In this document: in pieces, positions 1 to 64,000 of the stretch
How the letters are laid out: each line of letters starts with the position of its first letter
Numbering within the stretch: position 1 is the stretch's first letter
DNA from: Psammoneis japonica
Taxonomy: Eukaryota
Direction: 5' to 3'
Assembly (NCBI GenBank): GCA_008632985.1
Contig: QPGO01000021.1
Coordinates: 620,001 to 684,000, forward strand
Length of the DNA stretch: 64,000 nt
Program-made: the position numbers and the translations under genes
Notes under the pieces: generated by a model
Database searches by the model: none
Seen by the model: the letters and a program-made list of their open reading frames with translations, nothing else
What the model was told of the DNA's origin: nothing

Positions 1-1340
1 TTGCAGCTTGACCCAGAAACAAAAACAAGGTTGCAGACCACATTGCATTTGTGCCAGGTGTGAGCTCTTGTCATGCTGCAACAAGGAATCATGGCACAGC
101 AGCAGACCATGCTTCAATTCCTTGCAAGTGCTGCTCTTTGACTGCATTTTCCACCCTGCTTTTTCTTTTTACAAGATCTGCATTGTTCTCCACTGAACCT
201 CATGGCAGAGTCAGAACTGAGCTCAGCATCACTGTCTTGCAATGAAGAGAGTTGTCTTCATCTCATCCCCCTCCTTCCATGCCACCACTGGCTGAATCAT
301 TTCCACCCACAGCCATGCTGTCCTCATTTTTGAGCCATGTGCAAGCCAAAATGTGGAAGGAAAGTCCTGTCATGACTTGGGGACACACAACCACTCAATG
401 CTCTTGTCTCAAAGCATGATGTGCAGCCCACATTTTGGGTGTCGCCACTCACAAAGAGAGCTGCAGTGTGGCAGTCTGTCTGCACGACAGTTTCCACTCT
501 GTGCACATTTTGTGCCATCATCTGTCCCCACCACCCCCCGGCTGGAGGTGGGAGGGAGGGACAACAGTGCAAAACAAGCACAGAAACTGTCCCACAGACA
601 GATCTCCACTGCAGCTCTTCTTGCAAGTGGCGACACCCAATTTGCTTTTGTCACAGCATGTGGCCAGACAGTTGCTGCAATGGCGCAATCTCATGGAAGT
701 CTGTTGCACATTGGAGGCAGTGTGCACCCAATGTAAGCTGTTTGTTCATGGGTGATTGTGTCAACTGTTGCTGTTGTTTGGTCAAGGCAGTGAGCATGCT
801 GGTGTGTCTTGAGGTGCATCACCCCGATCAGGTGAGTTGCTTGCAAGGCAGTCATGGGTCAATTCAAATGACACAGCTCTGTGGCTTTTTGCAACAAGGG
901 TGTGCAGAAATGTTGATCAGTCAATGCATGGAAAGTCTTCATCAATCTCTTTGATTGCTTTCCTCTGCTGGCCTTGGTGGTGGAGCACTCTGTGTTTGTC
1001 TGCATGCACCGCATCAATCAAATTGGGTTTTGTGCAGGAAGAAGTGCCACATGAGGGACCCACATGAAATTTGATTTCATCAGATCCAGACAAACCGCCT
1101 CACCTTTTGTCAGGACATTTTGCAGCAGTTGGTTCAATGAATGCAATGGACTCAACTTTGGGCACATCAATCATGTCGTCATGGAGGGTCGCAATTGGAG
1201 TCATGATCAGCGTCCTGCTGCAATCCTTGGCACGCCAAACCAGTGTTGTTGATGTGGAAATCAAGCTGCCATTGTGGAGGTGGATGAAGAATTGAACAAG
1301 ATTTTTTTGCAATTCGTTCCTGCTCCTCGTTGGGGAGAAC
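1..1340. other. CpG- and TpA-depleted, TpG/CpA-rich tract 1 (decayed sequence; extends beyond window start)
   Basis: Very few CG or TA dinucleotides; six-frame ORFs are Cys/His/Gln-rich, nearly Tyr-free and mostly end in TGA; composition normalises after ~1340. Confidence 0.85.
431..645. repeat. Imperfect inverted repeat (foldback, possible decayed MITE)
   Basis: TTGGGTGTCGCCACTCACAAAGAGAGCTGCAGTG...CTGTCTG..GACAGTTTC (~435-494) pairs with GAAACTGTC..CAGACAG..CACTGCAGCTCTT..AGTGGCGACACCCAA (~583-640); C-rich then G-rich centre. Confidence 0.8.
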
Positions 1341-2363
1341 CGCATGTTGCAAAAAGAAGGCCCGATTGCTTTTTATAATCAGAGCAAGAAACCAAGCAAT
1401 GACTGTGGAATGACAAAAGAAAATGTCGTGCTGCGGTCTAATTTAAAATGGCTCGCATTTCCCGCACTTCACCGTGTCATTTTGACCTGCCTCGGAACAC
1501 CCCCGAACACCCATGCGTTCGTCAAACCCTCACGCACAGGGGCTGTTAGACGGCTGTGAGAGCTGCACATTTGGCGCTTCAAATGCCACTCATCGACCTG
1601 AGCCCTGTTGTCAGGTCGAAAAAACCGCTAATTTTCGCTGGGGTCGGGCTTCTTATGGGAGATTAGCGGTAACTTTCTGGGAAATGCCGACAAGTGGCAT
1701 TTGACTGGCTATTGACATATCTACAGTCGTTAAGGTAAAAGTCGCGCATGGTCATACCTGTCGTTTAAGCATTCTAGGGTGTCTGGCGAACGGACAAAGT
1801 TCGACCGATCGCTGAAATTTTTTTTTGCGAACGCGCGCGCATTTACTACGATGCATCCGGGTTATTTTTATAAAAATTACGAGCTCCCAAAAAACAGACC
1901 GCAGCACGTAGATCCATCCTTAATGAAGTGATGAGACAAGTCAAAACAGAATTGGAGTGAATTCTTTTGATGTTTCCTTCATAGTGTGAGTCTTTGTGGT
2001 GGTCTCTTTCTCCGTTGGAACCTGCGCACAGTACCGTAGAAAATGAGTGTTGCTAATACAGTCACACAGTTGCGTTCGCCCTCAGTTCATTCCCACAGTA
2101 GTCGACACATCCCATTCAAACTCTTGGAGCGCTGAAGAGAGGCATGTGAGATTTTTCTGAGGTGGACCTCCAGTGACGTTGTTGCTCTCTAAGGCCTATG
2201 CTGGCGTAAAAGCCTTGCTTCGCTGGCTGAGGAGTTATGCCAGGCATCGCAAAGGCTTCCAAGGCCTCGAAAACGCTTCAAAATTAGTCTCTAGGAACAT
2301 GGTCACCTTCTGTAGTACCTCACCGGTTAGATGGTTTGTGACATAACTAGTCAATTGTCGAAA

Positions 2364-3689
2364 CTAGGTCTTCTTTTCCGGTAAAGCTTTAATGTCAGGC
2401 ATTGGGAACGTTTCCAACTTGGGAGCTAAGAACATCGGAGCCTTGAGTAGTTTCTCGCCTGCAACGCGATTTGTGTCATTGCAGGCCCAGTGTAAATAGT
2501 CATTGAAGCATTCCAGTTGCTCACCGTGAATGCCGCGGACTTCACAGTACGGTGATGCCACTTTGCGTTCACTTTTGTTCCGGCCGAACACAATCGCCAA
2601 GGGCATGGTTTGGGAAAATGACGACGTCTTACCTGCAATTACCACATCTGCGTGACTGAGCAGTGCCTGATCCATTACGGTATCTTCCCATCTTTGCACA
2701 CAAGAAGTTTGGTTGGGAGCTACTTTGTGCTTTCCAAACTCCCCAAAAAAGACACCTGCGCCTTCTGCAACTCGATTCTGCTCCCAGACAACAACCGGCA
2801 TGACGCCCTCCAGACCCGAACGAAAACGCTCAATGTAGGACGGCGTATCTGTCGCCATGAACAAGATCGCAGGATCCGTTCCACTATAGTTGTTAGTGAC
2901 AAGGCTCCGTAAGTTGTTTGTGACATTGGTTGCCCATGCTTCAGCGTCGAGAATTTCCCGCCTCTTCCTTGAAAAATCACCCGTCTCTCCGTTTCCAGCA
3001 CGTATATGAATGCCAAACACTACTTTGCCGACAAAGTGCTCCTCAACAAATGCATTGACATCATCACGGCGTCTAAATCGATTATGCAATGACGTATAGA
3101 ATTCCAAGTCGGTGGCAATCTTGTCTTCTTGAGGGCATAATCCACCCCGTCGATCTTGACCATTGAAGCCAGCCACTTCATTTGAGTAACTAACATACAA
3201 ATTCGTCGAATTGACATATGCTAGTTCATCTCTGGAGGGAGGATCAAAGAGCAAAGGGTAAATATCTAGCTTTCCACTTCCTACTCCTCCAGGTGTACAC
3301 CACCCCCAATGACCTTGCAACCTGAAACGCAACCGCTTTGCAACGTAATAGGCATTGGACATGCGGGCTAAACGATGTCCCAGGCCGCAACACGCCCGGT
3401 ATTCGACTGTTGAGAATTCCTCAATGCTGACATTGTTCATCATGTTGTTTGGTCCTTCATGTGTAGTGACGTTACGTTTCTGAGCCGAACCATCCGCTGC
3501 GGCTGTTGTTCGGATAGCTTCGATTCCTTGTTTCGGTTCCCGAGAGAAAGATGCTTGCTGAATCAAATTCTGCTGCCTTTTCAAAGCAACCAGAGTCATG
3601 TAGAGGACTATTATCAGCGGTGAAGGGCGTTTCAACCAACGTCGCCGCCCGCCCATTGCGATGTTCCCATCATCGTTTCTTTCCGGCAT
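2364..3689 (-). CDS. Type II membrane fucosyltransferase-like glycosyltransferase (GT-B fold, NodZ/GT23-like motifs), single domain
   Basis: Intronless ORF; N-terminal RRRWL + hydrophobic anchor; motifs CCGLGHRL, GIHIRAGNG, FMATD, DQALLSHADVVI; start taken at ATG 3689 (MPERND). Confidence 0.75.
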   Translation of the reverse strand: MPERNDDGNIAMGGRRRWLKRPSPLIIVLYMTLVALKRQQNLIQQASFSREPKQGIEAIRTTAAADGSAQKRNVTTHEGPNNMMNNVSIEEFSTVEYRACCGLGHRLARMSNAYYVAKRLRFRLQGHWGWCTPGGVGSGKLDIYPLLFDPPSRDELAYVNSTNLYVSYSNEVAGFNGQDRRGGLCPQEDKIATDLEFYTSLHNRFRRRDDVNAFVEEHFVGKVVFGIHIRAGNGETGDFSRKRREILDAEAWATNVTNNLRSLVTNNYSGTDPAILFMATDTPSYIERFRSGLEGVMPVVVWEQNRVAEGAGVFFGEFGKHKVAPNQTSCVQRWEDTVMDQALLSHADVVIAGKTSSFSQTMPLAIVFGRNKSERKVASPYCEVRGIHGEQLECFNDYLHWACNDTNRVAGEKLLKAPMFLAPKLETFPMPDIKALPEKKT

Positions 3690-5745
3690 CGTGAGAAAAT
3701 GAGGTGGTGAAAAACCGTTGTTTTGTGGCGATGAGATCACAACGACCGCCTCGCGCGATTTGGCGAGTTAGCTTCTTAAGTCCAATATTCGGATGCAAAT
3801 AAAGCATTTATAAATATATTTATTAGGAAATATTAATTAAGGAAAAAAAAGCTATCAGGTGAGGACCGTTGATAAAGACGTTCAACGGACAGTGTTTTCC
3901 CGCCATTTTTTTGCCCGCCAAAGATTAGGGTACCATGGGGGTCTTGACAGCGGCGCAGGCCTCTTTGATTGTTTGTTTCTCCCTTAGATATCAGAATGAG
4001 ACTTGCCTTCCAAACTTCGTTCTGCTCCGTTAAGACCAGGTTTCCTCAAACAGGTGTCAAGTTGCAGACCTGTTGAAACATTTGTGATTGGGTGGCAACA
4101 CAGTCATGTTCATGTTGGTAAAAAAAAACAGCACATGCCACAATGTGCCAAGAGTTTCTGACAGAGTATAGAGTATAGCTTGCCCTCCCCCTGCATCCGC
4201 ACTCGTCTGAGTCCAAAGGTGCTTGAGTCATTTTTGCTATGATTCTCGTTTGTTGTTGCTCTGGGGCGAAACGCTTTTTCGTTTTCTGGTACGAGATACC
4301 GACCGTCGAGAGAGCAATAGGATTCGAAAATCAGCACACGTACTGATCCATAGTCTACGGTGGGAGGTCTGAAGGAGTTGCCATTATTCTGCAAGAACGT
4401 TTCGGAAGGAACCGATTTCTCTTGAAAGTAAGTTCCGTCATCGCCACGCGGATCGGGCCCTGCAGAAGTCTCGCGAGAATGATACCTTCCACTTTGAGAT
4501 TCTTCTTCAACTGTGTTTTAATTTGATGTTGGCCTACGGTACAATTGTGGAGGAAAACAATAGCAGAAGCTCGGCAATCCGTGGATACGTCGGGGCTATG
4601 GAGGCGCGCCATGCTCGGTAGGTGTGTTGTTGCTCTTGAGGTGGTTGCAAAACCACTATAATTGGCTCTCGTTTCTCATAAAGTTATGCATATTTCGTTT
4701 TGTTCATTCTGCTTCCGCAGCATGTGTCGTTGGATTTAAACTGCAATCATATGAAAGGCCCGGTCCAGTAGGGCTCATGACGTCGCTTGTTCACTTGGAG
4801 TGCTACAAGTTCTTTTCTCACTGACTGTGATTTTGACCACAAGACGCAACGATTCAGTCATCGGTCATCCCAGTAGTGGCAATCAATGATGGTCCGAAGT
4901 GTATGGTTCAACGATGAATGATGACACGGCTCACTGTAAAACCCTACAGGCAAGAATCGTATAGTTGTTTCCACGCAAGTATTGAAAGGTCGGAAGGATT
5001 GATCCTCACTTTTGATAGTCTAGTTTTTTGCTCTATATTCTTCTGATAAATAAAGCGTCTTGGTAAGCTGTTCTTCGTTTCTATCCCTCAAAACATGCGA
5101 GCTGCTTTCTTATGAGTTTGTTGTGTATGCGTTGTTTCTTATACATCGCCAAATTGATGTGGATTGTATTTTCAACGTGATTATTCCGTAACGGAGACCG
5201 ATTGTTTCCATTTTGGCGTTGTTTTCTGACTTTCATCATCGGAGTGCGAGGCGATGGCGACGAGGAAGAAAGACAACGAGGTCGCGTTTTCGTGACCAAC
5301 GTGCCACCTCACTCAACGTTACTGTGCTATAACTCTTAATGTTATTAAGAGCATGAGGATGATAATGACATGACGGGAGTGAATCACAATGAGGATCGAC
5401 GTCCTGGAGCTCATAAGCGAGAAAAATAATATGGTGAGTCCTGTCTAAGTCCTGTGATGGTCCCAGTAATGTTCATCCCTCTGTACTAACCATTCATGTA
5501 TGTGAATCAAATCGGAATACTTACACTTTTCCCGCCTCATTTTTTGAAAAAGGGCGGTAGCACCAAGTTTACTTAGACGTAGTGTCTTTAAGTGAGCAAT
5601 TCGTCAATGACTGTCACTTCTTTGTTCAAGATCCTCCTCCTTTCGTTTATTCGAACTAAGCGGAAGTAAAACACCGTCATTCTTGTTGCTTCTGAACGTC
5701 CACAGCAACATTCGATTGCTACCGGTGCTATTGAATTTCATCAGA

Positions 5746-8440
5746 ATGAACTCGGAAACCGACCCTGAGCTCAACAAAGCAGGAGCCAATGATCTACCGA
5801 GTCCTTCCTCATCCTTAGCGGCAGTTTCTGAATATAATCGCTATCAAGAAGTTGAGGGTCAAGAGAACTCAAATCTCCACGAGGAAAACGACAACGTCCG
5901 TACTACTGTGACTCTTCCGAATAAGAGCACGCAAGCCTTCTTGGTCAACAGCAGTGCTGGTCTTTTTCTCCGAGAACAAGAAGAAGCAGCTAGTCCTCCT
6001 CAGGAGTCAAATACAAGTGACTCGACTAATGAATCTAGTCGTACTGAAGATCCGCCGAGCTCTAGTACTCTCGAGATTAGTGCTGGCAACGAAGACGATG
6101 AAGAAGCCACTACTCACCAACCTGATCGCTTGGTGACTGCCACGTCAACCTGGCTTGAACCAGCTTTGTCTTCAGGAACAGGCATGCAAGTTGCTGCAAG
6201 GATAGAAGAAGTCCCCACGCCGCAAGAAACTAGTCAGTCGTCATGGTCACGAGGTCTTTTGGGTGCAATCAAGCGACCCAAGATCAAGGAGCGACTCGCC
6301 TTGATGGGACTCTTGTTTCTTGTTGCGGGGGCTGTTGCAGTTGCAGTGCCTCTTGTGCTACGCAGCACAAAGACAAGTCCCAGTGATGCCGCCTCCAATC
6401 AAGGCGACGACGACGACACGGAAGGCCCATCCAAGCCACCACTCAGTGCTGAGTTTCTGAATGAAGTCTTTGTCCAGTGGCGCACAAAACTAGTGGATGA
6501 CCGAGTTTCCGACTACAATTCCTTTTTGGATCCGACCTCAGCTCAATCGCAAGCGCTCTTTTGGACTGTTTATCAAGACACATTGCTCGACAAGGCCAAC
6601 TACAAAGATAACGTATACTTTGTGCAGCGTTACATTTTGATGGTCTTGTTCTTTGGTTGTGGAGGGGATCAATGGCGTGGCTCTGTCGGGGCAGCGTCAT
6701 GGACAAGCCTTTATAATGTGCACGAGTGTGACTGGAATGGCATTGAATGCAATTCGGCTCTTGAAGTTTCCGGGCTAATGTTGTCGGCCACCACAATGGT
6801 TGGGACGGTGCCGCGAGAGATTGCAGAATTGAGAAACCTCAGTACGTAAACGCCTTTTTCTTTCACATGTCGTACAAAGTGTGAGTCTTCTTTATCTGTT
6901 CGCTCTCACACTTGATGTTAATCTTGTTTCCAAAACCTTTTGTTCTCTACGCAGAGCACCTTCATATTGACAACAACCGCTTGGAGGGTACGATTCCTTT
7001 TCAAATTTATGAATTGAGACAACTCCGTAAGTTTGACGCAGTCGACGGCACACAAGAGTCATACTTGTCCCTCTGCCTCAAATTGCTCTTTGTTGTCTTA
7101 TCCTCTCCAGAGACATTTAATTTCCAGTTCAACGAGTTTACTTCTACAATCAGTGAACAGATAGGGCAACTGACAAACTTGGGTAAGTTTGATTCTCGAA
7201 TGCCTTTCTCTTTATACTATAGAAAGCCGTCGCAATCTCAAACCTCCTCTCTTGCTAACAGAATCGCTAAACATGGCGGGCAATCTTGTTTCTGGCACTC
7301 TGCCGGAAGTGATGAAAGAAATGACAAACTTACGTAAGTCGATCCTTCGTCCCAATGCGTGTCGTGTTCTCAATAGTCGCGCCTTAAGTCTTGTGGCTTG
7401 TTTTGTTTTGCCACGTTCGTTCCTTCCGTCCTTGATATCCAAAGAGTACGTTTCATTTTTCAACAACAAGTTGCGTGGACCCCTTTTTGATTTTGTGATG
7501 GAATGGAAGGAAGCAGGTAAGAAGCAGAAATATTTCGGCACCGCCATAGCATTGCACGCGCTCCTTCTAACTTCGATTCTCGTTGCGATTTCAGTGGAAA
7601 TCACGGCCGGGGGGAACCAATTCACGGGGACGTTCCCATCCAGTCTTTACTTGTTGTCAAACCTAGGTGAGTTAAGTTTTTCGCTTATTTGTGGCTTTGC
7701 TGCTTGGGTAACCTTTTCTCACCTGCACATGTGTGGCATCCCCGTCCCCTTCCAGTTGTCCTAAACCTTATTGGAGCAGATGTTGTTGGCACGATCCCGA
7801 CCGAAATAGGCCTCATCAGCAACCTAGGTATGTTTCGTCTTTAGCAACGTTGCTTCCACTACAACATCGACTGAATAGTTCTAAGTAATATCCATTCTTG
7901 TCTATCATTGGACAATACAGAACGCTTGGATTTGGGTGAAAACATGAACGGTCTGGTTGGAACGCTTCCATCTGAGATTGGTAATTGTTTGAAGATGACC
8001 AGTTTAGCTCTACCGTTTGCTGGTAAAAATATGCGAGGCACGATACCAACGGAGCTGGGCAAGCTGACTGAGTTGTATTCGATAAACTTGTCATCCAACG
8101 ACTTATCTGGATTCATCCCATCGGAATTTGGCAATCTTGTACTTGTAGACAATCTAATGTTGCACATTAATCGGATTGAGGGGACCATACCTACGCAGTT
8201 GCAAAGACTCACGAAGCTGGGTGAGTGCAAATACGAAGCGATTCAGTTTGTTTGCTATAACCATTCTCTTATTGCTCCTTTCACGTATTGCTTGGTGTTC
8301 CGTTAGCTATCTTTTCCATTGAACAGAATAAGTTGGTCGGGACAATGCCCTCAGCCATGTGTGATCTGAATGCCGCCATTCAGTATGACTGCAGCGTCTC
8401 ATGTGATTGCTGTGCAAACAAGTGCGCAACTCACGGCTAG
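5746..8440 (+). CDS. Leucine-rich-repeat single-pass membrane protein, 9 exons (5746-6841, 6955-7026, 7111-7182, 7262-7333, 7445-7516, 7595-7666, 7756-7827, 7921-8220, 8307-8440)
   Basis: Low-complexity N-terminus, TM helix LALMGLLFLVAGAVAVAVPLVL, cap motif ECDWNGIEC, repeats LxLxxNxLxGTIPxEIGxL; all introns GT-AG and phase 1; spliced frame ends at TAG 8438-8440. Confidence 0.9.
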
Positions 8441-8781
8441 AAAAATAAACAGCCAGTGAACGGATCTACTAATGTTGATAGCATTGGACAAGGTGTTTGA
8501 AACTCTAGCGAGTCTTTTGCATTCAAGTTTGTCAATGTTTATCAATACCGGTACATATTGATAGTTATCTAGGCCCCACTGATATTATTTATTTAAGTGC
8601 CTACAGTACACAGAAAGTCCGTCACGGCGAAAGGTGTGCTTGAGTAGTCAATACCTAAGAGAATGAGTCTGTCCTCTGTGATTCGTAGAGTAGCAGTTGA
8701 TGATGAAAGGTACTTGTTTTGTACTCTCTGCATAAAAGCACCAATCTTTTCGAAGTAGAATGTCCAAGAGTGGACGCGTTT

Positions 8782-11700
8782 CTATGAAACGATATGATAT
8801 TCGTGTTGCAAACAATAATCTTTGACCCGGTCTCTGCTTATGGAAGGATGGCAGCTTTTCAAATTCTCTGAGCGATGTTGAATTTCCGGAATCGGAAATG
8901 TTTCTAGTCCTGGATCCAAGAACATGGGCATCTTCCGTGGTGATACGCCTGCTATGAGGTTTGTGTCATTGCAGGCCCAGTGTAAATAGTCATTGAAGCA
9001 TTCCAGATGCTCCCCGTGAATGCCGCGGACTTCGCAATACGGTGTGACCACTTTGCGTTCACTGTATTCGCGACCAAACGCAATCGACAAGGGCATGGTT
9101 TGTGGGAACGAAGATTCTTTACCGGCAATCACTACATCTGCGTGGCTGAGAAGTACCTGATCAATCAAGGTATCTTCCCATCTTTGCAGACACGAAGTTT
9201 GGTTGGGAGCCACTTTGCCCTTCCCAGCCTCCCCAAAAAAGACACCTTCACCTTCGGCGACTCGTTCCTGCTCCCAAGCAACAACCGGCATGACGCCCTT
9301 CAGATTCGAGCGAAAACGCTCAATATAAGATGGAGTATCTGTCGCCATGAACAAGACAGCTTGGTTATTTGTGCTGTTGCTGGCGACAAGGCTCCGTAAG
9401 TTGTTGGTAACGTTCATCCCCCACGCCCCGGCGTCGAGAATCTCGCGCTTCTTTATTGAAAAATCACCTGTCTCTCCGTTTCCAGCACGTACATGGATGC
9501 CGAGAACTAGCTTTCCTGCAAAGTGCTTCCTTATAAAAGCGTTGACTTGGTCACGGCGTTTGAATCGGTTTCGCAATGAAGTATAGAATTCCAAGTCGGT
9601 TGCAATCTTGTCTTCTTGAGGGCATTTTCCGCCCCGCCGATCTTGAGGTGAAAACCCAGCCACTTCGTTACCATAAGAAGTTCGCAATTTCATCGAAGTG
9701 ACATATTCCAGTTCATCTCTGGAGGGAGGGTCAAAAAGCGATGAGTAGACTTCCAATCTTTCATTGTTCTTGCCGCTGTCACACCAACCCCAAAAACCTC
9801 GCAACTCGAAGCCCAAGTTTTTCGCGACATGATATGCATTGGACATGCGCGCCAATCGATGCCCCAAGCCGCAACAAGCAGAATAATCAACGCTGGAATA
9901 CTCCTCCAAGCTGACGTCTTTCATACTAATCTGTGGGCGAGTTACAGTCTGTGAGCTAAATGCTGTGCCTTCTGGCTGACGTTCAGGTTTGATCTCAGGC
10001 ATCGGGAACGTTTCGAAGTTGGGAGCTAAGAACATTGGGGCCTTGATTAGTTTCTCGCCTCCAAAGAAGTTTGTGTCGTTGCAAGCCCAATGTTGATAGT
10101 CATTGAAGCATTCCAGTCGATCTCCGTGGATACCGCGGACTTCACAGTACGGCGTTGCCACTTTGCGTTCGCTCTTGTCACGACCAAACGCAATCGCCAA
10201 GGGCATGGTTTGGGAAAAAGATGATGTCTTACCGGCAATAACCACATCTGCATGACTGAGCAATACCTGATCAATCAGGGTATCCTCCCACCGCGACAAG
10301 CATTCCATTTGATCGGGAGCCTTTTTGTGAGCGCCATGTTGCCCGAAAAACACACCTTCGCCTTCGGGTATTCGATTCTGCTCCCATACAATAACAGGTA
10401 TGACATCCTCCAGATTCGATCGAAAGAGTTCAATATACGACGGGGTATCAGTCGCCATAAACAAGATGGCCGTGTCCTTTCCATAGTTATTGTTCGTCAC
10501 AAGGTTCCGTATGTTGCTGGTAGCGTTCATTGCCCAAGATTCTGCGTCGAGAATGTGACGTTTCTTGATTGCGAAATCCCCTGTCTCGCCGTTTCCCGCG
10601 CGAACATGAATTCCAAGAACTAGTTTTCCATCAAAGTGCTCCTTAACAAACGCGTTGACATCGCCGCGGCGTTTGAATCGATTTCGCAATGACGTGTAGA
10701 ATTCCAAGTCGGCTGCAATCTTGTCTTCTTGAGGGCATCGTCCTCCCCGTCGATCTTGACCCGTAAAGCCCTCCACTTCATTGCTGTAGCTAACATGAAG
10801 ATTCGTCGAATTGACATATGACAATTCTTCTCTGGATGGACGGTCAAAGAGCGACGCGAAAAGATCGACCCGTTCTGGACCCTCGCCGCAGAAACCCCAA
10901 CTACCTCGCAACTCAAAACGCAACTGTTTTGCAACGTAATACGCACAGGACATGCGCGCCAACCGGTGTCCCAAGCCACAACACGCCGAGTAATCGACAC
11001 GCGAATAATCCTCCGCGCCGATATCGATCGTACTATTCTGTGGGCTTGTTTCAGTAAGTGAGCTAGAGGCAGTACCTTCTGGACGACCTGCTACGACGCT
11101 TTTACTCTCGAGAGTCGATATTGTCGCTGATGCCTTTTCCCTTCGAGCTAACGGCGTCTTTTCAGGGTCAGGTTTGATCTCAGGCATCGGTAACGTCTGG
11201 AACTTGGGATGTAAGAACAACGGAGCCTTGATAAGTTTCTCGCCTTCAACGCGGTTTGTGTCGTTGCAAGCCCAATGTTGATAGTCATTAAAACATTCCA
11301 GTTGCTCTCCGTGGATGCCGCGGACTTCACAGTACGGTGTGGCCACTTTGCGTTCACTCTTGTCACGACCAAACGCAATCGCCAAAGGCATGGTTTGGGA
11401 AAAAGATGATGTCTTACCGGCAATAACCACATCTGCATGACTGAGCAATACCTGATCGATCAGGGTATCTTCCCAACGTGACAAGCATTCTGTTTGATCG
11501 GGAGCCTTTTTGTGAGCACCATGTTGCCCGAAAAACACACCTTCGCCTTCGGAGACTCGATGCTGCTCCCATACTATAACAGGCATGACACCCTCCAGAT
11601 TCGATCGAAAGCGTTCAATATAGGACGGGGTGTCAGTCGCCATGAACAAGACAGCCGAGTCCTTTCCGTAATTATTGTTTGTCACAAGTTTTCGTAGGTT

Positions 11701-13764
11701 GTTGGTAGCGTTCGTTGCCCAAGCCTCGGCATCAAGAATATGGCGTTCCTTGTTTGCAAAATCCCCTGTCTCACCATTTCCCGCGCGAATATGAATTCCA
11801 AGAACTAGTTTTCCAGCAAAATGCTCCTTAACAAACGCGTTGACATCGCCCCGACGTTTGAAACGATTGCGCAATGACGTATAGAACTCCAAGTCAGTTG
11901 CAATCTTGTCTTCTTGAGGGCATAGTCCTCCCCGTCGATCTTGATCATAAAAGCCATCCACTTCATTACTGTACCTAGCGTATAAATTTGTCGAATTGAC
12001 ATATGACAATTCTTCTCTGGAGGGACGGTCAAAGAGCGATGAGTAAATATCGACCCGTTCTTGACCCTCGACGCCGCCGCAGAAGCCCCAACTACCTCGC
12101 AACTCAAAACGCAACTGTTTTGCAACGTAATACGCACAAGACATGCGCGCCAATCGATGTCCCAGGCCACAACACGCAGAGTAATCGACATGCGAATAAT
12201 CATCCATGCTGATGACGATCGTGCTATTCTGCGGGCGTGTTTCAGTAAGTGAGCTAGAGGCAGTGCCTTCTGGACGACCTACTACGACGGTTTTACTCTC
12301 GTGAGTCGATGTTGGCGTCGACGCCTTTTCCTTTTGAGCTAACGGCTTCTTTTCCGGGTCAGGTTTGATTTCAGGCATCGGGAACGTCTCGAACGTCGGA
12401 GCTAAGAACATCGGAGCCTTGATAAGTTTCTCGCCTTCAACGCGGTTTGTGTCGTTGCAAGCCCAATGTTGATAGTCATTGAAGCACTCCAATATCTGTC
12501 CGTGGATGCCGCGGACTTCACAGTACGGTGTGGCCACTTTGCGTTCACTCTTGTTACGCCCAAACGCAATCGCCAAGGGCATGGTTTGGGAGAAAGATGA
12601 TGTCTTACCGGCAATCACCACATCTGCATGACTGAGCAATACCTGGTCAATCAGGGTATCTTCCCAACGTGACAAGCATTCCGTTTGATCGGGAGCCTTT
12701 TTGTGAGCACCATGTTGCCCAAAAAACACACCTTCACCTTCTGAGACTCGATTCTGCTCCCATACAACAACAGGCATGACACCCTCCAGATTCGATCGAA
12801 AGCGTTCAATATAGGACGGAGTATCAGTCGCCATGAACAAGACAGCCGTGTCCTTTCCATAATTATTGCTTTTCACGAGGTTCCGTAAGTTGTTGGTAGT
12901 GTTCCTTGCCCAAGCTTCGGCGTCGAGAATATGGCGTTTCTTGTTTGCAAAATCCCCTGTCTCACCGTTTCCCGCGCGTACATGAATTCCAAGAACTAGT
13001 TTTCCAGCAAAGTGCTGGTCAACAAATGCGTTGACATCGTCGCGGCGTTTGAATCGATTGCGCAATGACGTGTAGAATTCCAAGTCGGATGCAATCTTGT
13101 CTTCTTGAGGGCACCGTCCTCCCCGTCGACCTTGATCCGTAAAACCACCCACTTCATTACCGTACCTTGTGTACAAATTCGTCGAATTGACATATGCCAA
13201 TTCTTCTCTTGAGGGACGATCAAAGAGCGATGAGTATATTTCAACCTGTTGTTGACCCTCGCCACAGAAACCCCAACTACCGCGCAACTCGAAACGCAAT
13301 TGTTTTGCAACGTAATACGCACAGGACATTCGCGCCAATCGATGTCCCAAGCCACAACACGCCCCATAATCGACATGAGAATAGTCTTCCATACTGAGAT
13401 TGTTCGCACTATCTTTCTGGTCATCTACTTGAGGAGGTCCGCCTGCAGCACTCATGGATTTACTCGATGAGTTGTTTCGTTCAAGTAGATCTTCTGCGTT
13501 GCTACTGTCACGACCAGAAACTGTTGCTGCCGCGCTCTCACCAGTGGTTCCATTGCGTTTATGATATTCGATTGCTTCTGTGCTACTTTCTTTCCCCTGT
13601 TGCTCGGGCATAAATACCTGGTGTATCCAGCGTTCCTCTCTCTGCAAAGCAAACACTACAACTAGCAAGAGCACAGGGAGAATTTGTAGTGCCAGAGAAG
13701 GGCGTAACCACCGCCGGCGTCGCCGATCGCCTGAAGCATTACCAGCATCCTTATTCGCCGTCAT
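8782..13764 (-). CDS. Type II membrane protein with four tandem fucosyltransferase-like (GT-B) domains
   Basis: Single long ORF; RRRRWL + TM anchor; the CCGLGHRL...GIH(V/I)RAGNG...FMATD...DQVLLSHAD block occurs four times; paralogue of 2364-3689; start taken at ATG 13764 (MTANKD). Confidence 0.85.
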   Translation of the reverse strand: MTANKDAGNASGDRRRRRWLRPSLALQILPVLLLVVVFALQREERWIHQVFMPEQQGKESSTEAIEYHKRNGTTGESAAATVSGRDSSNAEDLLERNNSSSKSMSAAGGPPQVDDQKDSANNLSMEDYSHVDYGACCGLGHRLARMSCAYYVAKQLRFELRGSWGFCGEGQQQVEIYSSLFDRPSREELAYVNSTNLYTRYGNEVGGFTDQGRRGGRCPQEDKIASDLEFYTSLRNRFKRRDDVNAFVDQHFAGKLVLGIHVRAGNGETGDFANKKRHILDAEAWARNTTNNLRNLVKSNNYGKDTAVLFMATDTPSYIERFRSNLEGVMPVVVWEQNRVSEGEGVFFGQHGAHKKAPDQTECLSRWEDTLIDQVLLSHADVVIAGKTSSFSQTMPLAIAFGRNKSERKVATPYCEVRGIHGQILECFNDYQHWACNDTNRVEGEKLIKAPMFLAPTFETFPMPEIKPDPEKKPLAQKEKASTPTSTHESKTVVVGRPEGTASSSLTETRPQNSTIVISMDDYSHVDYSACCGLGHRLARMSCAYYVAKQLRFELRGSWGFCGGVEGQERVDIYSSLFDRPSREELSYVNSTNLYARYSNEVDGFYDQDRRGGLCPQEDKIATDLEFYTSLRNRFKRRGDVNAFVKEHFAGKLVLGIHIRAGNGETGDFANKERHILDAEAWATNATNNLRKLVTNNNYGKDSAVLFMATDTPSYIERFRSNLEGVMPVIVWEQHRVSEGEGVFFGQHGAHKKAPDQTECLSRWEDTLIDQVLLSHADVVIAGKTSSFSQTMPLAIAFGRDKSERKVATPYCEVRGIHGEQLECFNDYQHWACNDTNRVEGEKLIKAPLFLHPKFQTLPMPEIKPDPEKTPLARREKASATISTLESKSVVAGRPEGTASSSLTETSPQNSTIDIGAEDYSRVDYSACCGLGHRLARMSCAYYVAKQLRFELRGSWGFCGEGPERVDLFASLFDRPSREELSYVNSTNLHVSYSNEVEGFTGQDRRGGRCPQEDKIAADLEFYTSLRNRFKRRGDVNAFVKEHFDGKLVLGIHVRAGNGETGDFAIKKRHILDAESWAMNATSNIRNLVTNNNYGKDTAILFMATDTPSYIELFRSNLEDVIPVIVWEQNRIPEGEGVFFGQHGAHKKAPDQMECLSRWEDTLIDQVLLSHADVVIAGKTSSFSQTMPLAIAFGRDKSERKVATPYCEVRGIHGDRLECFNDYQHWACNDTNFFGGEKLIKAPMFLAPNFETFPMPEIKPERQPEGTAFSSQTVTRPQISMKDVSLEEYSSVDYSACCGLGHRLARMSNAYHVAKNLGFELRGFWGWCDSGKNNERLEVYSSLFDPPSRDELEYVTSMKLRTSYGNEVAGFSPQDRRGGKCPQEDKIATDLEFYTSLRNRFKRRDQVNAFIRKHFAGKLVLGIHVRAGNGETGDFSIKKREILDAGAWGMNVTNNLRSLVASNSTNNQAVLFMATDTPSYIERFRSNLKGVMPVVAWEQERVAEGEGVFFGEAGKGKVAPNQTSCLQRWEDTLIDQVLLSHADVVIAGKESSFPQTMPLSIAFGREYSERKVVTPYCEVRGIHGEHLECFNDYLHWACNDTNLIAGVSPRKMPMFLDPGLETFPIPEIQHRSENLKSCHPSISRDRVKDYCLQHEYHIVS

Positions 13765-14083
13765 TGTCACACTCTGAAATACGTAACAGGTGCACAACAA
13801 CACGATATCAACAACAGCAACAGCACAACACAAAAATGTCCTCACGGTCACGCGATGATGGTCACGGTCACCCCAAACGGGTCACAGACTGGAGTCAGTC
13901 ACGAGTCACGAAACGATTTATTCGATTGCATTTTCGCGCGGTTGCCTCGCACACCGCCCCGAATCTGAAAAACGCGAAGATCGCAAAATCTCAAATCGCT
14001 CGCCATGTGTCGCGTCGCAATGACATCCTCGTTGTCGTTCGGAGTTTTATTGAATCATCTGTTATTGATTGATACCCTTAACT

Positions 14084-15698
14084 ATGCCACGCAACTGCAA
14101 TCAGTGTGGCCAGTCTCTTCCCAAATCGTCCTTTAGCACAAACCAGTGGAAAAAGAGAAGAAAGAGACAACGGCGAACCTGCTTCGCGGTGCAAAAGCTG
14201 CGTGGCTGGCGACAACAACCAAGCGAGTCACACAAATCAAAGCACCGATTTTCTAGTTTCTGAGTTTGGAGACATTCGAATTTCTCTTGACATTGACGGG
14301 CTTTCTGTCGGCACCGAATCGGATGACTGCCCCAAGGAAGACTCCGACGACGATCATGAAGATGATTGTTCATCTTTGAGTGACATGGACACCGAAGAGC
14401 TGAACCGAGGCACGCTGAAACATTGCTGTAGAGATCTCGAATGCATCGAGATGGGAACAGAAATGTTGGATCCAGAAGAAGACTTTGTGGAAATCCCACA
14501 CCTCAAGAAACAGCAGCGGCATGTGTGGCGCATCTTCGAGAGGAGATCCTTGAAGAAATGCGTGTGAGCGCCGTTGTGAAGGAATGGGAAGAGACGTGTT
14601 ACACTGACCCAAGTAAGATCAACATTGATGGTGACAACTTGGTGTGTCCCGTGTGTGATGAGAAACTGCCGCTAGATGGAGAGCCGCATGATCCATCTGG
14701 GGCAGAGTCGACAGATGGCGAACACGATCCAGAACCTCACAAGTCCAACCGTTTTCTGTGCTGTGGAACGCGTTTCTGTGCTTCACATGTTGGAACCCTA
14801 ATGTCAAGGACATGCCCAGTCTGCAATGAAGATGTCTGTTTTTCAGACAAAGACAGGCGCGACAGACTTTTCTTTTTTGCAAAGGAGAAAAAGAAGAGCT
14901 GGGCTCAGCACTTTGTTGCTGAAGGCTGCAATGGGAACACTGTAGCATTTCAGAAGAAGAATGCAAAGCAGATAATTCACTGGGCACAAATGGCAGCTGA
15001 TGCTTGGAATGCAGGCGTGCTGATGCTCATGTCCACAGCGTCTTTCCTTGAGTTTCCAGAGAGCTGCAGATTGGTGCGGCGAGTCATTTGCAATCATGCA
15101 TTGCGCCAAAGCCTGCCTGCAGAGGAATGTGAAGGCAGAGGCAATGTGACACTTTACCATTGCAACTGAAGTTGCGGCCTGAGACATCAAGTGTTCAGAG
15201 GCCTGCTTTCGAATCGGTGAAATGTTGGAACAGGAAGAATCAACTCCTCCAGAGCATCTCCTTCACCTGCATGAGCAAGGCTCAATGCTGTACAATGGTG
15301 GCAAAAATGGGTTTCCCATGGCACAGTTCAAATTTTCTGAACTGCTCTGCAAAATCAGCAATGAAAGACATGGGGCGCACAATCTTCCCGGTCTTAGTCC
15401 GCTGCCGAAAATGCTGCACTGGGCAAAAAAGTCGGCGCCAAAGTGCGTGGAAGGACGCAAATTCTTGGCGTCCACTGAGGCTTCCATTTCAAAGGAATGC
15501 ATGGTGTGTGAACATTCTCTGTCTGTCAACAAGAAAAAGGGTGGCAGGAAGAAGCAGAAGAAGCTCTTTCCATGCAAGCGCTGTGGAGCTGCTTGCTTTT
15601 GCAGCGAGAAGTGCCGCGCGCGTCTGGATGAAACAGGGCATCTGGAAGATTGCCCTGTCAAAAGGGACAACTTGCGGATGCCCTTCTGTGGCATTTGA
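14084..15698 (+). pseudogene. Decayed gene: N-terminal CxxC zinc finger (C..C...LP...FS.NQW, Stc1-like), RING-like Cys cluster, Sel1-like repeats, C-terminal MYND finger
   Basis: MPRNCNQCGQSLPKSSFSTNQWKK, then frameshifts; AQHFVAEGC...WAQMAAD and AQFKFSELL...WAKKSA resemble Sel1 repeats; CMVC...CKRCGAACFCSEKC...H..DC matches MYND; spread over at least 4 ORF fragments. Confidence 0.7.
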
Positions 15699-18180
15699 CT
15701 GAGGTTTTGACTTCTTCTGTTGTCCTTCCTTTTTCCAATTTTTAGACATTGAGATGTGATGCCAAGTCCTCGTGACCATTTCTCGGAAAGCAGCCATTCA
15801 CATGCTTTGCTTTGAACTTGTCTCAGTCCTAAAGAAGCAGGGACAGTGTCATTGTTGCAGCCCACTTTTCTTGCAAATTCATCCTGGGCTTTGGTTGCTT
15901 CTCTGTTGTTTTTTAGGCCAAGAGCACACTGACAGTGAAGCCACAGCATGGCAGATGAGTCCCATTGGAAACATCATCGTGAGCTGGTCTGTTGCATGCT
16001 CTTTGAACAGCTCCAACACAAAGCTTTGCCGTCCCATGGAGGCCAGTTGTCCTGCATCACTTGCTGCCATTGTGCCAGATGGATCACAATTGGTGCAACA
16101 GAAGAACCCAGGGAACTCCACACAGTGTGTCACAAGGATCTGCAGCAATTGGAGCAACACTTGAATTTTCCGATGGAAAAGGAGACAACAAAGGATCTGA
16201 TGGTTAAAGCATCCGGACATTGCTTGGTGGAAATTTTGACCATGGAGTTTGCAAAAGAGACAAGGAAGGATTTTTGCTTGGCTGGCATTGATGGCCAGGA
16301 CGAGTCCGCAGTTGTCTGTCTGGAGGGGTCCGCAACACTTGGTGTCAACCTTGACCATGCAGTTGGCAACAGAGACAGGGATGGGTCAGTGACACAAAAG
16401 CTTCAAACAACATGGTTGGCAACAGTTTTGGCCTTGCTGTCAGTGATGGAGCCTGGGATTGAATGAATGAGCTTGTTCACACTTCACACAGATGACTTTG
16501 TTGCAGTGCCATGCATTTGTCAAGGACAGAGGTGAAAAGGGACATGGCCACATTTTGTGTGCCAAGAGTGCAGGTGGACTCATGAAGTTTGAGATTGGAA
16601 AGTGTGGTGGCCGAAAAGAGTGTCGCCAAAATGCCAGCATTTTGCACCAGCAATTCACTGCTGCAACCTGCCAGCATTGACAGAAGCAAGACAAGCAACG
16701 CTGAAGTGGACACACCAGAAGGCAAGCATGACAATGAAGCTGCACACAGAGATGTGTTCTTGCAATGATGACACTCATTTTTTTGTCTTGGTGGTGACAA
16801 TGGATGCAAGCCTCGTGGTGTTGTGCTCCTCAATTCTCTCATTGTTGTTGCCACTGAAAACAGTTCAATGATGATGGTGCAATCAAGTGGCAGCAGAAAA
16901 GCATGATGAGCTGATTGTTGGAATGCTTGTCTCTTTGCATCATTTTTGTTCACCCACCATTGCCATTGCGTTGTCATTGTCAGCTCTTTGGTGGCAGATT
17001 TGTGTGCCGGCCACATGCCAAACAAGTTGGAAAAATGAATCCCGAGTCAACTTGTGACTGCTTTTTTTCACCAAACCACTTCATTTGAGCAAACTTTATG
17101 ATGGCATTGCAATGATGTGGCTTTCCATGTCCTTTTCAAACCCATTGAGCAATGAAACAGTTTCTTGAGCTTGCTTTTAAGGAGAAAAAATTCCAAAGTC
17201 ACTTTGTGAAGAAACCAAAACACGGCTGCTTGGGTGCACTCAACTTTGGCTAAAAAAGAAACACTGCAATCACATTGCAATCACTTCTTGATGGCTCTCA
17301 CACCTTTTCCATTAAAGTTGGTGCCCAGCAGTTTGCACTCCAAGCCTTGGCATTGCCTTGATCCTCTGTTTTGATTTTTAAATTTCACACGGGGGCAACT
17401 CATCTGAGCCTCTGCGATGTCACTCTGCAAACAGGCTTTGCACAACTGTGCTCCTGCCGCACACTCACATCTGCACTGCGCCCAACATGTTGCATGAAAA
17501 TTCCAATTGAGTGGTGTTGCTCTTGTGAACTGTGAGGGCCATTTTGAATTTGGCAAGCACCTTCATGCCCATTGTGACAAATGGAGCCAAAAACAACAAC
17601 AACAGCTTTGCTTAATGCCCCGCCAGCCTTTTCCAGCAGCACACCCTGTTGTCACACAGAATCTGAGAATGCACTGTGTGCATGCAACAATTGCTTTTTC
17701 AACTTGTGCGTGGACTTTCTCACATCTGCGACCACTTTCCTGCATGCACAACAACGCGCACTTGTTTCCATCTCAACCAGCCCTTGCAAACAATCATCAG
17801 AAAGATCTGAGGCTTTTTGTTTGCAAAAACTGACCTGCTGCACAGTGTGCTGTTGATGGTCGTGTGCAATCATCTTTGGAGTTTTCCTCGTCGTGTTGGA
17901 AATGGAGAGCCAACACTCATGAAACTTGTTTTCTTCAACAACCTCCTCTGTGTTCTTGCAATCTTGCGACATTTGCGCGTGCTTTCTGGTTCTTGTGTTC
18001 ACCCATTTGAGTCCTTGCTGTGGCGACGGTGAATTCAGTGTTTTGGCTGCAAGTCAGTCAGACAGAAAAAACTCACAACAACAGGAATTCACTGCTGCAT
18101 GCATTGTCAGCTCGTCTGCAAGCAAAGAATTGAATCACAGCAGGGTCCTGCTGGATTTCTTGCAGGCTTTTTTGCGAGCC
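14500..18180. other. CpG/TpA-depleted tract 2 (graded left edge; contains decayed genes)
   Basis: TA and then CG fade out through 14500-15700 and are nearly absent over 15800-17600. Confidence 0.85.
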
Positions 18181-18285
18181 AGCATCCAGCCGCGCGTGCC
18201 GCGTGTTGTCGAGAGGCCTCCTCCGAATGACACCGATAGAGAGTCGCGTGCGCTCTCGAGCGATGGAGAGATAGACTCTCTCTAG

Positions 18286-18658
18286 CTAGTGGTTATCCGT
18301 ACAAATGCCATGATGCCATATATGGCATTTCTTTCTACGCCGGACCTGGCACTGATTCTACGGAATGCCATATAAAATGCCATATTTCGCGCGTGAAAAA
18401 GGCGTGCAGGCGATTGATTCGTGGCTTCCGACTGCGACGAACTCATTTCTTATGTACTCAGAGGCCTTCATATGCCACTTCAAATCGATTTTCCCTGATG
18501 TTATCCATAAGCCCCTATGCCCTGCGGTGTTTAACGCTTTGCTGACAACGGCAAAACAATTAGGGAGCGTTGGAAAAATAGTGGTGGCGTTTTGGATAGA
18601 AATGCCATATTTATGCCATATGTAGCGCAAATATGGCATTTGTACGGATAACCACTAG
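18286..18658. mobile_element. MITE / non-autonomous DNA transposon (~370 bp) with a perfect 26-bp terminal inverted repeat
   Basis: CTAGTGGTTATCCGTACAAATGCCAT (18286-18311) is the exact reverse complement of 18633-18658; ATGCCAT/ATGGCAT subterminal repeats; no credible ORF; TSD ambiguous (TA or CTAG). Confidence 0.85.
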
Positions 18659-18777
18659 AGAGTAGAGAAGACTTGTAGATAGAGTAGAGCGATGACCACA
18701 GCCAGGGACCGCCGGAGGGTTCTGTCATCGTAATCCATCGTCCCTCTCTTTGCAATGAGCTGAAGCAAGACACGAAA

Positions 18778-19956
18778 ATGTCAGATACACGCCCTGATCA
18801 TGTCGGTTCGTGTGGTCCACGACCTCGGTTTCCAAACTTGCCAGAACTTGTAAACGAGCCACAACATGAAGAACTCCTCCAAGAGTTGTTACCAGCCTTG
18901 CAGAAATACAAGTGCCTCCAATTCTCGATGGTCAAGCCGAGACGATCGCCGTGGGTCCGAGCGTTTGTGGATCTATATCATCCATCTGGTCCTTGGGGAA
19001 AATTCAGCAACTCTCCAGATATCTCTAGCAAGTCTAAGTATAAGTTCAAGAGCTACAAGATTCCGAAAATCTTTGAGTTGTTGACGAAACGTTGTAACCA
19101 AATTGGACGACTTACTGCTGGTAATCGCAATGACGACTACCAAGAGGATTCATCCTCCGTCCACGGACGCTTATACTTCGCTCTCAAAGAGTACTACGAG
19201 AAGGAGCAATACTACAAGGACTATGTGGCGGCATGTCAAGTTATTGCTGCCAGAGAGGTAAACAAACCACTGAACGAACGGGCCCCAATCCCTTCGTTAC
19301 AACTCGTCGTATGCCAAGGTTCGTCAAATTCCAATCAAGACGATGATGTTGTTGTGGAAATTGTGCCTCCTCCAGCAGTAGCAGAAGAAGCAGGAGAAAA
19401 GGAAAAAGAAGAATCAAAGCCTGATGGTGACGATGATGGCCAAGAAGTAAATACAAATGCAAATGCACCGTCTAAAGCGCACGAGGAATCCTCGGCAGAC
19501 GGAGAAGAAACAGTAGAAGAAGAGGACGAGAGTGTGGAAACAGCAGCAGCAGAGGACGAGGAAGAAAATGTGGAAGCAACAGCAGTAGAAGAGGAAGAAC
19601 CTGTCGAAATCGCATCTAGTGATGGCAGCAACAACTTGTCGGGAAGTAAGCGAGAGCGAGTTGAGGACGAAGATAACTCGCATGCTTCAGGAAGCATTGA
19701 CACTGAGCATTCTACAGCAACTCCAAATGGAGCAGAGCGAGAACGTAAGCGCCGAGCCGTTGTTACTCCAGCCTATTGTGTAGTGGATGTAGAGGGGAAA
19801 AAGGCCAAGCTTCAAGCCAAGCGCTCTGAATTGTCCAAACTCCGTGCCGCAAGACTTCAAGACAATGGCAACAATTATGACGACGCTTTGTGCCAAAAGA
19901 TTCAGAATAAGATCGACCAGGTCGATGAAGAACTATTGGATCTTATTGACATTTAG
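18778..19956 (+). CDS. Hypothetical protein with acidic low-complexity region, NLS-like RKRR and C-terminal coiled coil
   Basis: 392-aa ATG-initiated ORF with normal dinucleotide composition. Confidence 0.7.
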   Translation: MSDTRPDHVGSCGPRPRFPNLPELVNEPQHEELLQELLPALQKYKCLQFSMVKPRRSPWVRAFVDLYHPSGPWGKFSNSPDISSKSKYKFKSYKIPKIFELLTKRCNQIGRLTAGNRNDDYQEDSSSVHGRLYFALKEYYEKEQYYKDYVAACQVIAAREVNKPLNERAPIPSLQLVVCQGSSNSNQDDDVVVEIVPPPAVAEEAGEKEKEESKPDGDDDGQEVNTNANAPSKAHEESSADGEETVEEEDESVETAAAEDEEENVEATAVEEEEPVEIASSDGSNNLSGSKRERVEDEDNSHASGSIDTEHSTATPNGAERERKRRAVVTPAYCVVDVEGKKAKLQAKRSELSKLRAARLQDNGNNYDDALCQKIQNKIDQVDEELLDLIDI

Positions 19957-20399
19957 ACTGTCCGATTGACCAATCCTTCTGACACATGCAGTCGAGGGTG
20001 GGTTGAGCGAGAGAGTGCTGGAGCTCGCTCGTAGTTTACTGCCAACTACCAAATCAATGTAGACGAATCAAAGCATGATGTACTGTGAGTTCATCGATTA
20101 CTTGACTGTTGTCTAGCTAGCTTTCTTCTACTGGCTGAATCAGGCATGGTGACAAGCAATCCATGTACGTTCTGACTTGGTGGTGGCAGTGGCGCGATGT
20201 AAACTATGTAAGGACGACACACCACTGCTCCTAGACATTCGCATTCAAACTAAAACTAAGGTGCCATTTATAGTACCCACTCCTTCGGGTTCATCGGGCA
20301 CTGAGTCAGACATCCAGGTCGCGGACTATGATCAAACATGTAATGTTGACTCTTGGTTCAGTCGCGGGTCCGACTCTTTTCTGCGAGAGATTTCCCGAA

Positions 20400-23330
20400 T
20401 CTTTCTTGTGAAACATCAATCACATCTCTTTACAACAGTTCAAGACGAGAACTGACAGAAGTCTCTTTTGGACATCAACTTGTTGGGGGTTCGAATTGCA
20501 AACAAAAGATCTCATCAAACAATTGTCGGAGTTCTCATTGGAATCATCAACAACTGCCAATGTTTGTTGAGGTTCCAACAGCTCTTCTTGTTTTGCAGAC
20601 ATTCTGATCCATTTCTTTGAAACACTCATCAGAGATCTTTTTGATTTTCATTCTGACATCATCTCAAAAAAAGTTGTTCCTTCGAAACTGCTTGAAGATT
20701 CTCCGCAACATCTGCGACACATTCGTCTTGTCACGGCTTTTGGAGAATTCAAGGCTTCAGCTGTTTTTTCTTTGCTTCCTTTGCTCTCATGATGGTTCTT
20801 GGGTGGTTGGTTGTTCTCTGCATTCAGAATTGTGCAGCCCAATTGGCCTCTGCAGGTCAACACTTTGCCGTTTGATGTGGCTGCCTTTTTCGAGGCACTT
20901 CCTCAGCACCGCGAAGAGGCTCATGCAACACTGCGTTCGCAAAACCCAGCTGATGGAGTGCCAACCTCTTGAGTGTCAGAACACATTGACTCTGGTGAGT
21001 GAGACAGTGATGCCCTTGCCTTGCTCTCTTGCTTGTCGTCCACTGCATGTCCAGGTAGAGTGGGTGCAAGCATTGCATCGGAGCAGATGCACTCCAGGAC
21101 CAGGTGGGACCTCGAGCTGCTGAACTGTGACATCAATGGTTTTTTGAATCGCATTGCATGTTGCGCACGTGCATTTCTGCGTGATTTTGGCAACATTTTG
21201 TGTCATTTTACAGCACAATTGTTGGGTGATCTATTCAGCAACTTTCAACATTTTTTCCTTCTGCGCCATTCTTGAATGTCTTGAGAATGGCATTGGGCAG
21301 GTGGATTGTCCAAAACTTTGAGCACTGCAGGAACAGGGACACATGCACCACAAACTTGGTCACATTTGTTTTGTGTCAAAGATGACCAAATGTGTGCATT
21401 GACCAGAGTGCAAACCACAGAGCTCACACACAGAATTCCATGGGGCAAATGTCAAAAAAAGTCCCACCAGGCTAGAGGGCTGGAACGCATCAGCACTTGT
21501 TGAGATTTGTGGGGGCTTCTTGTGGCGCAAGATCTCATGCCCTGTCACATTGGCTGGGCTGACTTTTGCCCGGGATGGTTTGTTCCAGCCAGGACTTGGT
21601 CAAGTTCTGTGTTCCACCAAACCCCTTCTCTCCCATCTGAAGATTTGGGTGGTCCTGTCATGTCTGCTGTTGCCATGACAATTGCAAGTGCTGGCGACCC
21701 TGTCCACCTTGCTGTTGGCCAGTGGAAATTCGTTGTTGACTCCTGGGCCATCAGCCAAGTTGCCTCATTGCCGGCATCCTGAGGAGCAACCTCCTCCCCC
21801 CAAGATGAAGTCAAGGATGACACACCTTCTGACCCGAATGCTCCCCCGACAGGTTCCAGCCCCAGGTGGAACTCCGTGTGACATTGAGCCCACATGGAAT
21901 TCTGCGTGCGAGCTCCACAGCAAATTCATCAAGTGATGAAAACACAAATGATTGCCAACAGAAAAAGAGGCAATTTTATGAATGCATCTCCTCCATCACA
22001 CTTGCAGCACATCAACAACAGTTTGCCCAGGCACATTCTGCAGACACCAAAAAATGTGCCCAGTGCATTTTCATTCTCGTGAATGCCGAAACTAGAAAGC
22101 CTTTGGCTTCGCAAAATGGGGAGCATGAAACAATTTTGTGGAATGTCACATGTGGCCATCTGCATGCATGACATGTGATGCAATCCAAAAAACTCTTGAT
22201 GTCATGGTGAAGCAGCATGAGGTGTCCCACCCAGAGCTGGAGCGTGCCCCCCTGAAGTGGGTGTGGCTGTTCCTCAAGAAGAGGACCCTGATGCACAGTT
22301 GTGTGGTGGACTCTCTGACTCGATCAACCTCTGTGGTTCCCACCCAGAATTGTTTGCTTCTTCACCACCTGCCATGGACTTGACTCTTGGATGTCTTCAA
22401 GCGAACTGCAACCACTTGTTGTGCACCACACCAACGAAATGGGCAGGGTCCTTTGAGAGGAAATGTGAAAAAATGCATGCCTCCTTCTTCACATCATGGC
22501 ATTGGTTTGCCATGCTGCTGGTGTCAACCCACTGGAGGGCTGTGGGGGAGCAGTTCAAGCACATCTTGTCACCAGGAATGCGGCTGTTCAATGCCGCGCC
22601 AAGTTTCACACAGAGCTGGCCACTGAGGATTGCGCTCTTGCATGACAAACTCTGGATGCCCCAGTGGATGCCACCACCACACACTTCATCTAGTGACCAT
22701 GCATGCACTCCATTCCAAGCTCTCAGCAATGTTCAGACGTGTTTTGTTTTCCGCAATGTGACAAATTCGAGTCATTGCCAGAGCTCGCCAGCCTGTGTCA
22801 TCTGTCAATGATGCTCTGAAAATTGAAAGCAGGAAAGCAACTCCTGAATCATTGGCACATTTGCCTGCCAATGAGGCTGTGCACTAAAAAAAACATGAAA
22901 ATGTGGGCCAAAATTCTCCTTCTCCTTGTGGCCACCAGGGAATGGGCTTTCTCTGCAGACAAAGAAAGGCGTTCTTGACTTGTTTCATGTGCGATCATGA
23001 TCAAGTCTTTTGTGCATGCACAGTCCAAGATCCAAGAGGGCTTCTGCAGGGTGTTCCCCGACTGCTGCCACTGGGACTCTGGCTGCTGTGCCAATGTCCC
23101 GCGCACCAGCCGCAAAGATCCATCATGGCATCCACAGCCACAAAAAAGCACGGCCCTCGTCAGAGTGAGTCACCATGATTTCGCCCCAAGCCAGCGAGGA
23201 ATTGGCAGCGACAAGGCAGCACATTTTCTCATTCACGCTGACAAAAGGAGGTTGTTGATTTGCCCTTCTCATGTGTTTGCTTCGCCATGGCTAGATGTTT
23301 TAATTGTTCATTTTTTGTGCAGCACTTCAA
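20400..23330. other. CpG/TpA-depleted tract 3, containing a decayed head-to-head paralogue pair
   Basis: Dinucleotide composition; inverted homology between ~21060-21445 and ~21890-22250. Confidence 0.8.
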
Positions 23331-23858
23331 GTGCGTTGCCACGAGCTCGAATTTAATGTTTTTAGCACCCCGGATCGTTGCAAACGTTGCGTTGCATCGC
23401 CCATTTTCCCCCGTCCAAATAACACGAGTTTTTGTCAGCCGTCTTGGTGACATTGGTGGACGTCGGTGACACTTCAACCACGAGCTCTTTCACGTAGAAG
23501 AGTACGGGAAATCTACGAACTGTAAGCGATGGACTTGGTATTTCGAACGGTATGGTATCTCCATCATCGTTGCTGTTTTAGACGTCTCGGACAAGGACTT
23601 GCTTGCTCCAATCTTGATTCTCTACAGTGTATGCTCTTTCGTCGGCACAATTCCATACACAGTCATCTCTTCTCAAATTGATTCCGATAATGTAATGATT
23701 GGATTCATTTTGTAGGTGCTTGCAAAGCTCGTTGGTCGTCAAAATGGGCACCACACACACTAGTGTTGATCCAATGAGGAAGACACGGTGAAAAACGAAC
23801 ATTTCTATCGTTATTAACTCTAAACTTAACCTCAAAGAACTCCATAGTATGATAGCAT

Positions 23859-24740
23859 TTACTCTGTTGGTTTTCCTTCGTTCCAAGGTTCTGTAGGTAT
23901 TTCGGATAGCTTGTGCAAAAGGCGAATGGCTGGGAACTCGCGTTGCATGCTAGCAACTTCAAAGGTAGAACTCAAACCCAACCAATCAAGCGGCCGTTGC
24001 AGATTCATGTCGGTAAAGCGCCTTAAATCGGCAAGATCATAGTTGGGAAGCAATATCAAAGATCCTGTGTCCGCCTGGTTATTAGTGTGAAGTTCTGCCA
24101 CTTCACTCCAGCATGTCGAAAAGAGCGTATCAAAGTTATCTACCGATCCTCCTTTAACTTCTCGTAAGACATGATATCGGTTTACGCACAGCATTCTCCG
24201 ACCTTCTTCCAAGAAATTTAGATCATCTGCATCATCTTTTGTGAGTTCATTCACGGGAATATCTAAAAGAGACTGCTGCATGGCATCGAGAAAAGTGGCT
24301 AACTGCGCAACGTCCTCTTCGGCTGTTGGCTTGGCATCTAATCGCTTCCACGGCGATGATTCAGTGTCAAAAGAAAATTCTGTCTCGACTTTTTCTAAAA
24401 ATGACATGGCTGGAACGCTGTCATGTTGGGCAATTGCGGTGAAGAGCGGAGACCACTCGGCGTTGCTCGAGAAGAACTCTCCCATGGCTCCCTCGACATC
24501 AATCATATCCTTGATCGGCGCTCGAATGTATGTTTTTGAACGGCTATTCTGAAATCCTTTTCCAGCGTTGGCATCGAAACCCTTTTTGCTGCCTCCGCTC
24601 CTCCGTTTTGCAAAGCGCCGAGAAACGTCCTGTCTGCTGAATTGCGTATTTCGAGAAAGATGCGTCAAAGTGAATCCTGTCGTGGTTCCAGACAAAGAGA
24701 GCAACACAACAAGGATTACACTAGCTCGCAGCCTCATCAT
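23859..24740 (-). CDS. Hypothetical protein, probably plastid-targeted
   Basis: Signal peptide ending TTG-F, Ser/Arg-rich transit-like stretch, intact ~293-aa ORF. Confidence 0.8.
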   Translation of the reverse strand: MMRLRASVILVVLLSLSGTTTGFTLTHLSRNTQFSRQDVSRRFAKRRSGGSKKGFDANAGKGFQNSRSKTYIRAPIKDMIDVEGAMGEFFSSNAEWSPLFTAIAQHDSVPAMSFLEKVETEFSFDTESSPWKRLDAKPTAEEDVAQLATFLDAMQQSLLDIPVNELTKDDADDLNFLEEGRRMLCVNRYHVLREVKGGSVDNFDTLFSTCWSEVAELHTNNQADTGSLILLPNYDLADLRRFTDMNLQRPLDWLGLSSTFEVASMQREFPAIRLLHKLSEIPTEPWNEGKPTE

Positions 24741-25245
24741 ATTCAAACGGTATCCTCAGTCACTTGTATATAATACTTGTACTGTATGGTTGCTTAGTTG
24801 CAGGGATAGTTTTGCGGCGCTGGTTTCCCGCAAAATTGAAAAAATCGCGATCGCGCGCGATTTCAGATTGGAGGGAAGTGGGAGCAGGACAGATGGACGC
24901 ACGAATCGATAAATACTGTACCAATGACCGACATGACATATCCGTGCGTAACGCAACTCCTCTGGTTTCATGCGATGACGATTCTCGTATCGGTAGTCTC
25001 TAGAGCCAGATCAGGTGGAAAAGCAGGGATAATAGCATGCTGAAGGGCTTTAACTTCATACTGTTCCCAGATCGCTACACGAATAGCGCATTACAAGATT
25101 TGTTCTAGCGTGTTTTTTCCTTGACTTAGTTCGTAAAACTTCTTGTAGCGCGATATCTCTAACTACGTCGTCAATACAGGAAATGCTTCTGATTCGCTGA
25201 AGAAAGACGTGAAACATATATAGTTGATCAGGCAGGTTCGCACAC

Positions 25246-26019
25246 TCAATTGTCTTCTCTGTATTGCGATGAATCCGATCCCAACTGAGCCGTGGCGAAG
25301 ACACCAAGACTCACAGAAAACAGCAACAGGACGCCCAGCCCCGGAGTAAAGTTTGGTTCGACAATATCCGTAATAAACTGGTCGACATCAGGGGGTAAAG
25401 GATTTCCCGATGCGTTCGCCCACGCTTCTGCCGTAATGGCAATTCCAGCAGCGACAAAAGCCACGGTACATATTGCCACACCTGCTTTGAGGAATCGATC
25501 AATAAAGATCAGAAGAGGAGCGGGCAACATGGCCATAATATCCACATCTTGATCGAGTTCAGCCATTTTCTTCAACTCCGCTTGTCGCTTTTGCGCATCC
25601 TTTCGTGCTTGTTGCCGCTTGTTTTCCATTTCTTGTTCTTCACGCGTCCGCAGTCCGTACTTGTCTCTCAATAGAGCCTTGGTGCGCTCCTCGGGAGGCA
25701 TATTTGGATCCAAACCTGAAGAAGCGGCACTTTCCATTTTGGGAATTTCATTCGATCCACCTTCAACACTTTGCAACGGACTGCTTCCACCAACGTTGTC
25801 GGCCACCTGGGCGGTATTTGATGCTGTTTCTCCTTTTGGAGGCGCCGGTGCCGGTGCCTTACTGAAGCCCTGACCAGAACTTGTTGTTTTCTTTTTCGCT
25901 GCAAGACTAGTAGCAGATGTTAAAACAAAGCTAGTCGACGAACGCGGCACCACGAAAGAGTTTGTCACAGAAAAACACGCCGCTGTCGACAGCACTACCA
26001 AACACTTGCTCAACATCAT
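25246..26019 (-). CDS. Hypothetical membrane protein with two TM segments, probably plastid-targeted
   Basis: Signal peptide ending TNS-F, transit-like stretch, two C-terminal hydrophobic helices. Confidence 0.8.
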   Translation of the reverse strand: MMLSKCLVVLSTAACFSVTNSFVVPRSSTSFVLTSATSLAAKKKTTSSGQGFSKAPAPAPPKGETASNTAQVADNVGGSSPLQSVEGGSNEIPKMESAASSGLDPNMPPEERTKALLRDKYGLRTREEQEMENKRQQARKDAQKRQAELKKMAELDQDVDIMAMLPAPLLIFIDRFLKAGVAICTVAFVAAGIAITAEAWANASGNPLPPDVDQFITDIVEPNFTPGLGVLLLFSVSLGVFATAQLGSDSSQYREDN

Positions 26020-26672
26020 TTTTTGTGATTGTTTCTCGGTAAATATCCCACTTATCTCGACAACAGAGCAATTTCGTGCGTTTGTTCTATAGAATCAACT
26101 GCTATCGCGATGCCGTTGTCGTCTTACAATATCTCTGACTTGTCACTTGACACACTGTCACACAATAGAAGGTCGAGTGATGAATGAGGTGTCATGAAGT
26201 GGTGGCGGTTTAATTTGCGGTGTTGAGTGTTGAAGATCTAGAGTGCGCGTTTCTCCGCCATCCGATCGCGCGCACCTTTTCGAAACATTGCAATATTTTT
26301 ACGGTCATGCACGACTATGTCGAACGATGTCTTTTGAAAATGGCCTATGGAATACGATTACGTGGATCTTACGTGTGAAAACCTAAAAAGTCATTATCAT
26401 AAATGAGACTTCTGGATAGATAAAAAGAGTCATTCTTCATTTTTATCGAACAAACGTGAACCTCATACAAGCTTCTGGAAGCTGCATCCAAATGCGGTCA
26501 CGAACGGGTCACAGCGACTTATTTCACGACTCCAGCTCATCTCCATTCAGCGGCAAATCGCCGCGATCTTCGTTCTGCTCACAACAACAACAGAAGTTGA
26601 GCAGAAGGAGAGCCACAATTCTTCCGTGCCTCAAGATCAATTTTAAATACTCGGATAAGCTTCCAAAACATC

Positions 26673-27563
26673 ATGACGATGGCTACGCAAGCCAACGTAA
26701 GCAACAACGACATCAGTTTTCTTGAACGAGTAGACCATCGTGCTCAAACCAACATTAGCAACAGCGGCATTGATTGTTATGAACGATTAGATCGCTGTCC
26801 AAGCAACATATCAACCAGAAGCTTCGCCCACGACATTGCCATGAACTCTTGCAAGAGGAATTCTCGGATCACTTCTCCAAGCAAGAAGAAAAAGGTACGA
26901 TTTGACGAGACAGTCACGGACCAAGGTGAATTCAAAGTGAAAGAGCACGTGATTGAAAGACAAGAGCCGATAACAAATGAAGAACAAGAAGAGCGCTGGT
27001 ACAGCCTGGCAGAGTTCGCCTTGATCAAGAAGGAAAACGCCGAAATCGCTCGTGGATTGCAGTCACAGCAACTCAGCAGTCACGCCCTTTCCTACACCAA
27101 GACTCTCATGAGGATATACGTCTCGTGTATCACTCTCGAAGATGAAATCAACCCAACCGATGTGCTTCTTCTCAACAAGTGGGCAACGCTTGCCCATTTG
27201 CACCGAGGGTTAGAACGCCATGCCGTTCCTACTGTAGCTCGCTACAGTAAACGGGAAAAAATACGAACCGTCCAGCACATACTAAAGCTACAATCGCAAC
27301 TTCAAGACAAGACCTTTCAAGAGCGAGAAGCAACGCTCTCTGACGCATACAAGATTCTCGCAGAGCCGTCAAGATGTTTTGTCTTGACTCTAGCTCAAGC
27401 AGACTTTGTTGCCGCCAAGCACGAGTACGAAAGCTTTGTAGAGAAAATGGACGAGGAAGAAGGCACAGCTCAACAACAAGAAAAAGATCACCATGATCTT
27501 GTCATGAGCTACCCTGAGATTGAAGAGACAGCACCGCGTCACGAAGAAGCCCTTTGTGCCTAA
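26673..27563 (+). CDS. Hypothetical protein with KKVRF...WYS...RGLE motifs (family common in diatoms, function unknown)
   Basis: 296-aa ORF containing KKKKVRFDE, ERWYSLAEF and HRGLERH. Confidence 0.75.
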   Translation: MTMATQANVSNNDISFLERVDHRAQTNISNSGIDCYERLDRCPSNISTRSFAHDIAMNSCKRNSRITSPSKKKKVRFDETVTDQGEFKVKEHVIERQEPITNEEQEERWYSLAEFALIKKENAEIARGLQSQQLSSHALSYTKTLMRIYVSCITLEDEINPTDVLLLNKWATLAHLHRGLERHAVPTVARYSKREKIRTVQHILKLQSQLQDKTFQEREATLSDAYKILAEPSRCFVLTLAQADFVAAKHEYESFVEKMDEEEGTAQQQEKDHHDLVMSYPEIEETAPRHEEALCA

Positions 27564-27686
27564 TCAGAGCTCCGGCCATGAACACTTTCGAAGAATTAGA
27601 AGACACAAGAAGTCACTACTTGCTAAATGTATATATAAAGGATACTTGCAAATGCCTCTATATGTTTTAATTATCATCTTGACTCC

Positions 27687-28973
27687 TTATGGCGTTATCC
27701 AATTGAAAAATAGCAACACGAGTGCCATACACACAATCACGGTGGCCATGTAGTGTTTGGATTGCTTGGTCCGTCTCTTGGCTTCCAACAGCGAGTCTTG
27801 CCCCTTTGTTACATTGTCCTTTGTCATAACGGCGTCGTCATGGATGGCCATTATTTCTTCTTGCTGTTGCGAGATCAAATTGGAAAACTGTGTAAGCAGA
27901 GACGTGATTTCTGTCATTGTCTGTTCCACCTTTTGAACTCCTTCCAAATCGGAATGAACTTGCGCCAATAACAAGGCCGATTCGTGCTCAAGTTGAGCGT
28001 CGTGTTCTTGTTGCTCTTGTGGTGTTGGAAGGACTGTAGCAGGGACTTTTGGCTTGTTGGAAAGCCCACTTGCGCCGACGGCTGCTGTAGATGGCAGTAC
28101 TACTCTCTTGTCTGCTTCTGCGGGTTTGGTAGGTTGAATGTTGCTCATGGTTTCCTGCTTTTGTCGTTCTCGTAGCTTGGAAAGCAACTGGGACTGCGGT
28201 CTTTCTACATTCAAGTCAATAGTCTCTTCGTAGGCATCAAGCACTGGGAAATGCCTAGGTGGCGGCTGCTGTGGAAGAAACTTGTGTTCAGGTGGCGTAC
28301 CCTCAAGAATGGCATCCAATTCGTTGTCTTGGTTCTTGTTTGTAGGAGCGATGTATTCACAACGATATGGCTCTTTAAGGATAGCGACTGCCAAATTATT
28401 CGATCGTTCCTTTTGTAACTTTGCCATTGGATCCGCAACGTCCTGTTGCAGGGTCTGAAACAAGCACGAAACAATTCCAGCCATGAGAGCTTTCTTATCT
28501 GGAGAAGACGAAGCAATCTCTCTCTGCAAAGCTTCAATTCGATTGGCAGTGGCGGCCACAAAGCTTAACACAGTCGACTCTAATACGGATCGATCCTCTT
28601 GTGACATTTTACCCTGTCCAAGTACGTCGACACGAGCATAAGCATTTCGATTGCGTTGAACCATGTCTGCCATCTTCTCGAGGCTCTTGTTTAGTTCTAC
28701 CGCTGTTGAATACCACTCATCCTTTGTAGAGTTATCAGCTGCCTGTTCAACAGGCGGTGGCTGTGGTAACAGGTTGATTATATGCAATTGATTCTTGTCG
28801 TTGGACGGAGGGGGTCTTTTAGCCTCAAAGAAGCTTTCATTCAAACCCAATGCCAGAGCACAACATCGCTGCCACTCGCGTTGAAGGTCATGTGACGAAT
28901 GAAAATTTCTAGAGTACATAGGGCCGTCCATGAGAGACAAAGTTTGTGTGCTAGAACGCAACGTTTCCGCCAT
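27687..28973 (-). CDS. Syntaxin-family Qa-SNARE (possibly syntaxin-18/SYP81-like)
   Basis: C-terminal SNARE heptads (VEQTMTEITSLLTQFSNLISQQQEEI...NVTKG..SL..A) followed by a tail-anchor TM. Confidence 0.85.
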   Translation of the reverse strand: MAETLRSSTQTLSLMDGPMYSRNFHSSHDLQREWQRCCALALGLNESFFEAKRPPPSNDKNQLHIINLLPQPPPVEQAADNSTKDEWYSTAVELNKSLEKMADMVQRNRNAYARVDVLGQGKMSQEDRSVLESTVLSFVAATANRIEALQREIASSSPDKKALMAGIVSCLFQTLQQDVADPMAKLQKERSNNLAVAILKEPYRCEYIAPTNKNQDNELDAILEGTPPEHKFLPQQPPPRHFPVLDAYEETIDLNVERPQSQLLSKLRERQKQETMSNIQPTKPAEADKRVVLPSTAAVGASGLSNKPKVPATVLPTPQEQQEHDAQLEHESALLLAQVHSDLEGVQKVEQTMTEITSLLTQFSNLISQQQEEIMAIHDDAVMTKDNVTKGQDSLLEAKRRTKQSKHYMATVIVCMALVLLFFNWITP

Positions 28974-29385
28974 GGTGGATGAAAGGCTTCGTTGTTGTGG
29001 CCGTCCCAGGTCTGCGGCAGCGCCATCGCCGCATCATGGCGTCTCTCCTGTTGCTTGCGAGCTGCGCGATGCGTATCGTACGACGTACAGACAGTAGAAG
29101 TTTCCGAAACTATCTACGATAGCTAACCGCGAGAAAGCGCAGACGCAACAGTTCTAGAGCTAGAGAGTAGCTAGAGAAGTACTTCTACCTTTTGATGGCA
29201 CAACGTCCTCGTCATAGTAGTAGGGACAACAACAAAACCTATTGATGTTTTTTCTTGCTCTTCGCCACTGAAAAAGCTGGACGAAAATCTGATTTGCAAA
29301 AGTCAATAGCGGAGGAATTTTAATACCGGTACGCGCAGCAACACTATAACGCTAGCTGCAATCGCGTGATGCCGGCCACGCACTT

Positions 29386-30273
29386 TTACTTTGCAAAGGA
29401 TCCCTTGGAAATGTATGAAAGTTTGGGATACTGGCTTTCTAGGTATTCATTTCCCTTGGCCTGAATCAATCCTTGGTTAGGCCCCTTCCCACTTGGCGCG
29501 CCCTCTCCGTACCCTGCATAGAGACGATCCACTACATCCATTCCTTCAATGACTTTCCCAATGGGCGAAAACCCCTGCTTGTCCAAAAACGCATTTCCAT
29601 CTTTGCGTGTATTGATAAAGATTTGGCTGGTACGAGTGTTCTTACCAGCCGTCGCAAAGACAACGGTACCGCGCGCATTGGTTACTGTGACTGGGTCGTC
29701 CGAAATATTGGCGCTTCGCCATTTAGCCTGAACTTTGGGGTCACCGGTGATTCCAAATTGAGCAATGAAACCAGGCAACACACGAAAGAATCGGCAGCCA
29801 TCCCAGAAGGATTCTTTCGTCAATTCCTGTAGTACAAGAGACATAATGTGAAATAACTTGAAGTCAGAAAATCACGTAGAGTTGTTCCTGCAATTGCGAC
29901 AACCATTAGAGAACAGTCTTGCCTCGAATCTTGCTACTCCTTTGGGCGCCCAATCGGGTTCGAGTTGTATCTTGATCGTCCCGGTGTTTCCCTCTTCTCC
30001 GTCAAGATTTGCCACTTGAAATTCAACTACAGATCCTTGTCCCTCATCAGCAACAGCCGGTTGCGCGGTCCATGGAGTAGTTGCAATGACTGATGCCGTC
30101 ATTTTTGATGACGTTTCCAATATTTCACGACGAGATGGGGTGGCGAAAAGAGCTTCTACCGACGACACCAAGTCATGTCGTGGAGTGACTGCGGGTGCAA
30201 ACGACGAGCCCTCCTTCAACGAGAGGAACCACAGCACCAGCGAAAACGCGTTGAAGCGACAGAGACAGAGCAT
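29386..30273 (-). CDS. Cyclophilin-type peptidyl-prolyl isomerase, predicted plastid/thylakoid lumen; intron 29827-29922
   Basis: [40 protein letters not shown]; presequence SS-FAP, SRR and AVA-D; splicing gives GVARFE|ELTKESF. Confidence 0.9.
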
Positions 30274-30701
30274 CTTGACATATATTTTAATGCGTGGGGT
30301 GTTGTCTAACTGCGCTTCGACGGCTTCTAACGGAGTGCACAAATCACAAGGCAATCTAACAATGGTCAGTGGTGAACGAACAAAGATTGTCATGCGTCAT
30401 GCGTCAGAAAAATGTGACACCAAAAACACAAAAAGATTCAGGTACCGTACGACGGCCAGACTATGCAACACGGCAGACATTTCGAAATGTCGCAACACAG
30501 AAAAGACATGATGAAGACATCCTGAAATGTCGGTCTTCGGTGAAAGCCAAGTCCAGCTTCCACACCTCACACCGCCAAAGCCAAACAAAACAATAAAGCC
30601 GAAAGGGCGAGGGGCGATCGAGGGACAATTCAGAACTCTGAACAACACAGAAAAATTGGGAGAGAGCAAAACGTACCTAATGAGTCACGTCTGCAGCAAA
30701 T

Positions 30702-32081
30702 ATGAGTGAAACTACCAAAAGAGAAAAACTAACTATTCGTTCTTCAACGATAGTCATACTTACGATATTTGTCATTGGAACAGCGCACCTGTCACTTTTG
30801 ATGTTGAGATTGGGATTGACTGAATACAGTGTTCGTTCTCGAACCTACAATGAAAGGGCTTATATCCAAGAAACAACAAACGTATCGTCTTATGATGAAG
30901 TGACGACGTCTCCGAGTACGATTGACTTGCAGAAACTGTATTCAGGACTTGACAACAGGAAAGCAAACTTATGGGACAACTCAACTGCGATTCCTCAATG
31001 GATGAAAGAATACCTTCAATGGCACCACGAGCAAATGATTGATCTTAATAGCGAAAACTGGCAAGACAAAAGGTTTCTTGTGATGCAGTGCCTAAAGGAA
31101 GACAAACATTGTGGTGGGACGTCGGATCGAATCCAACCAATGCCTTCAATGCTGCAGTTGGCGAATCAAACCAACCGCATTCTCTTGATCCTATGGAATC
31201 GCCCTTACAAACTTGAAAACTTCTTGTTGCCACCACAAGGTGGACTCGACTGGCGGGTTCCTGAATGGCTTGAGCCTCTGCTGCCCACTACTAGTCGACT
31301 CGTTGTTAGCAGAATGAAAGGTGTTCTGGGTATAGACCGGCCGGTGGTAATGACTCGCATTCAACAGTCCAATGGCGGGGCAGACTGGTTTGACGAACCT
31401 AGCCGTGGAACCAATGCAGTATTTGACAGCGTCTATCATGACTTGTGGAGAGTTCTTTTTACCCCAGTCCCACAACTTGCTGCTGAGATTCAAAACAGCA
31501 TGAAAAACATGAACTTGAATGCCGGTCAATACACATCGGCACACGTGCGCGCCTTGTACCTCGCAAACTCTGGGGCCTTGAGAAGGAGCAACTCGTCGCT
31601 GCTTCAAATAAATGAACTGACTACCAACGCTCTCAACTGTGCATCGCGCCTTAATCCTAGCAGTCCCATTTACTTTGCCTCGGATTCCAAGGACGCCGCG
31701 ACTTTTGCTCAGCAGTACGGAGCGAAGAAGTCCAGGAAGATTGCAACGATACAAGTAAACGAAAATCCAATTCATTTAGACGAGGACGATCAATGGCAGA
31801 AACGACACCCGTCAGAATATTATGCGACCTTTCGAGATTTGTATCTCCTCGGATTTGGTAATTGTGCAACTTATGGTGTAGGCGCCTACGGACTTTGGGG
31901 GCTACGCATAAGTGGCAACTATTCATGTGGACAGCGACACGATAGCACTATATGTCAATGGACAGATGGCGAATCCGAACAGTCCTCCCCATACCAACCC
32001 GTGAAATTTGAGCTACCAATGGGAATGAGCATAGAAGGAACGGCTGCCAAGGACGCAGTGGTTGAAAGCTCTCCGAAATGA
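30702..32081 (+). CDS. Type II membrane fucosyltransferase-like glycosyltransferase (different subfamily from 2364/8782)
   Basis: N-terminal TM; CGGTSDRI, SAHVRA, YFASD and FRDLYLL motifs; intact 459-aa ORF. Confidence 0.7.
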   Translation: MSETTKREKLTIRSSTIVILTIFVIGTAHLSLLMLRLGLTEYSVRSRTYNERAYIQETTNVSSYDEVTTSPSTIDLQKLYSGLDNRKANLWDNSTAIPQWMKEYLQWHHEQMIDLNSENWQDKRFLVMQCLKEDKHCGGTSDRIQPMPSMLQLANQTNRILLILWNRPYKLENFLLPPQGGLDWRVPEWLEPLLPTTSRLVVSRMKGVLGIDRPVVMTRIQQSNGGADWFDEPSRGTNAVFDSVYHDLWRVLFTPVPQLAAEIQNSMKNMNLNAGQYTSAHVRALYLANSGALRRSNSSLLQINELTTNALNCASRLNPSSPIYFASDSKDAATFAQQYGAKKSRKIATIQVNENPIHLDEDDQWQKRHPSEYYATFRDLYLLGFGNCATYGVGAYGLWGLRISGNYSCGQRHDSTICQWTDGESEQSSPYQPVKFELPMGMSIEGTAAKDAVVESSPK

Positions 32082-33300
32082 ATATGGCAATTGATTCTTC
32101 GGCGGCTTCCCCATTTATCAGTGTACAACAGGAGAGTCACAACATGTTTCTTGCAGTCATATGCTAGTCGATACAGCGTTGCGCCTTGCACACGAGTAAA
32201 CCTGTCGCAAAATTCGAGCAACCTTGTCGTGTTTAGAAACATCGTATCCAACGTACCGTGCACCCGCTTTTTCTATTCGGGTTAGCTTTTTTGAAGACTC
32301 TTGTGAAAGAATGACAGATGACTTCAAATGGCATTTAAAGCTGTGGCGGATTTATTAACAAAGCCTGCAAACAAATGGGGCATCTGGGAGGGAGAAATGA
32401 AATGTTCAAAGCATCTCCCCCACATTCACCGCCTGCTTCGGATTTTTTGGTCATGTTTTGTCTGTACTGTAAGACCCGCTTTGCTTCTGTGTGCTTTTTG
32501 TCTGATCCTATTTTTACGAAACCTAGCAAGGGCCGAGCTTCCCCAGCAGCTGTTGACATCCTGTGGACAGCAGCACAATCCGCGAGCAGGCAAGGTGAAA
32601 ATGCCATCGCCGGCCATGTTGACGTTACCAAGCATTCCTTGTCGAGTGTTTCGAAGGGTCGTCAAACGTTGTCGTTCTTTCAAATGGCAGATCCACACTG
32701 CAAGATTTAGCAAGCAGCTCCAATTGCTGACAAAGACCATCAAGATTGTGTTCAATGAGCATTTTTCTTGACAGGAGGATGTCATTGAAATTGTCATTCA
32801 TTGCCCATTGCACTGCACTGGGTTCCAGATCTGAGCAAATGCCACCTGTCCAGCATGGCTCTCACTTGTTCAGAGTTCCAGCTGGGTGGATGATCATGCA
32901 AGGCAGGTGTGCAAATGAACATCTTCCACACCCTGATCTCATTTCAGCAGTGCCACTGATGCTCCTTGCACTCTTCCAACTGTCGACTGAATTCAGATGG
33001 AGGCACCCTGCATCTTTTGCAGAGATTTTCATCACTCTCCCTTTTTTCCAACAACTTGTGCTGTCAAACATGTTGTGCTTTGGCAACTTTGCCTTCACAA
33101 TCATCTCAAAGGCATCATTGCACAAGTTCTCCATTGACTGGAGAGATGGTCAAGGAACAAATCATGCACCATTGACAAAAGATGCAGCGCAGCTCTTGCA
33201 CTTGTCTGCAGAGCAGGCAATTTGGCCACCATGCAACCTGGTGGTGAGAAACTTGCACAGCGCAGATTGGGAAAGCTTTTTGTGTCATTGGCAACAGGGT
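31290..33300 (+). repeat. Segmental duplication, copy A (GT 3' half + intergenic DNA + lipase 3' end); copy B at ~41183-43050
   Basis: ACTAGTCGACTCGTTGT..AGCAGAATGAAAGGTGTTCT occurs at ~31290 and ~41183; colinear similarity continues into the lipase 3' end. Confidence 0.9.
32640..33300 (-). pseudogene. Hypermutated 3' fragment of the class-3 lipase paralogue
   Basis: QWAMNDNFNDILLSRKMLIEHNLD and MENLCNDAFEMIVKAKLPKH align with QWAMNEDFNDILLSRKMLVEHDPD and MENLRNDVLEMIARIKVPKH of the intact gene; reading frame broken. Confidence 0.9.
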
Positions 33301-36300
33301 CGTTGCTTCTCAACTGCTTGGTGTCCTTTTTCTCTCAGAAAAATCAGGTGAGATGGAATTTTTTTGCTGTTTTTGGAGGGAAGACTTTGTTCTTTGCATT
33401 CATTGCTGACAGTGTGGGGTGGTTGCTTGAAATTTCCTGTTCCTTGTTTTGACACTGTGAAGTCTGGCCAATCTGGTGGCTCATTGGGAGGGGGGGGGGG
33501 CATGTTCCAGCCCCAGGTGTGGCGACGGTTGCAGCCACTTGTCAAATCTGACTTTTTGCACATTTTTGAGCACTGGACATTTTGCAATCACCTGTGTGAG
33601 AGCTTGTGCTCACAGCAGCAGCATGGGCACAAACAACAGCATGGGGTGCAATTTTTTGCAAGAAAAAACATGTCAGCACACAGCTGTGTTGACCACCCAT
33701 GCCCACCATCGCGCTCATTGCATCTTGTTGGACGAGACCCATTCCCAGAATTTTGACACAAAAACAACACAGCAGCCCAAGTTGAGTGTGGTGCTTTGAC
33801 TGCACAACTTGAAACCACAGCTTGTGCTCAGAAAAGGGCCAAAGCAACCCATGTGAGACAGTGCTCCTGTGCTTTTTGCACTGAATCACATGCAAAGCAA
33901 ACTGCACATCTTCAGCAAGTTGCAGAGCAACAAAAACAATGATGCAGCACACCAACTTGAGTGCAAAAGATTTGACGAGGCACTGAAACACTTGCAAAGC
34001 TCTCAACCATGACAGAGTTCAGTTGCCCCAATGCCAGCATGGCTGGCTGGGCATGGCATCTCAACTGCAGCTTTTGTGCTTTGTTTTGGGGCCTTGGCAC
34101 CAATGTCTCTCTGTCTTTCTTTTTGCAATGTGTTTCAAAGGAAACAGCAGGTTGCTCCTCAAGAGATTTTCCAAGGACTCTTGCACTGATGGCAGTGTCC
34201 ACTGCAAAAAGTGCATGGTGCACCACTGTGATTTTTTCACTGAAAAGCAATGATGATGTGAGCTGTGCCACAAAAGCTTTAAAAAAAAAGTGGGCGCGCA
34301 CACCCTTGACTTTGTGCATGGGGAAACAGACAAATCACTTTCTACAAAGCAGTCTTTTGGCACAAAAAATGCAACACAAGTGTGTGCTGGTGATGTGGTG
34401 GTGGGTGTGTGCTTGAGTTGTGATTTTGGAGAAAGCAACAGCTGGACAAGGAATTTGTGGAAAACCCAAATGGGCGGCACACTTCTTGATGAGCTTTGGT
34501 CTTTTTTTGGACCACCTGGCATGGAGATGGAGAACAAGCCAGGAGGGGTTGGCACAGACCATTTCTCACACATGGACAAATCCATGAAGTCTTGATTTTT
34601 GCATGTGTGAGGTGTGCTTTTTTAAGGGCAGCAACCCTGTGCACAAGTTGAGAGCTCCATGCACCAGAGCTCTCAAGATTTCAGGATTTTGGAGTTTGGT
34701 GAGGATCATCTTTGAATGGTGCTGGGAGAGGCAAGCTGCACAGCCTCTCTTTGCAAACACACACTTTTGCAGCAACTTGTGCACTTGTCACCACAGCAGA
34801 CCAACTGTCCTGAAGCAAGACTTGGACAGATCACAAAAGTTCCCTGCACCCCACCTGCTCCTGAGCTTCAAGATCTGGAACAACCCACTGGACAGCAACA
34901 AGGTTGCTCAGCACCATTTTTGCCCACCTGCGTGTCTGCAAGGCAACATGAGAGCCAACCACAAGAGCTGAAGTGAAGGCACAATTTCTTGTCCTTACTT
35001 TTTGACTCAGAGCAGGGAACATGCTAAAAAATGATGGGAGGGAAAGGCCCAGGTTCATTGTGGAACCCCACAAATGCACGGAGACCTCCTCCTGCAGAGA
35101 TCTGTGTGCATTTTTGCATGAGCTGGCGCTGAAAACATTTGGCCCACACATGCCAAACTGGCACAGTTTTTGTTGCCAAATTTTGAAAATGTGCCTGATT
35201 TGCAAGACAGCTCTGGTGCAAAATGCAAACGAGAATCTGTGCTTTTCAGGTTGCATGTTCCCGCACATTTGCGGGGCTCCACAATCCACAACAAAGGTGC
35301 TGCAAAGACACCAAACAACAATGCACTTCCTCAGCACCATTTTCTCATTCCTGCATGTCCACAAGACAACATGAGAGTCAAGTGTGCAAGAGCCAAAGTG
35401 AAAGCACAATGAGCGTTCTTGCCTTTTGACTCCTTTGGCAGAGGGAACATGCTGAAAAATGATGGGAGGAAGAGGTCATCTTCTTTTTTGCATCTTGTGA
35501 GCACTCTGGCCATTTGGTTTTGTCACAGGAAGCAAACAACTCCAAATGGTCTGAGCTCTTCTTGTTTGCCCAGTGTGCCCACAGCTCCTCAACCACATTG
35601 ACCACCTGTCACTCCAGCTGTGCTGAGACAACATGACACCATTTTGACATGCTTCACCCTGCTGGCTGCTCCAGCCTTTTTTTGCCTCACGCAACATTGT
35701 GCATTGGTGCTGGGAGCTGCAATCTTCTTTTGGGTGTTGTCCAAGTCCACATGCAAAGATGCGCAGAAAGCTTGCAAAGATGTGCTGCCCCTGTGCCTGG
35801 GATCTTGATGACAAAATTGACCATGTGCACAAACAGCAGACCTCTGCCTTTCTTGCCTTTTTGGCTCACCTGGAACAAGCTGGAGAGTTGTGACAGTTGT
35901 GAGAAAGTTCAGAGCACCCTCAAACTGTGTGAATCAATGTTGCTGACCAGAGCCACTGCAACTGCAGCTCACTGGGTTGTTGTCACTTGAGCGTTTCTGT
36001 TGCTTCTGTTTGGTCATCATTTTTCCACATGACTTGGCTCTGGCATCATTGGCCAGCATCATCCATTGGAAAGTGGACATTTGCACTGTTGTGTCTTTGA
36101 CATCAGAGCAAACTTGCCAAGCCAGATCAGCGCACTTGGCTTTTGAAAGCCCGTCACTGGCTCCATTTTGGATCTTTGGCACAGTTGATTGTGCAACCAC
36201 AAAACCCTGTGATGCTGTGCCAATGGCCAGCTTTTTCTTCTGATGCAATCTCCAATCTGATGTCATTTGGCAGGGCCACCCTCATCAATGTGTTTTCCAA

Positions 36301-36900
36301 AGGCGCTGGTTGGCACTCCAAGAACTTCAGCAAGTGCCTCTGTTGCTTGTCCAAGCTTTTGCAGTTGCGCTGCAGCCTTTCTTGCCAAGCCACCCACTCA
36401 TGGCCTTTGTCATGATTGACAGAGATGAGGCTCCCTTGGGCTGGCTTGCCAAGCTTCTTTGCTGCAACAGACGCTCCGCTTTTGTTGCCATCTGCTGGCA
36501 CCTTGTGCTTTTTTGCCAGCACTGGCAACTTCAGTGCTGCCTTGATCGTTCTTGGCGGCTGCAGCAATCTTTTTGCTGGACCTGCTGCTCTCTTTTTCAT
36601 CATGGGTGTGAAGAAAATGCCTTGCCACTTCCTGGCAGAGCTGCTGGCAGCTTTTTTTGCAAACTGCGACATCTTCTCTTTTTCTTGGGCAACCACATCA
36701 CCTCTTCTTCTTTTTGAGAAGAGCAAGCCAGTGATGGAGGAGAGCTTTACTTTCTTTGCATTTTCTTGTGTTTTGGAGGGCTTCAAAAGTGGCAACTGGT
36801 GTCCCACGTAGAGATCAGGATTGTTTCCATGTCGAAATGCTTTTCGAGGGACAAAAATGACAACAACATGGCATTTCGGAGCACAATCATTGTTTTCTGG
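32680..36900. other. CpG/TpA-depleted tract 4 (lipase remnant, decayed minus-strand gene starting near 36930, internal repeat)
   Basis: Dinucleotide composition; direct comparison with the intact duplicate. Confidence 0.9.
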
Positions 36901-37191
36901 CCAGCGCGATGAGATCTTTTGATCTTTCATTTATGTACAGCTCGTCAAAAGAGCGGGAAAATGGAACATTGAATTTTTTCAGGTCTGGATTTTTTAGCAA
37001 GCGTTGGGGTGGACCGGATGCGGATCAAATCTGGCGCGAAAAAAGATCTTGCGCTTCCTTATTCTGAATTCTGTCGGTCTTAGCTTTTTCTGGATTGTTC
37101 TACAACGAAAAACCAATGCTGCAACATGAAAGAGGAGAGCGAAGTCGCTTTCAGTTCGGCTTGAGACGTTGTTTGATCTAAAGCGAGCAAC

Positions 37192-40100
37192 ATGGGCAAC
37201 AGCGCTAGCACGGTCGCTGAGGCGGCGACAAGGCCTCTTATGATAAACACTTGCGAAAAGGAGCCAGGATACGTCGACGTGAATAAGGGCCACGTCCTTG
37301 CAGACGTGCGTCGGCTTATGAAAGAAGAATTCGACGCTGACATGCTTCCAAAAGGCGAGTATTACTTTTGCCGTGACGGCACGCGTGTATCTTCAAAGCA
37401 AGAAAGGCATCTTTCATGCTGGAATCTGTGTGAGAGTGAAATTAGCATTCACGAGAAAAAACGGAAACCGGACTTGAGTAGCTCTGAAGAGACGGCCTTA
37501 CCGATTAAGAAAGCGCGTCAAGAAGAAGGAGGAGGAGGCGATTCCAAGAAGCCGTTTGCTGGGAACATGCAACTTGGAGAGTCTTACCATACACTCCAGA
37601 ACGATTTTTCTCAGTCCAAGGTCGGTCAGGATATAGAAAAAGTCGAGCATGCGGAAAAACACAGCCATGGTGGCGTGGCTCGAGTAAGCTCTGCTGCCAC
37701 TTTTGTTGAGACCATGTACGATGAAGAGAAGGAAGCCGGTAAAGAGGCCGCCGTAACTTTGCTGTCCAAGAATCACCAAAGCGATGGCGGCCCGATTCTG
37801 AAGAGTGATCGTCAAGAACTACGCGTCTTGAAGAAGAGCCATGACAAAGAAGAATGCCTCAAGAAGACTGTAACTATGCCAGTGACTCCGGAAAAAGCTA
37901 GAGGCTTGCAAGTTGAAGACCCACTGGCTGCATCTCCGACAGGTATCGGGCGTCTCGGCGACGAAGAGATTGAGGTTTGTGAAGCTGAATCGGAATACGA
38001 AGCTCACAAATTGAACGATCAAGCTTTGGAGAAGAGTCGCACTGTGCTCAGGGATATTGATGCGATGCTTAAGGAGAATCCACTTTTTTGTTCAGAAACT
38101 CGTCGACAAGAGTGGTATAACGAGATTGCTCAAGACCTCGCAAAGTCGGCACCGCAGACGACGATTGGCGTACTGGGAAACACAGGCACAGGAAAGTCGA
38201 GCATGCTGAATGCTTTGATTCAAGAATCTGCCGTTTTGCCTACTTCTGGTTCTCGTGGCTGCACTGCTGCGGTTGTGGAACTCCGCTTTAACTCAGACTT
38301 GTCTGGTACAATCGAGGAGCAAGTGCCGGTGTACAAGGGTGAAGTTGAGTTTATCAAGCTTGGTGAATGGCTGGACGAGCTTCGTCTTCTGATTGATGAA
38401 TGTAGTAATCTTGATGAGGAGAAAATTCACGCTCATATTCCGAATGGGCAGGAGGATCCCGAAGCTGCTGCTGCTTGGAACAAAATTGAACAAGTGTACG
38501 GGAGAGGAATAATGTCGCGGTATTCTCGAATGAGCAGCGAAGAAGTATATCAGGAACTTTCAAGTGATCAGCGAGTGTGCGAGCTTCTCGCTTCTCCCGA
38601 TGGAAACGAGAATACTCACAACTCCATCATCGTGGAAAATGGTCAGGTTAACCAGGTTACGGCCAATGCTCTTTTACAAGACTTTGGTAAGATAAGTCGC
38701 CCCCTGCGCAGAAAAAAGTCAAGGTGGGCGCACGATTTTCGATCCACAATTAACGAGTACGTCTACCGAAAGGGTAACGGAAGCCAGCCACAGACTTGGC
38801 CATTGATTCGGAAGGTTGTTCTACACGGACCATGGCCGGTTCTATCCACTGGCGCTTGTCTTGTCGACCTTCCCGGTGTGCGTGACGCAAATGTGGCCAG
38901 AGCCAGAGTCTCGGAACAGTACCTGCAGAACTGTAGTCAAATCTGGATCGTGGCGCCAATCAAAAGGGCGGTGGATGACGGTACCGCAAAGAAGCTTTTG
39001 GGTGAACAGTTCAAACGACGGCTGCTGATGGATGGTCAGTACGGGAATGTTGCATTCATCTGCACTCAAACAGATGATTGCGAAGCCACGGAGACAATGC
39101 GAGACCACAAAGACGTGGCATTGCGCAAGCCCGGACGATGGGAGAAAATGACGGAGCTTTCCGACAAAATCGCCAACAAAGAAAAGGACCTTTCAGAATT
39201 ATTCTCCCATGAGGAGTACTTGGAAGCTGAATTCAAAGATGCGAAACAACATTGGGAGGGCGCCAAGCAGGAGCTCAAGGAACTTGAAAAAAATAAAGCT
39301 ACTGATATTGTCGACATCAACGCAACCCGTGAAGAGAAGAAATGTTGGATCCAGCATTTTGAGAATGTTGCCCGTGATACCTTGAACGAGCTTGAAGCAT
39401 GGAAAGAGGCCAATCGTGACAAACAGCTTAGTTTGCGAGGTACGTCACGTAGACTGCAGCTGCACCTCAAGACTCTGTGCGCGGAGGTGCGAAATGAGTA
39501 CAGCAAGGAATGCTTGCAGGACGATTTCCGCGCCGGTTTGGAAGAGCTGACTCGTAGAGAAGATGAAGGTGGTGCCAATGATGTCGACGACACGCCTCCT
39601 ATTCCTGGAGATTACGAAATGGATGTCTACTGCATCAGTGCCAATGACTACCTCAAGATACAGGGTATCAAGCCAACGACTGATGGCCCCGCAAACACGT
39701 TCTCATCACCGACGGATACTCAAATCCCGTCACTTCGTAAGTTTGTACATGACACCACAGCTAGACAACGAGCGATGTTCACGGAAGATTTCGTGTCGAA
39801 GTCGAGCGACATATTAAATCGAGTTAAGCTTGTTGTTACATACAATAAAGATCTTCCATGTGGGCAAGCATCGCGAAACCTTAAGGCTGCATTCGAAAAG
39901 GAGATGAAGTTGTTGAAGGATAAAGTGAAGTCCGCTGATACTAGATTCAGAGCGAAGGCTGAGATGAAGGTTCGATCCACACTGCGCCCTGCTATCGAGG
40001 CGGGTGCAGTGAAAGGCAACGCAGCCGCGATGGCCACGGTTTCCTCGTGGGGCTCAAAGAAGAGGAGAAGCTGCGATAATAGAAGCCCTAACAACAATGG

Positions 40101-40881
40101 GCTCTACTGGTCGACCTATTTTACAACAGCACGTCACGACGGAGTCTATACTTCTGAATCAGCTGGTGAAGTGGATCTGAATCAAGAGCTTTGTGATCCC
40201 ATGGAGAAGGAGTTCAGTGCGGATTGGCAACGTATCATGGACTCGTCACTGAGAGTTCTTCTGGAAGAATGCGAGGCTGAAATTCTAACTACATGTGCAT
40301 CTGTCGACAAATCCTTGTCGTTAGAATTCGACAAAGCCGGTTTGTCCCGCGATAGAATCACAAAGATGATAAACACTGCCAGCCGTAGCTGCAAGACATC
40401 TGCCAAAGATTCTTTTCAGTCAATGAAAGAGACCGCTGCTTCCACTCAGCGAACTCTCAATCGATCGTTGTTGCGAAATATACAGTCCCACATGAAGAGC
40501 GGCTACACTGCCACCATCAATGTCCCTGGTGGCTCAGGCAAGTTTGACCGCATGAAAACCGCTTTGAGCAAACACGCCGCCTCAAGTGCCCAATCCATGT
40601 TCACAAGTTCAACCGTGGAGCTGCTACAAGGAATTGGTGATTTGATTGATGAGCTCTGTTCGGAAATAAATGAAACTGGGAAGGATCTACGGAGGACCTT
40701 TGAAAGTGTATACTCCATCGCCTGGGACAACCGAAGTGAAATGCGAGCGTGTCGTAACAAACTCCTACCTGATCTCAACCGACTTGCCGAGATGCAGCGA
40801 GATGCGATGCAGTTGCTTGGAATTGAACGTGAGGACATGGAACTTGACGTCATTGCTGTTGACTGTGAGAAACCCGGTTGA
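37192..40881 (+). CDS. Large dynamin-superfamily GTPase, nuclear GTPase SLIP-GC/NUGGC-like
   Basis: G1 GNTGTGKSS, LPTSG...CTA, WPLIRKV, G3 LVDLPG, G4-like TQTD, ISANDY and TQIP.LR motifs; long helical C-terminus; extreme 3' end uncertain. Confidence 0.8.
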   Translation: MGNSASTVAEAATRPLMINTCEKEPGYVDVNKGHVLADVRRLMKEEFDADMLPKGEYYFCRDGTRVSSKQERHLSCWNLCESEISIHEKKRKPDLSSSEETALPIKKARQEEGGGGDSKKPFAGNMQLGESYHTLQNDFSQSKVGQDIEKVEHAEKHSHGGVARVSSAATFVETMYDEEKEAGKEAAVTLLSKNHQSDGGPILKSDRQELRVLKKSHDKEECLKKTVTMPVTPEKARGLQVEDPLAASPTGIGRLGDEEIEVCEAESEYEAHKLNDQALEKSRTVLRDIDAMLKENPLFCSETRRQEWYNEIAQDLAKSAPQTTIGVLGNTGTGKSSMLNALIQESAVLPTSGSRGCTAAVVELRFNSDLSGTIEEQVPVYKGEVEFIKLGEWLDELRLLIDECSNLDEEKIHAHIPNGQEDPEAAAAWNKIEQVYGRGIMSRYSRMSSEEVYQELSSDQRVCELLASPDGNENTHNSIIVENGQVNQVTANALLQDFGKISRPLRRKKSRWAHDFRSTINEYVYRKGNGSQPQTWPLIRKVVLHGPWPVLSTGACLVDLPGVRDANVARARVSEQYLQNCSQIWIVAPIKRAVDDGTAKKLLGEQFKRRLLMDGQYGNVAFICTQTDDCEATETMRDHKDVALRKPGRWEKMTELSDKIANKEKDLSELFSHEEYLEAEFKDAKQHWEGAKQELKELEKNKATDIVDINATREEKKCWIQHFENVARDTLNELEAWKEANRDKQLSLRGTSRRLQLHLKTLCAEVRNEYSKECLQDDFRAGLEELTRREDEGGANDVDDTPPIPGDYEMDVYCISANDYLKIQGIKPTTDGPANTFSSPTDTQIPSLRKFVHDTTARQRAMFTEDFVSKSSDILNRVKLVVTYNKDLPCGQASRNLKAAFEKEMKLLKDKVKSADTRFRAKAEMKVRSTLRPAIEAGAVKGNAAAMATVSSWGSKKRRSCDNRSPNNNGLYWSTYFTTARHDGVYTSESAGEVDLNQELCDPMEKEFSADWQRIMDSSLRVLLEECEAEILTTCASVDKSLSLEFDKAGLSRDRITKMINTASRSCKTSAKDSFQSMKETAASTQRTLNRSLLRNIQSHMKSGYTATINVPGGSGKFDRMKTALSKHAASSAQSMFTSSTVELLQGIGDLIDELCSEINETGKDLRRTFESVYSIAWDNRSEMRACRNKLLPDLNRLAEMQRDAMQLLGIEREDMELDVIAVDCEKPG

Positions 40882-41182
40882 CAAAGATGTTTGACGAAGC
40901 TGCCACTAAAGGGCTTGTGATTGATTCGTGCGAATCTGACGAAGATTCTGACCCACTGTAGATCGCAAGCCTGCGGCACGACCAGCTGTTGCCCCGGCCA
41001 GGATAGCTGTAAATAAGATGGAACCGCGCAGAGCCTCCATCCCCCACCCCGCTTTCCGGTGGTGAGTCTCGTTCTGAGGAACTTCCTTTTGTGGGCTCTC
41101 CTTCGTCGCCATGGTCTGCTGATTCCTATGAAGAATATTGATAAGGTAGCCTTCCGTTCAAATACTGTAGATGAAACCATTT

Positions 41183-41780
41183 ACTAGTCGACTCGTTGTA
41201 AGCAGAATGAAAGGTGTTCTAAGTATAGTCCGACCGCCCGGTATTAATGACTCGCAGTCAATAGTGTCCAATGGCGGGGCAGACTGCTTTGATGAACCTA
41301 GCCGTGGAACCAATGCAGTATTTGACAGCGTCTATCACGACTTGCGGAGAGTTCTTTTTACTACAGTCCCTCAACTTGCGACGGAGATGCAACTTTTGCT
41401 CAGCAGTACGGAGCGAAGAAGTCCAGGAACATTGCGACGATACAAGTAGACGAGAATCCAATTCATTTACATAGACAAGGATGATCAGTGGAAGAAACGA
41501 CACCCTCTGAATGTTATGCGACCTTTCGAGATTTGTATCTCCTCGGATTTGGAAATTCCGCAACTTATGGTGTAGGCGCCTACGGTGAGATGGGGCTACG
41601 CATGAGTAGCAACTATTCATGTGGAGAGCGACACGACTGCGCTCTATGTCATTGGAAAGACGGCGAATCCGAGCAGTCCTCTCCTCTCCATGCCAACCCG
41701 TGAAATTTAAGCTACAAATGGGAATGAGCATAGAAGGTACGGTTGGCAAAGCCACAGTGGTTGAAAGCTCTCCGAAATGA
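41183..41780 (+). pseudogene. 5'-truncated, internally deleted copy of the 30702-32081 glycosyltransferase
   Basis: TSRLVVSRMKGVL, FDEPSRGTNAVFDSVYHDL and YATFRDLYLLGFGN are retained; frameshifts and a deletion of ~210 bp. Confidence 0.9.
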
Positions 41781-42404
41781 CTATTGAACTTGATTCTTTG
41801 GCGGCTTTCCCCTTTGTTAACGTTCAACAGGAGAGTCACAACATGATTCTTGTAGTCGTATGCTAGCCGATACAGCATTGCCCCTTGTACACGAGTAAAC
41901 CTGTCGCGAAATTTGAGCAACCTTGTGGTGTTTGCATCGCATCCAACATACCGTGAACCCTCTTTCTATTCAGTTTGGCTTTTGAAGACTCTTGTGAAAG
42001 AATAGACTAACAGGAAACCCCAAGCGGTATTAAAGGCTATGCTCGACGCAACGCGCTGAATAGCGGATACATTTACGAAGCCTGCAAACAAGTGAGGGAG
42101 GGAGGGAGAAAGAAATGAAAGAATCATAGTATCTCCCCCCTATTTACAGCCAGCTTCTTCGGGATTTTTCATCATGTTATGTCTCCAAGACCCGCTTTGC
42201 TTCGTTTTGTTTGATCCTACGAAACCCAGCATGGCCGAGATTCCCCAGCAGCTGTTGACATCCTGTAGACAGCAGCACAATCCGGGAGTAGGCAAGGTGC
42301 AAATACGATATCGCCGGTGGTGCAAAAGTGCTTCAAATGAACTCGTTTCATGTTTCCAAGTGAATGCCACTCAATTGATATTGCCGAGTATTCATTACTG
42401 AGTG

Positions 42405-44869
42405 TTATGAAGTGTCGTCAAACGTTGTTGTCCTTGCAAACGGCGGATCCAGACCGTAAGATTTGGCAAGCAGCTCCAGTCGCCGACAAAGAACATCAGG
42501 ATCGTGTTCAACCAGCATTTTTCTCGATAGAAGGATGTCATTGAAATCTTCATTCATTGCCCATTGCGCTGTACAGGGCTCCGGATCTGAGCACATGCCC
42601 CCTGTCCAGCATGATCCTTGCTTCGGAGTTCTTATCAGGTGGATAATCTTGCCGGGCGGATACAAACGAATATCTTCCATGTCCCGATCACGTTTTAGTT
42701 GCTGCTGATACTCCTTGTACTCTTCCAACTGTCGACTGAATTCAGAAGATGGTATGCTGTGTCTTTTATGGAGAATGTCGTCGTTATCCCGTTTCTTCCG
42801 ACAACTCGTGTCGAACACTTCGTGCTTTGGTACCTTTATTCTCGCAATCATCTCAAGGACATCGTTACGCAAGTTTTCCATTGACTGGAGGGACAGTCGA
42901 GGAACAAAATCTGTGTCATTGACAAAACATGTAGTGTAGCTCTTGCACTGCAGAGCTGATCTCTCGGACACCACGCAACCTGGAGGTGAGAAACTTATGC
43001 AGCGCAGATTGGGGAAGCTGCTTCGGATCATTAGCGATAGGACCACAGCGCACCCTGCCCCCAATGAGTGACCAACTGTACGAAGTGTGTACTCAGGGTA
43101 TTTGGGCGAATCCCCCAACAATAGCTCTTCCAATATTCGATGGCTTTTCGAATGGAGAAGGCGAACAAATTTGGTAAGAACCAAAATCTGTGCAATTGTA
43201 GAACCCATTCACAAATACGAGTTTCGGCGTACCTCTGCAAATCTGAGTAGATCCATTCGACACAAGCTAGAATCCCTGCATGGCAATACTCGCCGTCTCC
43301 GTCAAAACCGCAACGTTTACCCAAGTCATCCATAGGTTCAGGGCGGATGCTCACGTCCGCCGCCAAGTCGTCAAGGGAGAATGTTCCTCTCACCGCAAGG
43401 ACGACGGATTTCCACTCATGGTCGATAGCAATGCAGTATGGCGTAACTGCAAAGCCCTCTCGAAACTGAGCGTACGCTATATTCGATTCGTCAAAGCCAC
43501 ACCTCTTTAGCAAACTTGTTTCATTCCAGCCACAAACGTTGTCACCGACAATGTTGTGTTTTTGACCACAGCATCGTCCATGCGAAGACGATTGCAGCTG
43601 ATTACGAAGCCAACTGCCGACAAAAACACAATGGGCAGTGCAGATGTGACTCTTAAAGTACATCATCCACCCATAAATAGCTGTGGCAACTCGAATGAAT
43701 CGAGCTCCCTCACAGATTGCGAATTGGTCCTGTTCATTGTCCGCTGAAAGCACGCTTCTCACAATAGGTTCGTATTCAACGTGGGAGCCGTCGCGACGCA
43801 TGTGGTATTCCAGGTTCATTGTCGGAGGAACCTCCGTGTGAAGGTTGGAAACCTCGTCTTCCTTCTTCTTTGTATTAGCTTCAGTCTCGCCCTTCAAATC
43901 TCGTACAATCTCCATCGCTTCATTGGCCATCTCCTTATCACTCTCTCTTAAGAGTCCATTTTCTTCGTCAGAAATCATATCTTGATTGCACTTACTCATG
44001 AGAAGCATCTCCCGACATTCTTTTTGTCGCTGCTCCTGCACACGCAACAGCATCATGAGACCAACCATGACGTCGGTGGCAGTAACGTCAAGCTTTCCGC
44101 CATCGTCAAAGAAATCCGCTAACGCCAAGGAAACATCTGTGAAATTACCCGTGCCGCTCTCACGTCCTCCACAGAGACAGCACGTCACCAACGATGAGCA
44201 TGCACAGCAGAAATGGCATGCAATCTTCCACTTGGTCTGGGAAGACAATACTTGTCCAGTCAAGGAACGAACGTGGTTGCGAGGCCGCAATTTTTTGAGT
44301 AATACCCAAGCCGCAAAAATACCAGAAAGAATCAACTCGACCATATGAGTAACCCCCAACGCGAGCAATATCCTGTAAAACCGGTTGTAATCCTCGCACT
44401 CCGATTCAAACTCCAATTCCTCCTCCTCGTTATCCAAGCAGTCGCAAAATTCCCTTACACTCGATTGAAGCAAAAGAACCAAAACAAACACAAACACCCG
44501 TAAAAGAAGCACGGGAATAAGTTTGATCTTGCAGAGAGGGACAAGTCTTGAACGTTTTTCAGGTTCGGTCGGAGTCCCACGAATCGAATTTCTCCAGATT
44601 GCAAGTTCCAAAAGAAAACTGGTGATTACCAACACGAGACACCCACCCCAATACACATAGAAGAGAGCAATAAAGCTATTAGCTGTGTTGCTGAGATTGT
44701 CTTGTTTTCGACATTTCTCAATGTCCTTCTCGTTTACATCTTGGGAAAGCAACAGCAGAACAAGCAGAGCAAACTGAAGTATCCGAAAAAGCATCATAAG
44801 TATGCAGTGCAATCGCAAATCATCTCCTGCCACGGGAGTTCGGAGGCCAAACAGGATAAGTGCCGGCAT
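42405..44869 (-). CDS. Class-3 lipase, sn1-diacylglycerol lipase (DAGL)-like, with N-terminal TM helices; intron 43144-43232
   Basis: Starts MPALILFG; ~4 TM helices; VLAVRGTFS, HAGIL, GHSLG nucleophile, FSPPG, DFVPRLS, LYPPGKIIH; GT-AG intron joins LQ-S-HRIL. Confidence 0.9.
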
Positions 44870-45349
44870 TATGCTGACACTTATGAGTGAGAGAAGCAAT
44901 CGTAACTACAAGAAGGGCAGTCTATTCCAGCGACAGCGACGGCAACATCACCATTGTCTTCGCGTCTTCTATATATTTTATTGCTTTCGCCGAATTTTTG
45001 TGCATCGCGCGCGCCTACCCAGAATAAGTGCTGCACGTGTGAGGAGATGATGCGGCAAACGAAAAGATGAGATCACGAATTATTTCTTCGTTGGGTAATT
45101 CAAGTCCACTTCCCTAGTTAGTTGGGCTACAGCTAGAGCTGATAGGTACAGCATTGCCCCTTCTAAGAGTGCAGTTCGAAATTCGAGCTACCAGTGGAAT
45201 GTTACATAATTGGAGTCGACAAGCTCTGCATATCCGACTTCCTCTTCTATGCACTCTAGAGGGCATTTTTGAAGATGTCTTGAGCGAATACCAGATAAGC
45301 TCAAACTCAAAAAAGAAGTGAGGGTTGCTGCAACGAGTAGGCTAAAGAA

Positions 45350-46315
45350 TTACTTCGGTCGACGACGCATTTCAAAAATCGGAGCATAGTCTTCTTCTTG
45401 GCCTTTTTCTTTCCGTTTTGAGGCAAATCCACGTTTCGTATCCAAACATAATTGTGCTTCCTCTACGTTGTCATACAAGGCAATTACAGTCGATTCGCTT
45501 TTGTGAGTTTCCACAATCTCAAACCAGAATCCTTCTGATGATGATGAGGATTCTCCATCGCCGTCGGTTGAATCTGCAGCTAGCGAGGAGGACTGGAGCA
45601 AGGTTACATCGTTGCTTTCTCTGGTAGAATCGTGTGGATCACTTGATACGTGGAGATTTTCCGTGTTTGTCGAAGGGTTGACCTCAGCTTCTGCCACTGA
45701 TGCACCTAAGTCTTTGTTCTCCAAACCTATCTCCGTCCTCTGATGATCCTTCATTTCTTGTTGTGCTTTCAATTCTTCTAGCTCTTCTTTTTCTTGCAGA
45801 TCATCAAGGATAGTCTTCAAGGTATCATGGTCATCAGTTGCTTCAATGTCGTGTTTTAAGGCTAGGCTGGCCTGAATTGGAGTTAATCGCTTGATCTGAT
45901 CAGTCTCGTACCCTAGTCTCTCTACCAACTCGGTTCGTTGTGTCGCTGTAATCATGAAGGCTACTCGTGCTGTTTTTGGCCCTTTTTGCTTTGATATTGT
46001 GACATCAGTTGATTCCTGTGAATTTATGTTCCTGCTGCTGTGATGCTTGAAGAATGTAAAGTTCTTTTCCTTTTCCAAATACCCCAAAATTCCGTAGTAT
46101 CTCACCAGCCCGATTTGCTTGTGAAAGTTGAGAAGAGACACGGCGACATTGTTGCTTTCCCGTTGTGCTTGTAACATTACAACTGGGAGTAAGTCATCTT
46201 TTCGAACACTTCTCGTCCGTATCAAGGCAGATCCCAATTGATAACTCTCCCATCCAAACCTGCGCGTCCTGGTCACGAATTGGCGCAAGGACGGCGGCAC
46301 CGGTACTTTCATCAT
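45350..46315 (-). CDS. Hypothetical protein
   Basis: 321-aa ORF with FMIT...R.EL..LGY..DQI..LTP motif; normal composition. Confidence 0.7.
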   Translation of the reverse strand: MMKVPVPPSLRQFVTRTRRFGWESYQLGSALIRTRSVRKDDLLPVVMLQAQRESNNVAVSLLNFHKQIGLVRYYGILGYLEKEKNFTFFKHHSSRNINSQESTDVTISKQKGPKTARVAFMITATQRTELVERLGYETDQIKRLTPIQASLALKHDIEATDDHDTLKTILDDLQEKEELEELKAQQEMKDHQRTEIGLENKDLGASVAEAEVNPSTNTENLHVSSDPHDSTRESNDVTLLQSSSLAADSTDGDGESSSSSEGFWFEIVETHKSESTVIALYDNVEEAQLCLDTKRGFASKRKEKGQEEDYAPIFEMRRRPK

Positions 46316-46599
46316 TTTTTTCTACAATCTCAGGCGATACCTTACGACGTTCTTTTTAACATCTCGCTCTGATCTTATGGTGCGCTATTGTGCTGTCACT
46401 TTGAAACCTTAGGACATGTACAATGACAACGAGAATGACTGATGTCATCGCGCGCTGCATGTCCTCGAGCGACAGTAATCTGGAAATCTCGTCATCCCGT
46501 CGTCATCGTTGTTTTCGTGGTTTCGTCGAGTGATGCGCGACTCACTCGACTTCTCTTTGCGCACATAAACCCGCAGTGAGCTCAAATCCAGTTTGAACG

Positions 46600-49500
46600 T
46601 CGTCTTGGCGCATCACCATGATGTTGCCAAGTAAGATTCTTGCGGTTGATGTGAATGGCGTTGAGATCAAAAGGAAGCTTAGAAGCGAGGGTGGTTGCAA
46701 GAATTTGGTCTGGAATGTTGGCAGTGTTGAGCCATTGAACAAGGACGAGCAGTGCATTGTTGAAGACTTGGAGTCGTCACTTGAGGAGGAGGACGGCAGA
46801 TGCAAGAGAGGGCCAAGCAACTTGAACAGAATTTCCACTGAATGACCAGAGAAGATTGCTGCATTTGTGGAAGCCGAGATGGGCAATTGAACCAAAAACA
46901 AGCACATGCATTGTGTGCCACCTCTTCACACTGGCCGCTTGAGGCATCAAGCATGGTCAATTGAGCAAGGCAGTGTGTGGCCAACAACACAGGGTGTCAC
47001 AAAGATCCTCCACTGTGCAAATGGAATTTTCAAATGAGTGATGGAGAGACACAGAACAAGGGCAATCATCATGGAGGGTCCTGGGGCCACTCTTGAGTGG
47101 CTGAAAGACAATTTTTTGTGGCATCAAGTGGCCCACATGACATGGAGGTTGTTGCCGGTGCAAAACTCCCAAAAAGCAAAAACAAAGTCACAGAAGTGCC
47201 ACAGGAATGACTGACATTTTAATTGACAAAGCAACAGACATCCACAAAATTGTTGACTTTTGGCTCTGCATTGGGTCTTGTTTCACTCAAGCCTGACAAG
47301 CACCCTTTGAAGGTTGGACAACATTTGCTCTGGAGCCATTGTCTTTGTGTCTGTGACAATCACCTTCAAGAAAGCCATTGCACTTCTTGCAACCAGCTGC
47401 AGTGCAAAGTGGGAACTTTCCTTTTTTTGGATAGCCACACAGTGTTGTCCAAAGTCCACAAGGATTGTGGCAGGCAGCAAAGCCTGGGATGACTTTTTGC
47501 AGCTGCTCAATTCTGTCAGCAATTGTGGCTGCACCAACAAAATCAGTTTGTGGGTTTTGTCATTGCCTCAATTTGTTGAGCATGATTTGGCAGAATTTGA
47601 TGCATCAGGCAGGGACAAGAAGAAAGAAAAAGATCTGGAGAAGATGAAGCCAGTGGTGTGGCAACAGTGGCAGAACTCCCCAATCTCAAACTGGAGTGCT
47701 GCCAACACAGTTGCAAATCATGAGCAGCAGCATTCTCCCCAATGTGCCATTCTTGCATGCCATCATCTTCAACAGCAGCAGCAGCCAATGGGAAAGTCAT
47801 TTTTCAGTGGGTGAAAGGCTGCTTTTGCTTGTTGCTGCTTGCACCAAAGCAAGAAGTCAAGAGTTGGTGTGTTGACTGCATCCATTGCCAGTGGCCCAAT
47901 GGCTGAAGCTGTGCCATGGTCATGACCACCATGGCAGCTGGTTTGTCAAACCCCACCTCAATGGAATGATGTCCCAGCTTGAACCTGGCAGGGGGGTCCC
48001 CACCAGGGTTGTCAAGGGTGCCATCTGACATCCTGTTGCTGGGGCCAATGATGGTGTTGTGATAAAATCAGAAGCAACATCCTTCATGCATGGAACACTT
48101 CTGTTTGTGATGTGCCAAGGGCACATTGACAATGCAGAAGTTCTTTATCCTCTTGGAGCCAACTTCATTGTCTCCATCTAAGTTGCTGGGTTGCATGGAG
48201 ACCTCTGAGAAAATGCTGTTGCAATGGAGAGATTCTGCCAGATCACTGCCATGACCCTGTTGAAAAGGCAAATGAGCAGGTGTTTCACACACAAATCAAC
48301 TGTGTGAGTGTCTCCCCACAACTGCAACCTCTGCAACATCATGCAAGGGAGTGTCTTTGCCCTGCTTGCTTGGCAGCAAAATTGTCAATGTGGATGCTTG
48401 GCTCTTCTGCTGTTGGCTCATGGACATGCAAGCACAATGCAAAATGACAGGAGCAGCAAGCAAAAGGAACACAATCACAACCATGCCGTTGGATTTGATC
48501 ATCCAAAGTGGCAAGCTGTCACAGCAATTGTGCACACAACAGCAGAGTTTTCTTCATGTTTGCACAACATGACATCTTCTGGAGGATCTGCAAACAGACC
48601 ACAGCAGTGCACTCACCCCTTGCAGGAAAGGCACCAAAAAGGGGGTGCAGTTGCAAAGTTTGGATGTTTGTTCATGCTGTGGGTGATGCAAAAAGAGAGA
48701 AGAACAACTGCAACACACACCACACTCCAAAGTGAGCTCAGAACCCAGCACATTTTGACACTTTGAGAAAACTCCTTTGGTGTTGTTGGGAAAGTTTTGT
48801 TTGGCTTTTGCAAAAGCAGGTGTTGAACTTGGGCTCAAAACTGTGGTGGCAATGGTGCTCTCTTCTTGGCTCACAACTGAAATTACAAAATGGTCTGCTT
48901 CGATGCATCTCCTCAAAAACCTCTGATGAGCCACAGGGCATGTTGCAACAACTGCCCCTCTGTTGTCAAAGATTGGTCCCCAAGCATCATCTTTGCAACT
49001 GGATGAGAGTCAAACATGACACTGGCACATCAAGGATTGGCTGCAAACTCACACCGGCATTTCCCACCTCTTTCATTGAGGAAAAAAAGCCAGTGATGGG
49101 CCAACTCAATTTGGTTGGTCAGAAGCTGGAGAAAGAGTGTGAAAGATGCTGTTGCTTTCAACCAAAGCAACTGCCTTCAACACCTTCTGCTTGAGGGAAA
49201 TGCTGCACTTGGTTTCTGGCATGGCAAAACAACCATCACATTGCTGATTCATGAAAGGAAACAGCAGCTTGCATGGAAATTTGTGTCACATGCCACAAGA
49301 GCCACATTCAGGCCTGTCCAGCATGGACAGGTCAAGAAACTCAAGGCTTTTTTGAAAGAGGTGGGGCCATCTGGCAGTTTTTGGTGTGGTGCTGGCAACC
49401 ACTGCTGCAGGAGAGGGTTGGTAGAATGAGCAGCATCATTTGCAGGTGCTGAAAAGTTGCAGCACCACCGCTGAAACTTTTGCACAGCTTGTGCGGGTGC

Positions 49501-51640
49501 TGTGAGGGGGGGCATCAAAGCCTCCATCTTGAGCTTCACAACCACCCTGACCCAATCACCCTCATCCTTGACCACCTCTGTAACATCCTTGACATCTTTG
49601 ACCTGCAGCACTCTGACAATTGGGATGAACCAGGATGAGACTGCAGCTGCAACACAGGTTGTTGTGCAGGTCAGTCTGGAAGGTTGGTTGGCAGCAAAGG
49701 TCTTAAGCAAAAAGCAAGTTTGGTTGAGAACCAAATGAAAAATTTACAAAAAATGTGAAAATGTCACTCTCAACAAGAACACTTTGATGTCACAAATCTG
49801 AGCATCAATCATTTCCAAAAAGCAGATGCACTGTGAAGCTGCAACACACACCCAAGATTGCAAATGGTTTGTTGATCAAAACTTGTTTAAAGTGACAATG
49901 TTTGTTTGATGATTGAGGTGTGAAGCAGATGCCTCATTTGAGCAGAGCAATGTTGCAAAAATCTTTGCTGACTGACAGTCAAAATGGTTTTAAGAAAGCA
50001 GCCTCTGATGACATGATGCAGGGAGAAATCACCAGGCCAATGAAAAATCAACAACAAACATGTGAGAAACACCAAGCTGCAAGGAGATTTGAAAAACACA
50101 CAAACAAATGACAACTTGCACCACCACCAACAAGCAACATAACTTGCACATCAGCAAACTCCAGCAAACACAAACCAGACAAGGACGTGGGAATGGCAAG
50201 ACCTTTTGCTTTGCTTTGGGCTGCTCTTGCTTTGGCCTTTTGCCAACACAGAGGACGAGAGTGGCAACACACAAAACAAGGGGAAACAGGCTGGGTGCAG
50301 GTGAGTTGAAAGCAGACAATGATGTGCTGTGCCATGCTTGCCACCAAACATGCATGACGAACTGGCAATTCTGCTGACAATTGGTCTTGTGCTGCAGAGA
50401 AAAAGCTGTGACACAAAATCAACTGATGTGCCAGCCACATTTTGAAACACACTCTTTTTTGTTTGCCAGGTGCAAAGCAAGTCACAAAACTGTGCTGTTC
50501 TTGTTTTGCACAGGGCAGTTGCCAGACATTGGCACAAGCTTTCCACCTGGACTCTTTTTAATCTCTGACAACATGCCACAATGCAAGTGCTTCATTGAGA
50601 AGGAAGCAAAGGAAAGCTGTGGACCCCATTTCTGTTGTCTTGTCCCCACAGGATTTGCAGCCCCAAGGCAGTTCATTGTGAGAAGTGTTGTGTCTCTTTT
50701 GGCTGGTCACCTCATCAAAATGAGGCTGCACCCCAAATTGTGATGGCTGTCACTGGGCATTGCTCAAGCTCACAAACTGTGTGGGGTGTGGTTGCAGCTG
50801 CACATGTTGCATTGCTTCCATGGCATGTTGGCTCACAATTCTCACTCAACATGTTTTTCAGCTTCCAGCACATCCCTTTCCTGGGTGTCAATCTCTGCTG
50901 CCACCCTCTTTTTCCTTGCCATCTTCCCATCATTTTGCCGCTGCCATTGCTTTCTTCACATTCTTGTTGTGCTTTCACTGCCACCAATGCTTTCTTTTTC
51001 TTTTTGTGCTTTCACTTTGACACTCTCTCTCTCATTGAATTTGCAGCAGCCATCAAAGATGTCTCTTGCATGAGCTGTGCCATGCAGCAAGGAGAGGTGG
51101 GGGGCAGTGCACAGCTTGTCATTTAAAAAGAGCGCAAAACCTGGGCATGTCTCTTGTTGGGCTCACCCACCAGTGCTGGTGCAGGTTTTTTGAGAAATTT
51201 GCCACAATCACTGGATCCAAGCATCCATTTTTCCTCTTGGCATCATCTTCCACGCAATCCAAGCTTTTTCATGGTGGGAGGCAACAGTCACAAAAAGCAG
51301 ATGAAGAGCAAGAAAAGCTGTGCAGGAGAAGAGCAAAAAGATGCTGACACAGCACAGGGCTTTGTAGAAGGTGGGATGAGGGGAGGGGAGGCGAAGAGCA
51401 CGCATTGAAAGATGGTGCACAAGGTCACACCCAAGTGTTTTCTTTGAGTGGCCCGCTGAGACGAGGAAGAAGCGGTGCGATGGGTGCTGCCAAAGTGGTC
51501 ACTGGAAAGACGGTTCCAGGCATCAGCAGAAGAAAGGAGGGTAGAAGGGGAGGTCAGGGCGTGGAGAAAGGCAGAGTAAGAAGCATCTCTGCCTGTCATC
51601 AAGACGAGCTGACTTCCCTTCTTCAACCAGATCTTGTTGC
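46600..51640. other. CpG/TpA-depleted tract 5 (decayed coding-like DNA, origin not identified)
   Basis: About 5 kb with almost no CG or TA; decayed ORF starting MMLPSKILAVDVNG at 46618. Confidence 0.9.
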
Positions 51641-51955
51641 ACACATGCCGCATGCCGGTACACGGACATTATAAGTTATCCATGTTTGAATATACAAATG
51701 TTTTTGGAATCAGCGATTCTATAAATATGTATACGTACTGTTTATAATATTCTACTTATTTTAGCGATACTAACGTTTGCCGCCAAAATCTGCATTCGCC
51801 CATCACATAAAAATCGGCGAACCACAACTTGACAAACAAGACGTGCCTAAACAGTATCGTACGTTGCTTTGCGACAGCTACTGTAGAGTACCAGTGCAAT
51901 TGTCGCGTTGCCGATATATTAAAGCGGCTTTAGAAACTTGAGGAGTTGATTGACC

Positions 51956-52663
51956 ATGGACTTTTCCACCGTCACTGCCGTACCAGATATTCTCGTGTCG
52001 ACGCCTTCGGAATTCGACGTACCTTTGGGACCCGAGGACGTGCAACTCGTCGCCGACTTTGATCAGGCATGGTTGGATTTCCTTCAAAAGTATCCGAATC
52101 TCATACCAAAGGGAGAAAAAACAGCTCAGATCAAAGCAATGAGAGACGGCGTGGCAGAAGCAAAAACGCAAAAAGAGGCTGTTGAAAAGGAACTCAAGAG
52201 TCAACTCGAACTCCTCAACAGCGCTTTTGAAAAGGTTGAAGAGTCTGAAACCAAAGAGATGGAGGAAGCCATTACCCATCAGAAACTGTTGAGGGAGCAC
52301 TTGCAAAGGAGCCTCAATCAGATCAATGATACGGCTGAGATTATGAGCGAAACTGAGCCGTGGGAACGCTTCTGCCATTCTCTGGAACAGGCCTCCGCGG
52401 AGGAGGAATCCAAACTTTCAAAAGCAAGCAAGCTAGTCAAGCCCTCAGCTCGGGCTTTTCACTTGATTGAACCATCTGAAAACGCCATTCATGATGATTT
52501 CCGGGCATACCAAGTGGATCACGCTCTTCTTAAGACCCAGGTCGCGATGCTGAAGAAAGAGTTGGAGCAATACAAACAGATGACGGAGACATCGCAGGTG
52601 GTTGGTCAGTTCTTGACTGAAAACAACATTTGGAGCATCATGACCAAACCAACGGACGTGTGA
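51956..52663 (+). CDS. Hypothetical coiled-coil protein
   Basis: ~235-aa ORF with E/K/Q-rich heptads. Confidence 0.75.
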   Translation: MDFSTVTAVPDILVSTPSEFDVPLGPEDVQLVADFDQAWLDFLQKYPNLIPKGEKTAQIKAMRDGVAEAKTQKEAVEKELKSQLELLNSAFEKVEESETKEMEEAITHQKLLREHLQRSLNQINDTAEIMSETEPWERFCHSLEQASAEEESKLSKASKLVKPSARAFHLIEPSENAIHDDFRAYQVDHALLKTQVAMLKKELEQYKQMTETSQVVGQFLTENNIWSIMTKPTDV

Positions 52664-53055
52664 AGAAGATTCTAGTGCTATGTTGGCAACAAGATTGAAA
52701 GAAGCGGCGGTTGTAAGTTATTTGTAGTTTCTAAAGAAGTGTATTTTTTGTTCATACCGCACAAGCTCTTGCATCTTTAGACGAGTGCTTCGCTTTGCAA
52801 GGTACAGTAGTTTACTGAATGCAGGGCCTTCCAACAAGCATGGGAAGGAATACAGTAGCTATGGCTTAGCCCAATGAAGACGACTGTCGTCGGTCCGTCC
52901 AAGCCAAAGTGACGTGATGTCTGTGTCTGTACTATTTAATTCTGTGCACAGTACGAACGTACGGTATCTTTTCGCCGCGCAGATGGAAGCGGTAAAAGGA
53001 ACCCGAGCAGAGAACATCTTGTTGCTTGTTATTCGCTTATCTTCCATTCGTCACG

Positions 53056-54207
53056 ATGGCTGCTCCAAATGCTTTGCCACCGGTGCCACCGCCAGTTCCT
53101 GACATAAAGCGTGCAATGCTTGATCAGAAGATTACGTTGATTGAAACTGTGAACGGCACAGAGAGACTGAATCATGATCAGACAGTTGATCTCATGCGCA
53201 GAGAGGACCCGCAGTATGCCTATCGCATAGACTGGCGCACAGTGAGTCCTTTGGATATTCGTGATAGAGGTTCAACTTTCCAAGTAATTTTACTGCAGAG
53301 GGAGAGGGAGCATCAAAATCATATTCAACAGCATGATGCGCCCATGGTCTTTCGAAATTCTGGAAACCGTTTATTCATCAAGCGCTTGGATCGACGTTAT
53401 ACCGAACATCCCGACCGCATCGTTCTTGAGAATTGTTTTACAGAAGTCGGAATCATGCAGCATTTTGCCGGTAACGGAACGCACCTCATGTCTTGCTTTG
53501 AAGCGCTATGGGATGATGATTACCTTTACATTGTGATGCCATTAATGGAACATGGCGACTTAGAGCGACATGTTAACTGGTCGCGGCGTTTTGGAGTTGG
53601 TCATTTCAGAACAGATGGCGGTATCGTTATGCCGGGTGTGCATACAGTTGCAATGAGAATCGTGGAAAGCCTAAGTTATTTTGCCAGCCACAGGCTGGTG
53701 CATCGTGATCTAAAGCCCGAGAATATCCTCGTGAATGCAGCTGCCTTACTGTTTCCTCTGGCAGACTTTGCCCAGACGTTGCGCATAGATCAGGATGCTG
53801 AGCTAATAAAACTTGCACATGGTGGTCTTGTTGGTGGCTCTGAGACGCACATATCTCCAGAAAGATTGTCGAATCATGCGTTCAATGGCAAGGCTGACGT
53901 CTGGGCTTTTGGCGTCGTCCTTTTCAACATGATAACCGGGCATCGATTTGATGGTCCATCATCTAGAAGCGATCGTCTGTACCACTTTTTCATTAGAAGA
54001 AGAGGTCTGACGAACAGGGATATCCGTAATCGAAAGCTTCGACTTTTCAGGTTGAGGCACATACGTAATGATCCGTTACTCAACTGCATAAAGGCTGTTG
54101 AAGACATTGGTGGTCCGGGGCGACACCTCTTGCAGTGGCTTCTAGAGGAAAAGCCAGGTGATCGACCAACGATAGACCAAATTCGAGGACATCGATTCTT
54201 CGGATAG
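53056..54207 (+). CDS. Ser/Thr protein kinase (divergent, CAMK-like)
   Basis: LFIK, HRDLKPENIL, ADFA (DFG variant), ISPE, DVWAFGV, RPT; no canonical Gly-rich loop. Confidence 0.9.
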   Translation: MAAPNALPPVPPPVPDIKRAMLDQKITLIETVNGTERLNHDQTVDLMRREDPQYAYRIDWRTVSPLDIRDRGSTFQVILLQREREHQNHIQQHDAPMVFRNSGNRLFIKRLDRRYTEHPDRIVLENCFTEVGIMQHFAGNGTHLMSCFEALWDDDYLYIVMPLMEHGDLERHVNWSRRFGVGHFRTDGGIVMPGVHTVAMRIVESLSYFASHRLVHRDLKPENILVNAAALLFPLADFAQTLRIDQDAELIKLAHGGLVGGSETHISPERLSNHAFNGKADVWAFGVVLFNMITGHRFDGPSSRSDRLYHFFIRRRGLTNRDIRNRKLRLFRLRHIRNDPLLNCIKAVEDIGGPGRHLLQWLLEEKPGDRPTIDQIRGHRFFG

Positions 54208-54330
54208 GAGAAGGGCGTGGCCCAAAAGTTGTTCAGAAGTTGAAAAACAAATAATATACTACACTTGGGCATTTTGCTTTCTCAATAGAGAATAACGATC
54301 ATTAACATTGCACTTATATTCGTAGGCTTG

Positions 54331-57300
54331 CTACAGGACTCGATCAAGTTGTAAATCAGTTTCTTCAAGAGCCAGGTGCAGCCGGTGACACTGTGTTTCG
54401 AGTTTCGCGTGGTGCGATTCTCCCAAATGATGTGCTTTCTTAGCAATCTCCACCCCTTTTTGTTCTGAAACCTGCGCCCGAACTACTCGGGATCCCTGGC
54501 ACATGAAAACCAAGCATCTTGCGGCAAGCCACGCATTGTGAAGTCTCACGCGAGCACGGTCGAGCGTCCGTAGCAAAATATCGACGATATCCATTTGAGC
54601 CCCTTCCGAGCTTTTCACGAACCTCTCCAAAACGGATTCTGCTGACAGTAGAGGGTCGGAGTCAGTATCGGATTGAAATCCAAATGATGTGAGATTTTCC
54701 AGTGCGAATCCCAACGCTTCTAGTGCGCGATTGAACAGATACATCGCTTCGGATTTGTATGCTGGAAAGCCATCGCTACACTTTGTGAATTCCTCCATCC
54801 ACTTGTCTTCTGCATCGATACCAGCACGAATTGTATTCAGGAGGTTACGGTGCAGTCCAACCCTAGTTGTTGAGAATTCTCCAAGAAGCAGTGCACGACT
54901 CATAAGAAGAGCACTTGAGAGCACTGATTTCCGAGCGTTAGCCAGAGTACAGACTCCTTCCATACCACGACGCCTAGAATCTGGAGTATCCGTCTCGAAA
55001 ATACCATGAACAATATTAAGCGCCAGTTCAGACTCTGCTCCCTTATCCAATGCAGCTTCAGAAAGTTCGGACTCAGAGTCCTCATCTAACAACCGTAGGT
55101 ATGAAATGCTTTTTTCGTCGTCTTCAAAATCGGTGTGCTCAAAACGACCCACAACGGCATTTAGAATATCAGTAGAATATATCTGAAATAAGACAGAGTC
55201 GCCCGCAATATGACGCACTTCAGCTACGACTTCCTTCCTATCCTTTGCAATCCACAGTACCAAACGAATCTCGACATTATCAGACGTCAGCACCTCCACA
55301 GAAACCTGCGGAGGGAAACGAGGATGAGTAGGTTGAGAAATTCAAACCACGGGCTGCTATGCTGTGTAGACATAATAATCAACTTACGGGATCACTGAAA
55401 AATTGTGCCTGGAAGCTCAAGACTCGGAAGCACTCATTTAGTCGCGAACGAATGTCACCAAATTCTTCCACCTGAATGTTTCGGGTAAGTTCCAGAGGAT
55501 AGGAATCGAGACGCTCCTTCAGCAAACGCTCCTCCCATCTCGTATCTGGCTGGCCCTCGATTGGAACTAGTTCTGTTGTATCAAGGGACTCGACCTGAAT
55601 GTCTATCTGTTGAAGAGGCCGATTGCGATCTGGCATGCTGTCTTTGAATTCCCGAATGAGTATGACTCTGAGCATTGGAACTCCAAGTGCAAGGTCTTTC
55701 AGAAAGATGGACGGAATCTTATCTGGCACGTTCAAGCCCTTTGCATCGATGACAACCACTGTTTTCTGCTGAAGTAACGCAGCGAAATGTCCCTCCTTAT
55801 TTCGTAGACCCTCGGCGCCTTTGCCATCATTGAACATATCTAATACACGCATGAGAATAACGCCCAAGTCGTCGTCCTCGTTGTCGTGCTTATAGGGAAC
55901 GGGCAACCAGACAAGATGCTCCCTGGGAAAGTATCTTCCGTGGTGAAAACAGGCTGTCTGTACAAGGCTCACCTTCCCGACTCCTGCTGGCCCCACAACG
56001 TGAATGATATGAGGACTCTTGAGTGCTGCTAGAATCTTTCTGACTTCCATCTCCCGTCCTTCAGGATGCCCTTGTGGAAGTGGGACAAGCTTTGAAAGAA
56101 ACGAATATTTCGGTCGACGGGCAAGAGGTTGGTCATCCGAAAAGGGCACATGGTGATTTTCGCCGTCCGGAAGCAGTACGATATTTCCTGCATCATGACG
56201 ACCTTCGGTTGGGAAATCCGGTTCACTCGCGACAAACTGTCGAGCCAATTGAAAGGCATCATCCAGGAGTCTTCCATTCCCCATGGCTTCGTAGAAAGCT
56301 TGCGTGAAACCAACCAATATTCTTTGGTCGATGGCACCTTGACAACATATCACATGGCGAGCACCCATTTGCACAAACGTCTCTCCCGCCGAACGCGAAT
56401 CACATGCTGAAATGAATACAAACTCCAAATTATTCCCGCCAGCGTGAATCCAGTCTTCAAGGTCTCTAGTTAGCATTGGAAGCAATTCTCCAGAGCCGTC
56501 GTCGAGCGCAATGTGAGTGGAGTCGCCGAAGCATGAAATGTGAATCATGTGCCCTTCGTCTTGAACTAGAAACTGTAAAATATTATCTTGCGTAGCTGAC
56601 ACAAAATCAATGTCCACGTTAACTTGGGCATTCACGACAGCTTCTCTCATAATCTCTTCTTCTAGCACCGCAACAATGTTGGGTTTCATGATGAAATCAT
56701 TCACACCGTGCACCGAGACCAAAGGTGACACTTGGAATACTGTAAGCGAAATATCATTGGGCTCCGAGAATGTACTTCCTGGTTCTGTCACCGAGTCACC
56801 ATCAAAAATCTCTTTTGCTCCAACATGAGATTCATCACCTGTCACTTTCAGATGATGGGATGGTCCAGGATTGAGTTTCTGTGCCTCTTTTGAGAATGTA
56901 CTCGTAGTCGTCGTGGGTGAGTCAGACGAAGGAGTGGAGATTTCTTGGACATGCACAAACTCTGTTTCCTGAGGCTTGCACCAGCGTCCAAATTGGTCTG
57001 GGTGCCGACGTCGCAGTCCCAACTTTTCACTAAAGAGAAGCTGGTATAGTCTTTTATTCATGGTTGGGAACCCAGGATAATCCAACAATACTTTACGCCA
57101 CGCCTCTTGCTCCTCTTCTGTCTGATCCTTTGAGTAGTCATAGTTACAATAGGGCGATGTGTTATCAAAATGATACGTACAGTACCAGTGCATCCCATAG
57201 CTTTTTCGAGTCGGAAGTTTCATTGCATACAATGCTTGGGCTCGATCCATGGGTACGCCAAAAGCCATTATGCGTTCAATCCTACGTGCTTCAAAGATGG

Positions 57301-57589
57301 TTAAGATCTTGTCTTCAAAGCTTTCGGCCGCCTGATTTCCAAGTTCATCGCGTACCCTGTTCCATAAATTGACGAGATCATAGACAAGAGCAAGAATGAC
57401 TTTTCGATCGTTGTTGAGAGAGACGGATTTTGGGTCTGCCCGGTCACGTTTGGCTTCGTACAGTTTTTTTGCCCATTCGTCAATGTCCTGAGATCCTTGA
57501 TCGTTAGAGAGTCGTTGTAACGCTTCTAGAATGCGTGGATCATTGTACTGTTGCTTGAGCGCAATCAACTGAGCGAGCGCCCTCTCCAT
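54331..57589 (-). CDS. Multidomain protein: CHAT-like domain + P-loop NTPase + helical (ARM-like) C-terminus; intron 55306-55387
   Basis: IHISCFG, VFISACDS, GARHVIC, FTQAFYEAM and AFQLA are CHAT-like; GREMEV...GPAGVGKVS is Walker A; GT-AG intron joins FSDP|VSVEVL in frame. Confidence 0.75.
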
Positions 57590-57679
57590 GGTTGAAATGA
57601 CTCGCTTACAAAAAATACTTCTGCAAGTTACAAAGCACTCTGAACTCTACTGATTTTTCACGAGCTCGAATTGACTCAC

Positions 57680-58195
57680 GTGAATCTAGAGGGTCCACAG
57701 ATATGCATTGAAAGGATAAAAGAGGGAGGTGCTGAAAAGGAAAAAAGGGATAGGAGAAAGGGAAAGACAGGAGTTTCAAGCTGCAGGATGCGCCATTGTA
57801 TGTTGTCGCAAAAGTTGCTTGTTTTTCTCGAACGTGTATGCGACGCACGAAAGACGCGGTTAACATCCGGGTTTTTCACGACACGACGCATCATGCGCAG
57901 GGGTGTGCCATGCTGCCGCACTCAACCTCATCATTGAGACAGCTCCGCTTCGCCAGAACCCAACACCCCATTGGTTCTTGGACGCCTCCACAGTGCAGCA
58001 GTGAGCAAGGCAGAATGAAACGCAGGGGGGGTGTTTGGCCTTAAATTGAGCATCTCTTGTGTCTGGGTTTGTCGTGGGCAATGCTGCTTGCAACCATGTT
58101 GTGATCGGCTGGCAGCAACTTTTTGGTGTTTCCAGTGAGTGGTGTTGAGAACACAGATGAGCAAAAAAGAGCACCACAAGCAAGAGCAACCATGG
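57680..58195 (+). repeat. Long imperfect direct repeat, copy 1 (copy 2 at ~63205-63720)
   Basis: Colinear shared blocks GAGGGTCC..TTGAAAGGA..AGAAAGGGAAAGA.AGGAGTTTCAAGC, TAACATCCGGGT, TCTCTTGTGTCTGGGTTTGTC and CAAGAGCAACCATG. Confidence 0.8.
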
Positions 58196-61100
58196 AAAAG
58201 CACTGGAAAGTCCAAATCATGGGACAGTGCCAAAATCACAGGGAAACTGTGGTTGCATTTTGGACTTTGCTGTGCTGAAAAGAGAAGATCTCTGAGAGAC
58301 CAGTGCTTGGAGGAGTGCATCACAGTTGTCAATTGTGACATGATCTCTCCTTTTGTGCCAAGATGTCATGTTGTTGCACCTGGCCAACAGCCACTCCTCC
58401 ACCACATGAGAACAGTGGGTCTGAAGGATGATCATCTTTTGTCCTTGTGAAGATTGCAGAGCTTTTTCCTGATCTGATGGTGCCAGTTTTCCAAGAAGAA
58501 GCAGAAATGAAAGACTGTTTGGAGTGTAACAAGCTCAAGCAGCCAGCAGAGATGGAGCCACAGTTGACTCCTCTTCCCTCAAACAACATGTTTGAAAACA
58601 GCACCTGACACAAGTCCATTGGGCACGTGAGAGTGCTTGCAACTGCTTGTCTTTCCTCCCAGAGCATGCTGTTTTTCACATGGAGATTGCCAGTGTCATT
58701 GCTGAGGAGACTCTGAGTGTGAAAATGGGGCACCTGCCACTTGAAAAAGAAGAAAGTGCAAAAACACAAATGGCCAAACTCTCCTTCTTTTGGGGTGCAA
58801 CACTTGTGTCCACAAGGAGGAGTTGGTGGATGTGGTCTGCAAGCCACAGCTGATTTTCTTGCATGTGTTTCTGGCATGTGGAAGGGGCAGCTGCCAATTC
58901 CAGCAACATGGTGTTGTGCACAGGGGCTTTTGTGCAAAAGAATGACCAAGGATGACAATGGCTGCATGCAAGAGGCACCAGCCAGCAGTGCTCAAGTCTT
59001 GCATTTTTCACAATGTAACATCAGAGAGACAAGGGCCAGCAAGGGGGCAGCAGAGTTGTTGTAACATGCAAAGGGCCAGGACATGGCAGTGTGTGTGTGT
59101 TGCAATTTTCTGGGGCTGAGTTTGTGCAAACATGTGTTGTGTGCAATGGCAAGCCATGCCCACCTTGAAATGAGGAGCTGCCAGGTGATGAGGAATGTCA
59201 GCTGTGCCTGGAGTGCTTCAGAGGCACTGTGCTTGGTGCTGGTGAAGGCAGTGGAGCAGACAATCTTGATGAAGACAGGAGGTGTCCAAACACATTGCAA
59301 TGCATGGCCCCAACCTCCTCTGCCCATGAATGCAGCACACGGCCCCAAAGTGTTGCCACTCTGTGAGGACATGCAAAGGCCACTTTGTTTGTGGATTTGA
59401 AGATGAAATCAATGGCAAGACATGTCCTCCTCTGTTGACAACATCCACCACCCACACATGTGGCAGCCCTGGCTTGTTCAATTGAAAGCCATTGATGAGG
59501 ATGAGCTGCCCAAGCTTGTTGCAGATGAAGACATGCTGCTTGCTTCAATTGCAGCTTTGGCTGACATTCTGACATCTCTTGCATGACTCAGAATCTGAAA
59601 GCCAAGCAATCACAGGAAGCTTTTGCTCAAGCATGTTCTTCTGCAGAGTGTCACAGGCATGGCTGAGAAAGCCAGCCAGAGTTCACACAAGCAAGAAGTT
59701 GTGCAAGAAGAGAGGCACTCAACACATGACCAATGCTGGTGCTCTGGACACTCAGCTCTGCTCTTGGAGCCATCACTCCTGCCAACCAACACAATGGCAA
59801 GGAGCATCTGATTTCAACCACAACATTGCTGAAATGTTGGAAAGGCACAGTGCACTCAATGCTCATTGCTGGACTGGGTGTGTGAATGAGTTTGCACCAA
59901 AAAAACATGGAAAAGGTCATGCTGTTTGTGCACACAGCTTTGGCCAAAACAAGGCCTGGGGGAAACAGCTGCCACTTTGAAGTGGTGGAGCAGTGTTGTC
60001 TCATGTCCTTGCAAGCCTTTGCAGTCAGCTTGAAAAGGAAAAAAACCATCAGTGGTCAGGTGAGTCCTTCACTTAAAAAAAAAGATGAAGGATGACATTG
60101 CTCAGTTGCCCAAGACTTTGGGTCNNNNNNNNNNNNNNNNNNNNNNNNNNNNNNNNNNNNNNNNNNNNNNNNNNNNNNNNNNNNNNNNNNNNNNNNNNNN
60201 NNNNNNNNNNNNNNNNNNNNNNNNNNNNNNNNNNNNNNNNNNNNNNNNNNNNNNNNNNNNNNNNNNNNNNNNNNNNNNNNNNNNNNNNNNNNNNNNNNNN
60301 NNNNNNNNNNNNNNNNNNNNNNNNNNNNNNCCATGACCCCCACCCCAAATCTCAGCCTGAGCTCCTTTCTAGCTTCTGACACTCCACAAACATCATGCCA
60401 CCATGCCCAAAGGGATGTCAATCACTCCAGAAATTTTCACGAAGCACCAAACCCTCCAAAAGGTGTTGCCATTGAAGGGCCAAATCCAATCAGATCTCAG
60501 AAAAGCTTTCAGTCACCTCTGCCAATGTTGACTCTGATGTTGGGCTGGGGACACAGCAGACCACAAGATTGTGCTCTGGCTGGTGTCATGCAGCTGCCAC
60601 AAGTGCCAAAGAGCCTGCATTGTCTCCTCACATGCAACACACACCACTTGTATGAGAAGGATTGCTTGAGAGCAATGGCACTTTTTCACAAAAGGAAGCA
60701 ATGGCTGGTGATGCTGTGGGCCAGTGCCAGGAAATGCAAAAGCTTGGGCTCTTCTTGCTCATTCCCAAGGCAGCAAATTGCTCCTGAGCATTTTCCAATC
60801 TAAGCCATCTGTTTGAGCACAGCACAACTGTGTGTGAGTTGGCAATTGGGTGAAATGATGAAGACGGCAACCCACACAACTCTTGTTAAAGAGAGCTTCC
60901 ACTCATGTGTGAATTTTCATTTGACCAAACAATGGCACATTGGGAGAGCTGGGAGATGGAACATGTTGCAGATTGCAAGGCATTGGAAAAGGCATTGCAA
61001 TGCCAACTGAAGAAGCTGGAGCACTGTGGGCAATGGCCAATGCATGCATCATCTGACAAGGTGGCAAAGTTCTGGAAACACCAGCAGAGCCAACACTCTG

Positions 61101-63300
61101 ACCCAACAAATGGCACCAACTTGTGGTGCATGATGCATCCAATGTGTGTGTGGGAGACCCAAGTGCTGGGGATGATGTGAACTGACCACAGCACAGTGCA
61201 TGTTGGGGCATGTGCTTTGCCAAAGCTGGGGAAATGCCACACATCTCTGCAACTGGATTTTTGGCCTTCCTCTTTTCACTGGTCATTGTGATTGTGACCA
61301 GCAGATTCAATTTGCAAAGAGACACTTGAGCTGCAAAAATTTCTTGCTGAGAACAACACATCTGCTGGAGAAGAGAGCACAATTGTAGAGCACCTGCCCC
61401 TTGAACAGGCTGTCTGTGCAATGAAAAATTGGTGCCACAATGGAGCTGCACAAGTGTGATGGCTCAAAAGCACAGCACTGGTGCTGCAATGAATTGGCCA
61501 AATGAAAGAATGCAATGGCAATTCTGATGCTTCCAGTTTAAACGTGCAGCTGTTCAGCAAGCTGTCACCATGAGTCCACGTGAATCAATGTGCGCTGCAG
61601 TTGCTTTGCTGCAGCAGGGTTCATCTGTGATGGAAAAGTTGTCCCAGTGGCTGCTCTAACTTCAAAGATGTCCCCACCCACAGCAGCATTTGTTTGAGCT
61701 TGAAAATGCATCTTATTTTAAACTCATTTTGGTTTGGTGGCTCTCAGCCATGGTGGTTCTTGCATGTGTGTGGCATGGATCTGGTGGGTCACACCAACAC
61801 TGTCTCTGTTGTTGTTTTCCTGGTGATTGATTGGTTGAGTGCAAAATGCTTGCAACATTGTCATGTGCCAAGCTGCCTTGGATGAGACTGCTTGCATTGA
61901 ACACAAAACAAAACATTTGTTCATTCTTCACTTGTGACAACAATGATGTGAAGCTAACGCAGAAGTGCAACAGCAGTGGGCCAGCACTGCACACACACTT
62001 GTCTGACTTTTGCTGGCAAAGTTGAAGCCAAAGCATTGTTGCACACATGGAAGATCAGTTTGACAAGATTGCTTGTCAGCTGCAGTGCAAAACTGGTTCA
62101 GAGTTGTTCAACAATTTCAAAGAGATTGTTTGCACAAAAGGAAAATGGTTGAATGTTGCATCAAGGGAGCAGTCTGTGGGACAAACACACCAGAAGGAGC
62201 ACTTTGGCAAAACAATCTGTGCTCTGCCTTTGCAACACGGCATCATGAGGCCAGATGTGCACCATGCTGCAAAGGCAAGTTTGCCAGTGTGCAAGAAGTC
62301 CTGTTTTTGCAAAACTCCTGTGCTCACATCAACTGCAATGGAAATCTTGTTTCTTTGTGCTGACTGCTCATGTGGCACTGCTCTCCCTGAACTCACAGAG
62401 CAGGAGATGAAAAATGCACTTTTCTGCTTGTTCAGTTGGGCTGGTGGCACAACCCCACTTGCACACACACCCAAGTTTTTGGAGTTGCAAACCTGCATGG
62501 GCAAAATGAGAAAAGATTTTCATCAATGGAAAGAATGAAAAAGATTGCAAGAAAGGATCCACCAGGCCAGCAATGTTGGTGATGGGAGGCAGAAGTGGCA
62601 GCCAGCAGAGCAAGCAAAATGGGTGCAGACAAAGCAAGAGCAGCAAGGGCAAGTGAAAGCTGGCTGAGCAACCCTTGTCTCATTGTCTTTTGGTGCTGAG
62701 GATGTCATGTTTGGGCACAATGTCATGACAATCTGAGTGACAACTCAAGTTGTTTGGGTCCATCAAATCGGCAAAAGGAGCGGAGCATGCTGCCTGTGGT
62801 GGTCATGACAACCATGACAACACATGTGGCTGGGTCTGGTGGTCACAGACATGACAGGAGAGGATGTTGGAGCAGCCATGGTGGTGGCCAAGGAGGCTGC
62901 TGCCACAACAGCACTTGCAGTCATTGTGCATTGTGGCACAGTCACACAGCAACACAGCGGCATGCTGCAAAACAACGGCGGAGGCAGCCCAGCCCGGATG
63001 GCAGCACACGACCAGCACCACTTCAATGGTCAAACTTTTGATGCTCCAGATGTGAGCTGCCACTGTTGTCTTGTTCCTTGAGCACAAGAATCAACTGAGC
63101 AAGTGGGCCCTCTCCATGGCTGCAATTCCTCCACTTGCCAAACAGCCACAAAGGGCAATCTCCTCTGAACTTTGCCAATTTTTTGAAAACTCGAGCTGCC
63201 TCTTTCACGCATTTGGAGGGTCCTTCACAGAAGACGTGTGTTGAAAGGACAAAATGGGGGAGGTGTCGAAAAGGGAAAAAAGGGAGATGAAGAGAAAGGG
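57900..63300. other. CpG/TpA-depleted tract 6, probably transposon-derived
   Basis: Dinucleotide composition; bracketed by direct repeats; weak gag-like segment at 62047-62538. Confidence 0.85.
60125..60330. other. Assembly gap (N run)
   Basis: 206 N characters. Confidence 1.
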
Positions 63301-63720
63301 AAAGAGAGGAGTTTCAAGCCGTGAGCGAGCGAGGTGGATGTGGGCAATGCGGGCATCAATGCGGCGGGCAACGCGGCGCAACGAAAGTCGCTGCAATAAC
63401 ATCCGGGTGTTCATCGCACACTGAATAGCACCAGGGCACATGGCACATGAAACATGAAGCACCAAGTACTTCTAACAACAAGTCAAGTAGGGTAACAAAG
63501 CGACACCTCACTCGAACAAGGCCCGCAACCCGCAACTAACCCTTGAACGCCTCCATAATGCAGTATGCAAGGTAGAACGAAACGTAGGCGAGTTGTTTTG
63601 CCTTGGATTGGACTTCTCTTGTGTCTGGGTTTGTCATGGGCGTTACTGACAGTGTTGTGGTCAACAACTGGCGGTGACTTTTTGATGTCCCCGGCGAGTC
63701 AGCAAGAGCAACCATGCATG
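63205..63720 (+). repeat. Long imperfect direct repeat, copy 2
   Basis: Colinear with 57680-58195. Confidence 0.8.
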
Positions 63721-64000
63721 GATTATACGGATAACCTCTTTCATCTCATTGCCGCCTTGTTGGGTGACATGCCTATACGGGTTCGCCCCAGAAATCGATT
63801 GTGGGGGATGCCTCGATTGCATCGTGACCTACTTCGACTACTCGGGCCTGTTCAAAAATGTCGGTCGCATCTGAAGCGTTCTGCGGGGCAGGGAACCTTA
63901 CGAAACAGGTGGGCCACTGCCCAGAAAAAGCTGCAGGCTCTAAACGTTGCCTGTGAGGTTCAGAACAACAATACCGTAGCGCCCGAGAATACTACTCGAT

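Follow-up and report, generated by a model that had tools for sequence, protein, structure and literature searches.

Kilobase-scale tracts depleted of CpG and TpA in Psammoneis japonica point to an undescribed mutation process

Deamination of methyl-cytosine is established chemistry. RIP proceeds by C-to-T changes only, mainly at CpA, and hence raises TpA and lowers G+C; it requires duplication, mutates both copies along the duplicated length, and relies on a cytosine methyltransferase homologue of the RID/DIM-2 type during the sexual phase. Base J is a thymine modification of kinetoplastids, oxidised thymine can miscode as C, and adenine deaminases of the TadA/ADAT family typically prefer U/T-A. 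To our knowledge, no thymine modification of the 5-hydroxymethyluracil or base J type is known in diatoms, mutational erosion of TpA has been attributed to neither base, and there is no known chemistry or enzyme for a TpA-specific A:T-to-G:C transition in double-stranded nuclear DNA. Searching the literature for 5-hydroxymethyluracil in diatoms returned only dinoflagellate or unrelated work among the matches listed, and we found no published description of CG/TA-depleted tracts such as those analysed here. Kilobase-scale repressive domains are reported for P. tricornutum, where H3K27me3, H3K9me2/3 and DNA methylation over silent elements blanket at least 2 kb (PMC4504042), and CG methylation of silent elements in this diatom is reported to be maintained by DNMT5a (PMC9998398). 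In dinoflagellates, 5-hydroxymethyluracil is reported in place of 12-68% of thymidine (PMC6313786). Joint suppression of CpG and UpA is described as characteristic of RNA viruses and of cytoplasmic RNA (PMC3829696), and RIP as a transition hypermutation of duplicated DNA in fungi (PMC3318451).

We analysed a single 64-kb window (i.e., the whole stretch of 64,000 nt, positions 620,001-684,000 of the forward strand of contig QPGO01000021.1) from the Psammoneis japonica assembly GCA_008632985.1. Observed/expected ratios (O/E) of CpG, TpA and TpG/CpA and the G+C content were calculated in 500-base sliding windows, and tract limits were defined by a two-state HMM over 15,286 pyrimidine-purine (YR) steps. 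The HMM delimits six tracts of 1.3-5.2 kb (Table 1), together 21,463 of the 64,000 bases (33.5%), in which CG and TA make up 0.049 of the YR steps vs 0.395 outside. An initial annotation, made from the letters alone, had placed six CpG- and TpA-depleted tracts over roughly a third of the window, and the HMM limits fall within about 300 bases of its coordinates. It had also described the flanks as normal in CG and TA, as they are in the sliding windows (CpG O/E about 1.0, TpA about 0.55, TpG/CpA about 1.15), compared with 0-0.3 for CpG, 0-0.1 for TpA and a mean of 1.7-2.1 for TpG/CpA in the tracts. Its description of one signature common to all tracts is borne out with one correction: tract 2 is graded, and tracts 2 and 3 have lost their CpG less completely than the others. 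The unimodal index that it had named as speaking against its reading did not occur; in non-overlapping 250-base windows two Gaussians (means 0.051 and 0.389, weights 0.32 and 0.68) were favoured over one (BIC -336 vs -164). Contigs of environmental diatom relatives (37 contigs, 238 kb) contained no such tract.

Table 1. Positions of the tracts and related features in the window (TG+CA, CG and TA are step counts).
Feature	Position	Strand	Details
Tract 1	2-1310	.	HMM; CG 12, TA 2, TG+CA 315; truncated by window start
Mini-tract	4037-4162		126 bases; HMM; 1 CG/TA among 34 YR steps
Tandem NodZ-like gene copies (control)	9983-13397	-	NodZ domains; normal CG and TA
Tract 2, left shoulder	14085-14776	.	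TpA depleted, CpG still normal
Tract 2	14777-18173	.	HMM; graded; CG 61, TA 16, TG+CA 735
MYND-like zinc-finger remnant, sub-threshold	ORF 15183-15695	+	In tract 2; Pfam zf-Mss51 E=0.063, zf-MYND E=0.62, both below cut-off
Normal-composition blip in tract 2	15376-15469		94 bases; HMM
Tract 3	20453-23095	.	HMM; CG 50, TA 8, TG+CA 570; TpA-poor to ~23292
Outside part of lipase duplicate segment	31289-32680	.	Outside tract 4; normal composition; 85% identity
Tract 4	32681-36805	.	HMM; CG 32, TA 7, TG+CA 934
Dead class-3 lipase gene copy	32690-33277	-	Inside tract 4
Intact lipase paralogue ORF	42405-43208	-	Lipase_3 domain
Tract 5	46692-51449	.	HMM; CG 19, TA 16, TG+CA 1095; TpA-poor to ~51542
Direct repeat, left copy	57543-58140	.	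Start and upstream region of CHAT/STAND gene 55379-57646 (-); diverged; distal part 57970-58140 within tract 6
Tract 6	57954-63184	.	HMM; CG 20, TA 15, TG+CA 1199; TpA-poor zone 57864-63397
N gap in tract 6	60125-60330
Direct repeat, right copy	63066-63699	.	Gene-start part 63066-63184 in tract 6, remainder normal

Pooled over the window, O/E is 0.16 in tracts vs 0.99 in the rest for CG, 0.04 vs 0.56 for TA and 1.83 vs 1.17 for CA/TG. The density of YR steps is equal (0.238 vs 0.239 per base), as expected if only transitions took place, and TG and CA counts are balanced within each of the six tracts, revealing no strand bias. Pooled G+C is 47.7% in tracts vs 47.2% in the rest, and sliding-window values are about 0.47-0.50 in both. 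Since the CG and TA losses cancel in G+C, scans of G+C cannot see the tracts, as the initial annotation had anticipated. Loss of TpA is more complete than loss of CpG (residual TA is 0.6-2.0% and residual CG 1.6-8% of the YR steps in each tract), and CpG loss becomes near-total in tracts 5 and 6 (O/E 0.0-0.1). Surviving CG steps do best with G/C flanks, and among surviving TA steps Y-TA-R persists and R-TA-Y does not. Simulated full conversion of the normal DNA of the window predicts a G+C of 45.5%, an ApT O/E of 0.91 and a GpC O/E of 1.09, compared with measured values of 47.7%, 0.79 and 1.33; thus either the ancestral DNA was different to begin with or a further bias is at work.

The direction of change can be read from duplicated host segments, one copy of which lies partly in a tract. 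A lipase duplication (31698-33277 vs 41389-43019, 76% in blastn; tblastn E=9e-45) enters tract 4 along part of its length. Within that part, 24 of the 27 CpG steps of the normal copy are converted (11 to TG and 13 to CA), as are 17 of its 19 TpA steps (10 to CA and 7 to TG), no TpA being kept, whereas outside the tract the same duplicate keeps 34 of 45 CpG and 22 of 47 TpA steps; retention inside vs outside is therefore 7% vs 76% for CG and 0% vs 47% for TA. When the 43 CG/TA conversions are set aside, 79 of 573 sites differ inside (13.8%) and 141 of 955 outside (14.8%), demonstrating that the change is limited to CG and TA and that other substitutions occur at the same background rate in and out of the tract. 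Conversions on the two strands are intermingled, with 17 of the 41 on one strand and the remaining 24 on the opposite one, and the dead copy matches its partner at 92.8% identity in purine/pyrimidine coding. The direct repeat flanking tract 6, compared reciprocally, behaves in the same way: the tract parts keep 0/6 and 0/5 TA and 2/7 and 0/3 CG. At its right copy a dead paralogue has its 5' end, the rest of that gene being located in tract 6. The CG/TA loss is thus mutation in place without strand bias, and the drive of CG and TA into a TG/CA sink, previously supposed from composition, is seen directly. Lipase copy and repeat parts together comprise only about 900 tract bases with a normal partner, from which the direction of change is extrapolated to 21 kb.

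Tract edges are sharp: over a span of 100 bases the CG share drops from 0.31 to 0.056. Tracts end upstream of gene starts, with four first ATGs lying 365, 377, 381 and 387 bases from the edge; they also stop where a dead gene copy ends. The mini-tract sits 348 bases upstream of the first ATG (3689) of a NodZ-like gene (2364-3767, minus strand). The two losses share their domains to within about 100 bases, and at 8 of 11 edges the TA-poor zone extends past the CG-poor one (median overhang 105 bases; Wilcoxon p=0.015). Immediately beyond the edges, eleven bins of 100 bases hold 11 TA steps vs 43.8 expected (0/20,000 resamplings as low) and 78 CG steps vs 60.3 expected. The most extended case is the left side of tract 2, where separate fits place the TA change point at 14085 (support 13787-14288) and the CG change point at 14777; in the shoulder between them sliding TpA O/E is 0.34-0.16 while CpG O/E is 1.38-0.86. 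TpA and CpG losses are therefore separable, with TpA loss reaching about 100 bases further out.

These results point to an undescribed mutation process confined to silent DNA. We consider it probable that the tracts are silent, mostly single-copy non-coding DNA between active genes, in which conversion in place has reached nearly all CpG and TpA steps. The tracts would contain dead host gene copies together with sequence past recognition, and transitions on either strand would turn CpG and TpA into TpG or CpA. Judging from the sequence, the tracts may correspond to repressed chromatin, the heterochromatin-like domains supposed in the initial annotation; the pointers to this are indirect, namely edges that lie at a fixed distance from gene starts or where a dead gene copy stops. 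The CpG half of the process could then be deamination of methyl-cytosine in putatively methylated tract DNA. The TpA half would be a separate A:T-to-G:C transition activity with a strong TpA preference, which would cover the whole silent domain, including a CpG-retaining shoulder some 100 bases wide, and would reach completion sooner than CpG decay. Candidates for this arm are a thymine or adenine modification or a TadA/ADAT-like adenine deaminase.

Alternatively, both losses could stem from a single activity recognising self-complementary steps in which each strand bears a 5-methyl-pyrimidine, namely methyl-CpG and TpA, for example a TET/JBP-type oxidase that makes miscoding bases, so that methyl-C ends as T and T as C; we regard this idea, including its enzymatic details, as unlikely. 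As TpA would need no prior methylation, it would be lost first and further out, and indeed TA loss is the more complete and enters CpG-surviving shoulders (692 bases at 14085-14776), as an always 'methylated' substrate predicts. Both losses also give the same product class within coinciding domains, and thymine hydroxylation is reported in other protists, the dinoflagellates (PMC6313786). Against a single activity, no such base or enzyme is in evidence for diatoms, and the flank rules of the survivors differ between CG (G/C flanks) and TA (Y-TA-R).

The content of the tracts was assessed at several levels. None of 143 tract ORFs reached the Pfam cut-off, so that domains of reverse transcriptase, integrase, transposase or capsid type are absent among them; tract ORF lengths match those expected by chance for the composition (shuffles). 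Codon periodicity was sought in 29 tract windows without success (purine statistic vs null, KS p=0.83), in contrast to 64 normal windows that depart from the null (p=1e-14; tract vs normal, Mann-Whitney p=1.4e-4). We found no credible homologue for tract sequence, including two read-through frames. Using blastn, no match was detected between tracts in nucleotide or purine/pyrimidine coding, nor were terminal repeats detected at tract ends even in purine/pyrimidine space. The earlier suggestion that the tracts hold no intact recognisable gene thus stands, and the outcome it had named as contrary, tracts proving to be one transposable element (TE) family, did not occur. The lack of inter-tract similarity, element proteins and terminal repeats speaks against a single TE family with its own composition, with the proviso that part of tract 6 may have diverged relatives elsewhere in the genome (see below).

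We also compared the window with contigs assembled separately from a read set (X1). X1 may be the assembly's own sample, so the check is not fully independent. Word depth is about 60-70 in tracts and flanks alike. As the X1 contigs hint, relatives of part of tract 6 (60631-62413) with 90-95% similarity occur at other places in the genome: among 17 X1 contigs, 5 fall in this band and 9 lie only partly on the stretch, and the listed loose ends are all within 60631-62413. Six listed 30-letter continuations of these relatives likewise lack CG and TA. A mobile-element origin is therefore possible for some tract DNA. It is nevertheless improbable that the tracts as a whole are old mobile-element or endogenous viral insertions that were already CG/TA-poor, such as retro-elements under RNA-level CpG/UpA selection. 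Joint CpG and UpA suppression is described for RNA viruses and cytoplasmic RNA (PMC3829696), and the relatives of 60631-62413 fit such an origin, but conversion in place hit host sequences, both a lipase paralogue and a promoter repeat, the tracts share no mutual similarity, mobile-element and capsid domains and terminal repeats are lacking as detailed above, and tract depth equals that of single-copy flanks. Furthermore, a TpA O/E of 0.04 leaves no tyrosine codons and hence no working coding sequence of such composition, and RNA-level suppression acts on functional RNA, whereas the tracts lack coding periodicity and their ORFs are chance-like.

Two tracts hold copies of duplicated host segments, which recalls RIP as a transition hypermutation of duplicated DNA (PMC3318451), yet a RIP-like, duplication-triggered defence following another dinucleotide rule appears very improbable. 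Tandem NodZ-like copies, 89.5% identical over 2.2 kb, are untouched (CG 161 and 151, TA 83 and 81), and duplication is therefore not the trigger. Moreover, only one lipase copy is mutated, and over part of its length; the edge of tract 4 cuts through this duplication; most tract DNA is unique within the window (blastn, both codings); and TpA is destroyed in tracts (17 of 19 lost by T-to-C or A-to-G; O/E 0.04), whereas RIP creates TpA.

Over about 10 kb, X1 contigs match the tracts but for 7 bases and 2 small indels, and they span 3 of the 4 tract edges compared (tract 5 left, in the contig matching 44001-48420, and both edges of tract 6). Compared with the window, 7 of 8 base differences fall in tracts 5 and 6, as 6 events, 5 of which make or remove one of only 70 CG/TA steps in these tracts; three have CG in the contig and TG or CA in the window. 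Such differences could reflect continuing instability at the remaining CG/TA sites, or could instead be alleles or assembly errors. An artefact of sequencing, base calling or assembly, or a foreign or chimeric insert, is the least probable explanation of all: with some long-read data, modified bases can be a source of systematic errors in base calling, and three differences set CG against TG/CA, but X1, even if perhaps the assembly's own data, reproduces the tracts at equal depth and bridges 3 of 4 edges, and the dead lipase copy also carries ordinary changes and indels.

A broader version of the favoured reading, silent DNA converted in place, is more speculative, and we put it forward only tentatively: an undescribed, chromatin-domain-wide mutator may turn methyl-CpG and TpA into TpG/CpA, its TpA arm being natural A:T-to-G:C editing of double-stranded DNA by a new T/A modification or a DNA adenine deaminase, acting as a duplication-independent genome defence or gene erasure and leaving G+C-neutral, repeat-free 'dark' DNA, perhaps a third of the genome. 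Tracing the activity behind a domain-restricted, near-total TpA loss could uncover a hitherto unseen DNA modification or an enzyme that naturally edits adenine in DNA. With G+C unchanged, single-copy words and no resemblance to any repeat family, such DNA could pass unannotated as 'intergenic' over a third of a genome, and since TAA and TAG are gone from the tracts, gene finders will call spurious long ORFs. The erosion would also provide a long-term record, readable from sequence, of silent DNA and of where promoters halt silence (365-387 bases here), so that genome sequences would suffice for studying chromatin boundaries in diatoms, which are among the major ocean phototrophs. Erasure of whole dead genes without deletion bears on gene-family turnover in diatoms.

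Compared with known systems, the tracts resemble RIP in that transitions are dense and context-specific and ruin non-essential DNA while adjacent genes stay intact; they differ in their A:T-to-G:C changes, vanishing TpA and unchanged G+C, in the sparing of near-identical tandem NodZ-like genes, and in affecting one lipase copy over part of the duplicated length only. They share with RNA viruses and mRNA a joint poverty in CpG and TpA (UpA), although the suppression there, as far as the cited account goes, is a moderate one selected on expressed RNA, and the tracts are non-coding host DNA mutated in place to near-totality. In the cited passages on the P. tricornutum repressive domains no dinucleotide erosion is described, and the tracts, known from their letters, are not recognisable transposons; both nonetheless are of kilobase size (at least 2 kb there, 1.3-5.2 kb here) and lie between active genes. 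Modifications such as 5-hydroxymethyluracil or base J offer, as a lead, a possible route by which T could become chemically distinct according to context and chromatin state. As in methyl-CpG decay, CpG in the tracts is replaced equally by TpG and by CpA, with both strands affected (11 TG and 13 CA from 27 CpG), and loss is limited to kilobase-scale, non-expressed-looking DNA with sharp promoter edges; unlike in methyl-CpG decay, CpG loss comes close to total (O/E 0.0-0.1 in tracts 5 and 6) and TpA is lost as well, more fully and over a slightly larger area.

Observed/expected ratios (O/E) in 500-base sliding windows are 0-0.3 for CpG, 0-0.1 for TpA and 1.7-2.1 for TpG/CpA in the tracts, and about 1.0, 0.55 and 1.15, respectively, in inter-tract DNA, while G+C stays at 0.47-0.50 all along the window. 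Segmentation was performed with a two-state HMM on the 15,286 pyrimidine-purine (YR) steps alone. The share of YR steps being CG or TA (hereafter the index) is 0.049 in the resulting tracts vs 0.395 elsewhere. This confirms the proposal of the initial annotation that six kilobase-scale CG/TA-less tracts cover about a third of the window: the HMM returns six tracts totalling 21,463 bases (33.5%; see Table), and the bimodality expected of the index is borne out in 250-base windows, with two components favoured over one (BIC -336 vs -164). Pooled O/E, tracts vs rest, are 0.16 vs 0.99 for CG, 0.04 vs 0.56 for TA and 1.83 vs 1.17 for CA/TG, with G+C of 47.7% vs 47.2%. YR steps are equally dense inside and outside the tracts (0.238 and 0.239 per base), which matches the outcome of a transitions-only process. 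Additionally, the NodZ-like gene at 2364-3767 (-) has a mini-tract upstream, 348 bases from its first ATG.

Table. Features of the window (window coordinates)
Feature	Position	Strand	Remarks
Tract 1	2-1310		two-state HMM
Tract 2	14777-18173		two-state HMM
Tract 3	20453-23095		two-state HMM
Tract 4	32681-36805		two-state HMM
Tract 5	46692-51449		two-state HMM
Tract 6	57954-63184		two-state HMM
Mini-tract	4037-4162		HMM; 126 bases; 1 CG/TA among 34 YR steps; surroundings normal
First ATG; tract edge	37192; 36805		387 bases apart
First ATG; tract edge	46315; 46692		377 bases apart
First ATG; tract edge	57589; 57954		365 bases apart
First ATG; tract edge	63565; 63184		381 bases apart
NodZ-like fucosyltransferase array, four domains	8782-13881	-	Pfam; one open frame, 1,699 residues
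Fifth NodZ-like copy	2364-3767	-	77-79% identical, 5 kb off the array
Duplicate entering tract 4	31289-33277		diverged; crosses into the tract at 32681
Its normal partner	41182-43019		holds the intact Lipase_3 ORF
Intact Lipase_3 ORF	42405-43208	-	
Dead lipase paralogue	32690-33277	-	in tract 4
Indel within the duplication	31490-31697		about 205 bases absent from partner at 41388/41389
Direct repeat flanking tract 6	57543-58140; 63066-63699		diverged; includes CHAT/STAND gene start
5' end of dead CHAT/STAND paralogue	right end of tract 6		
MYND-like zinc-finger remnant	graded tract 2		sub-threshold
Self-complementary stretch	435-640		tract 1; 206 bases
Inverted pair	21085-21171; 22161-22249		tract 3; diverged
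Direct pair	34886-35049; 35309-35477		tract 4; diverged

Contigs built separately from a public read set (X1) were compared with 44001-64000, i.e., tracts 5 and 6 with their flanks. They span this region with uniform word depth (about 60-70), the same in tracts as in flanks, bridge the tract edges at 46692, 57954 and 63184, and differ from the window by just 8 bases and 2 small indels; X1 possibly comes from the same sample as the assembly, and independence of the two is not assured. This comparison rules out scaffolding chimeras and copy-number artefacts, though not every chemistry artefact. Seven of the eight base differences fall within tracts 5 and 6, and all seven are transitions at YR steps. 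They make up six events (two TA/CA, two TG/CG, one CA/CG and one TG/CA double change), five of them at CG/TA steps, which number only 70 over about 10 kb of tract. The differences may be alleles or assembly errors; whatever their cause, they mark the CG/TA sites of the tracts as the unstable ones, signs of a process that is seemingly ongoing. Both small indels lie in tract 5 (47112 and 48844). At the X1 contig joints 51288/51399, 57007/58586 and 62165/62386 the sides are short (21-30 letters).

Duplicated segments give the direction of change for the roughly 900 tract bases that have a normal partner in this single 64-kb window. One diverged duplicate crosses from normal DNA into tract 4, and its partner is normal all along. 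Outside the tract the duplicate keeps 34 of the 45 CpG and 22 of the 47 TpA of the normal copy. Inside, it keeps 2/27 CpG, 24 sites now reading TG (11) or CA (13), and 0/19 TpA, 17 now reading CA (10) or TG (7). Without the 43 CG/TA conversions, other sites differ at 13.8% inside the tract vs 14.8% outside, and the remaining dinucleotides show 62-80% retention on both sides, the exception being AC/GT, which overlap CG and TA; no other substitution class is sped up in the tract part. The dead lipase copy shares 92.8% identity with its partner when both are written as purines and pyrimidines. The direct repeat flanking tract 6 is the reciprocal case, each copy having its opposite part in the tract, and these parts keep 0/6 and 0/5 TA and 2/7 and 0/3 CG. 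Tract composition arose through mutation in place, and both duplications agree with the initial annotation that CG and TA are driven to TG/CA. Nine TG-to-CA double changes in the dead lipase copy were considered as cycling through CG/TA; this was dropped, as ordinary decay of the normal copy with full conversion of the tract copy explains them equally.

TG and CA counts are balanced in all six tracts, and both strands contribute in alternation to the 41 conversions of the dead lipase copy (17 and 24). Conversions without strand specificity speak against RNA or single-stranded intermediates. Nor is duplication the trigger; NodZ copies in tandem, with 89.5% identity across 2.2 kb, retain 151-161 CG and 81-83 TA, and in the lipase duplication one copy alone is affected, over part of the duplicated length only.

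The six tracts bear no resemblance to one another at the nucleotide level, nor in purine/pyrimidine coding, which transitions leave intact, and terminal repeats are found at none of them. Pfam was searched with 143 of the 194 stop-to-stop tract ORFs of at least 70 residues, leaving out 51, namely those spanning the N gap and the shortest ones, of less than about 80 residues. No ORF matched at cut-off, and nine had sub-threshold matches only (E 0.0017-0.0092, all under curated cut-offs). The tracts are thus not one TE family, the alternative named in the initial annotation. The ORF at 14082-14567 found no homologue in a search among longer proteins only, and neither did the read-through frame at 60396-61553 (-). 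For the read-through frame at 58332-59813 (-), two matches (E ~1e-5) among 1.84 billion representatives were judged spurious (internally repetitive proteins, 5 and 11 short stretches). Apart from one marginal match (E=6e-4), tblastn of 247 normal-part ORFs against the tracts returned nothing but the lipase paralogue and the repeat flanking tract 6, and relaxing the search (E up to 1) just added noise. The longest tract ORFs do not exceed the length found in composition-matched shuffles. Three-base periodicity of the purine pattern is immune to transitions; 64 normal windows show it strongly (p=1e-14), and 29 tract windows fit the null (KS p=0.83; tract vs normal, Mann-Whitney p=1.4e-4). A codon-position purine score was too weak for choosing frames. 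The tracts are non-coding, and the Pfam null, the shuffle-like ORF lengths and the missing periodicity uphold the earlier view that they contain no intact recognisable gene.

Beyond dead gene copies and the MYND-like remnant, tract content is unrecognisable sequence. Internal repeats of tracts 1, 3 and 4 stand out more in purine/pyrimidine coding (87-91%) than at the nucleotide level. The stretch 60631-62413 of tract 6 has diverged relatives elsewhere in the genome: among 17 X1 contigs, 5 show 90-95% similarity and 9 overlap it only in part. The listed continuations of these contigs (six, of 30 letters each) hold 0 CG and 0 TA, about 16 being expected at normal density, and therefore tract-like DNA is present at other loci. 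Some tract DNA may be of mobile-element origin.

At the edges, the CG share of YR steps falls from 0.31 to 0.056 within one 100-base bin. For four genes, first ATG and edge lie a strikingly constant 365-387 bases apart, pointing to a protected zone the size of a promoter, or roughly two nucleosomes. Tract 4 has its left edge where the dead lipase copy terminates in its stop codon; the adjoining duplicated DNA is normal. As for boundary elements, the search returned 0 tRNA, 0 Rfam matches and 3 small tandem repeats, none of them at an edge. In separate fits, TA depletion reaches further out than CG depletion at 8 of the 11 edges (by 105 bases at the median; Wilcoxon p=0.015), the largest overhang being 692 bases, left of tract 2. 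Eleven 100-base bins just outside the edges contain 11 TA vs 43.8 expected (0/20,000 resamplings as low) and 78 CG vs 60.3 expected; TA is not depleted at promoters facing no tract. Within tracts, residual TA reaches a floor of 0.6-2.0% of YR steps throughout, and residual CG ranges from 1.6% to 8%. Because the TA residue is uniformly low and the CG residue variable, TpA loss is faster or earlier than CpG loss, and it is independent of what protects or exposes CpG. Residual CG favour G/C flanks (GCGC at 2.55 times its normal share, ACGT 0.49, TCGA 0.48), and residual TA favour Y-TA-R (TTAA 6.55), not R-TA-Y (ATAT 0 of 136-equivalent, ATAC 0.11). Among the 64 tract TA, 18 are TTAA and 13 CTAA/TTAG, with R-TA-Y nearly absent. 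One reading is that these are not survivors; they would be new C-to-T changes at pyrimidine-C-A, a dipyrimidine (sunlight-like) signature.

The NodZ-like frame, with tandem copies up to 89.5% identical, is either a gene array that expanded recently or a read-through across several genes. Other genes between tracts encode a dynamin-family GTPase, a class-3 lipase, a protein kinase, a CHAT/STAND protein and a cyclophilin. The best named relatives of the GTPase are in Skeletonema, Cyclotella, Nitzschia and Seminavis (45-50% identity); given these ordinary eukaryotic genes and a diatom-like GTPase, the window is therefore diatom nuclear DNA. In a second public read set (X2, labelled 'DNA?'), a contig skips 82 bases, 55304-55385 (-), with GT..AG ends on the minus strand, and the ORFs at 55379-57646 (CHAT/STAND) and 54331-55341 are probably a single spliced gene. 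X2 contigs are listed on 44001-44953, 45281-46422, 53031-57746 and 63464-64000; none lies on tracts 5 or 6, which is not evidence of silence. A third read set (X3) yielded no contigs for this region. Because of the spliced joint and the contigs on flanking genes, X2 is probably RNA from genes flanking the tracts.

A third of the window's own 500-base windows have an index below 0.15. Among environmental contigs of diatom relatives (37 contigs, 238,514 bases), which are short, gene-centred and chosen for homology to the dynamin-like GTPase gene, the lowest index of any 500-base window is 0.20, none being under 0.15; this is only a hint that the process is lineage-specific. Silent elements of diatoms are described as carrying CG methylation via DNMT5a (PMC9998398), and PMC4504042 reports kb-scale repressive domains in diatoms. 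Term look-ups in the main diatom transposon paper (PMC2806351) found no mention of joint CpG/TpA erosion. Full-text searches of the openly available literature likewise turned up no account of such a joint loss in any organism, diatoms included.

We consider two coupled processes in one silent chromatin domain the most likely reading, and a reasonably probable one. The CpG half would be methyl-cytosine deamination, judging by the behaviour of CpG loss, which is symmetric, near-complete, survived best in G/C-rich flanks and halted at promoters. The TpA half would consist of A-to-G or T-to-C changes limited to TpA; we know of no process making such TpA-restricted changes in nuclear DNA. A single activity on both steps bearing a 5-methyl-pyrimidine on each strand would account for TpA being lost first and further out, and strikes us as improbable. 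As causes of TpA loss, G/C-biased conversion would remove AA, TT and AT too, yet AA/TT is up (1.27); selection is incapable of purging 21 kb of junk; and RIP creates TpA rather than removing it. Simulated full CG/TA conversion of the window's normal DNA reproduces the CA/TG excess (1.93), but compared with it the tracts have 2.2 points more G+C (47.7% vs 45.5%), less ApT (0.79 vs 0.91) and more GpC (1.33 vs 1.09). This mismatch would allow for a further, weaker A:T-to-G:C pressure outside TpA.

That the tracts represent a categorically new mutator system is a tentative proposition, on the unlikely side. They resemble RIP and the decay of methylated CpG in that context-specific transitions erode silent DNA. 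However, they are unlike RIP in its defining features, since the dinucleotides are the wrong ones, duplication is no trigger and TpA is destroyed, and they go beyond methylated-CpG decay.

Follow-up and report, generated by a model that had tools for sequence, protein, structure and literature searches.

Results

Genes and altered blocks of the window

The window, by which we mean the whole 64-kb stretch of Psammoneis japonica DNA analyzed here, is a region of a diatom nuclear genome, and the first-pass annotation had correctly taken its host to be a diatom. An intact lipase gene, with a Lipase_3 domain and a GHSLGAG motif, occupies positions 42405 to 44905 on the minus strand; its 89-nt GT..AG intron lies at 43144 to 43232, and one contig passes directly from 43143 to 43233 (CT..AC ends). 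A lipase remnant at 31289 to 33277, likewise on the minus strand, aligns with 41182 to 43019 (blastn, 76% identity over 1678 columns, plus a further piece at 88%). Its left portion, 31289 to 32689, is the paralog of 41182 to 42450 and shows ordinary divergence, with TA loss becoming heavier in the 400 bp that adjoin the boundary, while its right portion, 32690 to 33277, is what hypermutation has left of the final exon of a class-3 (sn1-specific diacylglycerol) lipase gene and carries five in-frame stops. The window also holds five NodZ-like repeats (~1.1 kb, 77 to 89% identity) and a 600-bp direct repeat with copies at 57540 to 58145 and 63066 to 63710.

Six sharply bounded blocks of 1.4 to 5.5 kb each make up 36% of the bases of this window. 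In block DNA the dinucleotides CG and TA are almost absent and TG/CA is nearly doubled, at the same G+C content as the flanks. When 18,899 b of pooled block cores are compared with 40,485 b of non-block DNA, CG falls to 7.2 per kb versus 54.8 (observed/expected, 0.13 versus 0.99) and TA to 2.9 per kb versus 40.3 (0.04 versus 0.57); TG/CA rises to 1.85 times its expectation versus 1.16, and G+C stands at 0.476 versus 0.470. Observed/expected TA is at most 0.2 in 44 of the 128 windows of 500 bp, and the remaining windows have values of at least 0.20 for TA and at least 0.58 for CG. By a joint measure, TA below 0.2 together with TG/CA above 1.5, 78 of 253 windows of 1 kb carry the signature. The first-pass annotation had described hypermutation at 32680 to 33300; the hypermutation is real, and its extent proves larger than described, that tract being only the left edge of a block of 4.1 kb, itself one of six.

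The blocks differ in how far the alteration has gone. D1 (1 to 1370) runs off the start of the window; the 500-bp table shows CG and TA nearly absent and TG/CA doubled, with change points at 1175 for CG and at 1370 for TA. In D2 (14135 to 18235), TA is depleted from 14135, whereas CG is depleted only from ~14775 and fully low only from ~15650, which leaves at least 640 bp at the left of the block as a zone of TA depletion alone. D3 (20345 to 23290) has ~0.3 TA but still 1.8 to 2.0 CG per 100 bp, and its CG loss is therefore incomplete; an inverted repeat is also present there, its alignment too poor for use. D4 (32690 to 36805), the block that contains the originally reported tract, has a sharp left edge, at which the last dense CG lies at 32673 and CG density drops from 5.5 to 0.8 per 100 bp at a single fitted change point, 32675. 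D5 (46685 to 51540) is near saturation, with 0.2 to 0.4 CG and 0.2 to 0.3 TA per 100 bp, as is D6 (57865 to 63395), which includes an assembly gap (N) at 60125 to 60330. No tRNA, Rfam family, or satellite was found at the block boundaries.

The lipase pair and the direction of change

One edge of block D4 runs through the lipase remnant, and its two sides can be compared within one duplicated segment. Inside the block (remnant positions 32690 to 33290, 586 aligned bases), identity to the intact copy is 78.3%, with 99 transitions and 28 transversions; outside it (31289 to 32685, 1161 aligned bases), identity is 86.2%, with 92 transitions and 68 transversions. With the intact copy as the ancestral reference, the 28 CG sites inside the block have become CA at 13 positions, TG at 12, and AA at 1, and only 2 are kept; none of the 20 TA sites survives, 10 having become CA, 8 TG, and 2 something else. 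Outside the block, 42 of 58 CG and 31 of 61 TA sites are kept (Fisher tests, inside versus outside, P = 6e-9 for CG and 1e-5 for TA). The first-pass annotation had counted by eye at least 15 CG and at least 11 TA conversions, and had illustrated them with five example strings. All five strings occur where it placed them, and the true counts are higher, with 25 of 28 CG and 18 of 20 TA sites converted to TG or CA. The choice of reference is supported by 13 lipases from outgroup diatoms. Of the 72 codons at which the amino acids of the pair disagree, these lipases favor the intact copy at 53 and the remnant at 6, with 13 undecided. The intact state, rather than the TG/CA state, is ancestral.

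Polarized in this manner, the one paralog pair supplies 43 informative events, and inside the block the transition rate per site reaches 0.47 at TpA and 0.47 at CpG, against a saturation level of 0.5 and a range of 0.05 to 0.14 in the other contexts. The enrichment of A>G/T>C changes at TpA that the first-pass annotation proposed is thus present after polarization (0.47 per site versus 0.05 at ApA, 0.13 at CpA, and 0.14 at GpA), and the same contrast of 0.47 with 0.05 to 0.14 reproduces the A:T to G:C context that characterizes TpA hypermutation of the Bigelowiella natans type. Error-prone repair by a polymerase eta-like enzyme, one of the candidates that the annotation had put forward, predicts a raised WA signature; ApA transitions number 4 of 79 inside the block versus 7 of 180 outside it and are not raised, and we reject this candidate on that ground.

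Conversions resolve in both directions and hence on both strands, as had been noted by eye, with a TG:CA ratio of 20:23 in the lipase pair. Direction along the remnant is random (23 runs among 43 events; runs test, P = 0.63), and each of the 7 core segments has TG and CA in equal number (P > 0.26). Strand-coordinated clusters of the kind left by processive APOBEC- or ADAR-type deaminases were considered and rejected on the strength of these runs and of the equality of TG and CA across the 7 segments. As TA is self-complementary, attack on A and attack on T leave the same sequence.

Double changes between TG and CA, moreover, occur at 9 of 90 sites inside the block and at 0 of 157 outside it (P = 9e-5). 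Contigs from public run X1 differ from the window by 8 single-base differences over 20 kb, 7 of which lie in blocks, and all 7 interconvert CG or TA with TG or CA. These double changes and in-block differences are evidence for a mutation process that would be long running or still ongoing.

Position, not repetition, governs conversion

Conversion follows position in a block and is independent of repetition. The boundary of D4 falls within the duplicated lipase segment, the intact lipase copy has normal composition, and the intron and the non-coding parts of the outside-block duplicate retain their CG and TA. The 600-bp repeat at the edges of D6 behaves likewise, each copy being converted only in the part that lies within the block: the left copy only in its right part, from ~57970, and the right copy only in its left part, up to ~63330. 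The five NodZ-like repeats are of normal composition. A transition-blind (R/Y) seed search detected no further paralogy of the blocks to each other or to the rest of the window. Within D4, a 145-bp direct repeat, admittedly short, shows 7 TG/CA mismatches between its copies.

TA loss and CG loss are separable

Of the 128 windows of 500 bp, 44 are low in TA, and these include all 33 that are low in CG; the 11 other low-TA windows retain an observed/expected CG above 0.3. At 9 of 11 block edges the change point fitted for TA is farther out than that for CG; the two exceptions are both edges of D4. In the polarized duplicate, TA is lost at 12 of 20 sites in the 400 bp adjoining the CG boundary versus 8 of 41 farther away (P = 0.003), while CG loss (5 of 16 in the near 400 bp versus 9 of 43 farther) does not differ significantly. 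Flanking bases also differ. TA preceded 5' by T survives most (56% versus 22%) and CG preceded 5' by T survives least (22% versus 31%), an argument weakened by the possibility that the remaining TA and CG arose by fresh mutation and are not resistant. Since TA loss reaches farther and is more complete than CG loss, the pattern argues for two activities. The first-pass annotation had suggested a second activity in the same domains, and the nesting, the change points, and the edge gradient, all of which separate TA loss from CG loss, fit that suggestion.

Content of the blocks and occurrence elsewhere

A Pfam search of 138 open reading frames (ORFs) of at least 82 aa returned no match above the curated cut-offs (sub-threshold matches in 9 ORFs, E = 0.002 to 0.009), and six-frame read-through of the six blocks, 36 translations in all, returned 0 Pfam families at E ≤ 0.01. 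A homologue search with the ORF at 14432 to 15166 found none, nor did the ORF at 36157 to 36930 have a homologue among 1.84 billion representatives. The identifiable in-block sequences, namely the lipase exon and the D6-edge repeat, are derived from the host only. Most of the block sequence gives a low period-3 signal in the purine/pyrimidine alphabet, but the intact lipase exon does so too, which makes the measure uninformative.

Across 80 metagenome loci with related lipases (585,732 b), 0 windows of 1 kb combine TA below 0.2 with TG/CA above 1.5. Only the top ~15 of these loci are diatom-like, a small sample that serves as a specificity control. The domains may be a trait specific to a lineage.

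The altered sequence in read contigs

The altered sequence is also present in contigs built from reads. The X1 contigs (exact 31-letter words, depth of ~64) cover 31001 to 51000, blocks and genes alike, and one piece of 8375 b has 3 differences from the window; the assembly may itself have been made from run X1, in which case these contigs are not fully independent. Contigs from run X2 cover only 31001 to 32479 and 37757 to 46422 and none of the blocks, and this lack of cover is not evidence on expression in either direction.

Discussion

Two proposed context-specific processes in probably silenced domains

We think it probable that the blocks are kilobase-scale nuclear domains between genes, probably of silenced chromatin, in which two context-specific transition processes alter DNA in place. 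One process would turn TpA into TpG or CpA by changing a single one of its two base pairs from A:T to G:C. Of the two processes this would be the faster and wider, fading over a few hundred bases at the domain edges, and its signature is that of the local TpA hypermutation seen in mutation-accumulation lines of B. natans. In that alga, integrated giant-virus and virophage DNA undergoes hypermutation of TpA to TpG/CpA (Mettrop et al., bioRxiv 10.64898/2026.01.13.699255); de novo mutations are confined to TpA, at a local rate ~1000x the background, and the genome has 124 TpA-poor, CpA+TpG-rich clusters of a few kb each; the process has been proposed to serve as a defense (bioRxiv 10.64898/2026.01.13.699255). 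For the TpA changes in the diatom, the enzyme could be a DNA-acting adenine deaminase or a thymine-modifying enzyme. The other process would convert CpG to TpG or CpA, the classic outcome of 5-methylcytosine (5mC) deamination in CG-methylated DNA, and would be confined to a sharply bounded core nested within the TA-depleted zone. A link to methylation would agree with what is known of diatoms, in which methylation is restricted to transposable elements and heterochromatin (PMC12344493). Both processes would strike either strand at random and each site separately and, having run long enough, would convert newly arising CG and TA in turn. What results is DNA nearly devoid of CG and TA, with ~1.85-fold TG/CA and unchanged G+C. 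Any sequence in a domain is affected, host gene fragments included, and repeats outside are spared.

A single enzyme system is, in our judgment, a rather improbable substitute for these two processes. A TET/JBP-type dioxygenase, or some other recruited enzyme, would act on 5mC at CpG and on thymine at TpA, and the oxidized bases (5hmC/5fC and 5hmU/5fU) would mispair or be misrepaired, with C>T at CpG and T>C at TpA as the products; the prior methylation that CG requires would make it trail TA. 5-Formyluracil does mispair with G. Both targets are palindromic YpR steps, both end as TG/CA in the same domains, and CG loss is strictly nested. Members of the TET/JBP family oxidize 5mC or thymidine in chromosomal DNA, and the 5hmU made by a homologue in a dinoflagellate marks transposons and silences them (PMC11572971). 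The edges nonetheless differ, graded for TA and sharp for CG, and the flanking bases of survivors are opposite, a 5' T being the most favorable for TA and the least for CG. The B. natans process, moreover, changes TpA only, CpG going unmentioned in the main text of the preprint (bioRxiv 10.64898/2026.01.13.699255), and a preference of 5hmU for TA and TC contexts, described in older work, was not recovered in Breviolum minutum (both as given in PMC11071213).

We regard each of the remaining explanations as very unlikely. Modified motifs cause systematic consensus errors on some platforms, and heavily modified bases misread by the platform or the polisher might have led cellular CG and TA to be written as TG and CA; the 50:50 split of TG and CA would suit strand-specific miscalls. 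We find such an artifact hard to credit, since the X1 contigs, perhaps from the assembly's own data, traverse the blocks at gene-like depth with the few differences reported above, the remnant also carries the indels and transversions expected of an old copy, and per-strand misreads should put TG and CA in conflict every ~10 bases, so that presumably no contig would form. Equally implausible is a composition inherited from inserted viral or transposon DNA in which avoidance of CpG and UpA had evolved elsewhere. CpG and UpA are suppressed in RNA viruses and in some other viruses (PMC3829696), and the block interiors have no recognizable origin by the 138 ORFs, the 36 translations, and Pfam. Yet the host lipase exon and the D6-edge repeats are converted exactly on entering a block, the TA ratio of 0.04 is extreme, the copies of the 145-bp repeat within D4 differ by TG-versus-CA mismatches, and the allelic differences are of the same CG/TA-to-TG/CA type.

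A genome-wide bias, with CG and TA hypermutable everywhere, genes spared by purifying selection, and blocks resting at neutral equilibrium, draws on the under-representation of TA outside the blocks as well (0.57) and on a TpA transition rate that is the highest there too (0.19). We give it very little chance, for the 89-nt lipase intron has normal CG and TA, the non-coding or degenerate outside-block duplicate keeps 42 of 58 CG, CG density jumps at single change points such as that at 32675, and the raised outside rate at TA is concentrated in the 400 bp adjoining the block. A repeat-induced process like fungal RIP, in which duplicated DNA is detected and mutated, might be brought to mind by a reported tract that is itself a duplicate and by the repeat that flanks D6. 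We reject it as most unlikely: in each pair a single copy is mutated, and this only in its in-block part, the NodZ-like repeats are untouched, and the blocks have no similarity to each other or to the rest of the window even with transitions ignored. RIP, furthermore, creates TpA, which is here destroyed to 0.04 of expectation with G+C at 0.476 versus 0.470. On this balance we retain two processes acting in place in domains that are probably silenced.

Reach of the process

TpA-directed nuclear hypermutation has been reported once before, in 2026, in a rhizarian alga, so the process would either be ancient within the SAR supergroup or have evolved more than once, and comparison of genomes with and without the signature offers a route to the enzyme. 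Targets are chosen by domain position rather than by foreignness or repetition, host gene fragments being converted as they enter, and the coupling to CpG decay may tie the process to DNA methylation and heterochromatin. For annotation, a third of the window is unannotatable and possibly conceals transposon or viral relics beyond the reach of normal searches; such domains can be detected by a simple dinucleotide scan. A natural A:T to G:C conversion at a defined dinucleotide in chromosomal DNA is also of interest to base editing. More speculatively, and with the odds clearly against it, diatoms and chlorarachniophytes could share an old, chromatin-targeted DNA-editing defense in which a single enzyme system erases both self-complementary pyrimidine-purine steps. 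A TET/JBP-type 5-methylpyrimidine oxidase or a double-stranded-DNA deaminase, with 5mC as its substrate at CpG and either thymine or adenine at TpA, would be examples of such an enzyme. Were this so, DNA in silent chromatin would be permanently scrambled at constant G+C, a new class of eukaryotic genome defense, and the enzyme might be useful as a base editor.

Comparison with known systems

Several known systems resemble parts of this pattern. CpG decay from 5mC, with methylation of the DNMT5 type as in Phaeodactylum tricornutum and Cryptococcus neoformans (PMC12344493, PMC9998398), likewise turns CpG into TpG/CpA on both strands and stays within sharply delimited domains away from active genes; in the lipase remnant, 25 of 28 CG changed (12 to TG, 13 to CA; 0.47 per site), and methylation would be a candidate cause. 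CpG decay alone, however, lowers G+C and leaves TpA in place, whereas in P. japonica it lags behind the TpA process in both extent and speed. Fungal RIP (PMC2621366) also inactivates non-genic DNA by dinucleotide-specific transitions and skews dinucleotide content. It depends on repeats and mutates both copies, while here repeats are spared and only in-domain sequence is hit; it changes C to T mainly at CpA and so creates TpA and lowers G+C, while here TpA is destroyed and CpA enriched at a constant G+C. Adenosine deaminases, in ADAR hyper-editing and in the DNA editing by ADAT2 cited in the B. natans preprint, similarly cause A to be read as G with a preference for a 5' U/T, but what we see are fixed genomic changes, strand symmetric and free of strand-coordinated clustering. 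The 5hmU of dinoflagellates, which belong to a related supergroup, is a modification directed at thymine and associated with silenced DNA, although it is described as an epigenetic mark, with no mutational footprint reported in that account (PMC11572971).

The closest parallel remains B. natans (bioRxiv 10.64898/2026.01.13.699255), where TpA also changes to TpG/CpA in discrete regions of an otherwise ordinary genome. The first-pass annotation knew of no described genome-defense system with the combined signature; the TpA half is in fact known from that alga, and we found no report of CpG and TpA changes combined. The main text of the preprint, supplements apart, mentions neither CpG nor diatoms, and a search of the openly accessible literature found no TpA hypermutation in a diatom, none combined with CpG decay, and none at saturation. 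B. natans is a chlorarachniophyte (Rhizaria), and P. japonica is a diatom (stramenopile). Observed/expected TA is 0.45 in the giant-virus region there versus 0.04 here, and the nested CpG loss seen here goes unmentioned in that text. The described targets are viral there, whereas here host gene fragments are hit by position and the identifiable content is host derived. The rate was measured in mutation-accumulation lines there, and our evidence comes from sequence comparison. What appears to be new here, beyond the TpA half already known, is the diatom host, the coupling of TpA hypermutation to CpG loss, and the saturation that the TpA changes have reached.

Hypermutation in a decayed lipase copy

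Alignment of a decayed lipase copy (the remnant) with its intact paralogue confirms hypermutation of both CG and TA in Psammoneis japonica. The remnant segment at 31289-33277 pairs with 41182-43019 at 76% identity over 1678 columns, plus one 88% piece, and this alignment bears out as real the hypermutated tract that the first-pass annotation had placed at 32680-33300; all five example strings quoted there were found in the sequence. The intact class-3 lipase gene (42405-44905, minus strand, Lipase_3 domain), carried by the second copy of the duplication, has an 89-nt GT..AG intron that is spanned by a contig from sequencing run X2. Its closest relatives are diatom sn1-specific diacylglycerol lipases (42-46% identity; Ditylum, Cylindrotheca, and Bacillariaceae), which identifies the window as nuclear DNA of a diatom. 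About 200 bases at 31494-31697, normal in CG and TA, occur only in the remnant-side copy and are missing at 41389 of the other.

To polarize the changes, we aligned the intact protein with 13 lipases of outgroup diatoms and scored the 72 codons at which the copies differ in amino acid. At 53 of these codons it is the intact copy that agrees with the outgroups and at 6 it is the remnant, while 13 agree in neither copy; the remnant carries five in-frame stops. The TG/CA state is therefore derived.

With the intact copy as reference, the stretch of the remnant at 32690-33290 (586 aligned bases), inside a block nearly free of CG and TA, D4, keeps 2 of 28 CG, the others having become CA (13), TG (12), or AA (1), and none of 20 TA, which have become CA (10), TG (8), or other dinucleotides (2). 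Upstream of the tract in the same duplication (31289-32685, 1161 aligned bases), 42 of 58 CG and 31 of 61 TA are kept (Fisher test, inside versus outside: p=6e-9 for CG, p=1e-5 for TA). Transitions and transversions number 99 and 28 inside and 92 and 68 outside. When transitions are counted per site from the intact copy as the ancestral state, a scale on which a palindromic dinucleotide saturates at 0.5, the rates for TpA (A>G) and CpG (C>T) are both 0.47 inside, versus 0.19 and 0.11 outside. The remaining inside rates are 0.05 at ApA, 0.13 at CpA, and 0.14 at GpA for A>G, and 0.11 at CpA, 0.07 at CpC, and 0.13 at CpT for C>T, each against 0.03-0.10 outside. The enrichment of A>G at TpA, on which the first-pass reading depended, is present. 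That reading was largely right, except for its suggestion of pol-eta-like repair and its claim of total novelty; the former is rejected by the counts at ApA, with 4/79 transitions inside versus 7/180 outside.

Hypermutated blocks across the window

A 500-bp scan with change-point fits demonstrates that the hypermutation is a domain phenomenon in the window. Six blocks, with spans defined by TA, lie at 1-1370 (D1), 14135-18235 (D2), 20345-23290 (D3), about 32690-36805 (D4, which holds the reported tract), 46685-51540 (D5), and 57865-63395 (D6, which contains an assembly gap of 206 N at 60125-60330); they sum to 22,840 bases, or 36% of the window. Pooled block cores carry 7.2 CG and 2.9 TA per kb, versus 54.8 and 40.3 in the rest of the window, and TG/CA observed/expected is 1.85 versus 1.16. 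G+C is steady (0.476 versus 0.470), since what is lost at CG is regained at TA.

Long open reading frames (ORFs) and every Pfam-recognizable gene of the window lie between the blocks. In the search for what the blocks once were, none of 138 ORFs matched Pfam above the curated cut-off, nor did any of 36 six-frame read-through translations of the blocks; no homologues of two ORFs were found, and searches for tRNAs, Rfam families, and satellites found none. Directly to the right of D4 lies a 1234-aa dynamin-family GTPase with DUF7605 (37177-40881, plus strand). Adjoining D6 is a gene (55379-57646, minus strand) that joins a CHAT protease domain to a STAND/AAA_16 NTPase, a conflict-system-like architecture.

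Position, not repetition, governs conversion

The D4 boundary at about 32690 falls within the duplicated segment. D6 is flanked by a 600-bp direct repeat (57540-58145 and 63066-63710), of which only the in-block portions are converted: the right part of the left copy and the left part of the right copy. The left copy is the start/promoter region of the CHAT-STAND gene; it is this region that is duplicated at the far D6 edge. CG and TA are normal in the intact lipase copy and in five NodZ-like repeats (~1.1 kb, 77-89% identity), none of which is hypermutated. Four of these are tandem fucosyltransferase-like units (period ~1.19 kb, 77-89% DNA identity) in a single 1699-aa open frame at 8782-13881 (minus strand); the fifth is a diverged copy 6 kb from them, at 2364-3767 (minus strand).

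A transition-blind seed search in a purine/pyrimidine alphabet found no further similarity of the blocks to anything else in the window. Together, in-block-only conversion, untouched repeats, and this null search exclude a RIP-like trigger and, at least for the block margins, a composition inherited from a foreign source. Position, not repetition, governs conversion.

Loss of TA and loss of CG are probably two processes

Among 128 windows of 500 bp, all 33 with low CG (observed/expected <=0.3) are nested in the 44 with low TA (<=0.2); 11 low-TA windows have CG observed/expected >0.3, and none of the 128 has low CG with normal TA. By the fitted change points, depletion of TA begins 55-640 bases further out than that of CG at 9 of 11 edges; the two exceptions are both edges of D4. 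A polarized TA shoulder is nonetheless present at the left edge of D4, where 12/20 TA are lost in the adjoining 400 bases outside versus 8/41 beyond them (p=0.003). For CG the same comparison gives 5/16 versus 9/43, which is not significant, and the loss climbs to 25/28 inside. D2 and D3 still carry 1.6-2.0 CG per 100 bases and just 0.3 TA. The loss thus probably comprises two processes rather than one: a faster TA process with wider reach and graded edges, and a slower, sharply bounded loss of CG. Such behavior of CG would be expected were its loss tied to a domain of methylation.

Surviving block TA, some of which may be new mutations, are preceded (symmetrized 5' neighbor, n=108) by T in 56% of cases versus 22% elsewhere and by A in 8% versus 28%; surviving CG, with the same caveat, favor a 5' G (35% versus 23%). 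The left of D2 (14135-15650) shows depletion of TA alone, CG remaining at 2-7 per 100 bases, and may be a gene being silenced. No homologues were found for its ORF at 14432-15166; by eye, the read-through translation has, around 15400-15580, a cysteine/histidine pattern resembling a MYND zinc finger, which Pfam does not call.

Symmetry and recency

The first-pass claim that changes resolve in both directions, on both strands, agrees with the tract, where TG and CA outcomes number 20:23 and are unclustered (23 runs, P=0.63), a pattern that does not point to a single-strand deaminase acting processively. In each of the seven core segments TG and CA are equally frequent (p>0.26), and we see neither a transcription-strand nor a replication-strand bias. 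At sites that are TG or CA in the intact copy, TG<->CA swaps occur at 9/90 inside the tract versus 0/157 outside (p=9e-5), as expected if conversion goes on acting on newly arisen CG and TA. A ~145-bp direct repeat in D4 (34904-35047 and 35327-35475) has copies that differ by seven TG/CA double mismatches, the outcome to be expected had ancestral CG or TA resolved oppositely after duplication. The blocks hold about 23 TG+CA per 100 bases and only 0.1-0.4 residual CG or TA, from which we roughly infer that destruction of CG and TA would run some tens of times faster than their ordinary creation.

Contigs assembled from exact words of a public run, X1, span the full 20 kb at 31001-51000 at a word depth of about 64, equal for blocks and genes; one 8375-base piece crosses D4 with three differences. 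Were palindromic sites misread on each strand, reads would be expected to disagree roughly every 10 bases, too often for any contig to form. This read support comes from a run that may be the assembly's own source. Seven of the eight single-base differences between X1 and the window fall in D4 and D5, about 8.4 of the 20 kb compared, and all seven swap CG/TA with TG/CA (CG/CA 2, TG/CG 2, TA/CA 1, and TG/CA at two adjacent bases). They have the appearance of allelic variants bearing the hypermutation signature, and the process would therefore be recent or still running.

Comparison with known systems

Decay of CpG in methylated DNA is textbook knowledge. In the diatom Phaeodactylum, methylation is reported to be confined to transposable elements and to accompany heterochromatin marks (PMC12344493). 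A thymine-directed alternative for TpA loss has a precedent in dinoflagellates, whose TET/JBP homologues are described as producing 5hmU, a mark of silenced transposons (PMC11572971); older work places 5hmU in TA and TC contexts (PMC11071213). For diatoms, our literature search turned up no description of TpA hypermutation, alone or combined with that of CpG.

The first-pass annotation stated that it knew of no described genome-defence system with the combined signature; a 2026 preprint on Bigelowiella natans supplies the closest precedent. In its mutation-accumulation lines, two regions of integrated viral DNA account for 231/302 nuclear mutations, at ~1000 times the background rate, with GC-biased mutations there all TpA to TpG/CpA; 124 clusters genome-wide are poor in TpA and rich in CpA+TpG, and an ADAT2 homologue is the proposed candidate enzyme (10.64898/2026.01.13.699255). 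That preprint mentions neither CpG nor diatoms. By analogy with such precedents, the P. japonica blocks may reflect a role against transposons or viruses. New here, relative to B. natans, is a second supergroup lineage with TpA hypermutation, which in this case is saturated, depends on position, and is coupled to CpG decay nested within it.
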